DNA from: an uncultured Erysipelotrichaceae bacterium
Lineage (GTDB): Bacteria; Bacillota_I; Bacilli_A; RFN20; CAG-826
DNA length: 64,000 nucleotides
Assembly: GCA_947166565.1 (NCBI GenBank)
Contig: CAMVEL010000003.1
Span: 15,277 to 79,276, forward strand
Direction: 5' to 3'
Shown here: positions 1 to 64,000 of the stretch, one piece after another
Numbering within the stretch: position 1 is the first letter of the stretch
Layout of the letters: each line of letters opens with the position of its first letter
Notes under the pieces: generated by a model
Told to the model about the DNA's origin: nothing
Seen by the model: only the letters and a program-made list of their open reading frames with translations
The model's database searches: none
Translations under genes and position numbers: made by a program

Positions 1-433
1 GACCCTTTATCCATCCATAATCAAGATATTGTTTTATTTCATTTATGCTTTTAAGACCGATTTCTTTTTTAAGATCTTTCTCAATTTCTTTTCTAACAGT
101 AGGATCGGAAGCGCTAAATCTATTCTTTTGACTTTGAAAAGAAACATACCTTGATAAAGCCGCGGAATCGAACGCAATTATATTCAAAGTCGCGGTTTGT
201 TCAATTAATACTCGAAGAATGGTACAAGCACTTGAAAGCAGGCCTTCTCTCATCAAAACGGCGAAAGCCCTGACGGTCAAAAAGCTTTCCACAAACAAAT
301 CAATGGCAGAAATATAACCAGAGGGTACGCATAATTCCTTGCACAGTTTTTCAATTGCACCAGGCTGTTTGGCAGCATAACTTGACATAAGGTCAAGCAT
401 AATTGATTGTTTGGTTTTCTTTTTAACGTCCAT
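1..433 (-). CDS. hypothetical protein, N-terminal part (C-terminus lies beyond the window start)
   Basis: The ATG at 433-431 on the reverse strand opens a frame that stays open to position 1 (MDVKKKTKQSIMLDLMSSYAAKQPGAIEKL...). It is absent from the ORF track because it has no stop inside the window. No motif recognised. Confidence 0.4.
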   Translation of the reverse strand, partial: MDVKKKTKQSIMLDLMSSYAAKQPGAIEKLCKELCVPSGYISAIDLFVESFLTVRAFAVLMREGLLSSACTILRVLIEQTATLNIIAFDSAALSRYVSFQSQKNRFSASDPTVRKEIEKDLKKEIGLKSINEIKQYLDYGWIKG

Positions 434-598
434 ATATCACTTGTTTATGACACTTAAAGAATAAGTCTTTGTCATATTTTTCGCTATAAAAAGCGGTTTA
501 TTCTATCCCTTAAATCAACGCCTATCTGAATGTCTTCTTGGGAGGTATATCCAAAACAAATATAGGTCCATGGCAGATTTTTGATTTTGGTTGGATGC

Positions 599-1861
599 TT
601 ATATCTTCTTCCCATATTTGGGTTCGACGAATCCTTCATCATCATCTTCGTAATCGTCATTATGGGGCCTTGCAATGAAGCTAACGGCGATTTGCCCGGC
701 TTTTGAATAATCGGGTTTCCAACCAAGTCTTATCAATTCTTCTTTGTATTTCCTCATCCATTCACGTCTTGATTCTTCAACATGGGACTTAAGGAATTCG
801 GTAACGTCCTCTATCCCGCAACGGCATTCATATATGGAATCCGCTAGTTTCTCATCGATAAGGAATATCTCACCCCTATAATATGCATATCCATAATAAT
901 CCTCGTCGACTTGATCGTCCCTTACCCTGTATTTGAGGGAAGCTGCTAAATCTAAAAATCTATCCTCGTCGCATTGATTAAACATAAGGGCAATGATTTT
1001 CTCTTTCTCCTCTTCGCTTAGTTTCTTTAAGTTGAGATTATCCCCGGAAGTGTCGGTTTCATTTTCATCCTCATCCTCGTCAACTTCCTCTTTGCCAACG
1101 AGCTCTTCGCGTAGATGCCAGATATTCACTCCCCTAATCAAGGCTTGATATATCTCTTCCTTATCATATCCGGCCATTATGAAACTCGAGATAGAGATGA
1201 AACCCCCAGATTCGCGGCTAAATTCGGCAGAATAATGGGTACCATGCTTTGCATCGTATTGTCTTACCCTATTGATAATTTCCTCGGCTTGGCTATGCGC
1301 GTTTTCCTTCTCACCAAGATAACCATCATCATCTTCAAAGTCGGAATCTCCCCCATAAGCAATAAGGGAGGTCTCCTCCTTTAGAATCTCATCCATCTTG
1401 TTGATGGTTTTCTCAATCTTCTCATACCTTTCGAGATCCCTTAAATAGGAAAGGCATTGTCTTTTCGCGTCGCGTTTCTCGTCTTTTTGCCCCATTAGCC
1501 TTTTTCTATCAAGATTATGATGGAGGTCCCTCATTTTGATGGTCCTAGCAAGATCGTTATGGGCAAGCCTTTTGATATATTCAAAATAGGTCAGTCCTTT
1601 CTCGTGGGTTAAAAAACGCAGGGCTTCCCTCTCCTCAAAGGTGAGATTCAATTCCTCCCACAAGGTCTCCAATGAATATTTGTCACTATCCTCAAGGACA
1701 TCATGAAGAAGAGAGACGATACATTCTGATTCGCTTCTTGCTTTCTCCGCTAGATGAAAGGGATGGAAGCAATAAGGGAACCCTCCCTTATCCACTTGTC
1801 CTTTATGGGCATCAAGGCAAATCTCCATGGCCCTTCTCGTTCTTTTGGTGTAATACATCAT
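599..1861 (-). CDS. HD-domain protein: a RelA/SpoT-type (small-alarmone-hydrolase-like) HD fold at the N-terminus plus a ~300-aa acidic C-terminal extension of unknown function
   Basis: 420-aa ORF. The N-terminus contains H..HP..LA and the HDVLED motif typical of the (p)ppGpp-hydrolase HD superfamily. The rest is D/E-rich with no motif. Confidence 0.65.
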   Translation of the reverse strand: MMYYTKRTRRAMEICLDAHKGQVDKGGFPYCFHPFHLAEKARSESECIVSLLHDVLEDSDKYSLETLWEELNLTFEEREALRFLTHEKGLTYFEYIKRLAHNDLARTIKMRDLHHNLDRKRLMGQKDEKRDAKRQCLSYLRDLERYEKIEKTINKMDEILKEETSLIAYGGDSDFEDDDGYLGEKENAHSQAEEIINRVRQYDAKHGTHYSAEFSRESGGFISISSFIMAGYDKEEIYQALIRGVNIWHLREELVGKEEVDEDEDENETDTSGDNLNLKKLSEEEKEKIIALMFNQCDEDRFLDLAASLKYRVRDDQVDEDYYGYAYYRGEIFLIDEKLADSIYECRCGIEDVTEFLKSHVEESRREWMRKYKEELIRLGWKPDYSKAGQIAVSFIARPHNDDYEDDDEGFVEPKYGKKI

Positions 1862-1943
1862 CTTCTTGTCCTCCTTTTATGGACGACTATATGATTCCAA
1901 AAAGAAAATAGGCGATGGTCGAATCGGTTTCGACATCACCTAT

Positions 1944-2375
1944 TCATTTGGAGAACAAGGGTTTGAGGTTTTTGCTTACCAACAATTCATCGACCTTGAA
2001 GGGGTCATATATCCTTTGTTCGACGCAATAACGGATAACGAGATCGAAGGGGTCCCTATTGAGGATATAGCCCGCGGATTTAACGAGGTGCTTGCATTCA
2101 TGGTAATCCAACTCTAGGGCGATCACGAGACGGCAGACGGTCGCTTTGGTCGGGCGTTGTTCCTTATTCGACATCAACTTGGACCAAGTCTTCCTATCGA
2201 TCATCGCTTTCTTATAAACGCTAGGATCGTCTAAGCCCTTCTCATCTATAAGACTATAAAGATAGGAATGGAATTCCTCCTTGTTGACCTTTTCCTCTAT
2301 ATATTCGTTAAGGCTTCTTTCCTTCATATCCATAATTATAAGGGCTTTTATGGGGGATAAAGAATAGAACTCCAT
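1944..2375 (-). CDS. small helix-turn-helix-type protein (putative transcriptional regulator)
   Basis: 143-aa ORF. The segment RPTKATVCRLVIALELDYHECKHLVKSAGY resembles an HTH recognition region. A hairpin GTCGAA-n5-TTCGAC lies downstream at 1918-1934. The start could instead be an internal Met. Confidence 0.45.
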   Translation of the reverse strand: MEFYSLSPIKALIIMDMKERSLNEYIEEKVNKEEFHSYLYSLIDEKGLDDPSVYKKAMIDRKTWSKLMSNKEQRPTKATVCRLVIALELDYHECKHLVKSAGYILNRDPFDLVIRYCVEQRIYDPFKVDELLVSKNLKPLFSK

Positions 2376-2539
2376 CCTATACTATTAGCAAATAGTATTT
2401 TGGGTAATTTGTTATCAAAAATAGGAAGCGGGAAATAGACAAGTTTTGGTAGTTATACTGACTATAAAGTATTATGGCCCTTAAATTTGGAATTCGTCCT
2501 TTTACGTCTTGTTTGTTAAATGTGGGAAAGATTAGGAAT

Positions 2540-2565
2540 CTCGAGGCAATGGAGCACGATGCGGG
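2540..2565 (+). repeat. cassette-boundary repeat, copy A (core TGGAGCACGATGCGGG at 2550-2565; weak left arm with CTCGAG palindrome)
   Basis: Exact match to the 16-mer found 12 times in the window, all on the + strand. It is intergenic, 70 nt from the stop of the 2636-3928 gene. Confidence 0.7.
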
Positions 2566-2635
2566 CTGTGCTTAAAAATCAAGAAATCCGACGCGCCATT
2601 CATGCCACCATCGAAATTTTAAAAAGGTGGTGCGT

Positions 2636-3928
2636 TTATCCCATCAAGCTCCGGTCAAGAAGGAAATCGAATACTGAACAAAACAGGATTCCCGTTTCGT
2701 CTACATAAGGTTTTGGCGTTGATCGATCAATGACGATTCTTCTGCGGAAATCGCTTAGTCCTCGGAAGGGACGGACTTCCCGATCCCTCTTTTCCGGGTT
2801 GGAAACGTCGAGAGCGCTTTGGATGTATATTCTTCCGAAGGGCGTGTTGACGATAAAGTCGATTTCCGTGTCGACGCGAAGGGTTTTCCCACTCTCGTCC
2901 TTGGTGAAGAACTCCACAACCCCGACATCCGGTTTGAACCCACGGGCGCAGAGCTCGTTGAAGATGATGTTCTCCATGATGTGAGTTTCTTCCTGCTGGC
3001 GGAGATTGAGCCAACAATTCCGCAGCCCAACATCGGCGCAGTAATATTTGCTCGGATATTTGAAATACCGTTTCCTCTTCACATCGTAGCGGAGCGCTTC
3101 CACGAAAAGGAAGGAATCGACCGCCCCACGAAGATAGGAAGCGATCGTGTCATCCGTTATGCTGATGCCTTTGACCGATTTCATCGTGTTGGCGATCTTT
3201 GTGGGATTGGTCAAGCTCCCGACGGAAGAACAAAGATCGAGGATCAGTTCGCGCAGCGCATCGTCACGCTCGGCGGACACATATTCCTTTATGTCCTTCA
3301 AATACGTTTCCTCGAATAACCCAGCGAGGTATTTCCTTTTCTCCTCGTCGGTATCGCACCACGCAACGGCATAAGGCATACCCCCATAGGTGAAGAATTC
3401 GTTCCAGTCGCTGCGAACATCACTGTTTTTGTATTCGTGGAATTCGCGGAAGGTCAAAGGGGCCATCTCGACGATGTCGCCGCGGTCGCGAAACACTGTC
3501 GCGATATCTTTGGAGAGCATATAGGAATTGCTGCCCGTGACGTAAACGTCGAAATCGGGTTCGTCGCAATAATCGCTCAGGACGTCGTTGAACGTGATTT
3601 CGCCTCCGGCCAAATCTGGGTTCGGAACAGGGAGGCAAAGACCGATTTCATCGATGAAAAGGTATTTCTTGCCCAAGATTCGCGCGGCTCTTTCCTCGAT
3701 TTCCTCCCCAAGTTTGATCGGATTGCGGTATTTGGCGTCCTTCTTTTTGTTCAAAGAAAACGAGATGATGGATTCAGGGGCAACGCCGCTAGAAAGCAGA
3801 TAGTCGCGGTAGATCTTGTTCAGCAAATAGGATTTGCCCGACCTTCTAAGCCCGGTGATGACCTTGATTTTTCCGTTTCCGGCTTTCCGTTTTAATTGTT
3901 CCAGGTAATGATCTCTTTTGATTTCCAT
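2636..3928 (-). CDS. AAA+ ATPase of the AAA_14/DUF4143 type (COG1373-like)
   Basis: 430-aa ORF. Walker A reads GLRRSGKSYLL near the N-terminus and Walker B is LFIDEI. The C-terminal half is typical of DUF4143 proteins. It is a paralog of 6969-8273 and 24870-26174. Confidence 0.85.
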   Translation of the reverse strand: MEIKRDHYLEQLKRKAGNGKIKVITGLRRSGKSYLLNKIYRDYLLSSGVAPESIISFSLNKKKDAKYRNPIKLGEEIEERAARILGKKYLFIDEIGLCLPVPNPDLAGGEITFNDVLSDYCDEPDFDVYVTGSNSYMLSKDIATVFRDRGDIVEMAPLTFREFHEYKNSDVRSDWNEFFTYGGMPYAVAWCDTDEEKRKYLAGLFEETYLKDIKEYVSAERDDALRELILDLCSSVGSLTNPTKIANTMKSVKGISITDDTIASYLRGAVDSFLFVEALRYDVKRKRYFKYPSKYYCADVGLRNCWLNLRQQEETHIMENIIFNELCARGFKPDVGVVEFFTKDESGKTLRVDTEIDFIVNTPFGRIYIQSALDVSNPEKRDREVRPFRGLSDFRRRIVIDRSTPKPYVDETGILFCSVFDFLLDRSLMG

Positions 3929-4176
3929 AGTCGATACTTTTGTGTATTTACACGTAACTTTCGATTATATGATACTCTTTTGCTATGCAAATAGAAATAG
4001 GCGCCTCCAAAGAAAACGGAGCGTTTGGCAACGAAGCAAAGTATGGTCAAGCCACGATATCCTTTTATTTCGTCATTTATTTCGTCACCGCATGCCTTCT
4101 TTTGAGCGGTAAGGCGCGGCAGGCAAACGAAAAAAGAATCAACAAGGCAGTCGAAGCATACGGCGGTTATTCCCAT

Positions 4177-4364
4177 ATCGTGCTTAACGATTAAAGCACT
4201 CGATGCATATCGACGGAGCACTTCACCTGAATTTTTTGTAAGAGTTTAGACTATTACTTTCAAGCAAAATAAAAACAGCGAGTTTTTGTAACCCAAATGT
4301 AACCCATAAAAATATAAACAACCGATGGCATCGAGGGAATTTGGCTTTTGGAACGCGATGCGGG
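4177..4364 (+). repeat. cassette-boundary composite repeat, copy B
   Basis: Inverse core ATCGTGCTTAA at 4177-4187. Direct repeats GTAACCC-AAAT-GTAACCC at 4288-4305. Hairpin CGATGgCATCG at 4323-4333. Core TGGAACGCGATGCGGG at 4349-4364. About 75 nt are shared with copy F. Confidence 0.75.
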
Positions 4365-4480
4365 TCGTCCAACAAAGCATTTAGAGAATGGTTTTTCCTG
4401 AAAAAGAGCAAACAACATTTTAGCCAATTTTTTTATTTATTGGCTTGTATATGGCTTTTCTAGCAATTATGGGTTAGAAT

Positions 4481-5188
4481 ATGGCCATGGAAACGACACT
4501 GGCGAAAAAACAATTATCCAAGGCGATTCAGAAGGAAGCCGGGAAACCCATCAACGACTCCTCTTTCTTCGCACGGTTAAAAAAGAAGAGGGAGGCGGGC
4601 GAGCTCGTTCGGGTAGGAAAAGGCGTCTACGCGAAGTCGAACCTCCCCGTCTTCGATTACGAGCTCTTTTCGCCATCGGCAAAGGATGTCCACGTCTTTT
4701 TGATGGGAGAGTACCTCGGAAGGATCGAGTTCGCCGTCTATGAGGTCACAATACTCAATCGTTTCCTCAATCACCTCATCGCCGGCAGCACAACCATCGT
4801 CGACGTGCCTAAGGAGTTTTGTGAGAACATCTTCTACGCACTTCAGGACCGCGGCTTCCGAAATGTCCTCCTAAACCCAACCGAGGACGAGAACTACCGC
4901 TACAACCATAACGACGGGGAAACCATCATCGTCAAGGGAACCTCATCAAGATCGCCCATAGACAAGAAGAGAGGCAAGGTCCTTCTTGAAAAGCTGCTCG
5001 TCGACATCGTTTCCGACAAAAGACTTCGCTACTTCTTTGAGGGGGCGGAGACCGGTCCGGCCGTCGAGGAGATCGTCACGAGTTATTCGCTGGACTACGC
5101 CAAGATCCGCACTTACGCCAAAAGGCGGGGGTGCTATGAGAAGCTTCTCCAATACATCCCCGAGGAGGTCCGGAGGAAATACCTATGA
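4481..5188 (+). CDS. abiEi: AbiEi-like antitoxin (type IV TA; wHTH N-terminal domain)
   Basis: 235-aa ORF. The N-terminal L..KK.EAGELVRVGKGVYA motif is typical of AbiEi. Its stop overlaps the start of the AbiEii gene (ATGA at 5185-5188). Confidence 0.65.
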   Translation: MAMETTLAKKQLSKAIQKEAGKPINDSSFFARLKKKREAGELVRVGKGVYAKSNLPVFDYELFSPSAKDVHVFLMGEYLGRIEFAVYEVTILNRFLNHLIAGSTTIVDVPKEFCENIFYALQDRGFRNVLLNPTEDENYRYNHNDGETIIVKGTSSRSPIDKKRGKVLLEKLLVDIVSDKRLRYFFEGAETGPAVEEIVTSYSLDYAKIRTYAKRRGCYEKLLQYIPEEVRRKYL

Positions 5189-6243
5189 TCGATAAGAAAA
5201 CCTACACCGACGAGAACATCCAAAGGATCGTCGTAACATACAAAGTCGACTATGAACTCGCGCAGCGGGCCGTTTTCGCCTTGGGACTTGTGGAAGCACT
5301 CGTTCGAAGCGGACTCCAGTTCACCTTCAAAGGAGGGAGTTCGGCAATGCTCCTATTCCCCGCGCCAAAGCGGTTAAGCACGGACGTCGACATCCTCGTG
5401 GAGCCAGGGACCGAAGTGGAGAAGGCAATCAAAGACGCATCCGTCATCTTCCCTTTCCTTTCCTACGAGGAATCCATCCGCAAAACGAGCAAGTCCATTT
5501 CCAAGAAACATTTCAAAATAAAATACCAATCCCCACGAACCGGATATCCCGTCAATGTCATCGTTGACGTTCTCTTCGCGGAGAATCGGTATCCAAAACG
5601 GATCGCGTTGCCGTTGAAGAATGATTTCCTAATCGATGACGGAGGAGAGCCCGTCAAGGTCAATGTCCCCTGCCCCGAATGTCTCCTCGGTGACAAGCTG
5701 ACCGCCTTCGCCCCGCATACGATCGGCATCAACTTCTTCAACGAGGATTTCAGCAACGACAAGCGCCTTGAGGTAATCAAGCAATTCTTCGACGTCGCCA
5801 CGATATTTGACGCATGCGGTGACTTTTCCTTGGTGCGAGAAACATACATTGCCACGGCCAAGGACGAAATCGCGTATCGTAGCTTATCTGCTTCCTATGA
5901 AGATTGCTTAGACGATTCCTTCCGCGCCGCTTTATGCATCCTCACGTGGGGAAAATTCGAGACCGAAGACTATCCGAATTACGTTCAGGGATTCAAAAGC
6001 ATCTCCGGTCATATCGTCGGGATGAAACTCAACCCCAACAACGCCTACCTTCCCGCGGCGAAGATCATGCTCTTATGCGCTTGCATCAAGAAGAACATCA
6101 ATCCATTCGACCTTTCTATCGAAAAACAAGCCCTCTTTGAAGAGCTGCCATATTCGATGGTCAATCGGCTAGCCAAGCAAATGCCACAAGCCTTTGACCT
6201 GGCCGCGACCGCCATTCGCATCTACAACGGTTCCGAGCAATGA
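5185..6243 (+). CDS. abiEii: AbiEii/AbiGii-family nucleotidyltransferase toxin
   Basis: 352-aa ORF with FKGGSSAMLLF...RLSTDVDILV, the nucleotidyltransferase G-S and D.D motifs of AbiEii. It is translationally coupled to the upstream AbiEi-like gene. Confidence 0.8.
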   Translation: MIDKKTYTDENIQRIVVTYKVDYELAQRAVFALGLVEALVRSGLQFTFKGGSSAMLLFPAPKRLSTDVDILVEPGTEVEKAIKDASVIFPFLSYEESIRKTSKSISKKHFKIKYQSPRTGYPVNVIVDVLFAENRYPKRIALPLKNDFLIDDGGEPVKVNVPCPECLLGDKLTAFAPHTIGINFFNEDFSNDKRLEVIKQFFDVATIFDACGDFSLVRETYIATAKDEIAYRSLSASYEDCLDDSFRAALCILTWGKFETEDYPNYVQGFKSISGHIVGMKLNPNNAYLPAAKIMLLCACIKKNINPFDLSIEKQALFEELPYSMVNRLAKQMPQAFDLAATAIRIYNGSEQ

Positions 6244-6249
6244 AGCCCC

Positions 6250-6702
6250 ATGCAGAATAACGCCTCCAAAAAAGAATTCTATTCCGTCGATGGCGGCGTT
6301 CTTTCCCTTCGCCTCATTTAAACCGTAGAAGGCAGCGAGAACGGACTCCCCTTCTATTTGTGGTCCATCGTGTAAAACGCCAGCGGCGCTACCGTCGGGA
6401 AGATCAACCTTCGCCTCGGCCATAACTACCATTCCTACTGGAACGGCAACGTCGGTAATGAGGTCGGTGAGCCTTATCGTGGCCATCATTACGCCGCCAT
6501 TGCTTTGAAGATGATCCTTCCTTTGGCCCGGGCTCATGACATGGATCATCTCATTATTTCTTGTGATGAGGACAACGCCGCTTCGTACAAGACCATCGAA
6601 CGTTGCGGCGGCCACCTTCTCGAACTCTCATATCCGCCCAAAGATTGGATTTATTGCAGGCCCGGCCTTCCTCTGAAACGAATCTATCGAATCGAGTTTT
6701 GA
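6250..6702 (+). pseudogene. GNAT-family N-acetyltransferase (COG3981-like) interrupted by two in-frame TAA stops
   Basis: A single frame reads MQNNASKKEFYSVDGGVLSLRLI*TVEGSENGLPFYLWSIV*NASGATVGKINLRLGHNYHSYWNGNVGNEVGEPYRGHHYAAIALKMILPLARAHDMDHLIISCDEDNAASYKTIERCGGHL... The TAA stops are at 6319-6321 and 6373-6375. GNAT motifs are present on both sides of the stops. Confidence 0.7.
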
Positions 6703-6786
6703 TTTCTGGGAGGCCGACCTTTCTTGTTTGGTTTTGAAGCAGCAAATGAAGCAAGAAATGAAGCAAGAAAAAATAAGTGATTATTC

Positions 6787-6863
6787 GTAGGCTGAGTGTA
6801 AGTCAAGAAAACAAAAACCCTCGATATCATCGAGTGAATTTTGACGTTGGAGCACGATGCGGG
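6787..6863 (+). repeat. cassette-boundary composite repeat, copy C
   Basis: Degenerate direct repeats GTAGGCT-GAGT-GTAAGTC at 6787-6804. An A-rich tract follows. Hairpin CTCGAT-atc-ATCGAG at 6820-6834, then GAATTTT. Core TGGAGCACGATGCGGG at 6848-6863. Confidence 0.75.
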
Positions 6864-6968
6864 AGGTTCTAATGCGTTAAATGCGTATTTACAAGATATT
6901 ACTGGTCATTTTTTTGAGTTTTTCAATTTTCCTGACCTGTTATATTGCTTTTGCGAGTTCTCCAAAAA

Positions 6969-8273
6969 TTATAACCCCAAAAGGAAATCCGTAATGCCCA
7001 CCACATAGGTTCCATCTTGATTCCGGGTTTCGGGAATCGGGTCGCCAATCACAAGGACGTTTTTCGCTTCTCCGCGCACAAAATCAAATGGCCTGAGTTC
7101 TTTCTTCAGCACATTCGGATCGGTGACGCTTTGACAAATTTGAACGTAAAGAACTTCGTACCCTTTCCTCGCCACGAAATCGATTTCGTAATCCTTGCGC
7201 ACGCTTTTCCCGTCTTTATCCTTCCCAACCGTTGGAACCATGCCGACGCTTACCTGGTACCCATTGTATAGAAGTTCGTTATAGACGGCGTTTTCCATCA
7301 GCTGTCCGATGTCGGGGAATCCGAAGTTCAGTCTTGCGTTTCTTAATCCGGTATCGGTGAAATAGTACTTTCGCCCCGCCCCGATCAAAGATCTGCCTTT
7401 CACGTCATAGCGGGAGGCTTCCGAAAGGAGGAAAGCGTCGACGAAGGAATCGATGTAACTCTCCACCGTCTTCGGATCCAGCGATGTTTTGCCTGCGCTG
7501 CGGAGAGTATTTGCGATTTTCTCAACGGTGATGATTTTCCCGACCAAAGAGGACAAGGCGTCGGCCAATTCATCCAGTGCCCAATCCTTTTGGAACCCAT
7601 GATGCTCCAAGATGTCTTTGAAATAAGTCGTTTGGTAGAGCCCTTTTAGATACTCTTCTTTTCCACTTCGTTGTTTTAGGACCGCCAAAGGCATCCCTCC
7701 GTGGAGGAGATATTCGTAAAGAGCCTCCGACTTGGCCCCGCCGACATGGGCGTAGTACTCGGAAAACGAAAGTGGCGCCACGTGGATCTGGGTCGCCTTG
7801 TCGCGGAACTGGGTGACGATGTCACTGGAGAGCATGCGGGAATTGCTTCCCGTCACGTAAAGATCGATGTTTGCGACCGAGGCAAGTCCCATGACCACGT
7901 CGACGAAGGAAATCGTCTGGGGGTCCCCCTTCTTGGCTAGGACGATCTGTCCACCGGTCAGTTCGGGGTTGACGATTTCAAAGACTCGCTGGATCTCATC
8001 TAGGACAACATAAAGAGTGTCTTGCATCCCTTTTGCCTTTTCTCTGACAAAGGTACTGAGGGTTAAGGGGTTGCGCAGATTCGCGTTGGCGTCGTCGTCT
8101 AGTTCGACAAGAAGGAATTGTTCTTTTTTCACGCCCAAAGAGATTAAATGGCTTTTAAAGATCTCCTTAAGCAAATAGGATTTGCCGCAGCGACGAATGC
8201 CGGTAACGATCTTCGGGAATCCATTTCCCATGCCCATTATTAATTGACCTAAATACTTATCGCGGGGAATCAT
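6969..8273 (-). CDS. AAA+ ATPase of the AAA_14/DUF4143 type, duplicate copy 1
   Basis: 434-aa ORF. Walker A is GIRRCGKSYLL and Walker B is VVLDEI. It differs from 24870-26174 by one residue (T vs A near the C-terminus). Confidence 0.85.
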   Translation of the reverse strand: MIPRDKYLGQLIMGMGNGFPKIVTGIRRCGKSYLLKEIFKSHLISLGVKKEQFLLVELDDDANANLRNPLTLSTFVREKAKGMQDTLYVVLDEIQRVFEIVNPELTGGQIVLAKKGDPQTISFVDVVMGLASVANIDLYVTGSNSRMLSSDIVTQFRDKATQIHVAPLSFSEYYAHVGGAKSEALYEYLLHGGMPLAVLKQRSGKEEYLKGLYQTTYFKDILEHHGFQKDWALDELADALSSLVGKIITVEKIANTLRSAGKTSLDPKTVESYIDSFVDAFLLSEASRYDVKGRSLIGAGRKYYFTDTGLRNARLNFGFPDIGQLMENAVYNELLYNGYQVSVGMVPTVGKDKDGKSVRKDYEIDFVARKGYEVLYVQICQSVTDPNVLKKELRPFDFVRGEAKNVLVIGDPIPETRNQDGTYVVGITDFLLGL

Positions 8274-8345
8274 AACTTTCTCCTTTTTTGTAGAATTCTA
8301 CATTTTTCAGGAAAATTATAATGTCGTCTCCACGCTAGCGCAACG
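7015..8345. repeat. 1.33-kb near-identical duplicated segment (partner 24916-26246)
   Basis: The sense ORF and three antisense track ORFs (84, 66 and 79 aa) translate identically in the two copies. This implies nucleotide identity at synonymous sites too. Only a GT/AC difference was seen, at 8322-8323 vs 26224-26225. Homology ends abruptly at ...CACGCTAGCGCAACG. Confidence 0.85.
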
Positions 8346-8693
8346 GATTGCCTCGGACTCGTACCATTGACGGGCCTCTAAATCATCGATTGCCAGCAAT
8401 AAACGGTAATGGGACCAGCTGGCGAAAGATTGTTTATTCGCTGTGTAAAAAATGTTTGGATACGCCTTGAAGAACCTTAAATAGTAATAGAGGTTGACTT
8501 TGTCAAAGCCCTTTCCGAATTCCTTTGATAGCTCTTTTGAGAGGGTCTCGATGATCTCAAGGCCGTAGTTCTCTTTTCTGGAATCCTTCAGTTCCTCTTC
8601 GGCGATCGTGTTTCGGTGCCCGAGTAGTTCTCGTCCACCAAACTTTTTCGCGGAATTTAAGTAGGCGATGAGTAGTCCGCACTTCCGGAAAGA
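8342..8693 (-). pseudogene. N-terminal fragment of a DUF1016 (YhcG-like) nuclease gene; the PD-(D/E)xK C-terminal half is missing
   Basis: The reverse-strand frame reads ...LIAYLNSAKKFGGRELLGHRNTIAEEELKDSRKENYGLEIIETLSKELSKEFGKGFDKVNLYYYLRFFKAYPNIFYTANKQSFASWSHYRLLLAIDDLEARQWYESEAIR. It is collinear with residues ~105-215 of the intact paralog at 8860-10110. It breaks off exactly where the duplicated ATPase segment ends (8345). Confidence 0.65.
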
Positions 8694-8721
8694 TTAGCTG
8701 GCATTGAGCAAATTGAGGATA

Positions 8722-8737
8722 TGGTTCACGATGCGTG
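8722..8737 (+). repeat. cassette-boundary repeat, copy D (variant core TGGTTCACGATGCGTG)
   Basis: Matches the core consensus TGGWNCRCGATGCGGG. It has the same orientation as the other copies and is intergenic between the DUF1016 fragment and the intact DUF1016 gene. Confidence 0.6.
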
Positions 8738-8859
8738 GAGGTATCCAACAGGGCGACACGTTTTTTGGACGGCGCCCATTCTCCTGACTCTTCCGCAGTT
8801 TTCAACAGTCTTTTTTTATGCGGAAGGAAGCCCCGCCTCATCGTTTACGAAGCCACCGC

Positions 8860-10110
8860 TCAATCGTTTTCGTCTTTCCTCGTCAGCAGGAAGATGGCTT
8901 TTTGGCGCTCAATCTCGTTTCTAAGTTCCGTCTCGTCCGGCATGTATGTTTTGTATTTCGCCGCGAAGATCTGCTCGTTTCCCTTAAGCACGCTATAACG
9001 GGCGATGTCCTCATCGGTCTCCGCGCACAAAAGGATTCCGAGCGTAGGATTGTCACCCGCGCCCTTGATCCTCTCGTCATACATGCGGACGTACATATCC
9101 ATCTGCCCGACGTCCTGGTGTTCGATCTTCTTGGCCTTGAGGTCGACGAGCACGAAACAGCGGAGGAAGTAATTGTAGAAAACGAGGTCGACGTAGTAGT
9201 CCTTCTTCTCCGTGTGGATCCTCTTTTGCCTTGCGACGAAGGCATAACCCTTCCCCATTTCGAGCAGGAACTGCGCCAAATGGTCGATGATGGCCTGCTC
9301 GAGTTCCGTCTCGTCGGGCCGTTCCGGATTCGGCAAACCGAGGAATTCCGCCACGAAAGGGTTCTTCACGTACTCAAGCGGATCCTTTGAGGGAGCGATT
9401 CCCTGGGGCAGCGCAGGCATGCTGCCACTTTGGGTGGAGAGCAGTCTTTCGTAGTATTGGCTATGGATCGCCCGCTGCAGGTCGCGGACGCTCCAGCCAG
9501 AGGCAAGCGCCTCCTTTTCGTAATAGGGCCTTGCCACATCGCTATCGACGCGGATCAATAAAGTATAATGAGACCATGAGAGGAAAGAATTTCCAGACGG
9601 CGTTTGGAAAATGTTAGGAAAAAGCCTATAGAAACGAACATAGGTATAAAGGCTGGATTTGTCGAATCCGCTTCCGAATCTTTCGGTCAAAAACGCCGAT
9701 AGCTTCTTGATAATCGACTTCCCGTAGTCGTTGGCTCTCGTCGAGAGGATCTCCTCGTCAATGCGCTTGCCGATTAGATGGTTTCGTCGCAATAGTGCGA
9801 TATTGATAGCACGCACTGCATCCTGCTTCGATGCCTCGACGATGGCGGAAACATCGGCGGAGACGTCCCCGGACTTGGACACCGAGAAAGCGGGAATAGC
9901 GTTCATCTGATTGCCGGCGACGATTTCCTCATAAAGCGCGTTGACCTTCGCCGCCGTTTCGTAATTGGGACCGAAATGTCCGTTCTCCAATCTGTTGACC
10001 GTGGAGAAGCTGACGCCCAGACGCTTTGCCATATCGGTTTGCGACAGTCCGAGCGCCATGCGGACCGCGATAAGTTTTTCTTTGAATTCCATGAAAGAAT
10101 TATATCGCAT
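8860..10110 (-). CDS. XRE-type HTH fused to a DUF1016 (YhcG-like) PD-(D/E)xK nuclease
   Basis: 416-aa ORF. The N-terminal LGLSQTDMAKRLGVSFSTVNRLENG is an XRE HTH. The middle SWSHYTLLIRV...ARPYYEKEA is the YhcG N-domain. The C-terminal region YYVDLVFYNYFLRCFVLVDLKAKKI carries the nuclease core. The start may be the internal Met at 10092. Confidence 0.8.
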   Translation of the reverse strand: MRYNSFMEFKEKLIAVRMALGLSQTDMAKRLGVSFSTVNRLENGHFGPNYETAAKVNALYEEIVAGNQMNAIPAFSVSKSGDVSADVSAIVEASKQDAVRAINIALLRRNHLIGKRIDEEILSTRANDYGKSIIKKLSAFLTERFGSGFDKSSLYTYVRFYRLFPNIFQTPSGNSFLSWSHYTLLIRVDSDVARPYYEKEALASGWSVRDLQRAIHSQYYERLLSTQSGSMPALPQGIAPSKDPLEYVKNPFVAEFLGLPNPERPDETELEQAIIDHLAQFLLEMGKGYAFVARQKRIHTEKKDYYVDLVFYNYFLRCFVLVDLKAKKIEHQDVGQMDMYVRMYDERIKGAGDNPTLGILLCAETDEDIARYSVLKGNEQIFAAKYKTYMPDETELRNEIERQKAIFLLTRKDEND

Positions 10111-10406
10111 TAATGCTATATAAACAAGGGGGGCCGGTGCAAAATTGCATCACGTGGTTCCAACGTGTCTACTTATGTCGTTATGTATCCAGTGCATGCG
10201 TCAAATTTTCCCCGCACTGCTTCATTTGCGTGGAACGTCCCGGGCGAAATAACGTCGGAGCACTACATAGTCATCGTGCTTCCGAACTGCATTGGTGGCT
10301 TTGTAATTCTCAACCACCAACCTCGTTTTTCTCCGAAAAGGTGGTATGAGGATGGTATGGAGAAATGCATACCATTCCGGATTTAATAGACGCGATCGGG
10401 CGAATT

Positions 10407-10431
10407 TGGAGCGCAGGAATCACGAAGCGGG
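10407..10431 (+). repeat. possible degenerate cassette-boundary core (TGGAGCGC-aggaatca-CGAAGCGGG)
   Basis: Same orientation, preceded by CGCGATCGGGCGAATT. It resembles the core with an 8-nt insertion and one substitution. It lies in a 670-bp stretch with no convincing ORF. Confidence 0.3.
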
Positions 10432-10702
10432 CATTTCTTCATCGTTTATTATTGGCCCTTCATCATTGTTTTTATTTGAAAAGGGCCTTTTTCATTGTAT
10501 TGCGCCACCGCTATTCGTCGTTTGTAATTGGCCCTGAAGATATTATTTTGCGCTCTTCTCGGACCCTTTGAAACGCGGCGTATGCGCGAAAGGAAAACTC
10601 CTTCCATTCGGCCGAAGACCCTACAAGTCCGCTTCCAGGATCGTTCCAATTCAGGCTTATGACAAATGGGGTTGTAATCCATCACGATTGCAAAGAACCC
10701 CT

Positions 10703-10732
10703 AAAACATAAAACCATCGCGACGAGGCGATG
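10703..10732 (-). terminator. rho-independent terminator of the RiPP/two-component operon
   Basis: The reverse strand reads CATCGC-ctcgtc-GCGATG followed by GTTTTATGTTTT, about 55 nt after the stop at 10787. Confidence 0.6.
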
Positions 10733-10786
10733 ACTTTATTGTTAAGGGTTCTTTATAAAATAAGAGATACGTGTATTTGATTTTGG

Positions 10787-11242
10787 CTAGAATTTCTTCT
10801 TGAGGGTGAGGATGTTCATGTCCTCTTTTCTTTCATATGAGCATTCATCCATGATCTTCTTGACGATATGGATGCCTAAGCCCCCGATTCTATTTAAGGT
10901 CTCCGCGGTCCCGATGTCGGGGTTCTCGACGTCTAACTGATTGAAGGGTTTGGCCTTATCGATGACGACGATCGTGAAATCACGGGTTTCCCCGTCGAAT
11001 AGAAGGCGTAACCTAATGACCCCCTCATTATCTTCATAACCGTATTTGATGATATTGGAGATTAATTCATCCCCAACGATCACGAGTTTGGTGGAGAAAT
11101 CCATGGGTAAACCATGCTCATCGGAGAAATCGCCGATCATCCCAAGCATCTTGGGGACGTTTTCCTTCTTGGCTTCGAAGTCCTTCTCCAAGCAATGCAA
11201 GCTATCCGTAAGAGGATTAAGAGGTTCGTTGTTGTTTTCCAT
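10787..11242 (-). CDS. anti-sigma-factor-type serine kinase (SpoIIAB/RsbW-like HATPase_c protein)
   Basis: 151-aa ORF of typical size. It has the N-box (ELISNIIKYG) and G-boxes (IGGLGIHIVKKIMD) of GHKL partner-switching kinases. It sits directly downstream of a STAS gene. Confidence 0.7.
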   Translation of the reverse strand: MENNNEPLNPLTDSLHCLEKDFEAKKENVPKMLGMIGDFSDEHGLPMDFSTKLVIVGDELISNIIKYGYEDNEGVIRLRLLFDGETRDFTIVVIDKAKPFNQLDVENPDIGTAETLNRIGGLGIHIVKKIMDECSYERKEDMNILTLKKKF

Positions 11243-11262
11243 GCTATCTCCCCTACTTATCC

Positions 11263-11559
11263 TTATGAAAGCTTCTCGACGTTCATGAGATCGGTAAAGC
11301 CAACCATATCGAAGACCTCATAGACCGCCTCCTGGGCCTTGATGATCCTCGTATCATCATATAATTTCTTTAACCTAACGACGATTCTTAGACCCGCGGA
11401 GGAGATATAACGGAGTTTCTCCATATCCAAAACGACTCTCTCGATTTCCTTCCCTTCGAGGATGGAATCGATTTCCTTCTCGATTTCTTCCGCGTTATAG
11501 GAATTGAGTTCCCCTTCAAGGAAGAGAGTGAGGGTCTTTTCTTCTAGGTTAAAGTTCAT
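11263..11559 (-). CDS. STAS-domain anti-sigma-factor antagonist (SpoIIAA/RsbV-like)
   Basis: The frame contains LDMEKLRYISSAGLRIVVRL, the STAS phospho-Ser loop region. The start was trimmed to the ATG at 11559, which is preceded by GGAG. The track ORF extends to 11616. Confidence 0.75.
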   Translation of the reverse strand: MNFNLEEKTLTLFLEGELNSYNAEEIEKEIDSILEGKEIERVVLDMEKLRYISSAGLRIVVRLKKLYDDTRIIKAQEAVYEVFDMVGFTDLMNVEKLS

Positions 11560-11659
11560 GTTGGGACTCCGACTATAGATTATCGTCAAGGGAGAGGAAG
11601 GCTCACTTAAAAACAATCTCTAGGTTCTTGATGATATAAATATAACTCAACCAATGATT

Positions 11660-13054
11660 TTAATCGATATCCAAAGGATTGGTTAGTTGCCAAGGGAGGG
11701 TATCCTTGACCTTCTCGTAATAACCGTTTTCAAAGAAATAGCATTTGGTGATGTCTTCGTGGAAGAAATCGATATCCTTGGAATAAAGAAGCCCAAGGGC
11801 AGGGCAGCCACCCGTGCAGGCCTTGTAATATTTGCAGTTCGCGCATTTATCGTTACGGAGGATCTGGGTGAGGATCGGGGCGGTTGCCAAATTGACGTAT
11901 TCGCTATTTTGGACGAGTTCCTTCAAAGGGGTCTTAAGGCAATTGCCCAAACTGATGCCCTTTTCAAGGAAATAGCCTGACATCTGTAAACAGGGGACGA
12001 CTTCGCCATGGCTTGAGACGGCGATCATGCCCCTATTCCCCTTGCACATTGGGATGCGGATATTGAATTCGTCCTTGCTGCAGGCAATGGGAACCAATTG
12101 GTATGTTTGGTAACCCGGATTGATACGGAGGAACTGCCAGATATCGATATCCATCTCCATCCCGCTTTCCATATATTCCTTCGCGAATAGCAGCATGTTG
12201 TCGTAATATTCTTGGATGGTAAGGCTAGACTGAGGGGAATTCTTCTCCCATCTAGGGGCTTCGGTCGTGCGGATGATGCGCATCTCGTCGACGCCCATCC
12301 CGTTAAGGAGCTTCGCGGTCTCCATCATGGAGGAGAGGTTCTTCCTGTTGACCTGGGTTTGGGCTTTGACCCTAAAGCCATTATCCTTGCATAGCTTAAA
12401 GGCCTTGATGGTCATTTCCTCGGCCTTAGGATGTTGACGGATCCAGTTATGGTAGCCGATGCCATCGAAGGAGATCTTGATAAGGGGAGAGCAGCCGATC
12501 TTCTTGAATTCGTCCAGCATCCCTTGGGTAAGCAGCAGGCCATTGGTATTGAGCTCAAAGACCATCATGTCGCGTTTATAGATTTCCCTGACGATATCAA
12601 GGAAGCGACGGTGGACGAGAGGCTCTCCTCCCGTAATAGTGAAACCATGGACCCCGATCTCATTGGCCTGGTCCAAGATGGAGATGACATCCTCGAAGGA
12701 AAGCTCCGTATTCAAGGGGGCGTTATCCTTCGCGTTGAAGCAATGGAGGCAATTGAGGTTGCATTTCCCGGTGATCATGAGATTCATCCTTGGGAAATAG
12801 AGGTTATCGTATTCCTTTAGCCTAGACCATTCCCTAGGGGAATCGCCCTGCTTGCATTCTTTGATGAGCCTTCGTTCAAGAAGATGCTCGATGACGGGGG
12901 TCTTCTCCAAATCGTGGTTCCCATCGCAAAGAAGGAGGGTTTCGAATTCCTCCTTATCCGCGCCGGAAGCAACATCGGAATACTTATAGTAAATCGCCCT
13001 ATCAACATAACGCCATCTACGTAAGGCGATGTTGTTAGAAAGAGTATAAAACAT
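11660..13054 (-). CDS. radical SAM / SPASM-domain peptide maturase
   Basis: 464-aa ORF. The CNLNCLHC motif (CxxxCxxC) lies about residue 98. C-terminal Cys-rich SPASM signature CANCKYYKACTGGCP, with further auxiliary-cluster Cys upstream (PMCKGNRG, VVPCLQMSG). An N-terminal ~90 aa before the SAM cluster could be a peptide-recognition (RRE-like) domain. Confidence 0.85.
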   Translation of the reverse strand: MFYTLSNNIALRRWRYVDRAIYYKYSDVASGADKEEFETLLLCDGNHDLEKTPVIEHLLERRLIKECKQGDSPREWSRLKEYDNLYFPRMNLMITGKCNLNCLHCFNAKDNAPLNTELSFEDVISILDQANEIGVHGFTITGGEPLVHRRFLDIVREIYKRDMMVFELNTNGLLLTQGMLDEFKKIGCSPLIKISFDGIGYHNWIRQHPKAEEMTIKAFKLCKDNGFRVKAQTQVNRKNLSSMMETAKLLNGMGVDEMRIIRTTEAPRWEKNSPQSSLTIQEYYDNMLLFAKEYMESGMEMDIDIWQFLRINPGYQTYQLVPIACSKDEFNIRIPMCKGNRGMIAVSSHGEVVPCLQMSGYFLEKGISLGNCLKTPLKELVQNSEYVNLATAPILTQILRNDKCANCKYYKACTGGCPALGLLYSKDIDFFHEDITKCYFFENGYYEKVKDTLPWQLTNPLDID

Positions 13055-13072
13055 CGTTTGACCCTTCTTTAA

Positions 13073-13279
13073 TCAGGAGTCGAATTTCCTCTTTTTCTTG
13101 GTATCTTTATCGTTTTCTTCGTCAGAGGTGCAGGCCCCACCGTTGACCGCGGTGAGTTGTTCATCGTTAAGCTCAACGCCTTCGTCTTTGGCGAGTTGGA
13201 GCAAATCGTGGATGTCATCGCAAGCCCTGACCTTCTTGATTTGGTCTTCCGTTAAACCTTTAAGTAATTCTTTTCTCAT
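13073..13279 (-). CDS. RiPP precursor peptide: Nif11-like leader ending in GG, plus a 20-aa charged core with one Cys
   Basis: The 68-aa sequence is MRKELLKGLTEDQIKKVRACDDIHDLLQLAKDEGVELNDEQLTAVNGG|ACTSDEENDKDTKKKRKFDS. AGGAG lies 7 nt upstream of the ATG. The stop is 18 nt from the rSAM start. The leader resembles Nif11/double-glycine leaders. Confidence 0.6.
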   Translation of the reverse strand: MRKELLKGLTEDQIKKVRACDDIHDLLQLAKDEGVELNDEQLTAVNGGACTSDEENDKDTKKKRKFDS

Positions 13280-13300
13280 GCTTCTACTCCTATGGTTGTC

Positions 13301-13338
13301 ATTATACTATCATCCCATCTGTCACAAAATCGCCACAG
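13301..13338 (-). promoter_or_regulatory. candidate promoter and operator dedicated to the precursor gene
   Basis: The reverse strand has TATAAT (13306-13301) preceded by a TTTGTG -35-like box. This box overlaps the imperfect palindrome CTGTGGC-gatttt-GTGACAG (13338-13319). The site lies in the 66-nt gap between the HipA-like gene and the precursor. Confidence 0.35.
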
Positions 13339-13345
13339 ATAATAA

Positions 13346-14548
13346 TTATTTGTTTTGGTTTTTGTTCGCTAAGGAATCTATGGCCTCCTTTTGGTTTCTA
13401 TAAACCTCGATTATGTTATCGATAAGCTTAGGCGTATAGAAACTGCTCTTGGAGAGGTATTCGCGGATTTCATCCTCGAATCCCTCAAGTTTGGAGGGAT
13501 CATACCACGAAAGGTCCCAATTCGGATCGAGGTAGCCATAAAGGAAATAAACAATTAGGTAGGTCCCCTGATTTAGATTTGAGAGGACTTTTTGGCCATC
13601 CATCGTCCCTCCGAAAGACCCTGCCAAATCATAAAAGGGGGCCGGATGGATCTCCTTGGTTATGAGGTTTCTGATGATCCCGATGTTATCGAAGTGGAAA
13701 TCGGGGACAAAACAAAGGGCCCTCAAGCAGGAAAGCTTGACGAAGAATTCATAGAGGTCGCCCATGCCGGAACGGTTGATCTCCTCGAAGAATTCCCTCC
13801 CAAACCGCTTATTCATGTTCTTGTTGCGGTAAAGCTGATACAAGCTCCGTGGAAGCATCGCGGAAAGATGGACCAAGTCCTCGTCCTTCTTGATCATCGG
13901 TTTGGAGACGGACGCGTATCCCCCATTCCATTCCCTAAGTTCATATTCGAGGACCTCGTTTTCCTTGAATAGCCTTTTGGCTAGCCTTGAGGTCAATACC
14001 TCCCCTAGGGATTCCTCGCAATGTCCTGCTTGGATGCCAAGTTTATATAGCCTAGGCCCGTCTTCCTCGCTTATCCATCCCTTGACAGCCCAACCTTGGG
14101 TTAAGGTATCCGGGACATCGAGGTTTACGTTCCTTAGGGCTTCGAAATCATCGTTAAGGAGAGCCCTCGCGAAGCTATCATCCCAACGGTTATCGAAGAA
14201 ATTGATGTCCTCGTATTTGAGGTTCTCATCCTCTTTCTTGAACCAATAATGATTGGATAAGGAGAGGCCATGGCCTTTGAAGACCAATTCAAAGGAATCG
14301 CGGCAACCAGTCGCTTCCATAATCTTATGATAGCCATGGCGCGCAACAGGGATCACGCGACGGGCAAAAAAGGTATAGAGGGTCCCATCCAGATTGGCGT
14401 TTTCCTTGGTAAGTTGATATGGGGCCATCTCGAATTGCTCCCTCTTCTCGATGACTTCTATTCCATTTGGGTCGAAGGAGACCGAAAAGAGGAGGACCTC
14501 ATAATCCTCGAACATCAGGATATAACGTTTTTCTTTGGTTTTGTTCAT
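13346..14548 (-). CDS. HipA-family Ser/Thr kinase-like protein
   Basis: The catalytic-loop-like motif is VPDFHFDNIGII and the downstream motif is APFYDLAGSFGG. Compare HipA D-x-H-x-x-N and aP.YDl. The start was set at the ATG at 14548, because the track ORF starts at a TTG at 14602. Confidence 0.65.
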   Translation of the reverse strand: MNKTKEKRYILMFEDYEVLLFSVSFDPNGIEVIEKREQFEMAPYQLTKENANLDGTLYTFFARRVIPVARHGYHKIMEATGCRDSFELVFKGHGLSLSNHYWFKKEDENLKYEDINFFDNRWDDSFARALLNDDFEALRNVNLDVPDTLTQGWAVKGWISEEDGPRLYKLGIQAGHCEESLGEVLTSRLAKRLFKENEVLEYELREWNGGYASVSKPMIKKDEDLVHLSAMLPRSLYQLYRNKNMNKRFGREFFEEINRSGMGDLYEFFVKLSCLRALCFVPDFHFDNIGIIRNLITKEIHPAPFYDLAGSFGGTMDGQKVLSNLNQGTYLIVYFLYGYLDPNWDLSWYDPSKLEGFEDEIREYLSKSSFYTPKLIDNIIEVYRNQKEAIDSLANKNQNK

Positions 14549-14614
14549 AATGCCCGCTAAGTTTAGGTTAGGGCCAGCCACAAAGGTGTCACAAAAAAAC
14601 AAAGAATAAGAATA

Positions 14615-15373
14615 TTATTCCGCGTGGAAGAAGGCCCAATCGTATTGGATCATGTATTCGCCGCGATACATCCTCACCGCATTGGGGTTATCCTTCTTAT
14701 ATTCATAGGCATCGCAATCGACCTTGGTGACATCGATATAGCATTCGTTATGGCGCTTGATGAAGACGTCGGATGCCCCGACTTTCTTCAAGGTGCTTTG
14801 GATATCGGCGATGAGGTTCCTTAGGTATGATTGATGGTCCTCTTCCCAAAGGATCGCGTTAAGCTCATTGACGGAGATCGCAGAACCCTCCCTATCGACG
14901 AGATAGGCGAAGGCTTCCTTCGATTTCTTATAGGAGAACCTTAAGGGCTCGCCGTCGCAGAAGACCTCGAAATTCCCAAAGCATTTGATTTGGATGCGTT
15001 TCTCCTTGCCTAATTCTATGGGGTTGCGGAGGTTTTCCATCTCCTCGATGATGTTTTCTTTGCTAACCGGCTTGGTGATATATCCGGAAGCGTGGATCCT
15101 ATGGGCCTCAAGCGCGTATTGGTCATAGGCGGTGACGAAGATGATGTTGATAAGGGGGTAGAGCTCCTTCAAACGCTTGGCGAGTTGGATGCCGTTGATC
15201 TCCGGCATCTCGATATCGAGGAAGGCGAGCTCGAACTGAACGGTCTTGGCTTTCTTATAGGCATCAAGGGGATTGCCAAAGGCATATAGCTCCCCTCCTT
15301 TGATGACCTCATTGACCTCTTTTTCGAGTCTCATCAACTGCAAAGGCTCATCGTCAACTAACAAAATGTTCAT
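14615..15373 (-). CDS. response regulator: receiver domain plus SARP/BTAD-like winged-helix output
   Basis: The N-terminus is ILLVDDEP...LAFLDIEMPEINGI...IIFVTAY (REC). The C-terminal half is KCFGNFEVFCDGEPLRF..SKEAFAYLVDREG.AISVNELNAILWEE, a SARP-type DNA-binding pattern. Confidence 0.75.
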   Translation of the reverse strand: MNILLVDDEPLQLMRLEKEVNEVIKGGELYAFGNPLDAYKKAKTVQFELAFLDIEMPEINGIQLAKRLKELYPLINIIFVTAYDQYALEAHRIHASGYITKPVSKENIIEEMENLRNPIELGKEKRIQIKCFGNFEVFCDGEPLRFSYKKSKEAFAYLVDREGSAISVNELNAILWEEDHQSYLRNLIADIQSTLKKVGASDVFIKRHNECYIDVTKVDCDAYEYKKDNPNAVRMYRGEYMIQYDWAFFHAE

Positions 15374-15375
15374 AT

Positions 15376-16647
15376 TTATCTCCCTTTCTTCGGAAATGTG
15401 GCCACCGCCTTCGCCCCCTTATTTGGTTCGCTTTCCATATGGAGAGAGCCACCTGACATCTTGGCAATACGATATGCGATGTTGTTGAGCCCGAAATGCT
15501 TATTGGAGGCAAAATCGACTCCATCCTTATCAAAGCCGATGCCATTATCCTCTATTTTGACGATATAGGCATCATCGTCTTCGTAGGTCGATATCTTGAC
15601 GGTACCCCCTTCCATCTTCTTGAGGATGCCGTGCTTGATCGCGTTTTCCACTAAGGGTTGGACGCTTAATGGGGGAAGGTAGAAATCGGTGACGTCGAGG
15701 TCGTAGATGACGTTTATCCTATCGGGGAAACGCAATTCCTCCAAGGCGATGAAGGTCTTGATATGGCGGAGTTCATCCTCAAAGGGGATGAGGTGGCTTT
15801 CGGTCAAGGTCGAGAGGTTTATCCTTAGGTAAGCGGTGAAATCATCGAGGGCCTTCTGGGCTTTCTCGGGGTCAAGGGGGATGAGGGTGGAGATCGCCGA
15901 TAATGAGTTATAGACGAAATGGGGCTGGATCTGCGAGAGCATGACCCTGATTTGGGCCTCTTTGGCTTTCTCTTCCTCTTTTGCCAATTTGACGTTTTTC
16001 TCGACGTTAAGGAAGAAGAACAATACCTCGATCGCGACGATTATCGAGACATAGGCGATCGCATAGCCTTTGAAGAAATTCTGGAAGATGATCGCGATAA
16101 GGGGAAGGACGCAATAGGTCGCGAAGGCCGCCTTCTCGCGGATTTGCAGCTGTTTATGGGTGATCGCGGTAAAGAAGACGATCGCCAGCATCAAGAACTG
16201 ATAACCTTGGCTAAGGAACATCGTTTTCTCACGTATGTATTCCCCGTTTTCCGCGTGGAAGAACATCGGGACGAAGATATTGAGGATATCGAGGATCGCG
16301 AATATCGCGAAGGCGGCGATGTTGGTTATGTTTAGGGCCTTCTGCGTCTTTTCCTTTAATTCCACGTAATTCCTCATATAAACGTAGAGGAAAAAGACCT
16401 CAAGGTTATTCGCGATATAGAAGGATGTGTAGAAGGCCATTATGAGGGCGTTGCTCGTATGGTTGGCCTTAATGAAGGTAAAGGTGAAATAGGCCGCGAA
16501 ATGGAAGGCGGTGAAAGCCAGGAATATCAAAAGGGAGCCCTCATCGTGCCTTCTGTTCTTCTTTATCGATAGGCTAACGATATGGACAGTGAGGATAACG
16601 AATCCGATCAGGCAGACCGCTGCATTGAAAACGGCGTTGTTGCTCAT
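15376..16647 (-). CDS. membrane sensor histidine kinase, LytS/YehU type (His_kinase PF06580-like plus HATPase)
   Basis: 423-aa ORF with about six N-terminal TM helices. The QIQPHFVYNSLSAI H-box is characteristic of the LytS family. The ATPase motifs are ENAIKHG, DNGIGF and GLNNI. There is a 2-nt gap to the response-regulator gene. Confidence 0.8.
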   Translation of the reverse strand: MSNNAVFNAAVCLIGFVILTVHIVSLSIKKNRRHDEGSLLIFLAFTAFHFAAYFTFTFIKANHTSNALIMAFYTSFYIANNLEVFFLYVYMRNYVELKEKTQKALNITNIAAFAIFAILDILNIFVPMFFHAENGEYIREKTMFLSQGYQFLMLAIVFFTAITHKQLQIREKAAFATYCVLPLIAIIFQNFFKGYAIAYVSIIVAIEVLFFFLNVEKNVKLAKEEEKAKEAQIRVMLSQIQPHFVYNSLSAISTLIPLDPEKAQKALDDFTAYLRINLSTLTESHLIPFEDELRHIKTFIALEELRFPDRINVIYDLDVTDFYLPPLSVQPLVENAIKHGILKKMEGGTVKISTYEDDDAYIVKIEDNGIGFDKDGVDFASNKHFGLNNIAYRIAKMSGGSLHMESEPNKGAKAVATFPKKGR

Positions 16648-16814
16648 GGGTTAATCATCCTACAAATGGAGGTTAATTTCTATCTTAGGATAGGGTTAAA
16701 CGAAAACTCCGGTAGGAATTCGCTTCTTTTCCTGTGGCAAATTTGTGACACGCCTAACATATAATGTGCCTCGTTAGTTTTAATAGAAGCTAAAAAATAT
16801 AAAAAGGAGAACGC

Positions 16815-17471
16815 ATGAAATCCAAATCCATAATCATATCCATGGTGCTAGGCCTAAGTGCCGGCAGCGCCATATTCGCGAACCATTTCCTCAATAACGG
16901 TGGCACGCCCAGCACAATTGTTGCTGAGGGTGAAGTAATTGCTAACCATTCGGTGGAACTCACTGCTTTCCCCTATACCCAAGTAGTCCGTGAAAGTGAC
17001 GGGGATTGGTCAGCACAATATCTCCCCTTCCATTTGACAGACCCCAATAATTACGCCTGCATAATGCAGGATTTCGGTAGACTTAGAAGCCAAATAAACG
17101 CCAACGGCCATCTATTTGTCGGCACATACGGCCTGTGTAACAGTTTCAATATCCGCGTTGATCCTCTTTCCAATGGCCGTCGCATATTCGAAAACGAGGA
17201 GGAATTCGCTAAAAATAACCCTATCAACGTTCTTGGCTTCAAGGATTTGAAGGGGGTTGATTTCTATATGGGCGAAGGAAACGAGGCAACTCTCAAAGTA
17301 AGTAAATACGACCTCGACATAGTCGATTTATCTTATAATCCGGAGACCAAAGTCAATTCCTTTAGGATTACTGACTCTTCAAGATTTGTTGAATTCGGAT
17401 TCGAATATGAAGGGGCGACAGACGGCCAAAAGCTTGTAATCGATAAGGTTGTCCTCTATTACAACTGCTAA
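16815..17471 (+). CDS. secreted hypothetical protein (N-terminal signal/anchor helix)
   Basis: 218-aa ORF with AAGGAG upstream and a hydrophobic N-terminus (IIISMVLGLSAGSAIFA). No motif recognised. Confidence 0.5.
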   Translation: MKSKSIIISMVLGLSAGSAIFANHFLNNGGTPSTIVAEGEVIANHSVELTAFPYTQVVRESDGDWSAQYLPFHLTDPNNYACIMQDFGRLRSQINANGHLFVGTYGLCNSFNIRVDPLSNGRRIFENEEEFAKNNPINVLGFKDLKGVDFYMGEGNEATLKVSKYDLDIVDLSYNPETKVNSFRITDSSRFVEFGFEYEGATDGQKLVIDKVVLYYNC

Positions 17472-17560
17472 AAAAGCAGGGACATGTGTCGATTTTGCTA
17501 TACATATCCTGATTTAATAGTAATATTTGCCATATAACTCATAAGAAAGGAGTTAAAAAT

Positions 17561-18094
17561 ATGAAAACGAAATTGCCTTTGTTCCTCATCGCCGCGGCTA
17601 TGTTAGCCTCCTGCGGCGGGAACACCCCAACCTCCGAGACTTCGGCCGATCCAGCTTCGGACACCTCCGTGGCCCCTCAAGGAGACGTCTACCTTGATTG
17701 GGTTGCCAAGAACAAGGTCGTCATCGAGCTCTTCAACGCCGGCGATGCCCGCTTCACCTATGGAAACGCCGCGTTAAGCCAAGCTAGCAACACGCTTGAC
17801 CTCAACGATTCCGCCGACCTTGCCTGCTCCTCCACCTTAACCGCGGATCAGGTCGTCAACTTCGTCTATGTCACCGAGACCGCGGATGGAACCGGCTTTG
17901 GTGGCGGTGCTGCCCTTGCCGCCGGTATCAAAGGCGATAGCATCTCCGAATTCCTTAACGATAACGATAACCTCAAGGGCAAAGTCAAAGGCTATGTCGC
18001 GATTAGCTTCGGCGAGACGGTCACTTGGACAAAGGGCAAGAACGCCGCGATGGACGCGAAGATCCAAGCTCTTGTTGACCTTGCGAAAAACTAA
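17561..18094 (+). CDS. lipoprotein, function unknown
   Basis: 177-aa ORF with AAGGAG upstream. The signal peptide ends in the lipobox LASC. A Ser/Thr/Asp-rich linker follows the Cys. Confidence 0.55.
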   Translation: MKTKLPLFLIAAAMLASCGGNTPTSETSADPASDTSVAPQGDVYLDWVAKNKVVIELFNAGDARFTYGNAALSQASNTLDLNDSADLACSSTLTADQVVNFVYVTETADGTGFGGGAALAAGIKGDSISEFLNDNDNLKGKVKGYVAISFGETVTWTKGKNAAMDAKIQALVDLAKN

Positions 18095-18108
18095 TCTGAA
18101 AACACAAA

Positions 18109-18142
18109 AGTCGCCTCAAATCAGTTCGAGGCGATTTTTTTC
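18109..18142. terminator. bidirectional rho-independent terminator between convergent genes
   Basis: The stem is TCGCCTC (18111-18117) / GAGGCGA (18128-18134). It is flanked by an A-run on the left and TTTTTTT on the right. Confidence 0.75.
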
Positions 18143-18155
18143 TTTGGCGGTTGGA

Positions 18156-20201
18156 TTATCCTTTGTAAACGATTTTCCTCTCCATCAACTCTTTGTAATT
18201 GTTGATATCCCACCATAGGCCTGGGGTAGTGATACTTTCCTCGACCTTATTTCCGTTAGCGGCCTCTATCGCCTGCTTGGCGGCTTGGTAGCCAAGCTCA
18301 TAGGAATCCTGGGCGATTGAGCCAAGGAGCAACGGTTTGTCGTTTTCCTCCATCCAGGAGATTTGGCCGTCCCCCGCGTCGAAACCGACGAAGGTGATGT
18401 CGCTATATTTGTTACGGGCGCCCGACTTGATCGCGTCATATATCTGAGTGATGACGGGTTCGCCGGTCATGAAGATGGCCTTCGCCCCTTCTTCTTTCAA
18501 ATAATCGAGGGCGTTCTTGTAGTTTTGGTTCGTGCTATCGGGTTTAGCCTGGAGCTCGACCTTTACTTCCTTATCCTTTGTTAAGGGGTCGCTTTTTGCG
18601 AGCTCATTGAATTTGTCGATGAAGCCATCGCTTCTTTCGAAGGCCGAGACGGTTTCGTCATGGGTGATGACGCCTACCACGTATTTATCGACCATCGCGA
18701 TATCGGTTTTAAGGGTGTCGAACAATCTGGTCGCGGCCAATTGGCCACAGCCATAATTGTCGTTTAAGACCGAGGAGACGATTGGGTTCATGTTGGAGGA
18801 AACAAGGCTCTCGTAATCGATTGGCCAAACGCCCGAATCGAATTGGACCACGGGGATATTGGCTTCCTTGGCCTGCTTCAACAAATCGGAGAAGCCTTCC
18901 CCGATGCAAGAGAGGGCGATGCCATCCACCCTATTGGAGATCGCACTTTGCAAGAGACTTCGTTCGACCGGAAGATTTTCGGGCGTTTCCGTTGGAGGTC
19001 CGCGGAAAAGCAATTTGTAGCCTCCTTCGTCGCAGGCTTTTTGGGCCCCCGCGGCCACGTTACGCCAGAAGGCATGGGTCTCCCCTTTGGAGATGACCGC
19101 GATCGTCTTCTGCTTGGAATTATGGAAGGCGATCGCGAAGGCCATGCCCACGCTCATCGCGACGACGAGGGTCGCGGAGATGATCCCGCTGACCAATATC
19201 TTCTTCTTCGGGATGATCTTGGAATCTTCCTTCTCCACTTTTTTCTTCTTCAAGGTATCGAAAAGGATGGATAAGACGACGATGACGCCGGTTAGGACAT
19301 AGGTGACGTAGGTCGAATTGAAATCGAGGTTAAGTTTAGGCAGGAGGAAATTGAGCCCGCTGCGGATAACGACGAGGAGGTAGGAGCCTAGCAATGTGCC
19401 GATGATGGATACGCTTCCGCCGATTGAGGAAGTCCCACCGATATAGGCCCCAGCTAGAGCCTCCAGTTCGATTCCGTTCCCGCTCGCGGCCACGATCGTC
19501 GCAAATGACGAGGAATAGAAAATACCCGCAAGTCCAGCAAACGTTCCGCATACCGCATAGGCGATGAATTTATATTTGGTGACGTCGATTCCTGATAGAC
19601 GGGTCGCTTCTTCGTTGCTTCCGATTGAAAGGATATAACGCCCGACCTTGGTCTTATGGATGACTACGATTGAGATGGCGGCGAAAACAATAAGCCAGAT
19701 TATCCCGATTGGGAAACCGTTTAGATTGGAGAAGGCCATGTTGAACCAGGTATTGGTTGGGAAGATGATATTGGGGATCGAGACGATGATCGCGCTTAAT
19801 CCGCGGATTGCCATGGAAACGCCTAAAGTCGCAATGAAGGAAGGGATCTTCAATTTGGCGACCAGAAAGCCGTTGAGGCATCCTATCAATAAACCGAGGA
19901 CGATCATGATGGGGATGACCAAGAACAAGGGCATGCCAAGTTGATGGAACCTTCCTGCAAGCAAAGCGGAAGCAATCATCGCGGCCCCAATCGAGAGATC
20001 GACTCCTCCCGTAGCGATGACGAAGCATACGCCTAAGGCCAAGATAGCATAAGGAACGTATGATTGGACCATCGACAAGACATTGAATCGGTCGATGAAA
20101 TTCGGATTGATAATGGCGAAAAGGAGGAAGAGGACGGCCAAAACCGTGAAGATCACGATGTTTTGCCTAAGCATCCTTATTAAGCGATCGCTTCTTTTCA
20201 T
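18156..20201 (-). CDS. sugar ABC transporter permease (RbsC/CUT2-like) fused C-terminally to a periplasmic-binding-protein (RbsB-like) domain
   Basis: The N-terminal ~330 aa are a polytopic permease (GSNEEATRLSGIDV... motif). One extra TM helix follows. The last ~300 aa (KTIAVISKGETHAFWRNVAAGAQKA...IPVVQFDSG) are a type-I sugar-binding fold. The start was set at ATG 20201, which overlaps the ATPase stop (ATGA). The track ORF extends to 20288. Confidence 0.8.
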   Translation of the reverse strand: MKRSDRLIRMLRQNIVIFTVLAVLFLLFAIINPNFIDRFNVLSMVQSYVPYAILALGVCFVIATGGVDLSIGAAMIASALLAGRFHQLGMPLFLVIPIMIVLGLLIGCLNGFLVAKLKIPSFIATLGVSMAIRGLSAIIVSIPNIIFPTNTWFNMAFSNLNGFPIGIIWLIVFAAISIVVIHKTKVGRYILSIGSNEEATRLSGIDVTKYKFIAYAVCGTFAGLAGIFYSSSFATIVAASGNGIELEALAGAYIGGTSSIGGSVSIIGTLLGSYLLVVIRSGLNFLLPKLNLDFNSTYVTYVLTGVIVVLSILFDTLKKKKVEKEDSKIIPKKKILVSGIISATLVVAMSVGMAFAIAFHNSKQKTIAVISKGETHAFWRNVAAGAQKACDEGGYKLLFRGPPTETPENLPVERSLLQSAISNRVDGIALSCIGEGFSDLLKQAKEANIPVVQFDSGVWPIDYESLVSSNMNPIVSSVLNDNYGCGQLAATRLFDTLKTDIAMVDKYVVGVITHDETVSAFERSDGFIDKFNELAKSDPLTKDKEVKVELQAKPDSTNQNYKNALDYLKEEGAKAIFMTGEPVITQIYDAIKSGARNKYSDITFVGFDAGDGQISWMEENDKPLLLGSIAQDSYELGYQAAKQAIEAANGNKVEESITTPGLWWDINNYKELMERKIVYKG

Positions 20202-21694
20202 TGTTTGGCCCTCCTTAATGCATATTCCATAATCTTTTCTTGGCTCGCTTCCCCTATATCGAGGATTTTGACGAGGCTTCCTTCGCACATGACCCCGACC
20301 CTATCCGCGAGGGAGAGAATTTCCTCGAGCTCAGATGAGATCAGGATGATGGATTTCCCTTTCATCGCGAGTTCCTTGATTTTGAGGTATATCTCCTGCT
20401 TGGCGAGGATATCGATGCCCTTGGTCGGTTCATCGAAGATAAAGATGTCCGCGTCCTTCATCAGCCATCTAGCGAGGATGCATTTTTGCTGATTGCCCCC
20501 TGAAAGGTTCCTTATCGGATCGTTGATGGAGGAATATTTAATCGATAATTCCTCCTGATACCTATTGACCTTCCCAATGGCTTTCCTATCGTCGACGAGG
20601 AAGAACTTGGTGTTGTCGTTTAAGGAGGAGATGGTCTCATTGGCGTAGATAGAATGCTCAAGCATCAAGCCGAATTGCTTACGGTCCTCCGAAAGATAGC
20701 AGATGCCATGGGCAATCGCCTCACTTGGATTCTTGATAATGGCTTTCTCCCCCTTGACCTCGATATCGAGGGCCTTGGCCTTATCCGCCCCGAAAAGGGC
20801 TTTGGCGAGTTCGGTCCTCCCGCTTCCCATAAGGCCTGCTAGACCGAATATCTCCCCTTTCCTTAAAGAAAAGGCAATATCATGGAGGAAGCTGGTTTCG
20901 ATCGCGTTGGCCTTCAAGGCGATAGGAGCATCTTCAAGGGTTTGCTCCTGTTCGTTACTTAAGGATTCGATTTCCTTCCCGACCATCATCTTGATAATGA
21001 GGTCACGGGTCGCTTCTTTTTTATCGAGGGTCCCAATCATAACGCCGTCGCGAAGAACGGAGATCTTATCGGAAAGGGCGAGTATCTCATCCATCTTATG
21101 GGAGATATAGACGATCGCGACGCCTTTTTGTTTAACCTTCTCAATCATCTTGAAAAGGTCGTTCACCTCCTTGAAGGAAAGGGCGGTCGTCGGTTCATCC
21201 AAAACCAAAACCGAGACGTTTTGGGAGATGTTCTTGATGATCTCCACCATCTGCATCTTGGCGACGCTTAATTCCTTGACGAGGGAAGAGGGGGAGATAT
21301 CGATTCCATATTCATCAAAGAGCTCAGCCGTTTTCCTAATCATCGCCGTATCGTCGATGAAGGGGCCCTTCCTTATTTCCCTGCCGATGAAGATATTCTG
21401 GGCGACGGTCAGATCGTTCATGAGGTAGAGTTCCTGATAAACCATCCTTATCCCTAGTTTTTGGGCGTCCGCGACGGTTTTGAATTCGACTTTCTCGCCA
21501 TTAAGGAAAATCTCCCCTTCGTCTTTTTGGTAGACCCCGCAGAGGATTTTCGTTAACGTCGATTTCCCAGCCCCATTCTCGCCAACCAAAGCATGGACTT
21601 CGCCCTCTGATAAGCTTAAGGAAACGTCGTTTAGGACCACGTTTTGATGAAAGCTTTTTTTGATATGTTCTAATCTAACGACTTCTTTGCTCAT
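20198..21694 (-). CDS. sugar ABC transporter ATP-binding protein with two ABC domains (RbsA/MglA-like)
   Basis: There are two Walker A / signature / Walker B sets (GENGAGKST ... LSVAKMQMV ... LVLDEPT; GLMGSGRTE ... LSGGNQQK ... FIFDEPT). The start was trimmed to ATG 21694 (MSKEVVRLEHIKKSF). Confidence 0.85.
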   Translation of the reverse strand: MSKEVVRLEHIKKSFHQNVVLNDVSLSLSEGEVHALVGENGAGKSTLTKILCGVYQKDEGEIFLNGEKVEFKTVADAQKLGIRMVYQELYLMNDLTVAQNIFIGREIRKGPFIDDTAMIRKTAELFDEYGIDISPSSLVKELSVAKMQMVEIIKNISQNVSVLVLDEPTTALSFKEVNDLFKMIEKVKQKGVAIVYISHKMDEILALSDKISVLRDGVMIGTLDKKEATRDLIIKMMVGKEIESLSNEQEQTLEDAPIALKANAIETSFLHDIAFSLRKGEIFGLAGLMGSGRTELAKALFGADKAKALDIEVKGEKAIIKNPSEAIAHGICYLSEDRKQFGLMLEHSIYANETISSLNDNTKFFLVDDRKAIGKVNRYQEELSIKYSSINDPIRNLSGGNQQKCILARWLMKDADIFIFDEPTKGIDILAKQEIYLKIKELAMKGKSIILISSELEEILSLADRVGVMCEGSLVKILDIGEASQEKIMEYALRRAKQ

Positions 21695-21797
21695 GTTTGG
21701 ATAAGGCTTTGAATAACTATAGACGCGCATGGGAAGGATAGGCAACCGAAAAAACCATATTATCCCTTCATCATAAAACCATATGGCATTCAATTAT

Positions 21798-22406
21798 TTA
21801 GGGCTTGTATCTAGTGAAACGGATGAACATGAAGATAGGCACGAGGCTCATCAAAATCCCGATTGCTAGAGGGGAATAGGTGCAGACCAAGTCTAGATTA
21901 GGCAGACTCGTATAGGCCTTAAGAATCCTAACGACGAATTCTTCGATCATCACGGCATCCGCCAAAGCGGAGACGAAGGTGATTTCCCTAATGCCTTTGA
22001 CGATTAGATCGCTTCTATCGAGGGCTCCCTTCAAATTGATGAGCGATAAGACGAACATCACCAAGATAAAAGCGATGAAAACAATCGCAACCCACCCCTC
22101 GAACCTGTTCTGATTGGTGATGTCTATCCCCCCGATTTTGAAAACTGAGAAAAGGAGGAAGGTCATCACGAATAAGGCGGTGAGGATAGCCATCGCCAAA
22201 TATCCTTTCCTCTTGCTGGCCCTGCTTTGATGCATGTTCTTAACGAAGAAGACTTTGCAGATAAAGATAAGCAGGGTCGGGATGGAGGCGATAATCAAAA
22301 CCAAGGAGGTAGCCAAAATGGCAATGGTCAGCTTATAGGAAAAACTTATGAGGGAGACTATGGCCCCAAATATGGCAATCCTTTTTGGCGTTAAAACCTT
22401 TCCCAT
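21798..22406 (-). CDS. integral membrane protein, function unknown
   Basis: ORF with about five predicted TM helices. The start was set at ATG 22406 because the track ORF begins at a TTG at 22430. No clear SD. Confidence 0.45.
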   Translation of the reverse strand: MGKVLTPKRIAIFGAIVSLISFSYKLTIAILATSLVLIIASIPTLLIFICKVFFVKNMHQSRASKRKGYLAMAILTALFVMTFLLFSVFKIGGIDITNQNRFEGWVAIVFIAFILVMFVLSLINLKGALDRSDLIVKGIREITFVSALADAVMIEEFVVRILKAYTSLPNLDLVCTYSPLAIGILMSLVPIFMFIRFTRYKP

Positions 22407-22447
22407 AACAAAATCTATTCTACATACCAAAGAAAAAAAGAGGTAGA

Positions 22448-22474
22448 GACGGCGTCATTGGAGCACGATGCGGG
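22448..22474 (+). repeat. cassette-boundary repeat, copy E
   Basis: An A-run is followed by the small hairpin GAC-ggc-GTC (22448-22456). The exact core TGGAGCACGATGCGGG is at 22459-22474. Confidence 0.7.
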
Positions 22475-22521
22475 TCGCCAACCGAGAATTTGTTCACTAT
22501 TTTTCCCAAATAAGGATAGAG

Positions 22522-23073
22522 TCAATCCTTCAAACCTATGAGCGCTTTATCGATCTCCGAATAGATGGCATCGTACTCCTCCATAGATACGATAACGGAC
22601 GGAATCCAAAAGGAGCGAAGGCTCTCCAACGCTTCGTCACCGCCGAACAGCGTTTTTGCTTTGAAGTATGCAACTTGGTTCGCATCGATTTCGTGTGGTT
22701 GGGAAAGGTATAGCCTCGTGAAGCGATCCTCTCCACCATCGAGGCGGCATGAAGTCCATTCACCATTGACCCTTTTCGAGCAATTCCCATCATAGGCGAT
22801 ATCGTAATCCAAGGCCTTGCGGATGGCGGGAGGGAAACGCTCGGGATGGGCAAACTGCTCCGCGTGCCGAAGTTCGTGGAAAAGATAGAAGGCCTTCTCA
22901 GAATCAGGGCATTCCTTAAGCAATGTGGCGTTCATGAAAACGGTATCCGTTTCCGGGTCGTACATGCCGTTTGCTTCCTCGTAACCCTCGGGCATGTCAA
23001 AAGATAGGCGACAGACAAGCCCTGCCTCCAGGCACGAAGAATCGAATAAGGCGCGATAATCAAAATCGGGCAT
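22522..23073 (-). CDS. HExxH-motif protein (putative zinc-metallopeptidase-like), family not recognised
   Basis: 183-aa ORF with AFYLFHELRHAEQ (HExxH). There is a 12-nt gap to the upstream ATPase gene, so the two are likely co-transcribed. Confidence 0.45.
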   Translation of the reverse strand: MPDFDYRALFDSSCLEAGLVCRLSFDMPEGYEEANGMYDPETDTVFMNATLLKECPDSEKAFYLFHELRHAEQFAHPERFPPAIRKALDYDIAYDGNCSKRVNGEWTSCRLDGGEDRFTRLYLSQPHEIDANQVAYFKAKTLFGGDEALESLRSFWIPSVIVSMEEYDAIYSEIDKALIGLKD

Positions 23074-23085
23074 TGCGTTTATCTC

Positions 23086-24459
23086 CTAGAGCAAATACGC
23101 CATGTAACAAGGAAGCGCGACGATTCCGTCGGGACGGACGAAGAGGTTCTTTGGGTGCAGGATGAAGGCTCCCCCGATCCTCGCCTTGAATTTAGCGACG
23201 AACCGCGTCAAGGAGACATTCGCGTAATTCTTCGAGGACTTCACCTCGATGGGGAAAATCTTGGGTCTTGTCTTGCTTCCGTTGGAAAGGATGAAGTCGA
23301 TCTCGATGTCGTTGCGCTTCTTCTCCTCGCTGTAATGGGTGTAGAAATAAAGCTTATGGCCGCTCGCGACGAGCATTTGGGCGATGGCGTTTTCGTAAAG
23401 CATGCCTTCATTGACGGACAGCTTTCCGGACAGGATGGAAGCGTATACTTCCTCCGCGATCAGCTCGTTTTCGTCAAAGGCATGGGAAACAAGCAGGCCC
23501 GTATCCCCCATATAGCATTTCACCGCCGCCCGGGATTCATTGAGGGACAGCCCGACATTGGGGTCCGAGCAGGCGAAGCACTCATTGCAGATCATGGAAT
23601 CCGCGAGCCAGAAAAAGGTCTCCTCGTATTCGGGGTAATTCGTGTCCGATTCAACGCTGCGAAGCCTCACCCTCTTCTCATGCATCGAGAGGAACGAGGG
23701 GATCTGATCGAATATGGAAAGGACCTTGGCTTTGTATTGGGCGTCGGTCTTCATGATGTCGTCGCGGTAATTCACGAGGATGTCCCTTTTCTCCGCGTCG
23801 CAATCGGCGAATTGTTTGCGGGCGAGCAGGAATTTGGATAGCGCCTTGGGCATGCCGCCGACCAGCATGTACTGCTTGAACAGCATCATGGCCCTTTCGT
23901 GAAGTCCGCGCTCCAACGGAATTCTCTTTTCAAAGCAATCCCGGATATAGGGAAGCAATTGTTCTTCCCCTAAGGCCCAAACAAATTCCTCAAAGTCCAT
24001 GGGGTACATCTTGATCTTCCTCTCCTCACTGGGGATCGTGATGCCCTGGACGTTTTGCTTGATGGAGATCAAAGAGCCCGTCTCGATGAAATCGTAACGT
24101 CCGTCCGCGACGAGGTATTTGATGGCCTCCCTGGCCTTTGGATAAGCCTGAACCTCGTCAAAGATGATGAGGCTTTCGCGCGGATAGAGCGTCTTCCCAT
24201 AGGCGGCGGAAAGCACCATGAAAAAGGTATCAAGCTTTTCTAGATTATCGCGGAAGTTATCGAACACGATGCTGCCTGCCTTGTTGAAATCGATGAGGAT
24301 GTAGGAACGGTAATGGGCTTTGGCGAATTCCTCGACCGCCGTGGATTTGCCAATACGCCTAGCCCCCTCGATGAGTAAGGCCTTCTCGCCTTTTGTTTCA
24401 TTCTTCCACTTGAGTAGCTTTTCGTTGATTTTTCTTTTGAAAATGATTTCCGGTTCCAT
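23086..24459 (-). CDS. AAA+ ATPase, divergent AAA_14/DUF4143-type (COG1373-like)
   Basis: Walker A is GARRIGKST and Walker B is LIIFDEVQ. The C-terminal IEIDFIL...PIEVKSS motif is consistent with a PD-(D/E)xK-like DUF4143 end. The start was trimmed to ATG 24459 (MEPEIIFKRK), which is preceded by TAAGGAGA. Confidence 0.8.
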   Translation of the reverse strand: MEPEIIFKRKINEKLLKWKNETKGEKALLIEGARRIGKSTAVEEFAKAHYRSYILIDFNKAGSIVFDNFRDNLEKLDTFFMVLSAAYGKTLYPRESLIIFDEVQAYPKAREAIKYLVADGRYDFIETGSLISIKQNVQGITIPSEERKIKMYPMDFEEFVWALGEEQLLPYIRDCFEKRIPLERGLHERAMMLFKQYMLVGGMPKALSKFLLARKQFADCDAEKRDILVNYRDDIMKTDAQYKAKVLSIFDQIPSFLSMHEKRVRLRSVESDTNYPEYEETFFWLADSMICNECFACSDPNVGLSLNESRAAVKCYMGDTGLLVSHAFDENELIAEEVYASILSGKLSVNEGMLYENAIAQMLVASGHKLYFYTHYSEEKKRNDIEIDFILSNGSKTRPKIFPIEVKSSKNYANVSLTRFVAKFKARIGGAFILHPKNLFVRPDGIVALPCYMAYLL

Positions 24460-24467
24460 GGGATTCT

Positions 24468-24552
24468 CCTTAAAACGCAAAGTAATAATAGTAAAATTCG
24501 TCTTAAAACGCAATGTATCTAATCATGATTATCTCCTTAAAACGCAAGGTAT
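24468..24552 (-). repeat. three direct copies of TTGCGTTTTAAG(GAGA) at 33-35 nt spacing in the ATPase leader
   Basis: The + strand shows CCTTAAAACGCAAAGTA (24468-24484), TCTTAAAACGCAATGTA (24501-24517) and CCTTAAAACGCAAGGTA (24536-24552). Copies 1 and 3 include an SD-like AAGGAGA. Copy 3 is followed by a 7-codon mini-ORF (MIRYIAF*). Confidence 0.6.
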
Positions 24553-24680
24553 CTGTTCCGCGACGAGCTACGATATCGTCACAACAAAAACAATCGGTGT
24601 TCGATTGTCAGGAAGCACGATTAGAAGCCCGTTTTGCTCGTTCTTTGAAACACAATCTTATCTCCAGAAAAAATGTCGAA

Positions 24681-24763
24681 TTTTTGTAACCCAAATGTAA
24701 CCCACAAAAATAAAAAACCTCGATGGCATCGATGGAATTAAGGCAACTGGATTGCGATGCGGG
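24681..24763 (+). repeat. cassette-boundary composite repeat, copy F
   Basis: The element reads TTTTTGTAACCC-AAAT-GTAACCCA, then an A-rich tract, then hairpin TCGAT-ggc-ATCGA and GAATTA. Core TGGATTGCGATGCGGG at 24748-24763. It is the same sub-family as copy B. A further core-like GGAAGCACGATT lies at 24611-24622. Confidence 0.75.
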
Positions 24764-24869
24764 AAGTTCTTATGCATTTAACGCCTATTTGTACGGTATT
24801 GCTGGTCATTTTTTAGAGTTTTTTGATTTTTTTTGACCTGTTATATTGCTTTTGCGAATTCTCCAAAAA

Positions 24870-26174
24870 TCATAACCCCAGAAGGAAATCCGCAATGCCC
24901 ACCACATAGGTTCCGTCTTGATTCCGGGTTTCGGGAATCGGGTCGCCAATCACAAGGACGTTTTTCGCTTCTCCGCGCACAAAATCAAATGGCCTGAGTT
25001 CTTTCTTCAGCACATTCGGATCGGTGACGCTTTGACAAATTTGAACGTAAAGAACTTCGTACCCTTTCCTCGCCACGAAATCGATTTCGTAATCCTTGCG
25101 CACGCTTTTCCCGTCTTTATCCTTCCCAACCGTTGGAACCATGCCGACGCTTACCTGGTACCCATTGTATAGAAGTTCGTTATAGACGGCGTTTTCCATC
25201 AGCTGTCCGATGTCGGGGAATCCGAAGTTCAGTCTTGCGTTTCTTAATCCGGTATCGGTGAAATAGTACTTTCGCCCCGCCCCGATCAAAGATCTGCCTT
25301 TCACGTCATAGCGGGAGGCTTCCGAAAGGAGGAAAGCGTCGACGAAGGAATCGATGTAACTCTCCACCGTCTTCGGATCCAGCGATGTTTTGCCTGCGCT
25401 GCGGAGAGTATTTGCGATTTTCTCAACGGTGATGATTTTCCCGACCAAAGAGGACAAGGCGTCGGCCAATTCATCCAGTGCCCAATCCTTTTGGAACCCA
25501 TGATGCTCCAAGATGTCTTTGAAATAAGTCGTTTGGTAGAGCCCTTTTAGATACTCTTCTTTTCCACTTCGTTGTTTTAGGACCGCCAAAGGCATCCCTC
25601 CGTGGAGGAGATATTCGTAAAGAGCCTCCGACTTGGCCCCGCCGACATGGGCGTAGTACTCGGAAAACGAAAGTGGCGCCACGTGGATCTGGGTCGCCTT
25701 GTCGCGGAACTGGGTGACGATGTCACTGGAGAGCATGCGGGAATTGCTTCCCGTCACGTAAAGATCGATGTTTGCGACCGAGGCAAGTCCCATGACCACG
25801 TCGACGAAGGAAATCGTCTGGGGGTCCCCCTTCTTGGCTAGGACGATCTGTCCACCGGTCAGTTCGGGGTTGACGATTTCAAAGACTCGCTGGATCTCAT
25901 CTAGGACAACATAAAGAGTGTCTTGCATCCCTTTTGCCTTTTCTCTGACAAAGGTACTGAGGGTTAAGGGGTTGCGCAGATTCGCGTTGGCGTCGTCGTC
26001 TAGTTCGACAAGAAGGAATTGTTCTTTTTTCACGCCCAAAGAGATTAAATGGCTTTTAAAGATCTCCTTAAGCAAATAGGATTTGCCGCAGCGACGAATG
26101 CCGGTAACGATCTTCGGGAATCCATTTCCCATGCCCATTATTAATTGACCTAAATACTTATCGCGGGGAATCAT
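24870..26174 (-). CDS. AAA+ ATPase of the AAA_14/DUF4143 type, duplicate copy 2
   Basis: 434-aa ORF identical to 6969-8273 except for one residue (IADFLLGL vs ITDFLLGL). Confidence 0.85.
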   Translation of the reverse strand: MIPRDKYLGQLIMGMGNGFPKIVTGIRRCGKSYLLKEIFKSHLISLGVKKEQFLLVELDDDANANLRNPLTLSTFVREKAKGMQDTLYVVLDEIQRVFEIVNPELTGGQIVLAKKGDPQTISFVDVVMGLASVANIDLYVTGSNSRMLSSDIVTQFRDKATQIHVAPLSFSEYYAHVGGAKSEALYEYLLHGGMPLAVLKQRSGKEEYLKGLYQTTYFKDILEHHGFQKDWALDELADALSSLVGKIITVEKIANTLRSAGKTSLDPKTVESYIDSFVDAFLLSEASRYDVKGRSLIGAGRKYYFTDTGLRNARLNFGFPDIGQLMENAVYNELLYNGYQVSVGMVPTVGKDKDGKSVRKDYEIDFVARKGYEVLYVQICQSVTDPNVLKKELRPFDFVRGEAKNVLVIGDPIPETRNQDGTYVVGIADFLLGL

Positions 26175-26246
26175 AACTTTCTCCTTTTTTGTAGAATTCT
26201 ACATTTTTCAGGAAAATTATAATACCGTCTCCACGCTAGCGCAACG
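24916..26246. repeat. 1.33-kb near-identical duplicated segment (partner 7015-8345)
   Basis: See the partner entry. The ~150 bp to the left (24764-24915 vs 6864-7014) are homologous but visibly diverged, with many substitutions and indels. Confidence 0.85.
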
Positions 26247-26315
26247 CAGCGCATCACTTGTTTTATAAGTGTTCTTTTTTTAATTGCTTTATTGCAATTA
26301 AATGGCAATTTTTAG

Positions 26316-26434
26316 ATAGTGCTCTACAAGAAAAAGTTCGAAATTCGTGCGGTAATCGTGCGGTGAATAAACGTATCTATGAAAAAAGTCCCGACGGCGC
26401 CGAGACAATTTCCTTTGGTGGAACACGATGCGTG
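26316..26434 (+). repeat. cassette-boundary composite repeat, copy G (sub-family G/J/K/L)
   Basis: Inverse core ATAGTGCTCTA at 26316-26326. It is followed by CGTGCGG-TAAT-CGTGCGG, then hairpin GTCCCGACGGCGCCGAGAC and AATTT. Variant core TGGAACACGATGCGTG at 26419-26434. Confidence 0.75.
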
Positions 26435-26628
26435 TACAAGGTCAAACGTTTTTGCTCATTGAACACATTTATAAAAGAGCGGTTTTTTTGCATTTTTTAA
26501 TTTTCCGCTCACTTATGAACATTTTCTTTTTGCATTATGGGTAGTGTGAGTGCGAAAGTGGCGTCCGCAAAAGAATCGGTTCAATGCCGTGGGAAATCCC
26601 TCGGGGTTCCTTGATTCAAATCGCGATA

Positions 26629-26786
26629 ATCGTCGCGTTCCGACACGCTTTAAAAGAGGAATGATGATTCCTGAAGATTTTCGTCCACCATAAAAAGCGC
26701 GAAATATAAGTGGGCGATTAATGGGCCGGGTTTTTGAAAAAGTTCGACCGTATCGGATAAATTTTGGTCATGGTTCACGATGCGGG
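26629..26786 (+). repeat. cassette-boundary composite repeat, copy H (sub-family H/I)
   Basis: Inverse-core-like ATCG(TCG)CGTTCC at 26629-26641. It is followed by TGGGCGA-TTAA-TGGGCCG, then TTTTTGAAAAAGT and CGACCGTATCGG, then AAATTTT. Core TGGTTCACGATGCGGG at 26771-26786. About 110 nt align with copy I. Confidence 0.7.
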
Positions 26787-26821
26787 TACAAGGTCAGCCG
26801 AAATATGCGCTCACCGGTAAA

Positions 26822-27031
26822 TTAGTTCCAGGATATCGCGAGGCGCTTGCCACTTCTCGCGCAGTCCGTCAGATAGAGGTTGATGAGCGTTTGATACGGT
26901 ATGCCGGTATCCTTCGCCTGCGCCTTGAAATAGGCGATTGCGTCCTCGGAGAGTTTAATCGTCACCTGCTTCTTGAGTTGCTTGGCGTAGGGGTTCTTCT
27001 TCCCTTTGCTGAAATCGTATTCTTCCCTCAT
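26822..27031 (-). CDS. brnA: BrnA-type antitoxin
   Basis: 69 aa from ATG 27031 (MREEYDFSKGKKNPYAKQLKKQVTIKLSEDAIAYFKAQAKDTGIPYQTLINLYL...), the typical BrnA pattern. It starts 10 nt after the BrnT stop. The longer track ORF (to 27232) overlaps BrnT and is rejected. Confidence 0.75.
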   Translation of the reverse strand: MREEYDFSKGKKNPYAKQLKKQVTIKLSEDAIAYFKAQAKDTGIPYQTLINLYLTDCARSGKRLAISWN

Positions 27032-27041
27032 GTTCCTTTCC

Positions 27042-27326
27042 TCACCTTCTGTAATGGCTCGCTTCGTTCCTTGTGGCTTTCCTGGCCGAGATAATCCGAA
27101 TGACGCCTTCGTTGTCCCTGTAGCAATGGCAGACGACGAGGATCCTCGCGTTGGCGCTGAAGCCGAGGATGACGAAGCGATCCTCAGTCTCGGAATTGTC
27201 CGGATCCGAGATGACCAGGGCGGCATCGTCATAGAATACCGTCTTGGCCTCCTCGAAGCTCACGCCATGCTTGCTCAAATTGGACTTGGCCTTCCTTTCA
27301 TCCCACTCGAAACGTAACTCTTTCAT
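27042..27326 (-). CDS. brnT: BrnT-type toxin (DUF497 ribonuclease)
   Basis: 94-aa ORF, MKELRFEWDERKAKSNLSKHGVSFEEAKTVFYD...ISARKATRNE. This is the canonical BrnT/DUF497 N-terminal FEWD..K...N..KHGV motif. Confidence 0.8.
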   Translation of the reverse strand: MKELRFEWDERKAKSNLSKHGVSFEEAKTVFYDDAALVISDPDNSETEDRFVILGFSANARILVVCHCYRDNEGVIRIISARKATRNEASHYRR

Positions 27327-27390
27327 ACTTATATTATAATTATAATCAACCGTTTTTCAAGGTTGTACGTTCTATCTTCACGCTTTTTTC

Positions 27391-27546
27391 GACGTGCTTC
27401 AGACTAGCGCAAACGTGAGATAAATGGTGGCTTAAGTTTTTCGTCCACCATAATAAATGCGATTTTTAAATGGGCGATAAATGGGGCAGATTTTTGAAAA
27501 AGTCCGACCGTATCGGATAAATTTTGGTCATGGTTCACGATGCGAG
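27391..27546 (+). repeat. cassette-boundary composite repeat, copy I (sub-family H/I)
   Basis: Inverse-core-like GACGTGCTTCA at 27391-27401. It is followed by TGGGCGA-TAAA-TGGGGCA, then TTTTTGAAAAAGT and CGACCGTATCGG, then AAATTTT. Variant core TGGTTCACGATGCGAG at 27531-27546. Confidence 0.7.
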
Positions 27547-27551
27547 AAATG

Positions 27552-27914
27552 CTATTTTTTAAGCCAGAATTTCTTCCCCTTCGTCGCTTTGCCGTTGTTC
27601 TCAACGGTCCCGGATGCACAGATTTCCTTTAAGGCAAGGCTAACCGTGGCATTGTTCACGGAAAGCGTTTTTGCCAACTCGGTCACGCTTGCCTCTCCGA
27701 GTTCGGCCAAAGTATGGATGATCTTCGTCTCCAAATCCGGGGTATTCGTGATCAGATTCTGAGTCATCAAAAAGACCAATGTGGTTCGGGACGGGGCGCT
27801 CGACTGTTCCAAAATGGGGTCCGGAAAGCCCAAAGCGCGCATTCTCCGATAAATGTTTGGGACGCCTTCGCCCGCTTTGTCGCCGATCCTCGCGAGATGG
27901 AGCAGGTTCATCAC
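27552..27914 (-). pseudogene. C-terminal remnant of an AlbA_2/HATPase_c_4-type ('RecG-like') putative regulator
   Basis: The 120-aa ORF begins abruptly in ...ARIGDKAGEGVPNIYRRMRALGFPDPILEQ... and ends with a wHTH-like segment (IIHTLAELGEASVTELAKTLSVNNATV). Full-length relatives carry ~300 more N-terminal residues. No ORF continues upstream. Confidence 0.45.
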
Positions 27915-28042
27915 CCCCTCGTTCCTTGGGTCGCTGTCGCTACAACAACCGATTCATTAATTCATTATTTATTCGTTAGAAAAAACTGTTTTTCATTAAC
28001 AATGTCTAATGAATGGCTGAAAAGGCGCATGGAAATACAGAA

Positions 28043-28160
28043 ATAATGCTCCAAACTTTTTCCATCGAAATCCGTGCGGTAATCGTGCGGGGAAATGTAC
28101 TCTTTTGAAAGAAAACGCCGAATACATCGAGTTTCTAAGACTCGTGGAGCGCGATGCGGG
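28043..28160 (+). repeat. cassette-boundary composite repeat, copy J
   Basis: Inverse core ATAATGCTCCA at 28043-28053. It is followed by CGTGCGG-TAAT-CGTGCGG and a hairpin region GCCGAATACATCGAG. Core TGGAGCGCGATGCGGG at 28145-28160. Confidence 0.75.
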
Positions 28161-28335
28161 AAAACCGTCATAGCAAAGCTGCGATTGCCTGTTTAACGGG
28201 ACAAATTCGCAATATTTTATACTTTTGTCCTGTTATTTCATGTTTACGTAACCTATAGGGCCAATGGATAAGCGCTCTTCTTGAGCCTCTACTACACAAG
28301 CCCATTTATAGAAAACTCTCCCTATAATTATTCCG

Positions 28336-28454
28336 ATAGTGCTCTATTAGAAAAAACGGCAAATCCGTTCGGTAATCGTGTGGTAAATAAGCGTACTTAC
28401 GAAAATAGCCTCAATGCCGTCGATACTATTTTGGCTGTTGGAGCGCGATGCGGG
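28336..28454 (+). repeat. cassette-boundary composite repeat, copy K
   Basis: Inverse core ATAGTGCTCTA at 28336-28346. It is followed by CGTTCGG-TAAT-CGTGTGG. ACGGCA on the left is complementary to TGCCGT in the right arm. A TATTTT box follows. Core TGGAGCGCGATGCGGG at 28439-28454. Confidence 0.75.
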
Positions 28455-28555
28455 CGCTGCTCTGCGGATTAACCGTTTCTTATATATAAATGTGCTCATA
28501 CATATTGTTCGTAATGCGTTTGTCTTTATAATGTAATCGAAAGGAGACAGATAAT

Positions 28556-28849
28556 ATGGAACTCATACAAGTCAGGGTCGATTCCGAGACCAAAGCGGCC
28601 GCCGCAAGTCTTTTCGAAGCCCTTGGCATGGACATCTCCACCGCCGTAAGATCCTTCCTCAAGAAGGCCATCGCCGAAGGAGGAATGCCCTTCGACATGA
28701 AGTTGGACGATTCCACCCGGCGCGCCCTTGTCGCCGTCCGCTCCATGAGAGAGACCTCCGAGGCTAACGGTAACTCAGAGATGACCCTCGAGGAGGTCAA
28801 CGATGAGATTGCAAAGGCAAGGAGGGAAAGGAAGGCTCGCAAGCGATAA
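28556..28849 (+). CDS. RelB/DinJ-family antitoxin
   Basis: 97-aa ORF with AAGGAGA upstream. The N-terminus IQVRVDSETKAAAASLFEALGMDISTAVRSFLKKAI..GGMPF is the ribbon-helix-helix DinJ/RelB signature. Confidence 0.8.
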   Translation: MELIQVRVDSETKAAAASLFEALGMDISTAVRSFLKKAIAEGGMPFDMKLDDSTRRALVAVRSMRETSEANGNSEMTLEEVNDEIAKARRERKARKR

Positions 28850-29264
28850 AGCGGTGCTATGCCGTCGTCGACACCAACGTGCTCGTCTCCTCCATGCTGA
28901 AAAGCGAATCGATACCCGGGCAGGTCGTGGATCTGATCCTGTTAGGCAAAATCGTCCCGCTTCTCAACGAGGAGATCATCGCCGAATACGAAGACGTCCT
29001 CACGAGAAACAAATTCGGCTTCGAGGAGGGGAAGCCCGAAGCGCTCATCGCCAGCTTAAGGGAAAAGGCCATCTTCCTGCCGAGGGAGCACACCGAAGAA
29101 GCTTTCCAGACGAAGACGACATCGTCTTCTTCGAAATCGCGCTCAGCGGGCGCTCCACGATGGATGCGTACCTCGTCACGGGAAACCTGAAGTACTACCC
29201 CGTCAGAAGTTACGTCGTCACGCCACGGCAGATGCTTGAGATCATCGAGGGCGACCCGGATTAA
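28849..29264 (+). pseudogene. PIN-domain (PIN_3-type) toxin gene, frameshifted and lacking a usable start
   Basis: The N-terminal part (..YAVVDTNVLVSSMLKSESIPGQVVDLILLGKIVPLLNEEIIAEYEDVL...LPREHTEEAF) and the C-terminal part (FPDEDDIVFFEIALSGRSTMDAYLVTGNLKYYPV...) lie in different frames. They join at GCTTTCCAGAC (29101-29111). No ATG, GTG or TTG precedes the conserved DTNV Asp in the N-terminal frame after the stop at 28804. Confidence 0.7.
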
Positions 29265-29362
29265 CTCAGGCGTCCGTTCATATTGCTTGGTGACGAAAAA
29301 CGGATATCGCGCACCGCCTCGGCCACCATCAAAACATCGTCAACGCAAATCCCACTCCCATG

Positions 29363-29481
29363 ATAGCGCGCCAACCAAAATGCCTCGAAAATCGTGGTAA
29401 TATCGCGAGACAAATTCTTCAAAAATCAAAAAAAGTGCCGATAGCATCGACACTTTTTTCACATATGGAGCACGATGCGGG
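29363..29481 (+). repeat. cassette-boundary composite repeat, copy L (last copy, abutting core genes)
   Basis: Inverse core ATAGCGCGCCA at 29363-29373. It is followed by ATCGTGG-TAAT-ATCGCGA and an A-run. A 9-bp hairpin AGTGCCGAT-agc-ATCGACACT follows, then TTTTTT. The exact core TGGAGCACGATGCGGG is at 29466-29481. Confidence 0.75.
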
Positions 29482-29651
29482 AATCTTTGCACAAATCTCT
29501 CGGAGCAAATAACACAATATTCTCGGTTTAAAATCCGCAAAGCCCGTTTGTCGGGATTTTCTTAAACTTAATTATTATCTACCAATAGGTTGTTGCACTT
29601 TTGTGCGCTCATGCGTGTATCATTCAAAGAAACCTAGGAGAAAAACCGACC

Positions 29652-31922
29652 ATGAAAAGCAGAAAGAAAACATTGCTCGTCTTATCTCTTTCTCTCGTCT
29701 GCCTCGCTTCCTGCGGAGGCGGAAATGGAGGGGAAGGAAGCAAAACGGACGAAAGCACAAGTGGATCTAGTGCCACCTCTACCGTCCCAAGCGGAAAGAC
29801 CATCCAAGTCTTCAACGAGAAGAGCCGTTTGATCGGCACGCCAAAGTCAGATCCCAATAACCCAGCTCAATCCCTTCCGCCCATCGAAGAGAATGTCCAA
29901 ATCGGAAAGCTTCCGACCTATCACCACAAAGATAAGGGGGACGTGCCCTATGTTTCCCTTGCTGATTTAGGCAAAGCAATCGGCGATGCGCTCCCTAATG
30001 TCATCACGCCTGGAATCAGCGGAGAAAAGAAAACGGATGGCTATCATCTTTATTCCCCCGATAAAAAAGGCGAATTCATCTTTGACGCTGAAAAAGATGT
30101 CATCAAACTTAAAAGCGGACAGTCCTTCGGGACCCCGATTCTTATCGAGAATAACGGTATCTCGGGGGATTATGGTTCTTACCGTGGCAAATCCATCAAG
30201 GATAGCGAAAAGACCAAAGTCTATAAGGAAGATGGAAGCGAAGCCCCCGAATATGACGTCTTCGATTTCGGAAAATACAATTTCGATATCGTCGATCAAG
30301 ATGACGTTTGCTATGTTCCTCTTGAAGCCTTCACCAAGATTCTTTTTCGCGACGTCAGCTTAGACCTCGCTTTCAATGGGGCTGATTTCTATACCAACCT
30401 ATCGGAAAGCAGCTTCCTCGCTTCCTGGGTCTATTCCTCCAAAGGTGTTTTCCAAGGCCTCTCTGGCATCTATGAACCAAGCAAAAACAAGGGAACCAGC
30501 GAAGCCTATCGCTTCGAAAGCAAGACGAAAAGACTCGCGGAAGGTTCCACGACCGTCTATGAAGACTACACCCGTTACCTCGTTTTGATGGAAGACGGAT
30601 CAGGTTATTCCTCGTTATGCAAAGGTAACGAACTCAATCCTAGCCAAGCCGTCTCCGACACCGAATCGGAATATAGGTACAGCTGGAAGAAGTCTGGCGA
30701 GAACATCCTTGTCGATGTAGCCGATAACCAAGGCCCCTTAGGCACCTTGTTGATTCATCTCGATGAGACCCGTTTCCTATCTGGGAAGATCTCCCCAGAA
30801 CTTAGCGCCTATAACTACGACATCCTCCGTTTCGTTTTCGATACGATTTATGGCCTTAAGGGCATCAAGAACTATACCGACGCGGTCTCCTTCTTCAAGG
30901 AGGCTGGGGTCGATGAAGGACTCAAGTCCAATCAGCCCGGAACCTATACAAATGCCTTCGCCAAACTCATCGGCTACATCGATGATGGACATACCAAATT
31001 CAACAACATGACTCCATGTTCTAGCGTCGATGACCTTGATAAGATCGGCGATTATACCAAGGCATCCATGAGCGGAGAACGTTTGAAGAAACTCAACGAA
31101 GCCTCAAAAAAATACATGAAGGCGAGGATGGATAGGACCAAACAAGAGGATCCTCAAGGATTCAATCCCGATGATCCAAACTATTATCAGGGCATCAAGT
31201 TCTCTTCCGATAAGGAAACCGCGATTATCTCCTTTAACAGCTTCCAAAACAACGGACCCGATATCAGGAACATGGGAGAGCTATTCCCCGCGGATTATTC
31301 AATCGAGGAAGCCAATTACAATATCCAAACCAGGGCCAAACTCATCAACTCCAGCCCAGACGGCTTTAGCCAGGCCTTCAAGATCTTTGAGATCATGAAC
31401 AAGAACAGCAAAGTCGTCAAAAACGTCGTCATCGACTTGACCACGAATGGCGGAGGTGAGATTGCAACACTACCTTATCTTTCGGCTTTCTTCTCCGATG
31501 ACCCCTCCTATGTCTTAAAAGACATCAATAACGGGGTTATGCGCGAATACCATTACAAAGTCGACCTCAACGGCGATGGCAAATTCGGCGATGAAGGCGA
31601 TACCTTCAAAGGCAAATTCAACTTCTATTGCCTCACGAGCGCCTTCTCCTTCTCCTGCGGCAACTGCCTCCCAGGAATCGCCAAGGAAGCCGGCGTTAAG
31701 ATCATCGGCGAGACCAGCGGAGGAGGTACTTCTCCAGTCGGCGTCTATTTCGATGGACTAGGCACCTTCTTCAATTTGTCCAACCATTACGACATGTGCT
31801 ACAAAGAAGGTGGCAAATACGTTCATAACGACGCGGGTATTCCTCTCGATCATCCATTCCCCTTCAACGAAGGGAACTGGTATGACGCGAACGCGGTCAA
31901 CACCTTCATTAAAGGTTTATAA
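29652..31922 (+). CDS. lipoprotein with a C-terminal peptidase-S41-like (tail-specific-protease fold) domain
   Basis: The start was trimmed to ATG 29652 (MKSRKKTLLVLSLSLVCLASCGG; lipobox LASC; AGGAG upstream). The C-terminal VVIDLTTNGGGEI and LTSAFSFSCGN...IIGETSGGG resemble the S41 DLR.N.GG and Ser/Lys regions. The catalytic Lys is not obvious. Confidence 0.5.
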   Translation: MKSRKKTLLVLSLSLVCLASCGGGNGGEGSKTDESTSGSSATSTVPSGKTIQVFNEKSRLIGTPKSDPNNPAQSLPPIEENVQIGKLPTYHHKDKGDVPYVSLADLGKAIGDALPNVITPGISGEKKTDGYHLYSPDKKGEFIFDAEKDVIKLKSGQSFGTPILIENNGISGDYGSYRGKSIKDSEKTKVYKEDGSEAPEYDVFDFGKYNFDIVDQDDVCYVPLEAFTKILFRDVSLDLAFNGADFYTNLSESSFLASWVYSSKGVFQGLSGIYEPSKNKGTSEAYRFESKTKRLAEGSTTVYEDYTRYLVLMEDGSGYSSLCKGNELNPSQAVSDTESEYRYSWKKSGENILVDVADNQGPLGTLLIHLDETRFLSGKISPELSAYNYDILRFVFDTIYGLKGIKNYTDAVSFFKEAGVDEGLKSNQPGTYTNAFAKLIGYIDDGHTKFNNMTPCSSVDDLDKIGDYTKASMSGERLKKLNEASKKYMKARMDRTKQEDPQGFNPDDPNYYQGIKFSSDKETAIISFNSFQNNGPDIRNMGELFPADYSIEEANYNIQTRAKLINSSPDGFSQAFKIFEIMNKNSKVVKNVVIDLTTNGGGEIATLPYLSAFFSDDPSYVLKDINNGVMREYHYKVDLNGDGKFGDEGDTFKGKFNFYCLTSAFSFSCGNCLPGIAKEAGVKIIGETSGGGTSPVGVYFDGLGTFFNLSNHYDMCYKEGGKYVHNDAGIPLDHPFPFNEGNWYDANAVNTFIKGL

Positions 31923-31939
31923 GCCAAAATTGAAATTGG

Positions 31940-31965
31940 GCGCGGCCCTCCGGGCTGCGCTTTTT
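31940..31965 (+). terminator. rho-independent terminator
   Basis: A 9-bp GC-rich stem GCGCGGCCC-tcc-GGGCTGCGC is followed by TTTTT. Confidence 0.8.
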
Positions 31966-32007
31966 CAAATCCCTTAAGTCAAAATAATGGGGGCATTACA
32001 TCATTAA

Positions 32008-32742
32008 TCAACTGGCTTCATATAATTTTGCAAGACCTTCCTTGGTGAGGTTTTTCTTTTCATCCCCTTTAACGTCTAGGCTAACTTTACCATCTTGGAA
32101 AACGACAAGACGGGTCCCGTATCTTAAGGCCAAATCTAGATTGTGTATAATCATCAAAGTCATCATTTTGGGATTGTTTTTGATGATCCTATCGGTCAAT
32201 TCCATGACCACTTCGCTCGCCCTAGGGTCCAAGGCCGCCGTATGCTCATCCAAAAGAAGAAGGCTCGGCTCTTTGACGGTCGCTAAGAATAACGATAAGG
32301 CCTGCCTCATGCCTCCGGAAAGGTTATGGACCTCACTTTTGAAATTATCCTCTAGCCCTAACCCATAGGAAGAGAGTTCGTTCTTGCAAAAAGCGAGGTA
32401 TTCGTTTCTTTTCCTTCCCTTAGGCAAAGCCAAAAGAAGATTCTCCTCCACGTTTAAATGGGGGGCGCTTCCCCTCAAGGGGTCTTGGTAAACGATGCCG
32501 ATATCCTTCAAACGTTTATAAGGCTTTTGCTTGTTGAGGTTCCTCCCGTCCAATTCGATATCCCCTTGATAAGGGACATACCCCAAAATCGCATTGAAAA
32601 GGGTGCTTTTCCCTGAGCCGTTTGCCCCAAGGACCACGAGGAATTCGCCTTCGTCTATCTCCAGATTCAAATCTTGGAGAACGTTTTTCTCCATGGCTTC
32701 GCCTTTGAAGAAAGTCACTGAGAGATCCTTGATTCTAAGCAT
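32008..32742 (-). CDS. ABC transporter ATP-binding protein (COG1101-type; TrpZ-like)
   Basis: 244-aa ORF. Walker A is GANGSGKST, the signature is LSGGMRQA and Walker B is LLLDEHTAALD. It is the last gene of the SBP-permease-ATPase operon. Confidence 0.8.
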   Translation of the reverse strand: MLRIKDLSVTFFKGEAMEKNVLQDLNLEIDEGEFLVVLGANGSGKSTLFNAILGYVPYQGDIELDGRNLNKQKPYKRLKDIGIVYQDPLRGSAPHLNVEENLLLALPKGRKRNEYLAFCKNELSSYGLGLEDNFKSEVHNLSGGMRQALSLFLATVKEPSLLLLDEHTAALDPRASEVVMELTDRIIKNNPKMMTLMIIHNLDLALRYGTRLVVFQDGKVSLDVKGDEKKNLTKEGLAKLYEAS

Positions 32743-33604
32743 GGCGTTCCCTCCTTTTCGATAATCTAAGCAATAACCCGGACTTGGAGATGACGATAAA
32801 GGCGATAATCGCCAAGGCGGACACGAGCTTCATGTATTGGGGTTGGCCCGTATAGGTGATGACTAGAAGATAGATCAGTCGATAGATGAGACTCCCTAAG
32901 ATTATTCCAATAACCATCAGGAGCAGGCTATGCCTTTTGAAGGTGAATATCTCCCCGATAACGATGCAGCTGACCCCCACGATCATCATTCCCGTCCCAA
33001 AAGTCGAATCGTAATAACGTTGGTATTGCATGAATAAGGCCCCGCTTAAAGCGATAAGGGCATTGGATAGCATCAAACCGAAGCATTGGTAGAAATCCGC
33101 GGATTTGCCATGGGCTTCGATAACCCCTTCATTATCCCCACTGGCCCTTATGGAGATGCCTAGCCTCGTTCTAAAGAAGAACACCAGGAAAGCCCCGACG
33201 ATGAGAGCGAAGCCCATCGCAATGAAGAACGCCATCAGATCCTCATTGCGGGGAAAGATGGTTCTAGTTTCCTTCGACAAAGAGAAATTAGGCGAGAAAT
33301 TGGTCACCAACAAATTGACCGTATAGAAAGCGGTCAGGGTCAAAATGCCGGAAAGGACTTTATCTATCCCTAGCCTTTGGTGGAGGAAGGCGGTGATAAA
33401 CCCGCTCAAAGCCCCTCCAAAAAGAGAGAGCAAAAGACCGACCTCCGGTAAGCCTAGATTCACTAGCATCACCGAAATCGCGGCCCCAAGGGTGAATGAT
33501 GCCTCCGCGGTCAAATCGGTGAAATTGAGGATTTTGAAGGAAAGGAAGATCCCAAAACCGAGAAGGGCGAAGATAAAGCCTAACGTCAAAGCATTAAGGA
33601 TCAT
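32735..33604 (-). CDS. ABC transporter permease (COG4120-type; TrpY-like)
   Basis: 289-aa polytopic membrane ORF. It overlaps both neighbours by 4-8 nt. Confidence 0.75.
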   Translation of the reverse strand: MILNALTLGFIFALLGFGIFLSFKILNFTDLTAEASFTLGAAISVMLVNLGLPEVGLLLSLFGGALSGFITAFLHQRLGIDKVLSGILTLTAFYTVNLLVTNFSPNFSLSKETRTIFPRNEDLMAFFIAMGFALIVGAFLVFFFRTRLGISIRASGDNEGVIEAHGKSADFYQCFGLMLSNALIALSGALFMQYQRYYDSTFGTGMMIVGVSCIVIGEIFTFKRHSLLLMVIGIILGSLIYRLIYLLVITYTGQPQYMKLVSALAIIAFIVISKSGLLLRLSKRRERHA

Positions 33605-34560
33605 TCGTTCACCTCCACAAGATTCGGGTCTTCGAGGATCGAGGAAGGAATCGTTATGCCGATTTCATCAACATATGCCTTATTGAGGTAAATCTTTAGG
33701 TCCTCATCATAGATTTTGACGGGGACCTCACTTATTTTCTTCCCCTTAAGGATATCGATGGCCATTTGGCCTGTTTCCTCACCAAGGACGGTGTAATCGA
33801 TGCCGATAGAAAACATGCCGCCATCCTTAACCATGGAATCGGCCCCGACATAACACGGTTTTTTGGCTTTACGGCACTCCTCGCCCAAAACGCTCATCGC
33901 CGAAGCGACCGTATTATCGTCGGTAACGAATATCGCATCGACGCGGTTAATCAAGGCCGAAGCAATTTCCTTCATTTCCCCCGCGGCGGAAATGCTAGCG
34001 GCGTTAAAGGCGATTTCATGGGAGGCGCAATAGGCCTCGATTTTATTCTTATTGCTAACGGAATTGGCTTCCGCGGGGTTATAAATGAAACCTAGTTCGT
34101 CTAGCTCTGGATCGATAAGCAAAGCCTTATCCAAAATCGAATCGACTTGGATGGCGTCGCTTGTACCCGTGATATTGCCCTCGGGCGCGTCGATGTCTTT
34201 GATTAGTCCCGCGCCGACAGGGTCACTGACGGCCGCGAAAACAATCGGGGTATTGTCGGAAAAGCCGTTATAGCAAGCCTGGGCGATCGGGGTTGCTATC
34301 GCTATCGCCAAATCGACCTGTCCTTTTAAAGAGGAGACGATTTGGGAAGCGACATCAAGGGAGAATTCGGCATTCTTGTAAACGATTTGGTAGCCTTCGT
34401 GGGACTTGATCTTTTTCTGGATCGCTTCGTTTATCTCGTTTAACGAGGTGTGGGTCCCCAGTTGGATAATGGCGATTTTCTGATTGTTGTTGGCGTTAGT
34501 GCAACTAGCAATCGAGGTAAGGGAGAATAGGATCGGAAAGAGAATACGGGTGGTTTTCAT
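33601..34560 (-). CDS. ABC transporter substrate-binding lipoprotein (COG2984-type; TrpX-like)
   Basis: The start was trimmed to ATG 34560 (MKTTRILFPILFSLTSIASC, lipobox IASC), which is preceded by AGGAGG. The sequence is typical of this SBP family (KIAIIQLGTHTSLNE...). Confidence 0.75.
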   Translation of the reverse strand: MKTTRILFPILFSLTSIASCTNANNNQKIAIIQLGTHTSLNEINEAIQKKIKSHEGYQIVYKNAEFSLDVASQIVSSLKGQVDLAIAIATPIAQACYNGFSDNTPIVFAAVSDPVGAGLIKDIDAPEGNITGTSDAIQVDSILDKALLIDPELDELGFIYNPAEANSVSNKNKIEAYCASHEIAFNAASISAAGEMKEIASALINRVDAIFVTDDNTVASAMSVLGEECRKAKKPCYVGADSMVKDGGMFSIGIDYTVLGEETGQMAIDILKGKKISEVPVKIYDEDLKIYLNKAYVDEIGITIPSSILEDPNLVEVNE

Positions 34561-34571
34561 GGCATGGCCTC

Positions 34572-34850
34572 CTAAAATAAAATCCGCTGTCCTGAGCAAA
34601 AAGCCATTAGGACAAGCGGTCAAGACCACGCCTGCGGTGCCACCTAATTTGCCTAGAGTTTATTCTAAGCCTCTTGTTAGGACGCCAACACGTCCCTATC
34701 CGATAACGGGGATTACCGTCTACGGCTAGTTGGGGGTTGCCCTTTCGCCAAGCCCTCGAAGGCCCACTTTCCCGTCCGGTGCTCACCGCTTCTCAGCTAC
34801 GCGGCTCTCTGTAAAGCCGTTATGGGACTAACTTCCTTCTCGTCGGTTTA
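34572..34850 (-). promoter_or_regulatory. T-box riboswitch leader, probable tRNA-Trp specificity, with intrinsic terminator
   Basis: The reverse strand has a K-turn-like GACGAGA and an AGAGAG bay. The T-box sequence is AAAUUAGGUGGCACCGCAGG (34650-34631). The terminator is CCGCU(U)GUCCU...AGGACAGCGG followed by AUUUUAUUUU, directly before the SD. The candidate specifier loop is GGGAAAG-UGG-G next to the stem CCUUC/GAAGG. A possible TTGACA -35 lies at 34885-34880. Confidence 0.75.
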
Positions 34851-34985
34851 TATTGAAATAGTGAACCTCTTCCGTCTTTTGTCAATAAGGTTTGGAAAAT
34901 AAGTTGCAAGGCGATTGAAAACAAAACTCTACCTAAAAAGCAATTTGATATCCCATAATATTGCCGTTAGAAAAGGAGAGGCATC

Positions 34986-35777
34986 ATGATCGAAGAGCTA
35001 TCGAAAACCTTGTTCGAGATCGAGAGCAAGGGAGAAAAAGGAAACAGGGAAAAGGTGTGCAGAGACGCCCTTATCGCCTTTTTGAAGGAACTTCGACTCG
35101 CTCTTTTCAATGCCCATTTCTGCGATGACTTCTCGCAGGAGAACCTCCTTTTCCACCTCTCTTCCTCCTATACGATGATCAAGGACGCCTATGGCGAAAG
35201 CTTCGATGCCCATAAGGATAGGATCGATGCTTTCTATCAAGACCTCCCTGCGATTAGAGAGAAACTCATGAAGGACGTGCAGGCCTTTTATGATGGTGAC
35301 CCCGCGGCTAACGACAAGGAGGAAATCGTAGTCGCCTATCCTGGTTTCACCGCGATCTTCTGTTATAGGGTCGCCCATGAGTTCTATCTAAAAGGCGACA
35401 AGAAGACCGCGAGGCTAATTAGCGAATACGCCCATTCCCGCACCGGGATCGACATCCATCCAGGGGCGACCATCGGCGATTCCTTCTTCATAGACCATGG
35501 CACCGGCATCGTCATCGGCGAAACCGCGGTCATCGGAAATAACTGTAAGCTTTATCAAGGCGTTACCCTTGGGGCCCTTTCCTTGAAAAACGGCAGGAAG
35601 CTAATCGGCAAAAAACGCCACCCGACCCTCCTAAATAACGTCGTCATCTATTCTGGCGCAAGCATCTTCGGTGGCGATACCATCATCGGGAACAACGTCA
35701 CGGTCGGCAGTAACGTCGAAATAAAGGAAAGCATCCCCGATGGGACGATTGTCAGGGGCAATTGCGGAAACCAATAG
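34986..35777 (+). CDS. cysE: serine O-acetyltransferase
   Basis: 263-aa ORF. It has the left-handed beta-helix hexapeptide run DIHPGATIGDSFFIDHGTGIVIGETAVIGNNCKLYQGVTLG and the N-terminal SATase helical domain (AAND.EEIVVAYPGF.AIFCYRVAHE). Confidence 0.85.
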   Translation: MIEELSKTLFEIESKGEKGNREKVCRDALIAFLKELRLALFNAHFCDDFSQENLLFHLSSSYTMIKDAYGESFDAHKDRIDAFYQDLPAIREKLMKDVQAFYDGDPAANDKEEIVVAYPGFTAIFCYRVAHEFYLKGDKKTARLISEYAHSRTGIDIHPGATIGDSFFIDHGTGIVIGETAVIGNNCKLYQGVTLGALSLKNGRKLIGKKRHPTLLNNVVIYSGASIFGGDTIIGNNVTVGSNVEIKESIPDGTIVRGNCGNQ

Positions 35778-35804
35778 AACCATAACCAAGTAGCCTAGCA
35801 AGAG

Positions 35805-36500
35805 TTACTTGGTTTTTCTTTTGGGGGAGTTGGAGACCAACGTCCTCGATTTATCGATTAAGGACATAATAAATCCATCGTCCAAAGTCTCGTTAAGAAG
35901 GACGCTGATCCATTTGGTTTTGGACATGTGGTAAGAAGGGAAAATACCCTTGGTCTTCAATATCGCTTCCCTTTCTTTTTCATTAACTTTGAGGTTGATA
36001 ATATCTACATGCCCCTCATCTTTTCCGAAAACGAGGGAATCGACATTCATAATTAGACCATACCATTTCGCGTTGTTTTTATATCGGAAAACGCCGTAAT
36101 GCTCAATCTTTGAGGAAGAGAATGGGAAGTCTGGGGCTTCATCATATTTTTCCTTTATCAAGATGGCTATCCGATTAGCCTGATTAGAAACAAAGGTCTC
36201 GTGTTTGAAGCAAGCTTCTCTGATGGAAAGAAGGATAGCCTTATATTCTTCCCTGATTTCCCCAACGAACCCTCCGTAATAGGCTTCGTTACGTAACGGG
36301 GCGTATTCCTCATTGAAGGTTTTTTCGATAACCCTTCCTTTGAGGAAGCCATTTAGATTGACCGAAATCTCCGCGAGGAATTCGTCATTATGGAAGCTCG
36401 TCGAATAAAAATAGGCATTATCCCTGAAGGAAAAACCATATTCGGGGAGTTTATCCAAGATAACCTGGTATGAAGCGAATGCCTTTTCTTCGATTGTCAT
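35805..36500 (-). CDS. MmcQ/YjbR-like protein (two-domain)
   Basis: 231-aa ORF. The C-terminal half (KWYGLIMNV...INLKV...PSYHMSKTKWISVLL) matches the YjbR fold pattern. Confidence 0.5.
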   Translation of the reverse strand: MTIEEKAFASYQVILDKLPEYGFSFRDNAYFYSTSFHNDEFLAEISVNLNGFLKGRVIEKTFNEEYAPLRNEAYYGGFVGEIREEYKAILLSIREACFKHETFVSNQANRIAILIKEKYDEAPDFPFSSSKIEHYGVFRYKNNAKWYGLIMNVDSLVFGKDEGHVDIINLKVNEKEREAILKTKGIFPSYHMSKTKWISVLLNETLDDGFIMSLIDKSRTLVSNSPKRKTK

Positions 36501-36504
36501 GTTT

Positions 36505-37302
36505 CTATTCTAATGGACAATGCCTAACAAGGTTGAGGTCATAATCCCTCACCAGTTTAAGGAAAGTATCGTAATCCGCGGTTTGGTAATGGGATGGAGA
36601 ATGGGCATCGACCCCAAAGACGACCTTGCACCCTTCTTGCCCGACGATCTCCCAAAATGGGGGATAAGGGTAAATAAACAACTCCCTAGGATCGAATTCC
36701 CCTTTAGGATAACGCCTAGCCTGGGAGACGTTTATCTCAAGGGGGATATCGAACTCTTTCGCCGCTTTGGCGATCCTTCTTGAGGCCTCTTCGTGGTAGG
36801 GTTCAAAGGAATTGCTATAGAGCATGAAGAAATCGGGATGGGCGACATAAAGGAAAAGACCCGAACGCATTCCTTCGATTAGGTCCTCTGTGTAGTGTTT
36901 AACCGCTTCTTCGGTCGAGACTCCAGAGGTATACCAATAGGTCTTCCCGCCTTTGTAATAACAATGCTGTCCCATGATGAGGTAATCGATGATTCCATCA
37001 TCCAAAAGGTGTTTGTAATAATGGGCAAATTCCTTCATATATTCCGCCTCAAAACCAAGGTGGATATCGATTTTCCCTTTGTATTTCTCCCTGAGCCTTT
37101 TGACCGAATTCACATAATCATCGAGCATGGAGATATCGCCCCTCATCCTTGGGGCGAATATCCCAGGAAGGAAGACATGGTCGGAAAAACCCATATGGGT
37201 GAAGCCTTGTTTAATCGCGGCGAGGACGTATTCTTCGTCTTCTCCTTCCGCATGTCCACAACGGAAGGTATGGGAATGGAGGTTATAATCCAAATCTTTC
37301 AT
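36505..37302 (-). CDS. PHP-domain histidinol-phosphatase, HisJ family
   Basis: 265-aa ORF with N-terminal DYNLHSHTFRCGHA (H-x-H) and later metal-ligand His/Asp motifs (FSDH, AHPD, GVDAHS). Confidence 0.7.
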   Translation of the reverse strand: MKDLDYNLHSHTFRCGHAEGEDEEYVLAAIKQGFTHMGFSDHVFLPGIFAPRMRGDISMLDDYVNSVKRLREKYKGKIDIHLGFEAEYMKEFAHYYKHLLDDGIIDYLIMGQHCYYKGGKTYWYTSGVSTEEAVKHYTEDLIEGMRSGLFLYVAHPDFFMLYSNSFEPYHEEASRRIAKAAKEFDIPLEINVSQARRYPKGEFDPRELFIYPYPPFWEIVGQEGCKVVFGVDAHSPSHYQTADYDTFLKLVRDYDLNLVRHCPLE

Positions 37303-38038
37303 CGTAATATACCTTCTCTAAAGTAAGGCCTTCCGCGGGGGCCTTATAGGAAGTCGCTTTCTTGCTGCGGTCAAGCAAGGAGGCCTTGATATCCTCGATG
37401 GTGTTTTTTCCATAGCTCACCATATAGGCCGAACCGACCATATAACGGATTTGATAGGTCATGAAACCATTGGAAATCAATGTGATGCATCCTTCCTTTT
37501 TATCTTCATCCACCTTGCAATCGATCTTCTCGATATTACGGATAAAGCCATCCTTATCGTCCTTCTTGCTCGTAAAGCAAAAGAAATCATGTTCCCCTAG
37601 AAATACTTGAAGGGCTTCAAAGAAAGGTTCGACCTTAAACCCCGGCATAGCAAAATAACCATACGTTTCCTTCTTAAATGGGTCTTTCTCCCCATAATAG
37701 AAGTGATACGAATATTCCTTTTTGATAGATGAATGACGTGGATCAAAGCCATCTGGAACCTCTATAAGCCTTTTGACCGCGATATCCTTGGGAAGAAGGC
37801 GGTTAAGGGCGTGCTTGAAGGATTTTAGGTTAGGCTTCCTATCGATTTCGAAGGCGAAGACCTGTCCTTTCGCGTTTACCCCGGCGTCAGTTCGTCCCGC
37901 GGCTTTGATGGTGACTTCCTTGCCAACGACAATTGAAAGGACCTCCTCCAATTTGCTTTGGATGGAGGGATGGTTCTTTTGCCTTTGGAATCCCATATAG
38001 GCCGAACCGACATAGCTAAGAATTCCCGCGATTTTCAT
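37283..38038 (-). CDS. truA: tRNA pseudouridine(38-40) synthase
   Basis: 251-aa ORF with catalytic GRTDAGVNA. It follows ecfT, as in Firmicutes synteny. Confidence 0.9.
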   Translation of the reverse strand: MKIAGILSYVGSAYMGFQRQKNHPSIQSKLEEVLSIVVGKEVTIKAAGRTDAGVNAKGQVFAFEIDRKPNLKSFKHALNRLLPKDIAVKRLIEVPDGFDPRHSSIKKEYSYHFYYGEKDPFKKETYGYFAMPGFKVEPFFEALQVFLGEHDFFCFTSKKDDKDGFIRNIEKIDCKVDEDKKEGCITLISNGFMTYQIRYMVGSAYMVSYGKNTIEDIKASLLDRSKKATSYKAPAEGLTLEKVYYDERFGL

Positions 38039-38949
38039 GGCAAGGATACCTTAAACCAAGATTCGATAAAATCGAAGTGGGTAACGATTAAGACGATGAA
38101 TAAAGCCAAGACGGCGGAAGCGAAGAGGAAGAAAAACAAATCACCAAAATGGAAACGGTATTTATGGTAACGGGTCCTCTTTCCTTTGGGGTCATAACCC
38201 CTGCAGATCATCGCATAGGCGAGTTCCTCACTCCTAGTGAAAGCGGAGACGAAGAGAGGGATTATCAAAGAGGTCAAGCCAACGATTTTCCTTCTTATCC
38301 CCCCGTTAGAATAACTAGCCCCTCTCGAAGCCTGGGCTTTGGAGATGCGGTCGACGTCTTCCAAAAGGGTAGGAATAAAGCGTAAGGCGATCGATATCGT
38401 CATCGCGAATATCTCCGCGATCGGGGCGTAAATAATCTTCAAGGGGGTCAAATACCATTGTAAGGCATAGGTCAAATCAAGAGGCTTAGTGGTCGCGGTA
38501 AGCAAGAAAGTGAACATCATGACGATCGTTAACCTGCCGATGACTCTTCCAGCGGAAGCAAACGAATCCCAATAGACCGTCCAGTTCATCTGTTCGACCC
38601 TAAAGGCTATCCCAAGGGTCGGAACGGTGAAATTAGGTAGCAGGATATAGAGAATCATCAAAATCAAAATGGTGAACCATAACGATTTCATCGAACTCCA
38701 TAATTTCAAGGGGTTGATCCTTGCTATTGCAAAGAAAAGAAGGGCCAAGACAAGGAAAATCCCCAGCATGATTGCGCTGATGGTCCAGGCGGTGACGGTC
38801 ACATCCTTCCCTTCGTGGAGAACGCTCCTTTCAAAGGGGAGGAAAAGACAAACGACCAAAGCCAGGGTAGCGAAAATCTTCACCCTCGGATCAAGGCGGT
38901 GAAGGGGGCTTTCAACCGGGATATATCTTCCTAGGGCGAAGTCCTTCAT
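38035..38949 (-). CDS. ecfT: ECF transporter transmembrane (T) component
   Basis: 304-aa polytopic ORF directly after two ECF ATPase genes. It has the A-R-G coupling motifs (AQASRGAS..., ICRGYD). Confidence 0.85.
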   Translation of the reverse strand: MKDFALGRYIPVESPLHRLDPRVKIFATLALVVCLFLPFERSVLHEGKDVTVTAWTISAIMLGIFLVLALLFFAIARINPLKLWSSMKSLWFTILILMILYILLPNFTVPTLGIAFRVEQMNWTVYWDSFASAGRVIGRLTIVMMFTFLLTATTKPLDLTYALQWYLTPLKIIYAPIAEIFAMTISIALRFIPTLLEDVDRISKAQASRGASYSNGGIRRKIVGLTSLIIPLFVSAFTRSEELAYAMICRGYDPKGKRTRYHKYRFHFGDLFFFLFASAVLALFIVLIVTHFDFIESWFKVSLP

Positions 38950-39806
38950 TTGGCTCCTCCCTTGTTTTTGAGGATGTTATCCGCGAATAGCGAAACGTCT
39001 TTTAACGATTCCTTATCTATCTTCATTCCCTTCTCGTTTAGGGTCTTGGCCAAAGCGAATATCGGAGGTGTCTCCAAAGAGAAATCCTCGAGGTTTTCCT
39101 TAAATAAATCAAAAGGAGAGGAATCGCGGACGACCTTTCCTTTATCCATGACGATGGCCCTATTCGCATAACCAAGGACCAAATTCATGTCATGGGTAAC
39201 GAAAAGGATAGTGGTCCCCGATTCGTTAATGGAACGGAATAGATCCATCATGGCTTTGGCCCCGCTTGGGTCAAGCCCCGCGGTTGGTTCATCGAGAATC
39301 AAATATTTTGGACCATAAGCCAAAATCCCGGCTATCGCCGCGCGGCGCTTCTCGCCTCCTGAAAGCTCAAAGGGGGAACGTTTATAGAACTCTTCCCCTA
39401 GTCCAACCTTGGCTAAGGCTTCATGGGCTTTCCTATAGGCTTCTTCTTGGCTGTCACCGAAGTTCTTAGGGGCGAAGGCCACGTCTTTTTCAATGGTCTC
39501 CTCAAAGAGCTGGGATTCCGAAAACTGAAACACGACCCCCACGGATTTACGGACATGATGGAGTTTCTTGCTTCTTCTTTTCTTATCGCTGGAAGAGATG
39601 AATTCGTCGACGATGACTTCGCCTTCCTCCGGTTCAAGGAGGGCGTTTATATGTTGGACGAGCGTGGATTTGCCGCATCCAGTCCTGCCGATAAGGGCAA
39701 CGAATTCCCCTTCCTCGATTTTAAAGGAGACATCGTCAAGGGCTTTCTTGGCGATTTTAGATTTGGGGTTATAGGTAAAGGAAACGTGGGAGAATTCTAT
39801 TGGCAT
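38946..39806 (-). CDS. ecfA2: ECF transporter ATPase A2
   Basis: 286-aa ABC ATPase with GRTGCGKST, LSGGEKRR and LILDEPTAGLD. It is second in the ecfA1-ecfA2-ecfT order. Confidence 0.85.
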   Translation of the reverse strand: MPIEFSHVSFTYNPKSKIAKKALDDVSFKIEEGEFVALIGRTGCGKSTLVQHINALLEPEEGEVIVDEFISSSDKKRRSKKLHHVRKSVGVVFQFSESQLFEETIEKDVAFAPKNFGDSQEEAYRKAHEALAKVGLGEEFYKRSPFELSGGEKRRAAIAGILAYGPKYLILDEPTAGLDPSGAKAMMDLFRSINESGTTILFVTHDMNLVLGYANRAIVMDKGKVVRDSSPFDLFKENLEDFSLETPPIFALAKTLNEKGMKIDKESLKDVSLFADNILKNKGGAK

Positions 39807-40618
39807 AAATATTCCCCCAATTTCTCAATAGTATCGATATCTTCCGGTATCTCCAAACCCTTTTCCTTCAAACAGGCGATGAGTTTATAGATAAACGGGA
39901 CGTCCAAAGACGCCTTTTTTAATTCATCCATGTAGGAGAAAACGGATTTCGGAGTCCCTTGCAAGAGCAACTTTCCATCATTTAGAACCAAGACCTCGTC
40001 CGCTTTGGCGGCCTCTTCCAAATCATGGGTGATCGAAAGGATGGTAAGTTCCGGCTTTTCCTTTCTGATGTTAGAGATAAGGGAGTCGACCTCGGCTTTG
40101 CCTTTGGGGTCGAGCATCGCGGTTGCTTCGTCGAGGATGAGAATCTCCGGGGACATAGCAAGGACGCCTGCCAAAGCAACGCGCTGCTTCTGACCTCCTG
40201 AAAGGGATGAAGGTTCCCTATCTAGATAATCTTCCATCCTAACGGATTTGACGAACCTATCGATAATAGGTTGCATCTCCTTTTGGGGAACCGCTTTGTT
40301 TTCTAAGCCAAAGGCGATATCGTCCGCGACCGTTGAGCCGACGAATTGGTTGTCCGGGTTTTGGAAGACGATGCCGATCTTCGAACGGAGGGAGTTGATG
40401 TTTTTCCGACTTACCAACTCATCTAAGATATATATCTCGCCTTTATAGTCGCTTAATAGGCCGACGAGGATTTTGGCTAAAGTCGATTTTCCCGATCCGT
40501 TATGTCCAAGAATGCAGACGTAGGTTCCTTTTTCAATAGAAAAGGATATCCCCTTAAGGGCAAGCTTCTCGCTTTGATAGGCGAGTTCAAGATTCTCCAC
40601 CCTAATCGCGCTGCTCAT
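39797..40618 (-). CDS. ecfA1: ECF transporter ATPase A1
   Basis: 273-aa ABC ATPase with GHNGSGKST, LSGGQKQRV and LILDEATAMLD. Confidence 0.85.
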   Translation of the reverse strand: MSSAIRVENLELAYQSEKLALKGISFSIEKGTYVCILGHNGSGKSTLAKILVGLLSDYKGEIYILDELVSRKNINSLRSKIGIVFQNPDNQFVGSTVADDIAFGLENKAVPQKEMQPIIDRFVKSVRMEDYLDREPSSLSGGQKQRVALAGVLAMSPEILILDEATAMLDPKGKAEVDSLISNIRKEKPELTILSITHDLEEAAKADEVLVLNDGKLLLQGTPKSVFSYMDELKKASLDVPFIYKLIACLKEKGLEIPEDIDTIEKLGEYLCQ

Positions 40619-40666
40619 TCTTAAAAATTGAGTCTTCCTTATCCATTTAACGGATACATGTATCCA

Positions 40667-41152
40667 TTATTTGACTTCGACCTTGACGTTTCTTCCTTCG
40701 TATTTGCGGTAGGTGACGCCGGCCATATCGAGGATGCGCCTAGAGGCTTGTTCCTCAACGTGATCATGGTATTTGTCGTCTTCGTAAACTATGTGTTTGA
40801 TTCCGGTTTGGACGATGGCTTTCGCGCATTCGTTGCAGGGGAACAAAGTCACATAGATGGTGCAGCCGCTTAAGGCGCTGCCATCACGGGTATTAAGAAT
40901 CGCGTTGAATTCGGCGTGGCAAACATAGAGATATTTTGAATCGAGCCCTTCCCCGTGTCCCCAGGGTATCTTGTCGTCATCGACGCCACGGGGCATGCCG
41001 TTATAACCGATGGAGACGACTTTGTGGTTTTGATCGACGATGCAGGCCCCCACTTGAGTCGATGGGTCTTTGCTTCTCAAAGCAGAAAGCTTTGCGATTC
41101 CCATAAAGTATTCATCCCATTTGAGATTGTCATTACGATGCTTTTCTTCCAT
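40667..41152 (-). CDS. comEB: dCMP deaminase (ComEB-type cytidine/deoxycytidylate deaminase)
   Basis: 161-aa ORF with the zinc motifs HAEFNAI and PCNECAK. Confidence 0.85.
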   Translation of the reverse strand: MEEKHRNDNLKWDEYFMGIAKLSALRSKDPSTQVGACIVDQNHKVVSIGYNGMPRGVDDDKIPWGHGEGLDSKYLYVCHAEFNAILNTRDGSALSGCTIYVTLFPCNECAKAIVQTGIKHIVYEDDKYHDHVEEQASRRILDMAGVTYRKYEGRNVKVEVK

Positions 41153-41316
41153 TTCGATTTACCTCTTCGCTACGCATATTATAATATGCGCATAATGGCT
41201 TTTGCCAAATGAAATCGAATCTGACGCCCTTTACATACGGTCGCGCTTTCGCGTATACTTTTCTAGCCCACCGAGAATAACTCTTGTATGTGTATAATCT
41301 GTGCGAGGAGGACTTT

Positions 41317-44300
41317 ATGCCCAAACGTTTTATGAATATTTGGCGAACTTTGGTAACTGCTTTTTTGGCTGCCTCCTTGGTTATCCCCGCGGCTGCCGAA
41401 GCTATTGTTTCCGCTCCATTGGAGACGAAGGCCGAAACGATCAAAGATTATGGTTATGTCGCCAAAGAGGCTGAAAAAAACGAGAACACCGTCAATATCG
41501 AGAGACAATTCGTCCATTATTTCGATGAGAGCAATGGAATGACCGTTGTCGCTCCAGAAGGCGACGCGCCAACTTGCGATTATTGGACCCCATATGCCGG
41601 AAGCGAACGTTCGGGCGCTGGATATAACGGCGGAAGAGACGCTGGTAGTTTAAGCATTGTCGGCGATAGTGGGTTGACAGATAGGGGTTATTTCAATCCT
41701 TCCAATTCCTTTGATTACAATTCCGTGGAAGTCGGGGGTTCGGCGACCTTTAATTTCACTTTCCATAAGGTGACCGAAGCGAATTACAGCGGACCCATGC
41801 AGCAATATCATGTCGCCGATTGCCAAACAAGGAGTCTTTATAACTACTCCTTATCCAGCAGTATCGGCGTTGGGATGATGATGATTCTTAGGCGTCATAA
41901 AGGCGAGAGGAACTGGTCCAAAATCAACGGGGCAGAATACCATAATCTCCCAGACGGAGCCGTTTGCACCTATACCCCGGATAGCGAGGACATCTTCAAG
42001 GGAACTTACTTCATGTTCGTTTCCGCTTATCAGTATTACCGTTATGAAAAAACCGCGAGTGCCTTTTGGATCACCAGGGTCCATTGGGTTTTCTATTCGG
42101 TCCTCCAATATGTGACGGTCTACCTCGCTAAAGGCGGAACAACCCTGAAATTCGCCCAAGAGACCGCGCCAATCCAAAACTATTCGTTGCAGCCCAAACT
42201 TTATGAACCCGTCATCAACGGTGAGAACATCCATTTAAGCCAAGGGACGCTTAAAAACAAAACCGCACTTCCTAGAGAGACTCCATTAGGAAGCGTCACC
42301 ATTTCCGGCGAACTTGTGCCAGGCGGGAACAGCGGAGCCACAATTGAGAGGGACGTGCCTTTATATTTCTATAACGGCGTTGCCAATAAGATTAACGTTT
42401 CCTTCACGGACAATTCGAGCGCCTATTCCTCATGGACCCAAACGAATTCGACGATCAAAAAGATTGAGTCGGTGCATATCAACAATGGGAAAACCAACAT
42501 TGTCCAACATGAGCTAAACACAACTCTTAAGACATCCAATTTCTTTGTCCAAGGCTTAGCGAAGAACGAGGACGAGAAATACGAATGGTTCGATGTAAAT
42601 GAAGTCTCCAACAAGACGTGTTCCATCTCCGCGATGGTTTTGGGCCAATACGATTTGTTCAGGGCCCTTATAGTCAGCCCAATGAAATATAACGGTAGGG
42701 AATTCGTGGAGATCATCGCTTTCTATTTCATCATCGAAACGGACGTAACGCGTTTCCAGAATTCATACGCGCTTGATGGAACCAAGGCGGATATCTATGC
42801 CGCGGCGGCGGCCTCAACTTTGAACGATGGCTCTATATGCCTTTCTTCTTTCTCTGTTTCGAATAACCCCGCTTACCAAATCGAATACGCCTATAACGCC
42901 CAGGGTTATCAGGCGGTTCCCTGGACTATGGTAGATGGCATGCAAATCAAGAAATTCACGGAGCCCGGGAAATACCGTTTCAGGGTCACCAACGACTTCT
43001 TGGAAGTCTCCACGACCACCATCTATATCCTCGGGACCAATGATAAGTTATCCAGGAACGTTTTCTTCGGGGAGAATGGCAGCGGGAACCTCATCGAAGA
43101 TAGGAACCAAAGGGTCTACGCCCCTGATTCAAGAGTCCCATGTTATAAAACCGGCTCGAAATTCACTATCAACGGCGGACAATTCAAACCTGGCTTATAT
43201 GGCTCAATCAGCAGGGTCAATTCCGATGGCAGCGTCGAAACTCTTCAGGCATTTGAAGATCTTCATGAAGCCATGACCGGTTATTTCTATGAGACCGGCC
43301 ATTATATCGTCGGGGTCGATGTCGGTTCTCCTGATGCGGTTGGCGATAAGCTTTCCTATACCGCCTATTTCTCAATTGTCGATGGCGACGATTATCTCCC
43401 AACCGTCAACTATGATCTCCTCCATAGTGGGATTTTCACTACTTCCTTCATCCCAAAGGTCTATACGGTCAATCTCCAAAGCAAGGGCCCAGGATCCTAT
43501 ATCTTCGTCTTCCCACATACCGAGGAAGGCTATGTCGAAGCCCTTGATCTAGCCATGGAAATCGAATCCTATGACATGGAAGATCTAGGGGATGGCACCT
43601 ACCGTTATCCGAAAGAGGCGGGAACCATCTACGATTCCAAATTCGATTTGTTTGACGCGATTAAGAATAATGCGAAACATAGGATTTCCGACGCTTTCCT
43701 TGATCCAAACGAATTCATCACCGAAGGGGAATATGAAATCGAAAACGTTATGGAAGAATCTCTTCCTAACGATATGTACGTCGTTCCCGATGAGGACGTG
43801 TTCGCTTCTTTGGTCGCTGACCCGGTTTATATCAATGGCTTTACGTTCACCCAGCTTAGGGATTACGAAACCATCGGGGCGATCATGACCTCTGAATCAG
43901 GACGCGAATACGAAGTCCCATGCGGCGTCCTCGTCGATGATATCCTTGAGGAAAGCGGCTTCTACACCGTCGATGAATATAACCATTGCGGCGTTCGTAC
44001 CTACCAAGTCATCTATTTGAAAGATGGTGTTATCGACGCGCGTTTCTCCTTGAAATACATGCTTCCCGATGGACGTATCGCCAAAAAGGGAGTCGCAAAA
44101 GGTAATCAAGGGAGCATCGAAGCCGAGAAATTCTATTTCGCGGAAGCTACCGACAAATACGACCCATATGATGTCGTTACCTTCGTGGAACAAGACGGCA
44201 AACAACATCAATACCTCATGGATGAATTACACGGAAAGATCGTTTCGGGAAAAGGAAATGTCACGGTTAAGGTTCATAACCGTCTAGGTCATGATTATTC

Positions 44301-44397
44301 CTTCACCCTTTCTTTTCCCGCGACTGGAGGGACATTCAAGGTCTATGAAGATAAAGGAGATGCGATCTCCTACAAGAAAGCGGAGGTGATCCTATGA
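41317..44397 (+). CDS. very large secreted protein, no recognised domain (first gene of a three-gene surface operon)
   Basis: The start was trimmed to ATG 41317 (MPKRFMNIWRTLVTAFLAASLVIPAAAEA, signal peptide), which is preceded by GAGGAGG. 1026 aa. The stop overlaps the next start (ATGA at 44394-44397). Confidence 0.6.
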   Translation: MPKRFMNIWRTLVTAFLAASLVIPAAAEAIVSAPLETKAETIKDYGYVAKEAEKNENTVNIERQFVHYFDESNGMTVVAPEGDAPTCDYWTPYAGSERSGAGYNGGRDAGSLSIVGDSGLTDRGYFNPSNSFDYNSVEVGGSATFNFTFHKVTEANYSGPMQQYHVADCQTRSLYNYSLSSSIGVGMMMILRRHKGERNWSKINGAEYHNLPDGAVCTYTPDSEDIFKGTYFMFVSAYQYYRYEKTASAFWITRVHWVFYSVLQYVTVYLAKGGTTLKFAQETAPIQNYSLQPKLYEPVINGENIHLSQGTLKNKTALPRETPLGSVTISGELVPGGNSGATIERDVPLYFYNGVANKINVSFTDNSSAYSSWTQTNSTIKKIESVHINNGKTNIVQHELNTTLKTSNFFVQGLAKNEDEKYEWFDVNEVSNKTCSISAMVLGQYDLFRALIVSPMKYNGREFVEIIAFYFIIETDVTRFQNSYALDGTKADIYAAAAASTLNDGSICLSSFSVSNNPAYQIEYAYNAQGYQAVPWTMVDGMQIKKFTEPGKYRFRVTNDFLEVSTTTIYILGTNDKLSRNVFFGENGSGNLIEDRNQRVYAPDSRVPCYKTGSKFTINGGQFKPGLYGSISRVNSDGSVETLQAFEDLHEAMTGYFYETGHYIVGVDVGSPDAVGDKLSYTAYFSIVDGDDYLPTVNYDLLHSGIFTTSFIPKVYTVNLQSKGPGSYIFVFPHTEEGYVEALDLAMEIESYDMEDLGDGTYRYPKEAGTIYDSKFDLFDAIKNNAKHRISDAFLDPNEFITEGEYEIENVMEESLPNDMYVVPDEDVFASLVADPVYINGFTFTQLRDYETIGAIMTSESGREYEVPCGVLVDDILEESGFYTVDEYNHCGVRTYQVIYLKDGVIDARFSLKYMLPDGRIAKKGVAKGNQGSIEAEKFYFAEATDKYDPYDVVTFVEQDGKQHQYLMDELHGKIVSGKGNVTVKVHNRLGHDYSFTLSFPATGGTFKVYEDKGDAISYKKAEVIL

Positions 44398-46946
44398 AAA
44401 ATCCAAAGTTTTCCCGTTTGATGGTGATCGTCTCCGCATTTGCTTTAACCTTAACCGGCTGCGACTGGTTATTTGATGATTCATCTTCTTCAGCAAATGA
44501 ATCTGTCACCTCTTCTGAACCGGAAGAAGTCACTCCGCCTGACATGAGCACCTATTCGTTCACGGGTGTTGATACAGGAGAAGGAACTTACGAATATCCC
44601 GATAACTCAGAGGGCGATAATTCACGCACGCCCTACTCAACTTCCTATGAAAGTGAACCCGAAGAAGAGATTCCTAACCATTCATATCCTGAGGAAGATC
44701 CATTCTCCTCTACAAGCGAATCCACCTCTTCTAGCGAAGGCGAAGAGGAAGAAGAGATTACTCCCGCGAACGTCCGTTACGCCTTAACGGACCTTCCAAC
44801 AGGAACCTCTATCGCGGACTATTATGGGGTCACAGATAGGTCATATTATGCTTCTTTAGCTACCGATCTAGCCTCCAACGAAATCGCTGGACTAGGATTT
44901 GATGTCTTCCCCGCCTATGCGATTATCCCGGCGATGGAAGAAAACGAGGAAGATACCCTTATCCCAGGTCTGGCCTTCACCAGTTGGACCCAATATAGCG
45001 TCATTGAGCATACGACCATCTATTCCTGTGGATTTATGCAGGTACTTGATGCCGAAAAAGAGATTGAGCTCCTTATCGTAGGGGCAGACGAGGTTCTAGA
45101 TGAAGGTCTTAACCCCTCAAATACCGTTAATGCATCAAATGGAATCTACGTCTATCCCCAAGAAGATAGCGGAGATCGTTTCATCATCGAATCGAATGCT
45201 TTCTTGGAAGGTTTCTCCGGCGTTTACCAAGGTAAATATTTCTCCTATAAACAAAGCTCGGCCTTCTCCTTCAAAATCGATGTCAAAGACGCGACCGATA
45301 ACCTAAGAGATTATGCGGACGAAGACCTTGATCTTTATGATTACGATCACCGTGAATATCTCTACAAAGCCTCATTGTTCAAAGAAAAGAACGGATTAGG
45401 CGCTTACGCGATTTATGGCAAGAAAGCCTCCGAAGCCTATGACAAGGCTCTTGAAATCCTCGATAAGGCCATTGAGCTACAAGAGGAAAACGGATGGCAC
45501 ATCGCCTTAAATAGCATGGTCATCTTCTCGGAGGAATTGTTCCAAACGGAGAGCATGTATCTCCAACGCGAAGCTATCCAAGGACGAATCGCCTCCTATT
45601 TGCGTAATCAGCTCGTTGCCGAAAACCAATACCTTGTCGTCTCTTATGACGAGGAGACCGCGAACTTAAACGTCAACATCGCGACCGATCCAAATTATGT
45701 GTCTTCGGATGAGCATTTAGCTAACGGCATCATCAAAACGTTGATGGGCATGATAATGCTTGCGGGTGGCGTTAGCATCGTCATCGCTTCCGCGGGTACT
45801 CTTGGTCCGGTCGGACTAGCGGCCCTATCTTTGATAGGAACCTCAGCGTTGACATATGCCGCTTCCGAAGTATTCGAAGGCATCCAGGAAATCTATTATC
45901 GGGACGATAGTCATATCGTTAATCCGGTGAAAGACCGTTTAAAGGAACTATTCGGTGATGAATCCGGTGAAAGGATCTACCATACCGTTGGTATAGTCAC
46001 CAATATCGCCCTCTCCTTCTTCGCCCCGATTTCCACCGTTTTGGGAAGTAGTTTCCAGGCTGGACAAGGATTACGCTCGGTAGCTCAAACCGTCTTACAA
46101 GTCTCAAAGGAAGTCATTATCCATGCCGCGCAGCTTGCGATTACCGCGGAGGTTTCAAAACTCGTCTATGTCCTCACCGAAAATCTCGCCTTAAAGCTTG
46201 GAGTGAGTGAGTTAGGGGCCAAACTCATTGGTTTTGGTAGCGCCCTCGTTGCTGGAATACTTGTCTATCGCGGACTTTCCAAAGCCCGTCAGAGCTTCAG
46301 GCGCTCCCGCGCAGGAAAAATCGAGACTCCAAGCAGCAGGGAAATCCAACAAGCAAAAACGGAAATATCCAAATCCGGAGACATCAAATACGGTGATGCG
46401 GTCAAGAGCAATTACCGTTCCCGCAACTACTATTCGAAGAGCGCCCTTGTCCGCGATTACGCAAACAACATGACCGTGGAACTAAATTTGGAGAATCCAG
46501 TTCAGATTCAATATATTTCCTCTTCTTCCGAATATATGCCGATGTTCTATAGGGTCGGACCAAGAAACTCGAATAAGATCTATGCTCCTAAAGGAACATT
46601 CGATCCATCCACCGGGAAGATCTATCTCTTCGCGGAGAACCTTGATGATAATGGCGTCGAAACCTTAAGGACCATCGCCCATTTGGTTCGCCATGCTTAT
46701 CAATTAGAGCATGCGGAATTCAATTCTCCTGTTGAAAAAGGCCTTAGGGAAGGCGCATACGAAGCTTATTCCGAGTTTGATGAAGATAATCTTAATGCCG
46801 CGGAAGTCGACGCGATGAATTACGCGGACTATATCATCGCCAGGGCCAACCACGCTTATGAAGAATGGGCCAAGAATCCTGATATCGTCAATGTCCAAAA
46901 CAACCTGACGTTCCAAGACCCAGATACTTTCAAGGAGGCCAGATAA
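44394..46946 (+). CDS. large lipoprotein with an acidic low-complexity linker, a 4-5 helix membrane segment and a C-terminal domain carrying a degenerate HExxH-like motif
   Basis: 850 aa. The lipobox is LTLTGC. The linker contains SSSSANESVTSSEPEE...EGEEEEE. Hydrophobic helices span about residues 455-640. The C-terminal motif is TLRTIAHLVRHAYQLEHAE. Confidence 0.6.
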   Translation: MKNPKFSRLMVIVSAFALTLTGCDWLFDDSSSSANESVTSSEPEEVTPPDMSTYSFTGVDTGEGTYEYPDNSEGDNSRTPYSTSYESEPEEEIPNHSYPEEDPFSSTSESTSSSEGEEEEEITPANVRYALTDLPTGTSIADYYGVTDRSYYASLATDLASNEIAGLGFDVFPAYAIIPAMEENEEDTLIPGLAFTSWTQYSVIEHTTIYSCGFMQVLDAEKEIELLIVGADEVLDEGLNPSNTVNASNGIYVYPQEDSGDRFIIESNAFLEGFSGVYQGKYFSYKQSSAFSFKIDVKDATDNLRDYADEDLDLYDYDHREYLYKASLFKEKNGLGAYAIYGKKASEAYDKALEILDKAIELQEENGWHIALNSMVIFSEELFQTESMYLQREAIQGRIASYLRNQLVAENQYLVVSYDEETANLNVNIATDPNYVSSDEHLANGIIKTLMGMIMLAGGVSIVIASAGTLGPVGLAALSLIGTSALTYAASEVFEGIQEIYYRDDSHIVNPVKDRLKELFGDESGERIYHTVGIVTNIALSFFAPISTVLGSSFQAGQGLRSVAQTVLQVSKEVIIHAAQLAITAEVSKLVYVLTENLALKLGVSELGAKLIGFGSALVAGILVYRGLSKARQSFRRSRAGKIETPSSREIQQAKTEISKSGDIKYGDAVKSNYRSRNYYSKSALVRDYANNMTVELNLENPVQIQYISSSSEYMPMFYRVGPRNSNKIYAPKGTFDPSTGKIYLFAENLDDNGVETLRTIAHLVRHAYQLEHAEFNSPVEKGLREGAYEAYSEFDEDNLNAAEVDAMNYADYIIARANHAYEEWAKNPDIVNVQNNLTFQDPDTFKEAR

Positions 46947-49316
46947 ATGAAAAAGCTGCTCCTTCCAGTCATTCTCCTTAACTTCCTTGTCGCGACTTTC
47001 GTGACCCCCATGCATCTATTTTCCCTAATTGGGGCCAATCACCAACACCACTTTGATCAAGAGGTCATCGTCAAACAACCAACCTGCACCGAGCCAGGTT
47101 TAGGCTATGTCGCTTGTCCAGAAGATGGTGCGAAAAGCGAACAGGCGGAAATTCCTCCTTTAGGACACCATATCGTTAAGAAAACGGTGGCCCCAACCTG
47201 CACAAAAAGCGGGTTTGATGTCTATTACTGCACGCGTTGCGGATTTGAAGATCATCGCGATAACCCGGTTGAGCCATTAGGCCATCATTTCGAACTACAC
47301 GAAATCCCAGCTTCCTGCTCACATGGAGGACATATTGAAAGTTATTGCACCCGTTGCGGCATCGATGAATTCGACCCATACGATACCGAAAAGGAAGGGC
47401 ATGAATATGTGCTTTCCGAGACAATAAAGCCGACCTGCAAAGAAGAAGGATATGATATCTACCGTTGTTCCAAATGCGGAAGGGCCCATTACGATAATTT
47501 CGTAGAGCCTCTCGGACATGATTACCATATCACCCATACCAAACCAACCTGCGTCGAAGGAGGTTATGGCCATGCCGAGTGCTCGCGTTGCGGAAAAGTC
47601 GTTGAACGTCTAGAAAAAGAACCTCTAGGCCATAATTGGATCCACCACGAAGAGATTGCCCCAACCTGCACCGGAATGGGCGTCGTCGCCTTTGACGAAT
47701 GCTCAATATGCGGGGAAATCCAAGGTTATAAAGACCTTGACCCACTAGGTCATAACTTTGAAGTCGTAAGCATTGTCCCCCCTACTTGCGATGAGCAAGG
47801 CTATTCCGTCTATGAATGCCGTAATTGCCACGAAACCCATAACGACGATTTCGTACCAGCCCTTGGCCATGCTTTGGTTCATGTCGATGGCAAAGCGGCG
47901 ACCTGCGACCAAGCAGGTTATAAAGCCTACGATTATTGCACCCGTTGCTCATATTCGACATATGAAGTCATCGAGCCTCTTGGAGGCGAACATCATTACA
48001 TTTCCGATGTAGTCGCTCCGACCACTTATTCGGAAGGATATACCACGCATACCTGCTTAACATGCGGAGATACCTATGTTGATTCCTACGTTCAACCGAT
48101 TCAACCAATGCGCGAAGAAACCGCGGAACAAGCCATATCCTCTAGCCATTCCAAAATAAAGGATCCTTCCAAAATCGTTCAGTCCTTCCGCAACGACGAT
48201 GCCTATTTCTATCTAGTTTACGCAGGGCATGTATCAGATTTCCCACTCCATACGAATGCTACGATACGCATGGATGCCGGCACGGAATCCTTAAAAACAT
48301 ATCCTAAGTCAGTAACTACTCCTGTAGCGACAGATATTATGGAAAGGTTTGAGAACAAATGCTTCAAGCTAATCCAAAACGGCGTTTCGGAACTAACGGA
48401 ATCTCCTCTGATTTCCTCGATTGAAAACGTCAAGAAATCAAACGACAAAACCCTAGACCGAAAGATTCAAAGCACCTTCAATGAGAATTCCTTCTCCTTA
48501 AATAGTCATGAGGTCAGCGATCCTAATTTCAATCTTTTAACTATTTCGATTAAGAGTATCGGTTCCGCTTACGAAGGATTGAAAAAAATCTTCAAGATTG
48601 GATATACGTATAGTTACACCATAGTTAGCGAAGTGGATATCTATATCGGGGCTATCTACGATTTAAGCGTTAACGAAATCGAATATCGCGTTTTGACTGA
48701 GATATCCAGCCCGCAGGAGAAGCTTTTCGCGATACCGACAAACGAAGGTGGAGACGTCCATTCCTTAACCGATACCATCGAGGTATCGAATAATCTCCAT
48801 GAACAATTGGTCAAGCCTTCAACCTATAAAACAAGCTACCCATACATCCATCTTTCTGGTTCACATCCTGACCATGTACAACTCAATTACCTCGATACTT
48901 GGTCATACAAATATCGCAATAGCGATCTCCGTAATTACTATGAACAAGGCTATGATAACGCGCGCTGCATCCTCCGTTGGAATTGGGATAGGGCCAATAG
49001 TAACCCAATCTGTTATATGGTTTCGATTTCCGACAATTATGTCATCGATTACCAAGATGGCCATTATAATGCGAGCGGAGATTATAAGGGTTGGTGGACA
49101 TACGATCAGCCAGACACAGAAGTAACTTGGAATTTCGCCCATTCCTTAAGTGGCATGCAGGTTTATAACGGCTTTGATATGATTTGGAAACACGGCGGAT
49201 TAAGTGTTTTCAGCGTATTAGCCCAAGGCGTTAAATCCATCTACGTCGATTTGTATCTTTATAAAGAATCGGCTTATTACGAAGGAGCTTATAAGGGAAC
49301 TCCTATTCAGCCATAA
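46947..49316 (+). CDS. secreted/anchored protein with ~9 tandem Cys-rich repeats (PLGH...PTC...G...C..CG) and a ~380-aa C-terminal domain
   Basis: 789 aa. The start abuts the previous stop (TAAATG). It has an N-terminal hydrophobic helix. The repeats span about 47050-48180. Confidence 0.6.
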   Translation: MKKLLLPVILLNFLVATFVTPMHLFSLIGANHQHHFDQEVIVKQPTCTEPGLGYVACPEDGAKSEQAEIPPLGHHIVKKTVAPTCTKSGFDVYYCTRCGFEDHRDNPVEPLGHHFELHEIPASCSHGGHIESYCTRCGIDEFDPYDTEKEGHEYVLSETIKPTCKEEGYDIYRCSKCGRAHYDNFVEPLGHDYHITHTKPTCVEGGYGHAECSRCGKVVERLEKEPLGHNWIHHEEIAPTCTGMGVVAFDECSICGEIQGYKDLDPLGHNFEVVSIVPPTCDEQGYSVYECRNCHETHNDDFVPALGHALVHVDGKAATCDQAGYKAYDYCTRCSYSTYEVIEPLGGEHHYISDVVAPTTYSEGYTTHTCLTCGDTYVDSYVQPIQPMREETAEQAISSSHSKIKDPSKIVQSFRNDDAYFYLVYAGHVSDFPLHTNATIRMDAGTESLKTYPKSVTTPVATDIMERFENKCFKLIQNGVSELTESPLISSIENVKKSNDKTLDRKIQSTFNENSFSLNSHEVSDPNFNLLTISIKSIGSAYEGLKKIFKIGYTYSYTIVSEVDIYIGAIYDLSVNEIEYRVLTEISSPQEKLFAIPTNEGGDVHSLTDTIEVSNNLHEQLVKPSTYKTSYPYIHLSGSHPDHVQLNYLDTWSYKYRNSDLRNYYEQGYDNARCILRWNWDRANSNPICYMVSISDNYVIDYQDGHYNASGDYKGWWTYDQPDTEVTWNFAHSLSGMQVYNGFDMIWKHGGLSVFSVLAQGVKSIYVDLYLYKESAYYEGAYKGTPIQP

Positions 49317-49320
49317 TATC

Positions 49321-49341
49321 AAGCCCCTTAGGGGCTTTTTT
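49321..49341 (+). terminator. rho-independent terminator of the surface operon
   Basis: The stem is AAGCCCC-tta-GGGGCTT followed by TTTT. Confidence 0.8.
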
Positions 49342-49422
49342 AAAAACAGGAATACATCCAATCTTGAAAAGCCAAAAGAAGTTAATAAAATAATCCCAAC
49401 TCATAAAAAGGAGATTATTTAA

Positions 49423-50028
49423 ATGAGAACTGTCAAAACCGTACTCCTCTGCTTAGCCGGTGCTGCCATGCTCGCCTCCTGTGGTGCCCAAGAAATCACC
49501 GAAAAGGACGCGATGGCCCTTGCCGATAGCTATCAGCCAGAGGAAACCCTCAAAAAGGTCAACCACTACAAAATCACTGGAACCAGCGAAACCACCATTG
49601 CTGGCAAAACCCAAAAGAATGACATCAATGAAGAAGGCGCCCTTGATGAAGACAAATTCATGACCGGTGCCACCCTCGAAGATGCCCTCTACTCCATGAA
49701 AAGCGGCGGAGAGGCCGCTGAAACCATCGAACTCAGCTTGGGTCTCAAGTTCTACAAGAACGGTGCCAAAGGCTTCAAAATGGTTGCCGAAGGCGCTGAT
49801 ACCGTTTCCAACTCCACCTCTGGTGCCAAAGTCGAATACAGGATCAAGATCGAAACCGCCGTCAACGATGATGGGCTTCCCTCCTACTCCAACTACGACA
49901 TCTGGATGAAGACCACCATGGATACCGCGAGCCTTAGCGATCTTGGCGAGCTCGGAACGCTCCTCAACTCTGAGATGAGCATGAAGATGAACAGCACCTT
50001 CAGCTATTCCTTCGTTGCCGCTAACTAA
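49423..50028 (+). CDS. lipoprotein, function unknown
   Basis: 201-aa ORF with AAGGAGA upstream and lipobox MLASC. The overlapping antisense 203-aa ORF is rejected. Confidence 0.55.
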   Translation: MRTVKTVLLCLAGAAMLASCGAQEITEKDAMALADSYQPEETLKKVNHYKITGTSETTIAGKTQKNDINEEGALDEDKFMTGATLEDALYSMKSGGEAAETIELSLGLKFYKNGAKGFKMVAEGADTVSNSTSGAKVEYRIKIETAVNDDGLPSYSNYDIWMKTTMDTASLSDLGELGTLLNSEMSMKMNSTFSYSFVAAN

Positions 50029-50083
50029 GTTACCAATCCAAATCCAAAAAAGCCTGTGGCGCATAGCCTCAGGTTTTTTTCAT

Positions 50084-51733
50084 CTACCCGATTTTTAATA
50101 GCAAACCTTCATATGGCCGAAGATAGGCGAGGCCTTTAAGCTCCTTCTCCTCGTAGGTAGATAAAACCAAATCCGAGGCAGCCATGCATGCGGATTCAGG
50201 TATTTTCGCCTTCTTTTTGGATAAGTTGATGAGGGTTAGGTATTTCTCATTATCGTTTTCCCTTATGAAAGCGATTATCGGCCCTTTTGTTTTTATGGGC
50301 ACGAACTTCCCATCATGAAGGGCGTCACGGTTTTCCCTCTCTTTTATAAGGCGACGGTAGAAAGAGAGAATAGATGTTTCATCCACTTCTTCCTTTTCGA
50401 CATTCGTCCTGTCAAGGAAACGCGGATTTACTTTGATCCAGGTATCTTTTCCATCGGAGAAGCCGGCGTTAAGGCCCCCATTCCACTGCATGGGCGTGCG
50501 GGCATGATCGCGATCAAGGCGATTGCAGACCTTTTTCCTCATAAAATGCGGAAGATGGAACTTCTTCATTATCTTGTTGACCATACGAACCGCAACATCA
50601 AGGCTATCTTCAGGTTCACCGATAGGTTTATCGATCATCCCGATTTCTTCGCCTTGATAGACGAATGGGGTTCCTGAAAGGGTGAGGTTAAATAAGGCTA
50701 AAGCCTTCCCTGATTCCTTCCAATAGGTCTTCTCATCGCCAAACCTCGTAATCGACCTTCTTTGGTCATGGTTTTCGAGATAGTTCGCATTCCAAGGAAC
50801 GCTTTGTTGCCATTTATAGAGGATATCTTTCATTTTCTCTGGGTTGAAACGTCTAGCGAAGATCCTTGAAGGAGATTGGTCGACGGCCATGGCTTCGAAC
50901 TGGAAAAACATATTCATTTCGTGATTTGTCAGGAAACGGTATCCATTTTCGATATCGACATTATAGGTTTCCCCGATGACCACGCATTCTTGTTTCGAGA
51001 AGATATCGTCATAGAGTTTACGGAGGATTTGGTGATTGCCTTCCTTCATTAGGTAATGCTCGATTCCTCTAGCCTGTTGGCTCTTGCCTTTGCCATCTTC
51101 CAAGCTCTCTTTGAAGATTTGGTTGATGACGTCGCATCTAAAGCCATAAACGCCTTTATCTAGATAAAAACGGAGAATATTCTCGACTTCCTCAATTACT
51201 TTGGGGTTATGGAAATTCAAATCGGGCTGTTTTTTGGAATATAGGTGTAGATACCATTCATCGGTCTCTTTATCGTATTCCCAAGCAGGTCCCGTGAACA
51301 TCGAGGTCCAGTTGTTTGGAGGCTGCTTTCCATTAGGCTCTTTGCCCTTCCTCCAATAGTAATAATCCCTGTATGGACTATCTATTTTCTTGGATTCCTT
51401 GAACCAATGATGTTCGTCCGAGGTGTGATTAACCACAAGGTCCATGACTATTTTCAAACCGCGTTTATCGGCTTCCTTTACAAGGCGATCGAAATCCTCC
51501 ATCGTCCCATAATCCGGATGGATCTTGTAATAATCGGAGATGTCATAACCCAAATCATCCAAAGGAGATTGATAAACCGGGGAAAGCCAAATGATTTTCA
51601 CTCCAAGGGAAGCCACATAGTCAAGCTTGGAGATAATCCCGGGGATATCCCCTATCCCATCCCCGTTGGAATCGCAAAAGCTGCGTGGATAGATTTGGTA
51701 GATCGTCGCGTTTTTCCATAAAGGGGTGGCCAT
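50084..51733 (-). CDS. GH13 alpha-glucosidase (oligo-1,6-glucosidase / trehalose-6-P-hydrolase-like)
   Basis: The start was trimmed to ATG 51733 (MATPLWKNATIYQIYPRSFCDSNGDGIGD). It has the conserved GH13 regions DLVVNHTSDEH, GFRCDVINQ, IGETY and NHDQRR. Confidence 0.85.
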   Translation of the reverse strand: MATPLWKNATIYQIYPRSFCDSNGDGIGDIPGIISKLDYVASLGVKIIWLSPVYQSPLDDLGYDISDYYKIHPDYGTMEDFDRLVKEADKRGLKIVMDLVVNHTSDEHHWFKESKKIDSPYRDYYYWRKGKEPNGKQPPNNWTSMFTGPAWEYDKETDEWYLHLYSKKQPDLNFHNPKVIEEVENILRFYLDKGVYGFRCDVINQIFKESLEDGKGKSQQARGIEHYLMKEGNHQILRKLYDDIFSKQECVVIGETYNVDIENGYRFLTNHEMNMFFQFEAMAVDQSPSRIFARRFNPEKMKDILYKWQQSVPWNANYLENHDQRRSITRFGDEKTYWKESGKALALFNLTLSGTPFVYQGEEIGMIDKPIGEPEDSLDVAVRMVNKIMKKFHLPHFMRKKVCNRLDRDHARTPMQWNGGLNAGFSDGKDTWIKVNPRFLDRTNVEKEEVDETSILSFYRRLIKERENRDALHDGKFVPIKTKGPIIAFIRENDNEKYLTLINLSKKKAKIPESACMAASDLVLSTYEEKELKGLAYLRPYEGLLLKIG

Positions 51734-51852
51734 AATCACTTCTCCTTTTAAATAACCTTTTCGGGCTTCTATGTCGATTTTCTTTAAGAATAAAGAAATG
51801 ATAAAAGAGAGGGAGAAAAAGTCAAATGATAGGTAATGGAAGAAAACACCTG

Positions 51853-51880
51853 TTGAAATCCTAATGGAGTTGCCTATAAT
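51853..51880 (+). promoter_or_regulatory. sigma-70-type promoter of htpG
   Basis: TTGAAA (51853-51858), a 16-nt spacer, then TATAAT (51875-51880). Confidence 0.6.
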
Positions 51881-51884
51881 CTTG

Positions 51885-51911
51885 TTAGCACTCATTAATA
51901 GAGAGTGCCAA
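51885..51911 (+). promoter_or_regulatory. CIRCE operator (HrcA binding site)
   Basis: The site reads TTAGCACTC-attaataga-GAGTGCCAA. This is one mismatch from the consensus TTAGCACTC-N9-GAGTGCTAA. It lies 4 nt after the -10 box and 25 nt before the htpG ATG. Confidence 0.8.
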
Positions 51912-51936
51912 AACCAGTTCTGAAAGGACGTTTATT

Positions 51937-53859
51937 ATGAAGAAAGAAATGCAGTTCCAGACGGAAAGCCGTCAATTACTTGATCTTATGATCAATTCCA
52001 TTTATTCCAACAAGGAGATATTCCTCCGCGAATTGATTTCCAACGCGAGCGACGCGATCGATAAATACCGTTATCTATCTTTGACCGAGCCGGAAAAATA
52101 CCCATCCGCGGAAGGCGAGATCAGACTCAACCCAAACAAGGATGGGCGTTATATCGAAATCATCGATAACGGCATTGGCATGAGCCTCGAGGAAATGGAA
52201 AGCAACCTTGGCACGATCGCCCGTTCCGGTTCAAAGGAATTCAGCGAAAAGATCAAAAAGGCCAAGGAGGCCAAGGATTTATCGATCATAGGTCAGTTCG
52301 GCGTTGGCTTCTATAGCGCCTTCATGGTCGCGGAAAAAGTCGAAGTCATCTCTAAGCCAGAAGGCGGCGAAGCCCACCGCTTCTATAGCGATGGCAAGGA
52401 AACCTTCACCATTGAGGATGCCGAGATGGTCCAAGACCATGGTTCCATTGTCCGCGTGTATCTAAAGAAAGATACCGATGATGAGAATTATTCCAAATAC
52501 CTTGAAACCTACCAAATCGAAAACCTCGTCAAACGTTATAGCGACTACGTCCGTTATCCGATCAAGATGTTCGAGACCCGTACCGAATCCGATAAGGACG
52601 ATGAGGATAAGCCAATCGATGGCAAGACCCATGAGGTGACCGAAGACAAGACCCTCAACTCCATGGTGCCCCTTTGGAAGAAAGGGAAAGACGAGGTCAA
52701 AGACGAAGACCTCAACGCCTTCTATAAATCCAAATTCGACGATTATGAGGACCCCCTGCTATCGTTAAAGCTCCACGTCGATGGCTTGGTTTGCTATGAC
52801 GCGTTGTTATTCATTCCTTCCCACGCCCCATATAACCTCTATTCGGAATCCTATGAGCAAGGCCTGGCCCTTTATAGCAAAGGCATCTTCATCCAACATA
52901 AATGTAAAGAGCTCATTCCTAATTATTTGAAGTTCACCCAGGGTTTGGTGGATTCCGATGACTTCCCGCTCAATATCAGCAGGGAAATCCTCCAAAAATC
53001 CCCGGCGATGAGCAAGATCGCGAACAACGTCGAGAAGAAGATCCTCGATAAACTCAAATCCACCCTCAAGAACGATAGGGAAACCTATGAGAAGTTCTAT
53101 AAGGTCTATGGCGATCATCTCAAATTTGGTATCTACACCACCTATGGAATGAAGAAGCCCGACCTCCAAGACCTCCTTCTCTTCTATTCCTTGAAGGAAG
53201 ATAAGCTCGTCACCCTCGCTGAATACGTTGAGAAGATGGGCAAGAAGCAAAAAGATATCCTCTATGCTTCCGGTAAGAGCATTGATGAAATCAAGCTCCT
53301 TCCTCAGCTTGAGAAATTCAAGAGGGACGAGATCGATGTCCTCCTCCTTGATCACGATATCGATGAATTCACCATCATGGCCATGAACGATTATGATAAG
53401 CATCTCTTCAAAAACGTTGCCGCGATGGAAAAAGACGACCTCGACAAAGAGGAAAAGGACAAAATCGATAATCTTACCGCGAACCACAAGAGAATCCTCG
53501 ATACAATGAAGGAAGCCCTTAACGGGAAAGTCGATGAAGTCGCTTTCTCCACAAAGCTCGTCGATAGCCCGGTTTGCATCACCACCAAAGACGGCTTGTC
53601 GCTTAATATGGAGAAAGTCCTAGACGAACAGCCAGGCGAGCATCCAGAAGGCGCGCCAAAGGCGGCCAAGGTCCTTGAGATCAACGGCGACTCCGAACTC
53701 TTCAAGGCTATTGCCGCGGTCGGCGATAACGATGAGGAAATCAAGAAGTTCGGCACCTTGCTTTATAACGAGGCCCTCCTTCTTGAAGGACGTGAGGTTG
53801 AGGATAAGAAAGCCTTTGTCCAAGCCCTCAACGAATTGATGGTCAAAGCCGCGAAATAA
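51937..53859 (+). CDS. htpG: molecular chaperone HtpG (Hsp90)
   Basis: 640-aa ORF. The N-terminal FQTESRQLLDLMINSIYSNKEIFLRELISNASDAIDK and GQFGVGFYSAFMVA are canonical Hsp90 motifs. Confidence 0.95.
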   Translation: MKKEMQFQTESRQLLDLMINSIYSNKEIFLRELISNASDAIDKYRYLSLTEPEKYPSAEGEIRLNPNKDGRYIEIIDNGIGMSLEEMESNLGTIARSGSKEFSEKIKKAKEAKDLSIIGQFGVGFYSAFMVAEKVEVISKPEGGEAHRFYSDGKETFTIEDAEMVQDHGSIVRVYLKKDTDDENYSKYLETYQIENLVKRYSDYVRYPIKMFETRTESDKDDEDKPIDGKTHEVTEDKTLNSMVPLWKKGKDEVKDEDLNAFYKSKFDDYEDPLLSLKLHVDGLVCYDALLFIPSHAPYNLYSESYEQGLALYSKGIFIQHKCKELIPNYLKFTQGLVDSDDFPLNISREILQKSPAMSKIANNVEKKILDKLKSTLKNDRETYEKFYKVYGDHLKFGIYTTYGMKKPDLQDLLLFYSLKEDKLVTLAEYVEKMGKKQKDILYASGKSIDEIKLLPQLEKFKRDEIDVLLLDHDIDEFTIMAMNDYDKHLFKNVAAMEKDDLDKEEKDKIDNLTANHKRILDTMKEALNGKVDEVAFSTKLVDSPVCITTKDGLSLNMEKVLDEQPGEHPEGAPKAAKVLEINGDSELFKAIAAVGDNDEEIKKFGTLLYNEALLLEGREVEDKKAFVQALNELMVKAAK

Positions 53860-53877
53860 CTTATCCATGTATTGAAA

Positions 53878-53904
53878 ATCGCCATCGAGAGGTGGCGATT
53901 TTTA
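53878..53904 (+). terminator. rho-independent terminator of htpG
   Basis: The stem is ATCGCCA-tcgagagg-TGGCGAT followed by TTTTT. Confidence 0.8.
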
Positions 53905-53936
53905 TGATTCAGGAATTGTCGATCGACAACTATTTC

Positions 53937-54062
53937 TTATTCGTCGTCCGCGGATTCTTCGAGGGCGTAATTGGTGTCCTCGACGTTGGGGGATGAAACA
54001 ATGGCCATGAGGCTCTCGTATTCATCGTTGCTCGTCTTGATAAGATAATTGGTCTCGTCCAT
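53937..54062 (-). CDS. possible 41-aa acidic small protein
   Basis: The sequence is MDETNYLIKTSNDEYESLMAIVSSPNVEDTNYALEESADDE*. GGGAGGA lies 7 nt upstream of the ATG. It is below the ORF-track length cut-off and has no homology evidence. Confidence 0.3.
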   Translation of the reverse strand: MDETNYLIKTSNDEYESLMAIVSSPNVEDTNYALEESADDE

Positions 54063-54224
54063 AAACGATCCTCCCGTTTCCGGGAATTAAATGTACCATA
54101 GGGAAGTTTTTAGACAAGTCTAATTCTTCTACACTGTCGAACTTTCTTCGTTTTTCTTTGGTCACACCTTATCTTTAAGATAACGTTTGAAAAACGGGAA
54201 AATTTTCAGCCTTTTTTCCTTAGT

Positions 54225-54389
54225 TCATGAAGGAAGATTCAAAATAACGATTACAAGCGCGATTATTATTACCAAAAAGGCTGAAAGAATAATTATCCAA
54301 GGAAGATAATTCGGCTTTTTGTGATACTCTTCTTTTTGGGCTTCGGTCAGAAGAGATTCATCGATTTGATCTTCGTCTTCCCTTTTCAT
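54225..54389 (-). CDS. possible 54-aa single-pass membrane protein, translationally coupled to folC
   Basis: The sequence is MKREDEDQIDESLLTEAQKEEYHKKPNYLPWIIILSAFLVIIIALVIVILNLPS*. Its ATG (54389-54387) overlaps the folC TGA (54388-54386). Confidence 0.4.
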   Translation of the reverse strand: MKREDEDQIDESLLTEAQKEEYHKKPNYLPWIIILSAFLVIIIALVIVILNLPS

Positions 54390-55597
54390 TTCTCTAAAGC
54401 CTTTCTCATGTAGCGAACAAGTTCTTTGGAACCCGTGATTAGTATCTTGGCTTCCGGGTGGTCGGTTTTTAGTTTGTTATAGGCCTCTAGCGGGTCATCG
54501 ACGTATTCATAATCCTCAAGGTAGAAGAAATAACCATCTTGGTGGCGGATCGCTTCGTTATCTAAGGATGTAATGATCGAAACTGGGCAATAATTGGAAA
54601 GGAATGGGAGGATGGAGGCGATGTTCGCGTCTTTTCTCGCGGCAAAAAGGAAAGCGACATCCCCCTTAATAAGCGGAAGGGCTTCAACAAGAGCCTCCGC
54701 GGCTTCTGGATTTGAAGCATAATCGAAAATCACTCCCGCTCTTTCTTCAACCATGCAGGGGAGAGAAAGGGTGATAAGGGCCTTCTTTACGCTTTCATCG
54801 TCATCTAAAGGAAATTCCTTTTGAAGGATGTTGACGGCTTCAAGAGCAAAACAAGCATCTTCAACAAGGTATTTGGCCTTGCCTTGGATAACAAGGTTGC
54901 CATAGGGTCTAAAATGGAATCCATAAGCCCCATCTATCGGTTTTTCGAAGTGATATGCGTCCCTGACATATAGTTCTGAAGACAACGAATCTGCATAATC
55001 GCGGAGAAGCTTCGTTAGTTCATCTCCTAAAGAAGGAATAAGGAGTTTAGAGCCTTCGTTAAGCACACTGACTTTATTTAAGGCGATTTGCGATAAGGTC
55101 GTTCCTAAATAATCTGTATGTTCTAGCGATAAAGAGGTAAGAATAACTAGCCTGGAGTCATTATCGTCGATATAGGAAGCGTCATTCATTCCTCCTAGCG
55201 ATGATTCGACGATGGCTAGATCAATTTTCTTTTCATTGAAGAAGGAAAAAGCAACATAGCAAAGAATTTCCCAACGGGATAATTCCAATTTATCGATAAG
55301 CTTCGCATTTTCAGAATATATGCGGGTGAATTCTTCTTCGGTTATGGCAGTTCCGTCTACCTTAATGCATTCTAAACTCGATAAAAGGAAGGAATTGGTC
55401 AAAAGACCTACATGATATTTGGTTCTGTAAATGGCGTTAAGGAACTCGCAAACGGTGGACTTGCCATTGCTTCCAATTACATGGATAAGCGGGGCATGTA
55501 ACGATAAACGAGTCTTTTTGATGAATTTATCATAGCCATCCCTTTCGTAACGAAGGGGCAAGGAAGAAAGGTATTCTTCAATCTCTTGTTTAGTCAT
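54386..55597 (-). CDS. folC: folylpolyglutamate synthase / dihydrofolate synthase (Mur-ligase family)
   Basis: 403-aa ORF with P-loop VIGSNGKST and Mur-ligase middle and C-terminal domains. It overlaps smpB by 8 nt. Confidence 0.75.
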   Translation of the reverse strand: MTKQEIEEYLSSLPLRYERDGYDKFIKKTRLSLHAPLIHVIGSNGKSTVCEFLNAIYRTKYHVGLLTNSFLLSSLECIKVDGTAITEEEFTRIYSENAKLIDKLELSRWEILCYVAFSFFNEKKIDLAIVESSLGGMNDASYIDDNDSRLVILTSLSLEHTDYLGTTLSQIALNKVSVLNEGSKLLIPSLGDELTKLLRDYADSLSSELYVRDAYHFEKPIDGAYGFHFRPYGNLVIQGKAKYLVEDACFALEAVNILQKEFPLDDDESVKKALITLSLPCMVEERAGVIFDYASNPEAAEALVEALPLIKGDVAFLFAARKDANIASILPFLSNYCPVSIITSLDNEAIRHQDGYFFYLEDYEYVDDPLEAYNKLKTDHPEAKILITGSKELVRYMRKALEK

Positions 55598-56069
55598 CTT
55601 TGGCCTTTGCTCCTTCCTTCATGGCTTTATCCATTCTTTTTTTATCATCTCTTTCCTTGATGGCGTCTCTCTTGTCATGGGAGGCTTTGCCAACCGCTAA
55701 TGCAATCTCAACCTTGGCATACCCTCTTTTTAGATAGACCTTGGTCGGAACGATGGTGGCCGACGTCCCTTTAAGGTGGCGTTCGAACTTGGCAATCTCG
55801 TTTTTATGGAGAAGAAGTTTACGATCGCGGAGGTGATCGACGTTATAAATGGTCCCTTCCTTATAAGGGGCGATATGCATATTGCAAAGGAAAGCTTCGC
55901 CATCTTTTATCCTCACATAGGAATCGGAAAGGGAGGCGTTATGGGCCCTTAAGGATTTGATTTCGGTGCCGGTAAGAACCAAGCCGGCTTCGGTTAAATC
56001 CGAAAGGAAATACAGGAAATGGGCTTTCCTGTTCTCAAGCAAAACTGATGATTCCTTTTTCTTCGCCAT
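55590..56069 (-). CDS. smpB: SsrA-binding protein
   Basis: 159-aa ORF. ENRKA...Y......EAG..L.G.E.KS.R, LLLHK.EI and a basic C-terminal tail are canonical SmpB features. Confidence 0.95.
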   Translation of the reverse strand: MAKKKESSVLLENRKAHFLYFLSDLTEAGLVLTGTEIKSLRAHNASLSDSYVRIKDGEAFLCNMHIAPYKEGTIYNVDHLRDRKLLLHKNEIAKFERHLKGTSATIVPTKVYLKRGYAKVEIALAVGKASHDKRDAIKERDDKKRMDKAMKEGAKAKDD

Positions 56070-56157
56070 AGTGAACGGCTCATATTATAGAGGAATAGAT
56101 CTTCTTTTGGTAAAAGAAAAGCCTCCACGACGGAAGGCTTTGGTTGTTGGCTAATCC

Positions 56158-56529
56158 TTAGTTATCGGAAACGAGGCCGAGGATGGCGCCGATGAGGTAG
56201 AAGAGGTCACCGGAGATGATGCCAATGATGAGCATGATTATGTGCGGGGTGGAATTCTTCTTACCATCGTTGAGGGCTTTCTTAGCAAAGCCAGCAACGA
56301 CGAAGGCGACGATCAAGATGATGGTGGTGATGATGCCGACGATAAGGAGCATCGTACCAGTTGCCTTGACGACTTCGGCGGTCAATTGTCCGCTCGTATC
56401 GGCTTGGACAACGGCTTGGGTGTTGGCCAAGGAGACGATGCCGACGATGATAAGGACGATCGTGGCGAGCATGGCAATGATGTTGAAGATTCTGCCAATC
56501 GTGTATAGAACTGCACTTCCAGTTTTCAT
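56158..56529 (-). CDS. small integral membrane protein (about 4 TM)
   Basis: 123-aa hydrophobic ORF. The overlapping + strand and alternative-frame ORFs are compositional shadows. Confidence 0.5.
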   Translation of the reverse strand: MKTGSAVLYTIGRIFNIIAMLATIVLIIVGIVSLANTQAVVQADTSGQLTAEVVKATGTMLLIVGIITTIILIVAFVVAGFAKKALNDGKKNSTPHIIMLIIGIISGDLFYLIGAILGLVSDN

Positions 56530-56594
56530 AAAAAACCTCCTGAAACTTTAGAAATGTACCATGATTATACAAGATTTTATCCTATTGAGAAGTC

Positions 56595-58292
56595 TTAGGC
56601 TTTTGTTTGAGCGGATGGATTCGCTTTCTTAATGGATATCACGGCGTTGTTTTCTGTTATGGAAGAGACCTCCAATTCGAAGGGGAAGGGATCACCATTA
56701 TTGAAAGCCGTGTGCTTCGGCATGAAGGTCTCGCCAAAAGTCGGCTTACCCGGGTGTGCGCTATAGGAAAGGGAGAAAATAGAGCCTTCTTGGAAAAGGT
56801 CTTCGTTAGAAATGAAACCGCCTTTTAGGAATGTGTTATCCCCGCTTCCTTCTATTTGATGAATCAAAGAGAACGTCACGGGTGCCCTCTTTTCGGATTT
56901 TATGTTGTTGCTAGCGGCGGTTTCGAAATAGCGGCGAGAATACCCATAAGAATCGTTTTTGATGTTATAGCCGTTATAGTAGGTATAGGATTCTTCGACT
57001 ATCTTTCCGGAGGCGTTGAAACGAATGTCGACGGCTTTGATCCTTGCGTCCACGTGATAGATTTTGATGCCGGGGATTGTGAATCCTTTCGGGCGCTTAG
57101 GACTGAATTGGACTTCTGAATCTTTTTTGTTAAGGCCATCCGGCGTATAGAACTCCACGATGAAATATTCATCGAAAAGGGTTCCATTCCAATGGGAAGA
57201 AGGAATGATGAAGCTATCCCCGGTCTCGGTGGCCTTCCCTAAGGTGACCTTGCATGAATCATAGACGACTTTCGGCGTTTTCCATCCCATAACCCCTTTG
57301 GAGAAGGCGTTATGATCAAGGATGTTCCCATCCATCATATCCCCTAATCCTAAAGGATTAAATGAAGCGATATCGGAATATTTGCAATCTGGAGAAACAT
57401 AGTAGTCATCGAGTCCGATCATATGACCGAATTCATGAATGAGAGTATGCGAATCTAACTTTTTGACACCGTTTTCCCCAAGACCGGTTTTATAGAGGAA
57501 ATCCTGCGACATCCAAAAATAGGTGTTGAGGGTCGGGGCGTTTTTATTTGGATTCTGTAATCCCCAGAAGGTATAGGCCCAGAAATAATCAACCTCGTCA
57601 AAGGCTTTAAGGGAGCTGTCATTACGAGAATTCGGGCAAGAATAAACGGCTATGACACCATCGAGATTCCCGTTTCCATCGGTATCGAAATCCTTAAGGT
57701 TAAAATCTTGGTATTGTTTGACCTTTTCAACGGCCGCGTTGACAAGGAAAAGGCCGTTATCGGTATTCTCCATTCCAAGCGATTTTCCGTTTTCTAGGGA
57801 ACGCGTGTATGCTTTTTTGGCCGTAATGCCTGACTTATAGATAGGGGCAATTTGGAAATCTAGGTTCAATGCTCCAAAAGAGCTTTGTTTGTAATAAGAA
57901 GCTAGAGAAGGGTAATCCAGAGCTTCGACATCCGTTCCTTTTAAACAAGCGGAAAGATCAGATATAAAGCCGTCGGTGAATGGATAATCGCTAAATTCTA
58001 TGGGAACGACCAGAATCTTATCGTTTCCTTTGCTTGGAACGGTATCAGCGCCGCGAGAACGATATAGTTCTCTATAAGAGAAGGGTATCAAATCCCCGTC
58101 TTTCGGTTGATAGATGCCATCTTTATCGGTGTCAAGCAAAGAAGGGTCTACAGGATCGATATTGCTAAGGGGTTCTGCGCCTCCGCCATTGAACATAGAA
58201 TAAAGACTGCAGGAAGAAAGCAACAAAACGCCAGCGCCAGCGCCCGCGAGCGCGCTTTTAATCGCGAGGTTTTCCTTCTTGCTCTTCTTCAT
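56595..58292 (-). CDS. M6-like (immune-inhibitor-A-type) zinc metalloprotease lipoprotein
   Basis: The start was trimmed to ATG 58292 (MKKSKKENLAIKSALAGAGAGVLLLSSCS, lipobox LSSC). The zinc site is HTLIHEFGHMIGLDDYY. Confidence 0.7.
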   Translation of the reverse strand: MKKSKKENLAIKSALAGAGAGVLLLSSCSLYSMFNGGGAEPLSNIDPVDPSLLDTDKDGIYQPKDGDLIPFSYRELYRSRGADTVPSKGNDKILVVPIEFSDYPFTDGFISDLSACLKGTDVEALDYPSLASYYKQSSFGALNLDFQIAPIYKSGITAKKAYTRSLENGKSLGMENTDNGLFLVNAAVEKVKQYQDFNLKDFDTDGNGNLDGVIAVYSCPNSRNDSSLKAFDEVDYFWAYTFWGLQNPNKNAPTLNTYFWMSQDFLYKTGLGENGVKKLDSHTLIHEFGHMIGLDDYYVSPDCKYSDIASFNPLGLGDMMDGNILDHNAFSKGVMGWKTPKVVYDSCKVTLGKATETGDSFIIPSSHWNGTLFDEYFIVEFYTPDGLNKKDSEVQFSPKRPKGFTIPGIKIYHVDARIKAVDIRFNASGKIVEESYTYYNGYNIKNDSYGYSRRYFETAASNNIKSEKRAPVTFSLIHQIEGSGDNTFLKGGFISNEDLFQEGSIFSLSYSAHPGKPTFGETFMPKHTAFNNGDPFPFELEVSSITENNAVISIKKANPSAQTKA

Positions 58293-58437
58293 CGGCCAAA
58301 TATTAAAGCAAAAGGGGAAAACTAAAAGGAGAAAATGACAATTGGGCAAAAACTTACCTTATCTGCAATCCGCCAAAATCATGGAAATATTAAAAAAACG
58401 GTGGTCGAATTCAACCACCGTTTTGGCTTATTTGTAA

Positions 58438-59157
58438 TTAGGCGCGATCCTTGAGATAGTACTTATCAAGGACGGCGAGGGTCTTCTCGTCGAGTTCGTA
58501 AACGAGTGGTGAACCAGTTGGGATTTCGACGGAGATGATCTGCTCTGGGGTGAGGTGCTCAAGCATCATGACAATGGCGCGGAGGGAGTTGCCATGGGCG
58601 GCGATAAGAACCTTCTTACCAGCGTGAAGTTCGGGGGCGATCTTTTCATCCCAATATGGTTTGACGCGGTTGGCGGTGTCGATAAGGCATTCGGTAAGAG
58701 GCATGTCCTCCATCGACATCTCGCCCTTCTTGACGAGGTCGAGGTATTTTTCTTGATTGCCTGGCCATCTTTCATCCTCTTTGGTGAGGGATAGAGGTGG
58801 GACATCGGCGGAACGACGCCAGATATGAACTTGTTCATCACCCCATTTGACGGCGGATTCGGCCTTGTTAAGGCCTTGGAGAGCGCCATAATGGCGTTCG
58901 TTCAAACGCCAAGAATAGAATTTTGGAAGATTGGTTTCGCCGAGGGCTTCAAGAGCCAAATCCATCGTGCGGTTAGCCCTTTGGAGAACCGAGGAGAAGG
59001 CGACATCGAAGGTATAGCCTTCCTTGCGAAGAAGTTCGCCAGCTTCCTTGGCTTCCCTAATACCCTGTTCTGATAGGGGTACATCGGTCCAGCCGGTAAA
59101 GCGGTTTTCGAGGTTCCATGCCGATTGGCCATGGCGAATCAATACGAGTTTGACCAT
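58438..59157 (-). CDS. gpmA: 2,3-bisphosphoglycerate-dependent phosphoglycerate mutase
   Basis: 239-aa ORF. LVLIRHGQSAWNLENRFTGW, ERHYGALQG and AAHGNSLRA are canonical dPGM motifs. Confidence 0.95.
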   Translation of the reverse strand: MVKLVLIRHGQSAWNLENRFTGWTDVPLSEQGIREAKEAGELLRKEGYTFDVAFSSVLQRANRTMDLALEALGETNLPKFYSWRLNERHYGALQGLNKAESAVKWGDEQVHIWRRSADVPPLSLTKEDERWPGNQEKYLDLVKKGEMSMEDMPLTECLIDTANRVKPYWDEKIAPELHAGKKVLIAAHGNSLRAIVMMLEHLTPEQIISVEIPTGSPLVYELDEKTLAVLDKYYLKDRA

Positions 59158-59235
59158 TGTTTCTTTTTCCTTTTTCTGTAGTTTTCTTTATTTTATAAAG
59201 TCGATGGTTTTCGACCAAACGACATTATATCCTTT

Positions 59236-59760
59236 TTAGAACCTGCCGTGTGGCTTAGTTTCCTTCTTCTTTGACTCCGCGGTTTCTTTCTTTGAGCCCG
59301 GAATAACATGATCTTCGAATAATTTGGTGAGCTCAGTATAAAGAGGGCCAATCGTAATCGCGACGACATGGAGATGTCCCTCTGAGCCAAGTTTAGCGAG
59401 GGCGTATATCTCTTCTGACCCTTTGTCGGTCATTTTGATCATGTCCGCGCCGAAGATGAAAATATAGGTTCTCCTTCTTTCTTCCTCGGTTTCGGTTTGA
59501 ACCATCTTCAAGAGTTTGCGAAGGCGCTTGATGTATTTCTTTCTTCCTCCGTAAAGCGGATCTTCTTCGGTAGAAGGAGGAAAGAAATTAACGGCATACA
59601 CCGCGGAGGTATGGGAGGAAAGCTGAAGTTGCTTCAAGGCGGTTAAACCCCAAAGATTGACCGAATCCATCGTTGAGCCAATAAGAAGAATGTTATTCGT
59701 TTCCTCATTAAAAACGAAGCGCGGTCTCTTATTCGGTTCTTTCCTTAAATCGATAATCAT
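59236..59760 (-). CDS. hypothetical protein
   Basis: 174-aa ORF, 2 nt downstream of ugd. No motif recognised. Confidence 0.45.
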   Translation of the reverse strand: MIIDLRKEPNKRPRFVFNEETNNILLIGSTMDSVNLWGLTALKQLQLSSHTSAVYAVNFFPPSTEEDPLYGGRKKYIKRLRKLLKMVQTETEEERRRTYIFIFGADMIKMTDKGSEEIYALAKLGSEGHLHVVAITIGPLYTELTKLFEDHVIPGSKKETAESKKKETKPHGRF

Positions 59761-59762
59761 TT

Positions 59763-60932
59763 CTAGTCCCTATGGCTTACATCGCGAGTATATACCTTAT
59801 TGAGGTATGGATTAAGCCTTTCATCAATTCTGCTTGCAACAATGACGTCAACGGAGTCAACAAATCTTTGGAAATCGTCGACAAGAGGATAGCCTTTAAA
59901 CGAATCCTCCCTCGCGATTGGTTCATAGATGATCACATCGACATTTTTCTCTTTGAGAAGGAAAAGCAAATCAACCATCGGGGAAGAACGGAAATTCGGA
60001 GAATCCTTTTTTCCCGAGAGGCGATAGAAGCCGACTGTTTTCCCTTTGTATCTCTTTGCGATATCTTCCGCGATTGTCTGCTTGCGGTGCTCGTTAGCCA
60101 AGATTGTAGCGCTGATTAGGTCTTCGGGGATATCGCCATAGCAGGAAAGCAAAGCTTTGGTGTCTTTTGGAAGACAATATCCGCCATAGCCAAAGCTTGG
60201 ATTGTTATAGAAATCGCCAATGCGAGGGTCAAGGCTAACGCCTTCAATCAGGGTTTTGGAGTTAAGGCCCTTCTTCAAGGCAAAATTATCAAGTTCATTG
60301 AAATAGGCTACCCTCATGGCAAGGTATTCGTTCGAGAATAACTTTATGGCCTCCGCCTCCATCGAGGAGGAAAGAATGGTTCTCACGTTTTTGTCTTCAA
60401 CGCAATTCAGAATCAAATCCATATAGGCTTTGGCTTTTTCCTTATCCTTTTCATCATCATAGCCAACAATCAGCCTAGAAGGCTTCATAACGTCTTCGTA
60501 CAAGGTATTCTCGCGAAGGAATTCCGGGGAAAATAGGAGGGACATGCCTTCTTTTTTCTTAGAAAGAGTGTAGCCAATAGGGACGGTGCTTTTGATGACT
60601 ATAGAAGAATTCGGATACATCTTAGAGCATTTCTTTATTTCTTCGTCCAAGGCTTTTGTATCAAAGCTACGGGTCTGTTCATCATAATCCGTAGGAAGGC
60701 AAAGCAGCACGAAATCAGGATTGATCTTTGGCAGGCTTGTTAAGGTTTCGATTTTTGGGATGGTCCCAAAACGTGACAAGAAAAGAGAATCGTTTAAACG
60801 GTAATTGCCATTTGAAAGGCTATCGGCCCTTTCTTTGGAAGCATCAACGCAATAAACGTCTGCTTTTTCCCTAAACAAAAGAGCCTGGGCAAGCCCAACG
60901 TATCCAATTCCAACAATCAAGACTTTGCTCAT
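59763..60932 (-). CDS. ugd: UDP-glucose 6-dehydrogenase (NDP-sugar dehydrogenase family)
   Basis: 389-aa ORF. It has the N-terminal Rossmann motif VGIGYVGL, a central GYGGYCLPKD with the catalytic Cys, and the C-terminal UDP-binding domain. Confidence 0.85.
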   Translation of the reverse strand: MSKVLIVGIGYVGLAQALLFREKADVYCVDASKERADSLSNGNYRLNDSLFLSRFGTIPKIETLTSLPKINPDFVLLCLPTDYDEQTRSFDTKALDEEIKKCSKMYPNSSIVIKSTVPIGYTLSKKKEGMSLLFSPEFLRENTLYEDVMKPSRLIVGYDDEKDKEKAKAYMDLILNCVEDKNVRTILSSSMEAEAIKLFSNEYLAMRVAYFNELDNFALKKGLNSKTLIEGVSLDPRIGDFYNNPSFGYGGYCLPKDTKALLSCYGDIPEDLISATILANEHRKQTIAEDIAKRYKGKTVGFYRLSGKKDSPNFRSSPMVDLLFLLKEKNVDVIIYEPIAREDSFKGYPLVDDFQRFVDSVDVIVASRIDERLNPYLNKVYTRDVSHRD

Positions 60933-61477
60933 CGATCGTCTTCCTTTTCCTTTTTCGGCTCTTCCTGTTTCTCTTCTTCCTCTTCTTCGTCTTCTTCCTC
61001 AGCTTCCATGAGTTCCTTTAAGGGGAAGTAATAATGGTAGACGGCCTCAAAAGCGTAAACCGCGGCGATATAGCAGAAGACAATGCCTACAACTAGGCGA
61101 TGGATTTCCACCATGGCGTCCACGCCATTGATGAGGGTGAAGATATCAAGGATAACGATCGCGATTGGGGCGGGGATGATAATGAATTTATCGACAAGGG
61201 AAACCCTTTGTCTTCTTTTCTTTGAGGCTAGCGCCCAAATCAAATCACCGACAATCAAGGCGGCACCCGCCAAAGTCACATAGGTGAATACCTGCCTAAA
61301 GCCGGTGGTTTTGCCCAATACTCCAACAAGCATCAAAACACCAAGGGTTACGAAAACAAGGGAGAAGACGAGCAACTCTATTGTGTAGATCTTGATGGCC
61401 TTCTTCTGGTCTTTGGTTCTATTTCTGATTTCTTCTTTTTTGTTCATATGGTTAAAGATTCTTTCCTGCTTGGGCAT
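60929..61477 (-). CDS. membrane protein with a poly-Glu C-terminal tail
   Basis: 182-aa ORF with about four TM helices and a C-terminal EAEEEDEEEEEEKQEEPKKEKEDD. It overlaps the ugd start by 4 nt. Confidence 0.5.
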   Translation of the reverse strand: MPKQERIFNHMNKKEEIRNRTKDQKKAIKIYTIELLVFSLVFVTLGVLMLVGVLGKTTGFRQVFTYVTLAGAALIVGDLIWALASKKRRQRVSLVDKFIIIPAPIAIVILDIFTLINGVDAMVEIHRLVVGIVFCYIAAVYAFEAVYHYYFPLKELMEAEEEDEEEEEEKQEEPKKEKEDDR

Positions 61478-61533
61478 ATCATACCAAAACTAAGTAAAAC
61501 TTAGAATTAAAAGGAAAGGCCTTAATGAATGAA

Positions 61534-62052
61534 TTAGGAAGCTTTTCTAAAACGGATGACCTGAGAAGAGGTTGAACGGAGGGAAATCTCCGCTTTACGC
61601 TTACGGCCTTTCTCGTCTGTGGCGACGATGAAAACCTTATTTAGGCGGGACATGTCATTATCTTCGGGGATATGGAATTCGAAAACAGCTTCGAATGGAT
61701 GCCCGTCCCTAATCCTAAATCCATAGCCTTTTTTGGACTTTAGGAGGAAATGGGTGGAGCCCCCTTGGGCTAGAGGCAAAGCGGCTACCCCGGTTATAGG
61801 AAGGAGGACTTTATCGATTTCCGCGGCTAGAAAGATATCGCTGAATTCGTGCTCCCCTTTTCTAGTCGTGGAGGCACGCAAAAGAAGCCTTACCTCGTAG
61901 ATGTTGATATAGGCCATACGACGTACCTCTATAGAGGTATCGCCTTGTTTGGCTATAGCTTGGGCGAGGTAAGCTAACACTATCACGAGCGCCGCACCGA
62001 CGACGGATAGGATTGGGATCAATATGGTGTTATCAAAAATCAGCACTCCCAT
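61534..62052 (-). CDS. N-terminally anchored hypothetical protein
   Basis: 172-aa ORF with a single N-terminal TM helix (ILIPILSVVGAALVIVLAYLA). Confidence 0.45.
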   Translation of the reverse strand: MGVLIFDNTILIPILSVVGAALVIVLAYLAQAIAKQGDTSIEVRRMAYINIYEVRLLLRASTTRKGEHEFSDIFLAAEIDKVLLPITGVAALPLAQGGSTHFLLKSKKGYGFRIRDGHPFEAVFEFHIPEDNDMSRLNKVFIVATDEKGRKRKAEISLRSTSSQVIRFRKAS

Positions 62053-62124
62053 AGCGAAGCAAAGACTACTCCTAATCTTGATATATTCAAGATGAAACCG
62101 GTTTTATGTACTTCTTTTTTGTAT

Positions 62125-62167
62125 GAAAAAAGGCAAAATAATGGATGCGTGCTCCAATATTTTGCCT
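62125..62167 (-). terminator. rho-independent terminator of galE
   Basis: A 10-bp stem AGGCAAAATA (62131-62140) / TATTTTGCCT (62158-62167) is followed on the reverse strand by TTTTTC. Confidence 0.75.
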
Positions 62168-62175
62168 TGATGGAC

Positions 62176-63198
62176 TTATTCAATCCCGTTTGGGTTTTTG
62201 CTTTGGAAGTTATAGGCGTCGCGGCAAGCGTCGACGACATCGTATTTAGCCTTCCAATGAAGTTCCTTCTCCGCCTTATCGGTGGCGGCGAAATTCGAAG
62301 CGACGTCTCCGGCGCGAGGAGGCTCAATGGTGTAAGGGATCTTAACCCCGGTTGCCTTTTCGAAGGCTGCAACCATCTCAAGAACGCTCGTGCCTTTTCC
62401 GGTCCCAAGGTTATAGATAACTAAGCCTGGATCCTCTTCGAGCTTACGAAGGGTTGCGACATGGCCATCTGCAAGGTCGAGGACATGGATGTAGTCGCGG
62501 ATACCGGTTCCATCTGGCGTTGGATAGTTGTTGCCCCAGACGCGAAGATGGTCCCTTTTGCCAACGGCGACCTGGCAGATATAAGGCATGAGGTTATTGG
62601 GGATGCCGTTAGGATCTTCGCCAAGAAGTCCAGACGGATGGGCGCCGATTGGGTTGAAATAACGAAGAAGGGCAACGTTTAGTTCCTTCCAAGCGACGCA
62701 GGTATCCATGAGGATATGCTCAATCATGACCTTGGTCTCGCCATAGGGGTTCGTCGCGTGGGTGACGGGATCGGTTTCCACCAAAGGCACTCTTTCTGGA
62801 ACCCCATAAACTGTCGCGGAAGAAGAGAAAACGATGTTTCTGACATTGAATTCCTTCATGAGTTTGATGAGGGTCAAAGAGGAACCAAGGTTGTTCTGGT
62901 AATACATAATCGGTTTCTCAACGGACTCTCCGACGGCCTTTAGACCAGCGAAATGGATGACGGCCTCAAATTTTTCCTTCTCGAAGACTTCGCGAAGGGC
63001 TTTCTCGTCAGCGACATCGGCTTGATAGAAAGTGGGTAGAACACCCGTGATCTTCTCAATACGCCCCAAGACGGATTTCTTGGAATTCGAGAGGTTGTCG
63101 ACGATTACGGCCTCATAGCCGTTTTCGATCAACTTGATGACGGTTTCGCTTCCGATGAAGCCGGTACCGCCGGTAACCAATACACGTTTGATGTTCAT
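62176..63198 (-). CDS. galE: UDP-glucose 4-epimerase
   Basis: 340-aa ORF. It has VLVTGGTGFIGS, SSSATVYG and the catalytic YGETK (Y-x3-K) motif. Confidence 0.95.
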   Translation of the reverse strand: MNIKRVLVTGGTGFIGSETVIKLIENGYEAVIVDNLSNSKKSVLGRIEKITGVLPTFYQADVADEKALREVFEKEKFEAVIHFAGLKAVGESVEKPIMYYQNNLGSSLTLIKLMKEFNVRNIVFSSSATVYGVPERVPLVETDPVTHATNPYGETKVMIEHILMDTCVAWKELNVALLRYFNPIGAHPSGLLGEDPNGIPNNLMPYICQVAVGKRDHLRVWGNNYPTPDGTGIRDYIHVLDLADGHVATLRKLEEDPGLVIYNLGTGKGTSVLEMVAAFEKATGVKIPYTIEPPRAGDVASNFAATDKAEKELHWKAKYDVVDACRDAYNFQSKNPNGIE

Positions 63199-63215
63199 GT
63201 CGTATCTCCTAAATC

Positions 63216-63971
63216 TTATTTATCGACTTTTTTGGAAGTAGATTTCTTTTTCTTGGCTTCCTTGCGGGCGCGTTTGGTGTTTTTCGCTACACGCTCCGCC
63301 TCTTTTTCGCTAGCGATGTCCGATTGTTTGATTTCGGATTTGCTAGGAATGGCTTCTGTTTTAGCCGTTTCTCCATGAAGGACATCCCTTAATGAAGAGA
63401 TGATGGCGGTCGAAAGAACCTTATTGGCCTGAGCCTCAATCGAAAGGCGGAGTGCCACATAGGCTAGTTGGTCTAAAGCGACTGCATCAGCCCTGTCTGG
63501 GTTCTTAGGATGGTCCTTATCATATAGGGCCTTGATCTTAGCGACCTTTTGGGCCACTTCTTCACTCTTGGAGGAAAGAATGCTCTCTTCAAGCTCGGAC
63601 CAGAAGGTATAAAGCTTATCCTTATCGGTGGATACTCGGTTCTCGAACTCGAGAAGGACCGCGATATCCGCCATAGAGATAGCGGACTTCATCATGGAAA
63701 TCGCAATTAGATAACCGATCTGGTCTTTGGAATATTTCTTCTTGACCGGTTCGGAAATCATCTTGGCCTTAACATAGTTATTGACCATGAAGGAAGTCAG
63801 GGGTTTGCCTTCGTCTTTGTTCAAATCCGCGAGGAGCGTGTTAACGTATTTGAGAACTTGCTCCATATATAATTCAACGGAAGGAAGCTCTTTGTAGGAA
63901 GGCAAATCAAAGTCCTCGCCTTTCTCCAAAAAGGCCAGAAGAGAATCAAATTCGTTTTTGATGTCGCTCAT
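63216..63971 (-). CDS. DUF1836-domain protein
   Basis: 251-aa ORF. LTSFMVNNYVKAKMISEPVKKKYSKDQIGYLIAISMMK fits the DUF1836 pattern. GAGGAG lies upstream. An upstream gene ends with a TGA overlapping this ATG; only ~10 of its codons are inside the window. Confidence 0.6.
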   Translation of the reverse strand: MSDIKNEFDSLLAFLEKGEDFDLPSYKELPSVELYMEQVLKYVNTLLADLNKDEGKPLTSFMVNNYVKAKMISEPVKKKYSKDQIGYLIAISMMKSAISMADIAVLLEFENRVSTDKDKLYTFWSELEESILSSKSEEVAQKVAKIKALYDKDHPKNPDRADAVALDQLAYVALRLSIEAQANKVLSTAIISSLRDVLHGETAKTEAIPSKSEIKQSDIASEKEAERVAKNTKRARKEAKKKKSTSKKVDK

Positions 63972-64000
63972 CTTTTCTTGATCTCCTCGTTCATGACGCG

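Follow-up and report, generated by a model that had tools for sequence, protein, structure and literature searches.

The 64-kb stretch of DNA analysed here (the window) contains a series of small gene cassettes, 0.3-2.5 kb in size, separated by copies of a 16-bp core (Table 1). A search with TGGAGCACGATGCGGG, allowing up to three mismatches, gave 12 copies starting at 2550, 4349, 6848, 8722, 22459, 24748, 26419, 26771, 27531, 28145, 28439 and 29466, all of them on the plus strand, compared with 0.41 on average and at most 2 in shuffled sequences. The same co-oriented copies, with none on the minus strand, had been described in an earlier interpretation made from the letters alone (the sequence-only reading), as had the invariance of CGATGCG, which together with TGG is indeed identical in all 12 window cores and is also kept in most related sites outside the window. 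The consensus given there, TGGWNCRCGATGCGGG, matches just 8 of the 12 copies; those at 8722 and 26419 end in GTG, that at 27531 ends in GAG, and T replaces the 'C' in that at 24748. The degenerate 13th copy it placed at 10407 does exist but aligns better at about 10415-10431 (GGAATCACGAAGCGGG), and its left arm is recognisable and homologous to that of a related contig, L117. Nor is the host low in GC, as had been assumed, the measured content being 45-50%. The window, whose relatives are labelled uncultured rumen Erysipelotrichaceae/Bacilli, starts only 2.5 kb before core #1, in DNA that looks foreign (40% GC).

The cassettes carry AbiE, BrnT/BrnA and RelB/PIN-like genes, DUF4143 ATPases (PADLOC candidate PDC-S01; four in the array), an XRE-DUF1016 nuclease (PDC-S02) and a wHTH regulator. 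This is the gene content reported previously, with a weak match for PIN, except that the supposed GNAT gene (6169-6615) matched no family. The match of the DUF6782-like HExxH protein (22522-23073) fell just below the Pfam cut-off. Positions 7000-8330 of cassette 3 are 100% identical to a copy at 24870-26174 in cassette 6. The genes of the 12-kb block are ordinary-looking, accessory or chromosomal ones, and its right end is joined to a core in three genomes (the window, L224 and L189); the block may be one giant cassette, or else chromosomal DNA that lies between two arrays.

Table 1. Features of the array, in window coordinates
Feature	Position	Strand	Content
Core #1	2550-2565	+	Perfect copy of antisense tRNA-Gly(CCC) 3' end; left-boundary core lacking a left arm
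Right arm R1 of core #1	2566-2697		89% identical to L117 left-boundary site
Cassette 1	2566-4257	-	DUF4143 AAA ATPase (2636-3928, PADLOC PDC-S01); 109-aa ORF (3892-4221)
Left arm and core #2	4258-4364	+	Family A repeats GTAACCCAAATGTAACCCA, hairpin; core TGGAACGCGATGCGGG
Cassette 2	4365-6763	+	AbiEi (4481-5188); AbiEii (5185-6243); 148-aa ORF (6169-6615, minus strand)
Left arm and core #3	6764-6863	+	Family A', resembling arm beside L134 tRNA-Gly gene; core perfect
Cassette 3	6864-8612	-	Right arm R2; DUF4143 ATPase (6969-8273)
Left arm and core #4	8613-8737	+	Family C, distal inverted partial core TCGTCCACCA; core TGGTTCACGATGCGTG
Cassette 4	8738-10290	-	XRE-DUF1016/YhcG PD-(D/E)XK nuclease (8860-10110, PADLOC PDC-S02)
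Degenerate 13th site	10291-10431	+	Family D left arm (GGTGGTATGAGGATGGTATGG); eroded core (GGAATCACGAAGCGGG, about 10415-10431)
12-kb block	10432-22458		STAS/anti-sigma kinase, radical SAM-SPASM, LytTR-type two-component pair, sugar ABC transporter
Core #5	22459-22474	+	Perfect; preceded by a truncated left arm alone
Cassette 5	22475-24627	-	DUF6782-like HExxH protein (22522-23073); DUF4143 ATPase (23086-24513)
Left arm and core #6	24628-24763	+	Family A; core TGGATTGCGATGCGGG
Cassette 6	24764-26290	-	Right arm R2; DUF4143 ATPase (24870-26174)
Left arm and core #7	26291-26434	+	Family B repeats GTGCGGTAATCGTGCGG; core TGGAACACGATGCGTG; terminator hairpin, minus strand, 26406-26388
Cassette 7, empty	26435-26664		Right arm R3 'tacaaggtca' alone
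Left arm and core #8	26665-26786	+	Family C; core TGGTTCACGATGCGGG
Cassette 8	26787-27413	-	Right arm R3; BrnA (26822-27232); BrnT (27042-27326)
Left arm and core #9	27414-27546	+	Family C; core TGGTTCACGATGCGAG
Cassette 9	27547-28026	-	Winged-helix (MarR/ArsR-like) regulator remnant (27552-27914)
Left arm and core #10	28027-28160	+	Family B; core TGGAGCGCGATGCGGG
Cassette 10, empty	28161-28325
Left arm and core #11	28326-28454	+	Family B; core TGGAGCGCGATGCGGG
Cassette 11	28455-29345	+	RelB antitoxin (28556-28849); PIN-like ORF (28803-29264, weak match)
Left arm and core #12	29346-29485	+	Family B-like; strong bidirectional terminator 29427-29461

Alignment of the sites, which spans about 140 nt across all of them, revealed three parts in each: a left arm of about 125 bp, the core, and a right arm of about 100 bp. 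The conserved element, previously taken to be 16 bp long, actually extends over about 140 bp leftwards including the core, plus about 100 bp rightwards. Within the left arm lie a partial core in inverted orientation, a pair of 8-bp repeats with an 11-bp phase, and a terminator hairpin that covaries: three stem positions show compensatory changes, each in 7-8 sequences, and a T-run follows the hairpin in the tRNA-sense direction. Read in that direction, a tRNA-like end is directly followed by the intrinsic terminator, then by the two 8-bp repeats and the inverted partial core. The repeats, which are one helical turn apart, are probably protein-binding sites, as is the inverted partial core. The unit ends in imperfect terminal inverted repeats (e.g. 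TCGTCCACCA ... TGGTTCACGA), and a profile of its whole ~140-nt length, run against both strands of the entire 64 kb, found no copy beyond the known ones. Each junction is an attP-like composite, made up of the right arm from one cassette, the core, and the left arm from the neighbouring cassette. The left half of the core goes with the left-arm family (family C has TGGTTCACG in 5 of 6 cases), and this linkage, combined with the invariant CGATGCG, is what would be expected of an overlap region between variable binding half-sites. The two known left boundaries, that of the window (core #1) and that of L117, both have right arm R1.

The 3' end of a tRNA gene is a classic docking site for integrating DNA. 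By sequence identity, the 16-bp core is the final 16 nt of tRNA-Gly(CCC) in reverse complement, covering the 3' strands of T-stem and acceptor, U73 and CCA. An intact tRNA-Gly(ccc) gene on the rumen metagenome contig L134 (290-363, minus strand) ends in exactly this 16-mer, and the flanking unit known from the window, here with a family A' left arm, lies directly downstream of it. A second contig of this locus (L190) breaks off in the T-loop of the tRNA, in keeping with a repeat. Moreover, an unrelated viral contig of high GC (L028) carries a tRNA-Gly(ccc) gene that terminates in the core-type 16-mer TGGAGCGCGATGCGGG, identical to window copies #10 and #11, and core #12 shares 20 nt with the tRNA-Gly gene (TGGAGCACGATGCGGGAATC), the longest identity among all copies. 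The 64-kb window itself contains no tRNA gene, in agreement with the sequence-only reading, and no match to an Rfam family. That reading had proposed a new kind of recombination site; the core instead equals the tRNA-Gly(CCC) 3' end found in the L134 gene.

Comparison with related contigs shows that the cores delimit what differs between strains. Contig L224 is 93.5% identical to window positions 19387-22475 and then continues, at 94.6% identity, with window positions 26767-27361. Missing from it are exactly cores #6-#8 and three cassettes (the window span from core #5 to core #8), core #5 being joined directly to the BrnA/BrnT cassette, and the homology changes over inside the core. All that the two junctions have in common is the 16-bp core, which is too short for RecA-dependent recombination. 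In L184 the cassette order is unlike that of the window; homology to left arm #8 ends at 26786 and homology to right arm #6 starts at 24755, which places the switch inside the invariant CGATGCGGG. The L224 indel and the L184 re-assortment bear out the earlier proposal of cassettes gained, lost and permuted with breakpoints in the core. Arrays of two to three cores with similar cargo are present on other rumen contigs (L074, L117, L165 and L184), and in L189 a DDE transposase ORF adjoins a unit. The last copy (29466) had been suspected to mark a boundary, and core #12 is indeed the right boundary of the array, with homology to the related strain L001 resuming at about 29527-29538 and housekeeping genes beyond. 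Its neighbour is an S41 peptidase gene and not tRNA-Gly, and the L117 array, seen in full, lies between the housekeeping genes rsmI and yfhO and has no recombinase. The arrays are therefore not simple tRNA-gene accretions.

Neither the sizeable ORFs of the 64-kb window, which had been described as free of integrases, nor about 25 cassettes on related contigs showed an integrase, resolvase or transposase domain. The sequence-only reading had also considered, as a case that would speak against a new cassette system, a core equal to a tRNA 3' end and flanked by classical integrases; the first half of this is the case, whereas no classical integrase flanks the copies. The arms had no copy in the IMG/VR, phage and plasmid collections, and thus no autonomous parent element is known. 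Neither a circular form nor an empty attB was observed.

We hold, with moderate confidence, that the array is a head-to-tail tandem of small non-autonomous att-flanked elements moved by an integrase encoded elsewhere. This recombinase, most likely a tRNA-targeting tyrosine integrase, would exchange strands within the invariant CGATGCG(GG), and any pair of cores would be able to recombine. A circle would insert into any resident core, be it that of the tRNA gene or one in an existing array, and two resident cores would allow the intervening DNA to be excised. Counting against this explanation are the lack of a recombinase domain in the window and the related cassettes, the position of the arrays away from a tRNA gene, and the fact that neither circular forms, an empty attB nor copies of the arms in the viral, phage and plasmid collections turned up; in addition, several internal cores (e.g. 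TGGTTCA...) would harm the tRNA if placed at the gene.

Alternatively, the array could consist of inert leftovers of ordinary stacked tRNA-Gly-targeting islands whose integrases, and most of whose cargo, were deleted, with the cores as scars and nothing mobile now. The lack of an integrase anywhere in the window and the related cassettes is consistent with such decay, as are the empty units (26435-26664 and 28161-28325), the truncated arms #1 and #5, the eroded core at about 10415, and the similar scattered partial tRNAs or integrase-less tandem islands of tycheposon and Dehalococcoides ssrA islands. However, we regard it as unlikely, given the clean core-to-core indel between strains just about 6% diverged, the re-assortment of arms exactly at the core, and the invariance of CGATGCG across the 12 window cores while adjacent core positions vary. 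In addition, the ~125-bp and ~100-bp arms are conserved around unrelated cargo, which suggests selection for function.

The integron-like platform favoured by the sequence-only reading, with a resident recombinase gene at one end of the array, past the window's left edge, and a platform site at which single-gene cassettes that bring their own promoters are captured, seems quite improbable to us. The cassette sizes (0.3 to 2.5 kb), the co-oriented sites, the cargo rich in toxin-antitoxin and defence genes, the shared array borders (R1 at the left boundaries of window core #1 and L117) and the closeness of the left edge, only 2.5 kb of foreign-looking 40% GC DNA away from core #1, all speak for it. 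Integron cores are nevertheless absent, and single-strand attC-like folding of the sites is not significant (z-scores from -1.8 to +1.5), so that the same reading's statement that there is no integron-type attC holds; moreover, the complete L117 array sits between housekeeping genes without any recombinase, and a tRNA 3' end is a site typical of ordinary integrases. Finally, a MITE- or SINE-like tRNA-derived repeat that spreads by itself as a unit of ~140 bp bounded by inverted partial cores, the cassettes being incidental, would fit the imperfect terminal inverted repeats, the presence of the unit on many contigs and the DDE transposase ORF in L189, but is highly improbable in view of the single orientation and array-confined distribution within the 64 kb, the strain differences that take out whole core-to-core cassettes and not single units, and the native position of the unit downstream of a true tRNA gene (L134).

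Non-autonomous elements of the kind we favour have several known counterparts. The Dehalococcoides ssrA islands, with more than 12 direct repeats of a tRNA-like gene 3' end in one region, are likewise tandem and strain-variable with extra conservation around the repeat, and some units without an integration module have been interpreted as cis-mobilizable elements (McMurdie et al. 2011, PMC3146451). These islands start at about 10 kb in size, sit no more than 100 kb downstream of intact ssrA and carry a serine-recombinase integration module in 16 of 31 cases (PMC3146451), whereas the window cassettes measure 0.3-2.5 kb, none has a recombinase and the array is not beside a tRNA gene. CIMEs and streptococcal ICE-IME accretion also involve att-flanked DNA without recombination genes of its own, in tandem at a shared site, with the integrase of CIMEs supplied by another element, as we propose for the window. 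A CIME, however, is usually a single decayed element next to a functional ICE, while the window has at least 12 in a row, both arms well conserved and no ICE/IME in view. Tycheposon islands of Prochlorococcus similarly stack tRNA-targeted elements with only partial tRNA copies between them and further ones scattered inside, and their cargo is adaptive or defensive as in the window; they differ in having large tyrosine recombinases and replication modules, genes that the window lacks, and in lying beside full-length tRNA genes (Hackl et al., bioRxiv 10.1101/2020.12.28.424599). Integron arrays share the co-oriented recombination sites and the mostly single-gene cassettes with many toxin-antitoxin genes, and CALINs also the lack of an integrase in view. 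In contrast to integrons, the window has no IntI, no RYYYAAC/GTTRRRY cores and no attC-type single-strand hairpin, its site consists of a tRNA 3' end between lambda-like arms, and its cassettes have their own terminator and probably their own promoters.

By analogy, the array is akin to CIMEs and the Dehalococcoides ssrA islands, although its cassettes are of integron-like size. Since the core equals the tRNA-Gly(CCC) 3' end, the system is one of tRNA-directed site-specific integration and tandem accretion rather than a new class of site; its cassette-like miniaturisation and its location away from the tRNA gene remain unusual.

A scan of the window allowing up to three mismatches recovered 12 copies of TGGAGCACGATGCGGG, all on the + strand, where dinucleotide-preserving shuffles gave a mean chance expectation of 0.41 matches. 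These copies (cores #1 to #12) have start-to-start spacings of 1799, 2499, 1874, 13737, 2289, 1671, 352, 760, 614, 294 and 1027 bp. The sequence-only reading had reported the same 12 positions and the same single strand, with exact agreement, together with a degenerate consensus that matches only 8 of the 12 copies; the degenerate 13th copy it had proposed is real and consists of an eroded core with a conserved arm. TGG and CGATGCG are the invariant parts of the core across the window copies, and CGATGCG is also invariant in most related sites outside the window. A profile HMM of the whole unit, run over both strands of the entire window, found the array copies only, with zero hits elsewhere and zero on the minus strand. 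The GC content is 45–50% across the array compared to 40% in the first 2 kb of the window.

The core is the 3' end of tRNA-Gly(CCC), which refutes the earlier proposal of an unknown site type. Its reverse complement, CCCGCATCGTGCTCCA, is built like a tRNA 3' end: five bases of the T-stem, seven of the acceptor, U73 and CCA. On L134, one of the contigs from related rumen bacteria and metagenomes, the last 16 nt of a tRNA-Gly(ccc) gene are the exact core, and directly after this gene follows an arm of family A' with 84% identity to window 6771–6864. A second contig of the same locus (L190) ends in the T-loop of this tRNA, as is expected of an assembler at a repeat; since contigs from this locus stop at the tRNA, one arm is visible beside the real gene. 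Cores #1, #3, #5 and #12 match the tRNA end perfectly, and for #12 the identity to the tRNA gene extends to 20 nt. In the 64-kb window itself, ARAGORN found no tRNA or tmRNA gene and no Rfam family was detected; the intact target gene with its left arm was found only on L134, and none lies at the array end in the window. A metagenome scan for the hairpin arm plus core gave, among the matches listed, at least nine genuine loci whose GC content and arms are like those of the window, L134 being one of these, and about 95% chance matches in high-GC genes. Searched with the 16-mer, viral contigs yielded only scattered chance matches, one of which is the 3' end of tRNA-Gly(ccc) in an unrelated high-GC organism.

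When the flanks were printed and all sites aligned, each core was seen to be part of a larger composite site. A homologous unit of about 125 nt lies to the left and reads, on the + strand, as a partial inverted core, an A/T-rich stretch, two 8-bp direct repeats phased by 11 bp, an A-run, a short hairpin, gAATTT, about 8 nt and then the core. The hairpin is followed by a T-run on the minus strand and resembles an intrinsic terminator; its outer three stem pairs each show compensatory changes in 7–8 of 21 sequences. The right flank of the core is likewise conserved in families, over about 100 nt, and the same right arms are common to cassettes (the DNA between successive sites) with unrelated genes. 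The left half of the core goes with the left-arm family, TGGTTCACG being combined with family C in 5 of 6 sites, and a variable left half beside an invariant CGATGCG is the sequence pattern that would be expected of an overlap region between binding half-sites.

Coordinates and sequences of the array features and of neighbouring or related loci (left-arm families A to D, right-arm families R1 to R3)
Feature	Contig	Position	Sequence	Remarks
Cores #1 to #12 (starts)	window	2550, 4349, 6848, 8722, 22459, 24748, 26419, 26771, 27531, 28145, 28439, 29466		+ strand
13th site	window	~10416–10431 (best placement of core)		family D arm
tRNA-Gly(ccc) gene	L134	290–363		minus strand
Partial inverted cores in left arms (examples)			TCGTCCACCA, TAGTGCTCTA, GTCTCCAG	
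Phased repeat, family A			GTAACCCAAATGTAACCCA	
Phased repeat, family A'			GTAGGCTGAGTGTAAG	
Phased repeat, family B			GTGCGGTAATCGTGCGG	
Phased repeat, family C			GTGGGCGATTAATGGGC	
Phased repeat, family D			GGTGGTAAAAAGGTGGTAA	
Right arm, R1			ctgtgcttaaaaatcaag	
Right arm, R2			a/gagttcttatgcatttaacgcc	
Right arm, R3			tacaaggtca	
Family B arm repeats	window	26338–26367, 28065–28094, 28358–28387	GCACGATTA	minus strand
Two phased repeats with TAATAT-like box	L008	634–2991, 9841–9889	TGTGGCACTTTTGTGGCA	upstream of tandem small zinc-ribbon genes
Variant of the L008 motif	window	29590–29615	GTTGCACTTTTGTGCGC	upstream of S41 peptidase gene
Three tandem iterons	L197	12040–12075	GTAACCCAAAT	unrelated viral contig, 29% GC
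Twin DUF4143 genes (434 aa)	window	6969–8273, 24870–26174		identical over 7000–8330 vs 24900–26230
Low-GC left end	window	1–2549		40% GC vs 47% elsewhere
12-kb block	window	10.4–22.4 kb		
Possible RiPP cluster	window	11660–16647		68-aa ORF at 13073–13279
Three-gene ABC transporter	window	32094–34766		absent from L001
Three consecutive large ORFs	window	41284–49316		1037, 850 and 789 aa
Transposase-like ORF (434 aa)	L189	1537–2841		

Some further details of the arms were also observed. The family B repeats include the 9 nt with which the tRNA-Gly(CCC) gene begins, so that this arm has copies of the acceptor-stem 5' strand besides the 3' strand of the core. Weak small-hairpin pairing occurs between variable core bases and the right flank. 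The promoter-like phased-repeat motif of the related contig L008 and of the window has an architecture like that of the left-arm phased repeats.

Strain comparison supports the cassette array delimited by recombination sites that the sequence-only reading had put forward, through a core-to-core indel and a switch within the core. The indel is found in the related contig L224, whose ABC-transporter region has 93.5% identity to window 19387–22475 and whose sequence past the core has 94.6% identity to window 26767–27361. Core #5 is there joined directly to the BrnA/BrnT cassette, which follows core #8 in the window, and the missing part, window 22475–26770 (4.3 kb, three cassettes), runs exactly from one core to the other. 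The arms of #5 and #8 are not homologous and only 16 bp are common to the two junctions, which speaks for site-specific and against homologous recombination. L184 is homologous to the left arm of #8 (91%) up to window 26786 and to the right arm of #6 (94%) from window 24755 onward, which places the switch inside CGATGCGGG; its cassette order, too, is not that of the window, the R3 cassette preceding the R2 cassette. L225 has a DUF4143 cassette with a family B arm, like cassette 6 of the window, next to a different right neighbour.

The window cassettes carry four DUF4143 AAA ATPases (PADLOC candidate PDC-S01), AbiEi/AbiEii, an XRE-DUF1016 nuclease (PDC-S02), a DUF6782-like HExxH protein, BrnT/BrnA, RelB with a weak PIN match and a wHTH remnant, and two units are empty; a GNAT gene listed earlier was not confirmed. 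Cargo of the related arrays comprises DUF234-type ATPases, Schlafen/AlbA_2 proteins, an AAA_21 and TOPRIM pair and a methylase fragment. Two of the DUF4143 genes share a stretch of about 1.33 kb with 100% identity; toward the core and beyond it, the identity of their cassettes falls to 97%, 80% and then about 65%, a profile that suggests a recent gene conversion between paralogous cassettes.

The relatives are MAGs of uncultured rumen Erysipelotrichaceae/Bacilli. Three window proteins looked up by exact sequence had no database record. The rightmost core adjoins an S41 peptidase gene, upstream of which L001 (91–96% identity) has no array and instead the end of an M13-type peptidase gene, with homology to the window resuming about 45–56 bp right of core #12. 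In L117 the whole of an array of two cassettes is seen between rsmI and yfhO, and it lacks both a tRNA gene and a recombinase; its left-boundary core has right arm R1, as has core #1 of the window. Given these two locations, the arrays are not simply stacked at the tRNA gene and occupy other chromosomal sites. No cores were found in the S41 peptidase gene neighbourhoods of 13 related genomes, around the closest DUF4143 homologues in relatives (83–87%), which are lone genes among housekeeping genes, or in the ABC-transporter neighbourhoods of more distant relatives (81%), which contain variable defence genes. In three genomes the right end of the 12-kb block is linked to a core; the block itself may be a very large cassette or a stretch of chromosome between two arrays.

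Other parts of the window deserve a brief description. Within the 12-kb block, a radical SAM/SPASM enzyme lies beside a 68-aa ORF with faint Nif11/bacteriocin-leader similarity, a 418-aa protein without family match and a His_kinase/response-regulator pair, possibly a RiPP cluster. At the left end of the window, where another mobile element may end against core #1, a DUF5677 fragment, an HD-domain phosphohydrolase-like protein (phrog_990) and a phrog_4031-like protein are encoded. The ABC transporter right of the array (substrate-binding protein, permease and ATPase) is a clean indel unrelated to cores, L001 being 91–96% identical on both sides of it, and the three large ORFs further right have no Pfam match.

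With regard to the recombinase, Pfam searches of essentially all sizeable window ORFs gave no integrase, resolvase or transposase domain, and BLAST searches with a full site found nothing similar in plasmid and phage collections. IMG/VR scans for core variants and arm repeats returned chance matches only, besides an unrelated AT-rich phage whose iterons match the family A arm repeats exactly, probably by coincidence between iteron-type binding sites. In L189, an ORF with rve-type DDE transposase motifs is located between an ABC-transporter ATPase and an intact left arm and core; a 210-aa membrane protein occupies the corresponding position in the window.

The closest precedents are the Dehalococcoides ssrA islands, streptococcal CIMEs and accretion, and tycheposon-built islands. 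In Dehalococcoides, the 3' end of ssrA recurs in more than a dozen direct repeats alongside tandem islands, and some units without integration modules have been read as cis-mobilizable elements (PMC3146451); tycheposon-built islands have partial tRNAs between and within stacked elements (bioRxiv 10.1101/2020.12.28.424599). As in tandem tRNA-targeted accretion of the CIME type, the direct repeats in the window are a tRNA 3' end, and strains show presence, absence and re-assortment with breakpoints at the repeats (L224, L184), whereas an integrase within or beside the elements was found neither among the window ORFs nor in the related arrays. The window array also differs from these precedents in its cassette scale of 0.3–2.5 kb, in having no recombinase genes whatever over 13 sites and about 25 cassettes (related arrays included), in its conserved bipartite arms and in its positions away from the tRNA gene. 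Judged by its sequence, it appears to belong near these known tRNA-directed accretion systems.

A MITE or REP element would agree with the inverted partial cores that bound the unit, yet all copies within the 64 kb have one orientation and are clustered. Integrons have an IntI-type tyrosine recombinase beside attI, and attC sites with RYYYAAC/GTTRRRY cores and a stable imperfect single-strand hairpin. This type is ruled out, as the window ORFs contain no IntI-type or Phage_integrase domain, inspection revealed no RYYYAAC/GTTRRRY cores, and attC-like single-strand DNA folding of the 12 sites gave z from -1.8 to +1.5 with no site-spanning hairpin. Xer-dependent IMEX/pdif modules use a 28-bp dif-like site, an 11-6-11 imperfect palindrome, and pdif orientation alternates; the core is no palindrome and its copies all share one orientation, which rules out an element of this kind. 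A sigma-54 promoter or other regulatory motif was rejected on spacing, and also because most cores are downstream of minus-strand genes.

We infer a recombinase, its class and circular cassette forms as follows. Each cassette would be a miniature integrative element, and in its circular form right arm, core and left arm would make up an attP of about 250 bp. The recombinase would be supplied in trans, with strand exchange in CGATGCG between any two cores, and would most likely be a tRNA-targeting tyrosine integrase, since the core is a tRNA 3' end and the phased repeats resemble arm-type sites. On integration at the gene, the left-arm terminator would replace the tRNA's own terminator; supply of a replacement terminator by the integrating element is usual for tRNA-targeted elements. 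Installed at the gene, internal core variants (e.g. TGGTTCA) would damage the tRNA, which fits arrays that serve as landing pads away from it.

We tentatively propose, as a possibility that we consider rather doubtful, that rumen Bacilli have an integron-like cassette economy that rests on another chemistry. Single-gene cassettes for defence or toxin-antitoxin functions, non-autonomous and each with an attP of this kind whose core mimics the tRNA-Gly(CCC) 3' end, would be shuffled by one trans-acting integrase among several chromosomal landing pads off the tRNA gene, and R1 founder cassettes would seed new arrays. Should the array be a mere fossil, it would be an ordinary, if well-preserved, case of island accretion and decay. 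Active exchange of the cassettes, on the other hand, would mean that there is a second, integron-independent route to assembling and reshuffling arrays of single-gene defence and toxin-antitoxin modules, one that would rely on ordinary tRNA-directed site-specific recombination miniaturised to cassette scale. Such exchange would also account for the breaks in metagenome assemblies of this rumen lineage at array loci, and the conserved arms would provide a handle for recovering both the variable defence repertoire and the responsible integrase.

Follow-up and report, generated by a model that had tools for sequence, protein, structure and literature searches.

The seven-gene locus described here comes from a rumen bacterium. 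In our judgement, it is probably a RiPP cluster that still works in a reduced form and belongs to a large, uncharacterised family found in Firmicutes of the rumen and gut. We found no prior study of this family, and the copy in the window (the whole 64-kb stretch of DNA that was analysed) is exporter-less yet maintained by selection. The initial annotation had proposed a RiPP-type locus, which our analysis supports, and all seven of its co-directional genes are present as minus-strand ORFs, with intergenic gaps of 2, 66, 66, 18, 100, and 20 nt from the histidine kinase (HK) to the last kinase gene. Shine-Dalgarno-like sequences are located upstream of the precursor, radical SAM (rSAM), STAS, and kinase genes. 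The features are as follows.

15376-16647, minus strand: HK, a LytS/YehU-type membrane sensor (PF06580 and HATPase_c)
14615-15373, minus strand: response regulator (RR; Response_reg and an OmpR/SARP-like winged helix)
13346-14548, minus strand: HipA-like protein (AlphaFold/Foldseek fold match)
13073-13279, minus strand: 68-aa precursor ORF (leader family and conserved pairing with the maturase)
13136-13279, minus strand: precursor leader, residues 1-48 (shortened Nif11-like helix region with a Gly-Gly end)
13076-13135, minus strand: precursor core, residues 49-68, ACTSDEENDKDTKKKRKFDS (family core motifs)
11660-13054, minus strand: rSAM/SPASM peptide maturase (PF04055 and PF13186)
11263-11559, minus strand: STAS protein (PF01740 and TIGR00377)
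10787-11242, minus strand: HATPase_c_2 kinase (PF13581)
10703-10732, minus strand: probable intrinsic terminator of the operon (hairpin and GTTTTATGTTTT)

Because the identical seven-gene layout occurs in at least six independent assemblies, it does not result from chance or an assembly artefact. The terminator placed earlier at approximately 10703-10732 is plausible: a hairpin (CATCGCC..GCGATG, 10715-10732) is followed by GTTTTATGTTTT on the minus strand. The terminator scan listed the 10715-10732 hairpin on the plus strand only.

The 68-aa ORF is a genuine precursor gene, which adjoins rSAM/SPASM homologues in dozens of rumen Firmicutes loci, and the precursor-maturase pairing is kept across approximately 45 loci. 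A small ORF that was not conserved beside homologous maturases had been named as evidence against the initial reading; we found it conserved. The peptide sequence given earlier, ELNDEQLTAVNGG followed directly by ACTSDEENDKDTKKKRKFDS, was matched exactly. The leader belongs to a family of at least 3,978 members and ends in ...EQLTAVNGG before the first core residue (A), with a double-glycine cleavage motif, and all 120 sampled leaders can be split at GG after a conserved ...EQL..V.. motif. It carries one conserved Cys (C20), and a leader Cys is found in 117 of the 120 sampled precursors. The earlier assignment to the Nif11/double-glycine type holds in part: the Gly-Gly motif is present and relatives pass the models, but the window peptide itself scores 14.8 bits against TIGR03798 (Nif11-like leader; cut-off 32.3) and 14.0 against PF07862 (cut-off 23.8). 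A distant relative (L047) passes TIGR03798 at 38.9, and a zinc-ribbon paralogue with the same leader passes PF07862 (26.4 versus 23.8). On sequence grounds, the precursor is Nif11-like by its family link only, not on its own score.

The start of the core is its most constant part. In all 120 sampled precursors, a Cys lies one or two residues after Gly-Gly. A Ser/Thr-rich triplet comes after this Cys in the cores; the N-terminal family motif is A-C-[ST]-x-[STDE], and the window core starts A-C-T-S-D. Among the 96 short and 24 long cores used for position statistics, which are related sequences whose counts overstate independence, position +1 is Ser or Thr in 91 of the 96 short cores, position +3 (Cys-x-x-[S/T/D/E]) is S/T/D/E in 95 of them and S/T in 23 of the 24 long cores, and position -2 is Asp or Glu in 89 of the 96. 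The short cores are 14-21 aa long and most end in [HK]RK[IFY][ED]S (RKFDS in the window core), with a linker between the conserved ends that varies in length and sequence. The core middle differs even between near-identical strains, and the dN/dS of the precursor is 0.59. One Ruminococcus locus encodes at least 10 precursors, most of which have GG followed by CGT(S/T/A) and then hypervariable tails, suggesting that the modification site is at the core start. Across the family, the cargos include 14-aa charged peptides at one extreme and zinc-ribbon mini-proteins at the other. In three Lachnospiraceae loci, whose rSAM proteins are 66-67% identical to that of the window, all cores (LYEEQYKNKNDFIDD) are devoid of Cys, Ser, and Thr; they keep Tyr as residue 2 and end similarly, in F-[IM]-D-[DE]. 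The window core has a single Cys. Its extreme hydrophilicity and zero net charge suggest a signal or a ligand for a receptor and not a bacteriocin that acts on membranes.

The maturase is an rSAM/SPASM enzyme as annotated, with both domains above their cut-offs (PF04055, 75.5 versus 29.5; PF13186, 34.2 versus 21.5). The rSAM motif is C98x3C102x2C105, and the seven-Cys SPASM pattern for two auxiliary clusters (C-x9-15-G-x4-C ... C-x2-C-x5-C-x3-C ... C) is complete in C337-x12-G-x4-C355, C404-x2-C407-x5-C413-x3-C417, and C438, plus C325. It has 1,775 homologues. None of the best 25 of 80 NCBIfam matches reaches its own cut-off, including the Nif11-class peptide radical SAM maturase 3 model (TIGR04103, 68.6 versus 725) and the sactipeptide maturase model StsB (NF045574, 78.8 versus 625); the likeness to SkfB is in fold only. 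Our literature search found no paper on the maturase and no experiment or solved chemistry for any family member. The top Foldseek matches are SkfB (1e-13, 19% identity), SuiB (3e-11), and PqqE, and SuiB is also the best full-length sequence match in the PDB. SkfB is a thioether former that makes one long-range Cys-Met bridge, and SuiB and PqqE form C-C bonds. The enzyme is nearest in fold to the RiPP maturases SkfB, SuiB, and PqqE and not to the anaerobic sulfatase maturases, the non-RiPP SPASM enzymes with which clustering had been named as contrary evidence. An anaerobic sulfatase-maturing enzyme (anSME) was also present among the fold matches. As a candidate function it was rejected, with a TIGR03942 score of 67.5 versus 349.45 and a core (C-T-S-D-E) without the C/S-x-P/A-x-R motif. 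The extra N-terminal domain of approximately 85 aa (AlphaFold residues 1-85, pLDDT approximately 90) consists of a beta-strand and two helices; searches with it gave no Pfam match and no PDB profile match at E<=10, and none to PqqD, the RRE-type leader-recognition domain. Its modelled topology is suggestive, and it is a likely candidate for a leader-binding domain.

Membership of the ranthipeptides, whose acceptor pattern had been cited earlier, was not supported by any of the HMMs listed, and the core has one Cys compared with the six-Cys C-terminal core of SCIFF. The ranthipeptide rule of antiSMASH is a TIGR03973-type maturase (PMC13289728), and TIGR03973 was absent among the best 25 of 80 NCBIfam matches. 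The conservation of Cys-x-x-[S/T/D/E] is nevertheless compatible with the local Cys-x-x-Asp thioether proposed earlier. In the scheme that we favour, the 68-aa peptide would be translated and its shortened Nif11-like leader bound by the N-terminal domain of the maturase, which would then modify the conserved core start A-C-T-S-D. In the most likely reaction, a nearby residue would lose a hydrogen and its carbon would bond to the sulfur of the Cys, closing a small thioether ring.

A possible, though not favoured, alternative is a sactipeptide- or ranthipeptide-like ring of approximately 15-17 residues, in which Cys50 is joined to the C-terminal motif at Ile/Phe/Tyr -3 or Asp/Glu -2. The two conserved ends of the short cores would then be the reaction sites and the variable linker a loop. 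The acidic residue at position -2 is of the acceptor type of Cys-Asp/Glu thioethers, which are known in ranthipeptides and QhpC. The Cys-free cores keep Tyr as residue 2 together with the F-[IM]-D-[DE]-like end, and the bridge made by SkfB, the best structural match, is a long-range one. However, the N-terminal Cys-S/T motif is also found in the long cores of zinc-ribbon type and in the hypervariable ones, which have no RKxES tail and come from loci with a single detected rSAM homologue, and some short cores (L010, L045, and L002) do not have the tail either. As to the conserved [HK]RK[IFY][ED]S end itself, a purely N-terminal ring gives no account of it.

The enzyme may also carry out a different chemistry altogether, namely oxidation of Cys to a formylglycine-type product, epimerisation, or crosslinking through a C-C or ether bond that involves Ser/Thr or Tyr, a reading to which we give tentative weight. 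The Cys-free cores beside enzymes 66-67% identical to that of the window mean that a thioether cannot be the chemistry of every family member and that the reaction may not need Cys at all. No thioether-maturase HMM was reached, the C-C bond formers SuiB and PqqE are structurally as close as SkfB, and the anSME fold match fits the same view. The invariable Cys after Gly-Gly in the 120 sampled precursors argues against such chemistry, as do the sulfatase-type motif missing from the core and the low anSME score.

The relatives place the locus in a larger canonical cluster. The claim that no leader protease or exporter is present stands for the window, where no C39/PCAT gene was found anywhere in the 64 kb, but the absence is not a family trait arguing for an intracellular product, because an NHLM-type C39 peptidase/ABC pair (PCAT) is present in 27 of 28 well-flanked relatives. 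The canonical set in the relatives also includes an HlyD-like stub (126 aa) and a membrane-bound fusion of PP2C phosphatase and kinase. Compared with the NHLM models TIGR03794/03796/03797, the relatives are near threshold rather than formal members (ABC1, 839.7 versus 853.3, with C39 at 110.9 bits; ABC2, 647.2 versus 709.4; HlyD-like stub, 26.2 versus 156.2). The window and its 97%-identical relatives do not have the ABC pair, the HlyD-like stub, or the PP2C half, which amounts to approximately 4.8 kb of transport genes and 1.4 kb of phosphatase domain relative to 27 of 28 relatives. We read the absence of the exporter as most likely a secondary loss confined to one lineage, not a family property. 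Since the split from a RUG266-type strain that shares the deletions, the dN/dS values of the remaining genes are 0.04 for the RR, 0.08 for the HipA-like gene, 0.06-0.12 for the rSAM gene, 0.05 for the STAS gene, and 0.13 for the kinase gene (overall 0.04-0.15 over dS 0.09-0.26). The remaining genes are under strong purifying selection, suggesting that the peptide is still made and modified.

The initial annotation described a RiPP pair set inside a signalling operon, and this description did not survive: the HK-RR pair, HipA-like protein, STAS protein, and kinase are conserved parts of the cluster family. The HK is of the LytS type as proposed (PF06580, 71.5 bits; HATPase_c, 46.3 bits), for which TM prediction gives approximately six segments and which has no extracellular domain of any size. 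Related Bacilli loci have it conserved ahead of the cluster, on its upstream side (54-62% identity), and weaker HK/RR-like matches (23-43%) occur near the rSAM gene in distant Clostridia loci. The REC domain of the proposed REC-SARP regulator was confirmed (Response_reg, 76.2 bits), but the SARP half was not: the C-terminal half is weakly OmpR-like (Trans_reg_C, 13.2 versus 26.2, E 0.096), no BTAD match was obtained at E<=10 and only approximately 45 residues follow the winged helix, and residues 25-205 are covered by NCBIfam alignments to PhoB, CreB, and VanR. The STAS protein, of the anti-sigma-antagonist type (PF01740, 57.6 bits; TIGR00377, 64.7 versus 53.45), keeps the SSxGL phosphorylation-site motif (YISSAGL), and the anti-sigma-type kinase (PF13581, 80 versus 27.4) is a stand-alone RsbW/SpoIIAB-type protein, both in agreement with the earlier calls. 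Relatives have a 616-aa membrane protein in which PP2C and kinase are fused and the kinase forms the C-terminal domain; the window kinase aligns to residues 478-614 of the SpoIIE::HATPase_c_2 protein of locus L003. Such fusions occur in the Bacilli relatives, and in those from Lachnospiraceae/Clostridia the rSAM gene has an ECF-type sigma gene next to it; neither a PP2C phosphatase nor a target sigma factor was found in the window.

The HipA-like protein gave no Pfam or NCBIfam match, HipA_C (PF07804) included, and the L003 orthologue scores 18.7 versus 30.5 with HipA_C. The HipA-like call was borne out by structure: the AlphaFold model (pLDDT 89) matches HipA (4pu5, Foldseek E 2e-8, TM 0.56) and also CtkA. 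In a profile search of the PDB, CtkA was matched (E 0.008) with the catalytic-loop region and YD motif aligned, and D283, H285, N288, and D307 do not vary across the family alignment. By its predicted fold, the protein is HipA-fold Ser/Thr-kinase-like. Its approximately 197 homologues are all labelled hypothetical, and the sampled ones occur only in these RiPP clusters. A HipBA toxin-antitoxin module was rejected, as no HipB (HTH) gene is adjacent and the neighbours are the RR and precursor genes.

In the canonical family, the Gly-Gly leader would then be cleaved and the peptide exported by the NHLP/Nif11-type C39-peptidase ABC pair, under the control of the cluster's own membrane HK and RR together with STAS/serine-kinase/PP2C partner switching. 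Secreted peptides that induce their own synthesis typically have such a layout. In this lineage, the transporter pair, HlyD-like stub, and PP2C half would have been lost secondarily, leaving a compact set of sensor, regulator, HipA-like kinase, precursor, maturase, STAS protein, and kinase. Processing and export probably fall to a promiscuous double-glycine transporter whose gene lies at another place in the genome. This is plausible because Nif11-type leaders of diverse kinds are cleaved by double-glycine C39 domains (PMC6363468); less probably, the peptide acts inside the cell.

The latter reading, in which the modified peptide keeps its leader, stays in the cytoplasm, and serves the HipA-like kinase or the STAS/kinase pair as ligand or substrate, seems unlikely to us. 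It would agree with the missing C39/PCAT genes, with the stability of the exporter-less layout in at least six assemblies under purifying selection, with the simultaneous loss of the PP2C domain, which suggests a rewired module, and with the RKFDS end of the core, which resembles a site for basophilic kinases and is encoded beside a kinase gene. However, the leader keeps a perfect double-glycine export/cleavage motif, the membrane HK, a presumed extracellular sensor, is retained, and export is the rule in every other lineage. Moreover, two loci (L007 and L008) have the RKxES tail without the HipA-like kinase, and another (L046) has the HipA-like kinase without a short precursor. We consider it quite improbable that the family modifies an N-terminal Cys-Ser/Thr tag common to its members (Tyr in those without Cys) by a new chemistry and that, in this lineage, the product has also been converted to an exporter-less intracellular signal feeding the HipA-like kinase and/or the STAS/serine-kinase switch; if true, the window system would be an intracellular signalling RiPP. 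A decaying remnant, with the exporter deleted and the leftover genes non-functional, is suggested by the extent of the lost DNA and is very improbable, given seven intact ORFs, four of them preceded by Shine-Dalgarno-like sequences, the low dN/dS values, and the retention of all catalytic and cluster-ligand residues.

Among known systems, the family resembles the Nif11/NHLP RiPPs with NHLM-type export (Haft et al. 2010; prochlorosins; the LahA/LahT cluster from rumen Lachnospiraceae C6A11, PMC6363468) in its helical leader ending in Gly-Gly, in one leader type fused to many hypervariable cores, and in the C39-ABC/ABC pair of the relatives, just under the TIGR03796/TIGR03797 cut-offs, alongside an HlyD-like gene. 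It differs in that the maturase is an rSAM/SPASM enzyme rather than LanM or a cyclodehydratase and the relatives' HlyD-like gene is a 126-aa stub; the window leader is shortened and fails the Nif11 HMMs, and export genes are missing from the window. The sactipeptide (SkfB, AlbA, and StsB) and ranthipeptide (CteB/SCIFF and PapB) systems share an rSAM enzyme with a C-terminal auxiliary-cluster domain and an extra N-terminal domain, and a Cys core with nearby S/T/D/E acceptor-type residues, with SkfB as the best fold match. In contrast, the window enzyme reaches no family HMM, its core has one Cys versus three to six and is extremely hydrophilic, the thioether is putative, and some relatives have Cys-free cores. 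Streptide/SuiB and other RaS-RiPPs, the quorum-sensing-linked rSAM peptides of streptococci, are similar in their short core, single rSAM/SPASM maturase, tightly linked signalling system, and likely signalling rather than killing role, and SuiB is the second-best fold match; the window has an HK/RR pair and partner switching in place of Rgg/SHP, and the leader type, export, and core motif differ. The STAS protein with its phosphorylatable Ser motif and the HATPase_c_2 serine kinase correspond to RsbV/RsbW/RsbU (SpoIIAA/AB/E), to which relatives add PP2C (SpoIIE) and, in Lachnospiraceae/Clostridia, an ECF-type sigma beside the rSAM gene, whereas here the module lies inside a RiPP cluster and the window has neither phosphatase nor sigma. 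Finally, the HipA-like protein shares with HipA/CtkA the whole-protein HipA fold, the CtkA profile over the catalytic loop, and the four invariant residues, but differs in having no HipB gene, no match to HipA_C, and a narrow family of its own.

Seven minus-strand open reading frames occupy positions 10787–16647 of the window, as the initial annotation had described, and its domain labels are backed by Pfam and NCBIfam for the histidine kinase (HK), response regulator (RR), radical SAM (rSAM) enzyme, STAS protein and HATPase_c_2 kinase. The precursor and the HipA-like protein gave no Pfam or NCBIfam matches at default thresholds and were assigned through relaxed thresholds, relatives and structure prediction.

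Genes of the locus (window coordinates; strand; product)
15376–16647; minus; histidine kinase, 423 aa, His_kinase (PF06580) and HATPase_c
14615–15373; minus; response regulator, 252 aa, Response_reg
13346–14548; minus; HipA-like protein, about 400 aa, profile and fold matches
13073–13279; minus; small ORF (precursor), 68 aa, same-leader peptides near homologous enzymes
11660–13054; minus; radical SAM enzyme, 464 aa, Radical_SAM and SPASM
11263–11559; minus; STAS protein, 98 aa, STAS
10787–11242; minus; HATPase_c_2 kinase, 151 aa, HATPase_c_2

The intergenic gaps are 2, 66, 66, 18, 100 and 20 nt, Shine-Dalgarno-like sequences precede the precursor, rSAM, STAS and kinase genes, and a hairpin (10715–10732) followed by a T-run lies at the 3′ end. 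The regulator had been labelled REC-SARP; the receiver part stands, and the SARP part claims too much, since the output domain is only weakly OmpR-like and BTAD is absent. Just 3′ of the terminator (10322–10664), the window lacks an insertion of approximately 1.8 kb present in sister strains (L057:1636–3426, L068:12071–13486), which in L068 codes for a 471-aa ATPase_2/AAA_14 protein. Apart from this, the neighbouring HTH-DUF1016/YhcG gene (8860–10110) is syntenic with these strains.

The window precursor splits at GG into a leader, MRKELLKGLTEDQIKKVRACDDIHDLLQLAKDEGVELNDEQLTAVNGG, and a core, ACTSDEENDKDTKKKRKFDS. We collected 67 genomic loci from rumen Bacilli (‘Erysipelotrichaceae’-labelled MAGs), Lachnospiraceae, Ruminococcus and other Clostridia. 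The initial annotation had made its reading depend on conservation of the small ORF next to homologous maturases, and such conservation was found: a same-leader peptide lies directly upstream of the enzyme in most Bacilli loci, as in the window, while other loci have it right behind the enzyme or at a distance of a few kb, frequently as multiple copies. This comparison shows that the 68-aa ORF is real. A profile of the same-leader peptides matches at least 3,978 proteins, and 1,775 homologues of the window enzyme were found at E < 1e-10, nearly all of them without a name and of rumen or gut metagenome origin, making the family abundant in ruminant gut metagenomes. The window peptide itself scores below the cut-offs of the Nif11 HMMs (14.8 vs 32.3), but Pfam Nif11 accepts a zinc-ribbon paralogue with the same leader and TIGR03798 accepts a distant relative; the proposed Nif11-like label is fair by family link only.

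Among 120 sampled peptides, one leader is combined with two core classes. The 96 short cores (14–21 aa) follow the pattern GG-(A)-C-[ST]-x-[STDE]...hydrophilic...[HK]-R-K-[IFY]-[ED]-S, with Cys one or two residues past GG in every case, Ser/Thr at position +1 in 91, and Ser, Thr, Asp or Glu at position +3 in 95, against a background of approximately 40%. The 24 long cores, GG-[IVFM]-C-T-S-T-P-x-F-x-CPxCGS...CxxCG, form a zinc-ribbon-like mini-domain, which is, to our knowledge, very unusual as a RiPP core. Arrays of two to five extra precursors with the same leader and cores of 40–50 aa were seen at L005:488–1992, L011:4564–5697, L015:103–572 and L046:143–637, and their zinc-ribbon-like cores (x-C-T-S-T-P-x-F-x-CPxCGS...CxxCG) carry a fifth, N-terminal Cys. 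A Ruminococcus MAG locus (L043, 900–4100 and 12023–13167) encodes 10 or more precursors whose leaders are nearly identical; the majority start GG/CGT(S/T/A), and hypervariable tails of 20–90 aa follow. This set resembles the prochlorosins, being a library paired with one detected rSAM homologue. Judged from these alignments, the near-universal element is a Cys and Ser/Thr-rich tag straight after the cleavage site, which makes it the expected site of action of the shared maturase. The conserved GG-x-Cys-Ser/Thr tag offers a sharply defined and readily testable substrate for probing the activity of a new SPASM clade. One leader Cys is also kept in 117 of the 120 peptides (Cys20 in the window, …VRAC20DD…, 13220–13222); it could form a disulfide with the core Cys, contact a cluster or be structural.

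The window maturase has an intact rSAM cluster motif (C98x3C102x2C105) and a complete set of SPASM cysteines (C337x12Gx4C355, C404x2C407x5C413x3C417 and C438). Its top NCBIfam score is 104.9 bits for AhbD (cut-off 500), and it also falls below the cut-offs for StsB (78.8 vs 625), Nif11-class maturase 3 (68.6 vs 725) and anSME (67.5 vs 349). TIGR03973, the antiSMASH ranthipeptide rule (PMC13289728), is absent among the NCBIfam matches listed for the enzyme. By the available tests, the system is outside the sactipeptide, ranthipeptide (SCIFF), streptide and anSME families. We found no description of this maturase/precursor family in the literature, and it has neither a curated model nor a name. 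The nearest structures are SkfB, SuiB and PqqE, of which SkfB is a thioether former. The AlphaFold model is moderate (pLDDT 73), with the SPASM region below 50 because the clusters are not modelled, and was used for fold-level comparison only. The N-terminal domain of approximately 85 aa is confidently modelled as strands and two helices; no PqqD/RRE signature was detected in the first 90 residues by Pfam (E ≤ 10) or when a profile of 17 sequences was compared with PDB sequences. This bacterial-type cluster also occurs on a contig assigned to a Methanomethylophilaceae archaeon bin (L025, JAFUHJ010000089.1), where its enzyme is 69% identical to that of the window and its C39-peptidase ABC transporter (PCAT) is 75% identical to a Bacilli PCAT (L003); the contig was probably misbinned, and a cluster of archaeal origin is less likely.

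We propose that the leader would be bound by the N-terminal domain of the maturase and that the enzyme would crosslink the core Cys to a neighbouring residue, with position +3 (Asp53 in the window) as the candidate acceptor. A chemistry other than thioether formation is an alternative suggested by three Lachnospiraceae loci (L030:7706–7924, L031:7701–7925 and L040:7706–7924; enzyme 66–67% identical to that of the window), in which the sole peptide has a different leader, …ELSDDELDMISAAG, and the core LYEEQYKNKNDFIDD, which contains no Cys, Ser or Thr and has Tyr at position 2, where other cores have Cys. Alternatively, a macrocycle could join the Cys to the C-terminal motif.

The initial label of the HipA-like protein, although lacking an HMM match, is upheld by two comparisons: the family profile (25 sequences) matches CtkA in the catalytic-loop region, and the AlphaFold model (pLDDT 89) matches HipA over its full length (Foldseek E 2e-8). 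D283, H285, N288 and D307 are invariant across the family alignment. Tailoring of the peptide by this kinase is conceivable because the peptide has a Ser/Thr-rich tag and an RKxxS end; the kinase may tailor the peptide or else be regulatory, and the co-occurrence data side with neither. We do not claim a pairing of the kinase with the C-terminal RKxES tail, whose co-occurrence with it is imperfect across loci.

The initial annotation placed the RiPP pair inside a signalling operon. Relatives such as L003, which carries a canonical exporter-bearing cluster, hold the same signalling genes, and these are therefore native to the family cluster. The gene order in L003 is HK, RR, HipA-like, precursor, rSAM, a 126-aa protein resembling the HlyD N-terminus, C39-ABC, a second ABC, STAS in a single or double copy and, last, a 616-aa protein. 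The latter combines five TM segments with a SpoIIE/PP2C domain and has HATPase_c_2 at its C-terminus; the 151-aa window kinase aligns with residues 478–614 of this Bacilli fusion protein. The relatives' transporter pair scores just below the NHLP/Nif11 export cut-offs (TIGR03796, 839.7 vs 853.3; TIGR03797, 647 vs 709). Lachnospiraceae/Clostridia versions have an extra ECF-type sigma factor adjoining the rSAM gene, a stand-alone 151-aa kinase and separate SpoIIE phosphatases. The Pseudobutyrivibrio version (L033, 883–4606 and 7070–7986) has a complete partner-switching circuit dedicated to the RiPP cluster: two membrane SpoIIE phosphatases (one with HAMP), STAS and, immediately upstream of the rSAM gene, an ECF-type sigma factor.

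Of the 28 loci flanked by 7 kb or more on each side, 27 carry a PCAT. A tblastn search of the 64-kb window with the relatives' proteins detected no PCAT, C39 domain, PP2C or ECF sigma factor of the relatives' type, in agreement with the leader protease and PCAT first noted as missing; the HlyD-like stub and second ABC of this type are likewise absent, and the search gave nothing beyond generic ABC ATPase similarity (approximately 30%). The preferred reading of the missing exporter is a derived loss restricted to the window's lineage. The seven-gene layout occurs in the same genomic context in at least six independent assemblies from different samples and also in the 97%-identical MAG RUG266 (L057/L064), and all its catalytic residues and cluster ligands are intact. 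Between the window and the RUG266-type strain (dS 0.09–0.26), dN/dS is 0.04 for the RR, 0.05 for STAS, 0.06–0.12 for rSAM, 0.08 for the HipA-like protein, 0.13 for the HATPase_c_2 kinase and 0.59 for the precursor, in which six of nine amino-acid replacements map to the part of the core that separates the conserved N-terminal tag from the RK[IF]DS end. These sequence comparisons indicate that the reduced locus is kept by selection and is not a remnant. We rejected a decaying pseudo-cluster in view of dN/dS, and an assembly artefact in view of the layout common to six independent assemblies.

The locus combines a conserved precursor–maturase pair, a complete rSAM/SPASM enzyme, a GG leader, and dedicated sensor and regulator genes. 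The six-TM kinase would sense the mature peptide as a secreted signal. In the window lineage, leader removal and export would be performed by a transporter encoded elsewhere in the genome; the promiscuity of C39 domains towards Nif11-type leaders (PMC6363468) makes this plausible. The alternative is a truly intracellular role of the peptide. With the exporter and phosphatase absent and the rest retained under selection, this lineage is a natural experiment that could reveal peptide sharing via trans-acting transporters vs an intracellular role. The chemistry and this selected exporter-less derivative are of interest, as are the HipA-fold kinase and the partner-switching module, whose fixed association is a regulatory architecture unusual for a RiPP cluster. 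In its mode of operation, the system resembles auto-regulated secreted peptide systems with a Nif11 leader and rSAM modification.

Follow-up and report, generated by a model that had tools for sequence, protein, structure and literature searches.

A tandem array of short cassettes bounded by copies of a tRNA-Gly(CCC) 3' end in an uncultured Erysipelotrichaceae bacterium, probably built by accretion of integrative elements that lost their integrases

The window analyzed here, a 64,000-nucleotide stretch of a contig from an uncultured Erysipelotrichaceae bacterium, carries 13 copies of a 16-nt core (TGGAGCACGATGCGGG), all on the + strand and confined to ~2.5-29.5 kb. Using a profile built from 38 copies in the window and related contigs, we detected 10 full elements, in which an arm precedes the core on its left, along with 1 degenerate element and 2 solitary cores; the same search found 0 elements between 30 and 64 kb. 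Full-element cores start at 4349 (B), 6848 (C), 8722 (D), 24748 (F'), 26419 (G), 26771 (H), 27531 (I), 28145 (J), 28439 (K) and 29466 (L). The core of the degenerate copy, D2, occupies 10416-10431, and the solitary cores start at 2550 (A) and 22459 (E). The motif TGGAGCACGAT, allowing ≤2 mismatches, matched the window 34 times, against 15.1 +/- 3.5 times in shuffled sequence.

A prior sequence-only reading of this DNA had proposed an array of short cassettes, each with one composite site at the same end, and the profile and the linkage of arms to cargo bear this out in outline. Its list of copies captured the array and overlooked the degenerate copy at 10273-10431; a core that it placed at 24260 falls inside an AAA_14 gene and belongs to no element, the true copy being that at 24748. 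Copy K had served as its exemplar, and the inverse core, repeats, A-rich tract, hairpin with T-run, and core were all found where it had put them. The features of the array are as follows, with loci outside the window cited by L numbers.

2550..29485, + strand: whole array, with cargo interspersed among 13 co-oriented tRNA-end cores
2550..2565, + strand: solitary core A, the array's distal end, with no arm at its left
4177..4364, + strand: element B, with distal inverse core ATCGTGCTTAA, repeats TGTAACCCAAA (two copies), hairpin CCGATGGCATCGAGG and core TGGAACGCGATGCGGG
6766..6863, + strand: element C, without a convincing inverse core
8604..8737, + strand: element D; positions 8622-8641 read on the - strand TTGGTGGACGAGAACTACTC, identical (20/20) to the first 20 nt of the L344 integrase ORF
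10273..10431, + strand: element D2, degenerate, with inverse core ATCGTGCTTCC, repeats GGTGGTATGAG (two copies), core GGAATCACGAAGCGGG and an integrase-start relic at 10307-10320
22459..22474, + strand: solitary core E, with no arm at its left
24666..24763, + strand: element F', B-type, with core TGGATTGCGATGCGGG at 24748
26302..26434, + strand: element G, sharing 89-96% identity with copies in L059, L006 and L093, whose flanks are unrelated
26629..26786, + strand: element H, with integrase-start relic ATGGTGGACGAA on the - strand at 26680-26691
27391..27546, + strand: element I, with an integrase-start relic on the - strand at 27440-27451
28043..28160, + strand: element J, whose - strand leader AAAAAGTTTGG is identical to the L344 leader
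28336..28346, no strand: copy K, proximal inverse core ATAGTGCTCTA, matching the canonical core in inverted form at 9/11
28354..28370, - strand: copy K, second small hairpin with T-run, between inverse core and repeats
28363..28384, no strand: copy K, direct-repeat pair ATCCGTTCGGT / AATCGTGTGGT, in tandem with an 11-bp period (CGTTCGG-TAAT-CGTGTGG at 28366-28383)
28402..28432, - strand: copy K, hairpin with an A-run and a T-run at its sides; on the tRNA strand, an intrinsic terminator in partial decay
28439..28454, - strand: copy K, core TGGAGCGCGATGCGGG, a 15/16 match to the last 16 nt of tRNA-Gly(CCC)
29306..29485, + strand: element L, the terminal copy, with two inverse cores, at 29306 and 29363
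29427-29461, bidirectional: element L, strong terminator

Together with its arm, the cargo forms units of 0.3-2.5 kb, with genes in both orientations. Within the window it comprises AAA_14/DUF4143 ATPases in five copies (PADLOC candidate PDC-S01), a YhcG nuclease (PADLOC candidate PDC-S02), AbiEi/Eii, BrnT/A, a MarR-like regulator, and RelB with a neighboring 153-aa ORF lacking matches in both Pfam and PADLOC; two cassettes have no ORF. In related loci the cargo includes Thoeris ThsA/ThsB, DUF4417 and AAA_21 together with OLD-like proteins. Proteins homologous to the AAA_14 cargo (83% identity) occur in unrelated contexts from which the element is absent. The RelB cassette has, as read by eye, its own promoter-like sequence. 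Database look-ups of window proteins mostly gave no return.

Related copies come from collection scans, and counts for the family are therefore minima among the matches listed. A one-genome-per-species scan with the 16-mer gave mostly chance matches, together with rumen Bacilli/Erysipelotrichaceae MAG contigs bearing the whole element, and a metagenome scan added further copies among the matches listed. Phage and plasmid collections queried with the element returned no relevant match, and IMG/VR scans with core variants returned chance matches in coding sequence only. One candidate copy, L291, was discarded as a coincidental match in coding sequence.

The core is the end of a tRNA-Gly(CCC) gene. 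In the related metagenome contig L205, ARAGORN and Rfam both identify positions 9-82 as tRNA-Gly(CCC) (66.5 bits), and an H-type element follows directly after this intact gene. The last 16 nt of the tRNA, CCCGCATCGTGCTCCA (L205 67-82), are the reverse complement of the core and span the 3' half of the T-stem, the acceptor strand, the discriminator U and CCA. Since the core is the tRNA end in L205, a copy of that end is the first part of every element on the tRNA strand. Boundary repeats identical to a tRNA gene 3' end are thus present as 13 copies in the window. The intact target tRNA at the array end is present in L205 and absent from the window, where a tRNA scan found none, including no intact tRNA-Gly at the array end. 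Terminal cores retain 20-22 nt of the tRNA; the core of element L with the adjoining AATC makes up 20 nt, and no intact tRNA follows. At the other end of the array, the junction type of core A recurs beside rsmI in L229. The sequence-only reading had recognized the core and missed its identity as the tRNA-Gly(CCC) 3' end, which emerged from ARAGORN, Rfam and L205.

We considered a crossover in the T-loop for internal cassettes and rejected it, as tRNA sequence never continues to the right of internal cores. We saw no likeness between the element and the dif consensus sequences of Xer/dif-type modules (pdif), in which two 11-bp arms bound by Xer enclose a 6-bp spacer in a 28-bp site, and the window contains no Xer gene. 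As a lead only, half-sites GTTCGAT/ATCGTGC flank TCCCGC in the intact tRNA.

On the tRNA strand, a G+C-rich stem with an A-run on one side and a T-run on the other follows the core by 0-16 nt in most of 39 copies. Stem sequences vary while the pairing is kept (GTGTCGAT/ATCGGCAC, CCCTCGAT/ATCGAGGG, GTCAGAC/GTCTGGC, GCCGAC/GTCGGC), and within one subfamily four hairpin pairs show two-sided changes. A terminator scan of the - strand flagged copies G, I and L, in agreement with the earlier reading of a reverse-strand terminator, which proves to be bidirectional in many copies; the hairpin of copy K has a folding energy of -5.0 kcal/mol. What had been described as an AATTTT box is the hairpin's T-run on the + strand, and it is this run that makes the terminator bidirectional. 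The hairpin and T-run constitute a predicted intrinsic terminator that replaces the tRNA's own.

The origin of the left half of the element became apparent from L344. In this locus, 81 nt beyond a D-type core, an ORF begins at TTGGTGGACGAG; its product (P0124) is a Phage_integrase protein that has lost an internal segment, and both of its halves have counterparts in full-length relatives of about 300-333 aa. Window copies D, D2, H and I preserve the integrase start sequence, as do four of five related copies aligned (the exception is L006), and integrase start codons are also retained in L205, L235 and L128. Because leader and first codons are shared with L344, the paired repeats can be placed 15-40 nt upstream of the former start codon. 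The proximal inverse core of the G/J/K/L types takes up the position of this start codon, and in copy K it corresponds by position to the TTG start region of the former integrase gene. As judged from sequence comparison, the left half of the element derives from a decayed tyrosine-recombinase gene, of which it represents the leader and 5' end; the gene has been deleted in every window copy. The parts of this half had been located correctly before; their derivation from an integrase gene had gone unnoticed.

A C-terminal integrase fragment also occurs after L-type arms in L005, L050 and L319, and its close homologues are all truncated. Relatives of the integrase relic at 60-68% identity adjoin hsdS and are shufflon invertases of type I restriction-modification systems, so that the fragment in L005 and L319 could instead be cargo debris. 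An SSV-type split gene was rejected as the source of the truncated integrase, as the terminator and repeats lie between the gene and the core.

No complete integrase gene adjoins any arm in the window or in the related contigs inspected. Pfam searches of 60 long ORFs across the window detected no Phage_integrase domain, tblastn of the integrase-relic lineage against the whole window gave no match, and Pfam searches of 20 ORFs from related loci found no complete integrase. In L319/L337, a 34.7-kb contig that we followed from the last core onward, a 10.6-kb FtsK/WYL/UvrD block is present and no recombinase; a relative of this locus, L336, sits in a 335-kb contig. Two candidate enzymes were set aside. 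A 420-aa protein left of the array is HD-like rather than an integrase (the region left of core A encodes this HD-like protein and a 143-aa protein without Pfam match), and an IS110 transposase in L197 is a single occurrence whose flanks are unlinked to the element.

Across the rumen Bacilli/Erysipelotrichaceae contigs compared, the arm is linked to the left-hand cargo and never travels with the right-hand one. A B/C-type arm accompanies DUF6782 plus AAA_14 in the window as well as in L114 and L110, and an L-type arm accompanies RelB plus the 153-aa ORF in both the window and L114. What precedes or follows these units differs. The RelB cargo is preceded by a K-type arm in the window and by a B-type arm in L114; after DUF6782 plus AAA_14, the window continues with an AAA_14 cassette, L114 with the RelB cassette and L110 with the terminal flank; and a third cargo, recognizable by its 'tacaaggtca' sequence, is found behind three arm types. 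More generally, the presence and order of units vary between genomes, with junctions at the repeat (window versus L110, L114, L136 and L229). Core positions 1-7 track the left arm (TGGTTCA with H-type arms), whereas CGATGCG is invariant, and the exchange must consequently fall in CGATGCG(GG). These comparisons document both the linkage of cassettes to their arms and their reshuffling. With the arm going with the left cargo and exchange taking place in the core, the linkage pattern resembles that of integron cassettes, and to this extent the earlier comparison with integrons holds in outline.

Two observations do not fit exchange at the core alone. The AAA_14 cassette is duplicated (6766-8345 and 24666-26246, 96.6% identity) and its two copies have different right-hand arms, and L005 and L050 have the left half-arm in common and differ in the right half. 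The unlike right arms and this mosaic indicate a second exchange point at or near the inverse core.

An inverted canonical core matching at ≥9/11 lies 90-175 nt upstream in 17 of 37 copies, compared with about 0-2% in shuffled-flank trials, and copies C and F' have no convincing one. The enrichment of the seven inverse cores listed previously therefore withstands a shuffled control; their treatment as one class does not, for they mix two positions, about -103 and -140 to -172. To the inverse cores, the canonical tRNA end is a closer fit than the variant core of the same copy. Counted by eye, the inverse cores of integrase-less copies match the tRNA end at 9-10/11, closer than the start sequence TGGTGGACGAG of the integrase-bearing copy, which matches it at 8/11; this points to recognition of the inverse core by a protein. 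The repeats suggest something similar. Their units co-vary between subfamilies (CGTGCGG, ATGGGCG, GGTGGTA, GTAGGC, GTAACCC), and because both units of a pair change together, they would fit paired binding sites of co-evolving proteins. With at least 6 different repeat sequences within one array, a single resident protein could not read them all. We infer that the repeats and inverse cores are accessory binding sites, either of the integrase or of a partner protein.

Taken with the lack of support for a fold like that of integron attC sites (see below), the evidence from core, terminator, relics and linkage leads us to consider it probable that the array arose by tandem accretion of integrase-less integrative elements specific for tRNA-Gly(CCC), with the boundary element as their tRNA-proximal att arm. 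In uncultured rumen Bacilli/Erysipelotrichaceae, a family of such elements would insert at the 3' end of tRNA-Gly(CCC). Read on the tRNA strand, the arm would consist of the 16-nt core, a replacement terminator, two 11-bp tandem repeats and the integrase leader and start, with the inverse core as an inverted copy of the tRNA's terminal 11 nt that overlaps the integrase start. Because the element brings its own copy of the tRNA end, integration would rebuild the tRNA gene. The enzyme is likely a tyrosine recombinase acting on double-stranded DNA, of a simple type and about 305 aa long. Successive integrations at one site would have stacked the elements, deletions would have stripped every integrase gene from the window to leave units of cargo plus arm of 0.3-2.5 kb, and exchange in CGATGCG(GG) would reorder, add and remove cassettes. 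Cassettes without an integrase may still be movable in trans.

A stronger version of tandem accretion, to which we give tentative credence, is that the array is a working Gram-positive counterpart of the integron, in which integrase-less micro-cassettes, every one with its conserved arm of 120-190 bp, are captured, excised and reordered at the tRNA-Gly(CCC) end. The tyrosine recombinase of ~305 aa would then come from elsewhere in the genome or from a visiting element. If true, the array would be an exchangeable bank of defense and toxin-antitoxin genes in rumen Bacilli.

Less likely, in our assessment, is that the units are inert: stumps of decayed islands that are reordered by homologous recombination between arms and do not move in trans. 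Decay is evident at several places, in the integrase relics that occupy the expected position in several arms, the uniformly truncated close relatives of the relic, the decayed copy D2, the terminator of copy K and the solitary cores A and E, and homologous recombination could account for the mosaic arms of L005/L050 and the unlike right arms of the duplicated AAA_14 cassette. However, unrelated arm types meet the same cargo exactly at the 16-nt core, a sequence too short for efficient homologous recombination, and four MAGs whose flanks are unrelated share G-type arms at 89-96% identity. Copies without an integrase have moreover retained their inverse cores, paired repeats and terminators, with the inverse cores near-canonical.

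It is improbable that the boundary element works as attC sites do, through a single-stranded fold in which the inverse core pairs with the core and a structure-recognizing recombinase acts on one strand. Like attC, the site is one-sided and moves with its cassette, and the inverted core 90-175 nt upstream is far above chance. The folds themselves are inconsistent. In DNA minimum-free-energy folds the inverse core pairs with the core to close a stem in D2 and J only and not in B, G, H, I, K or L; C and F', as noted, have no inverse core to pair. Fold z-scores for G and K are about 0, and the two-fold symmetry that had been proposed for copy K, with ACGGCA pairing to TGCCGT, is absent from these folds. 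RNAalifold recovers a closing stem of 8 bp for the G/J/K subfamily alone; this stem contains G-T wobbles and shows no compensation on both sides, and the H-type family yields no consensus structure. A check of covariation between the inverse core and its own core showed no excess complementarity (8.09 versus 8.06 for permuted partners, P = 0.47). The attC-like fold put forward in the sequence-only reading thus has no consistent closing stem, and compensatory changes are seen in the terminator stem only. Also counting against such a site, inverse cores fit the canonical tRNA end better than they fit the partner core, and the proximal inverse core coincides with the integrase start region. The array likewise lacks the sequence hallmarks of an integron: no intI, attI and Pc were found at its head (60 long ORFs scanned), there are no RYYYAAC ... 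GTTRRRY boxes (the core is that given above and inverse cores are ATCGTGCTCCA-like), and cargo genes face both ways.

A small RNA with a regulatory or guide role, transcribed on the + strand from near the inverse core to the bidirectional terminator, is very unlikely. In G/J/K-type copies the proximal inverse core is preceded by a conserved, extended -10-like motif, ATGG(A/C)AAT, and several copies have a + strand terminator, but the motif is confined to this one subfamily. RNAalifold pairs both repeats through G-U wobbles, again in one subfamily, whereas the repeat sequences of other subfamilies cannot pair; no Rfam family matches at gathering or relaxed thresholds, and the terminator is the sole conserved structure. 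A MITE with 11-bp terminal inverted repeats, which the inverted 11-mer at both ends of units of about 120-190 bp might evoke, is effectively refuted: 13/13 copies are co-oriented within 27 kb of the 64-kb window, one of the two 'ends' coincides with the 3' terminus of a genuine tRNA gene, internal sequence differs by subfamily while the order of parts is constant, and a reading of the flanks, which was unsystematic, revealed no target-site duplication.

Tandem accretion of integrative elements, the reading that we favor, has precedents. Accretion at tRNA and tmRNA genes is known from the ssrA islands of Dehalococcoides (PMC3146451), and integrative and mobilizable elements have been reviewed (PMC5704250). 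Our array resembles those islands and the cis-mobilizable elements (CIMEs) found next to streptococcal ICEs in having direct repeats of an RNA-gene 3' end at every boundary, in stacking its units in one orientation, in the retention of att sites by members without an integrase, and in a strain-polymorphic gene content with junctions at the repeat. It differs in scale and composition. Units of CIME-type accretions measure several to tens of kb, whereas those described here measure 0.3-2.5 kb, with at least 11 in 27 kb and none carrying an integrase; conserved sequence (about 120-190 bp) lies on one side of the core only; and it is tRNA-Gly(CCC) of uncultured rumen Bacilli that is targeted.

The tycheposons of Prochlorococcus use a tyrosine recombinase to insert at the 3' ends of tRNA genes; with each new insertion, older elements are displaced into the island, where partial tRNAs and integrase fragments lie scattered (bioRxiv 10.1101/2020.12.28.424599). 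Unlike the dense integrase-less micro-cassettes of our array, tycheposons usually carry their own integrase and replication genes and number 1-2 per genome. The conserved structured arm further distinguishes the array, as do host phylum and the defense and toxin-antitoxin cargo.

In staphylococci, SCC cassettes, some with recombinase genes and some lacking them, stack up at the 3' end of rlmH (orfX), bounded by direct repeats of the rlmH end and with inverted repeats at the cassette termini. The recombinases of a neighboring cassette act in trans; they are large serine recombinases (Ccr), and the units span 3-60 kb. The target of SCC is a protein-coding gene, in contrast to the tRNA gene used here.

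The layout also invites comparison with integrons, which to our knowledge are essentially absent from Firmicutes. Common to both are short cassettes, some without an ORF, each with one site of ~60-190 bp at the same end; exchange within a short shared core; and, as is typical of sedentary chromosomal integrons, toxin-antitoxin and defense genes as cargo. In contrast to integrons, the array has no intI, attI or Pc, its core is a tRNA end rather than GTTRRRY, it has no conserved imperfect-palindrome fold, its cargo genes point both ways, at least its RelB cassette has the promoter-like sequence noted above, and its arm derives from an integrase leader and a terminator. If our reading is correct, an integron-like layout would be shown to arise from ordinary tRNA-targeting elements through the loss of their integrases, and 'structured boundary elements' can turn out to be tRNA ends, terminators and integrase-leader relics. 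While accretion of this kind is known, its dense micro-cassette form in rumen Bacilli appears to be undescribed; we found no description of the array in the literature on accretion at tRNA genes and on integron-like tRNA cassette arrays. The layout amounts to a bank of small, swappable defense and toxin-antitoxin cassettes behind one short site, and it would supply a defined cis-acting site made up of the 16-nt core, the paired 11-bp repeats and the inverted core. The array would also account for assembly breaks at such loci in these rumen genomes.

Some cores retain 20-22 nt of the tRNA (GGGAATC, GGGAATCGA) before giving way to unrelated DNA:

Window 29466-29485, core retaining tRNA sequence
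L235 2983-3004, the same, in a locus outside the window
L319 13879-13900, the same, in a locus outside the window

The break at these junctions falls in the T-loop, and in this they differ from internal cores. In the intact tRNA-Gly(CCC) of a metagenome locus (L205 56-82), the 6-nt TCCCGC sits between GTTCGAT of the T-loop and ATCGTGC of the acceptor strand, which match as an inverted repeat at 5/7 positions, with ~4% expectation by chance. In form, this arrangement is that of a simple tyrosine-recombinase site. Exchange maps near the GTTCGAT-TCCCGC-ATCGTGC inverted repeat.

Within G/J/K/L-type arms, the second repeat opens with AATCGTG(C), the bases also found in the inverse core and in the 3' acceptor strand of the tRNA; each such arm thus carries 3 or 4 co-oriented ATCGTG-like motifs. 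In G/J/K-type copies, ATGG(A/C)AAT is conserved upstream of the proximal inverse core, at a distance of 8-20 nt, and, on the + strand, resembles an extended -10 promoter.

Window 26354-26361, 28081-28088, 28374-28380 and 29390-29396, AATCGTG(C) starts of second repeats
Window 26296-26315 and 28024-28042, ATGG(A/C)AAT motif (equivalents in related loci L006, L015 and L234)

An AAA_14/DUF4143 cassette occurs twice in the array (window 6766-8345 and 24666-26246; 96.6% identity). The shared sequence stops just past cgtctccacgCTAGCGCAAcg, and the CTAGCGCAA motif at this homology end is also found after the copy I inverse core.

A family of truncated tyrosine recombinases was located in four loci outside the window:

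L005 2390-2705 (+)
L319 10001-10243 (+)
L328 5645-6567
L330 5587-6504

In a set of 5.8 billion proteins, all close homologues (137/137) are only 68-188 aa long. Relatives at 60-68% consist of a SAM_3 ORF and a separate catalytic ORF, and several hsdS genes adjoin these split relatives, constituting type I restriction-modification shufflons.

Other genes were noticed in a related array and in the window:

L197 1909-3312 (-), IS110-family transposase (DEDD_Tnp_IS110 and Transposase_20) within a related cassette array
Window 41284-49316 (+), three successive large ORFs of 1037, 850 and 789 aa
Window 599-2375 (-), 420-aa and 143-aa proteins left of the array

Inspection of the transposase flanks revealed nothing tying it to the element. 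On a 34.7-kb contig, a 10.6-kb block (L337 7853-18460) directly adjoins the last core (variant ...GCGGT) and encodes FtsK_SpoIIIE, WYL, a NERD-like protein and a UvrD helicase, with housekeeping genes at its far end; it contains no recombinase detectable by Pfam and no tRNA-Gly. None of the three large ORFs has a Pfam match, nor does either protein left of the array. The 420-aa protein, HD-like at its N-terminus and acidic in its C-terminal half, has no record in the protein collection searched. GC content at 599-2375 is 0.40 versus ~0.47 elsewhere. Cores D2 and E are separated by 12 kb (window 10432-22458) encoding STAS and anti-sigma-type proteins, a radical SAM/SPASM enzyme, a two-component system and an ABC transporter; this region may be a single large cassette or chromosome backbone dividing two arrays.
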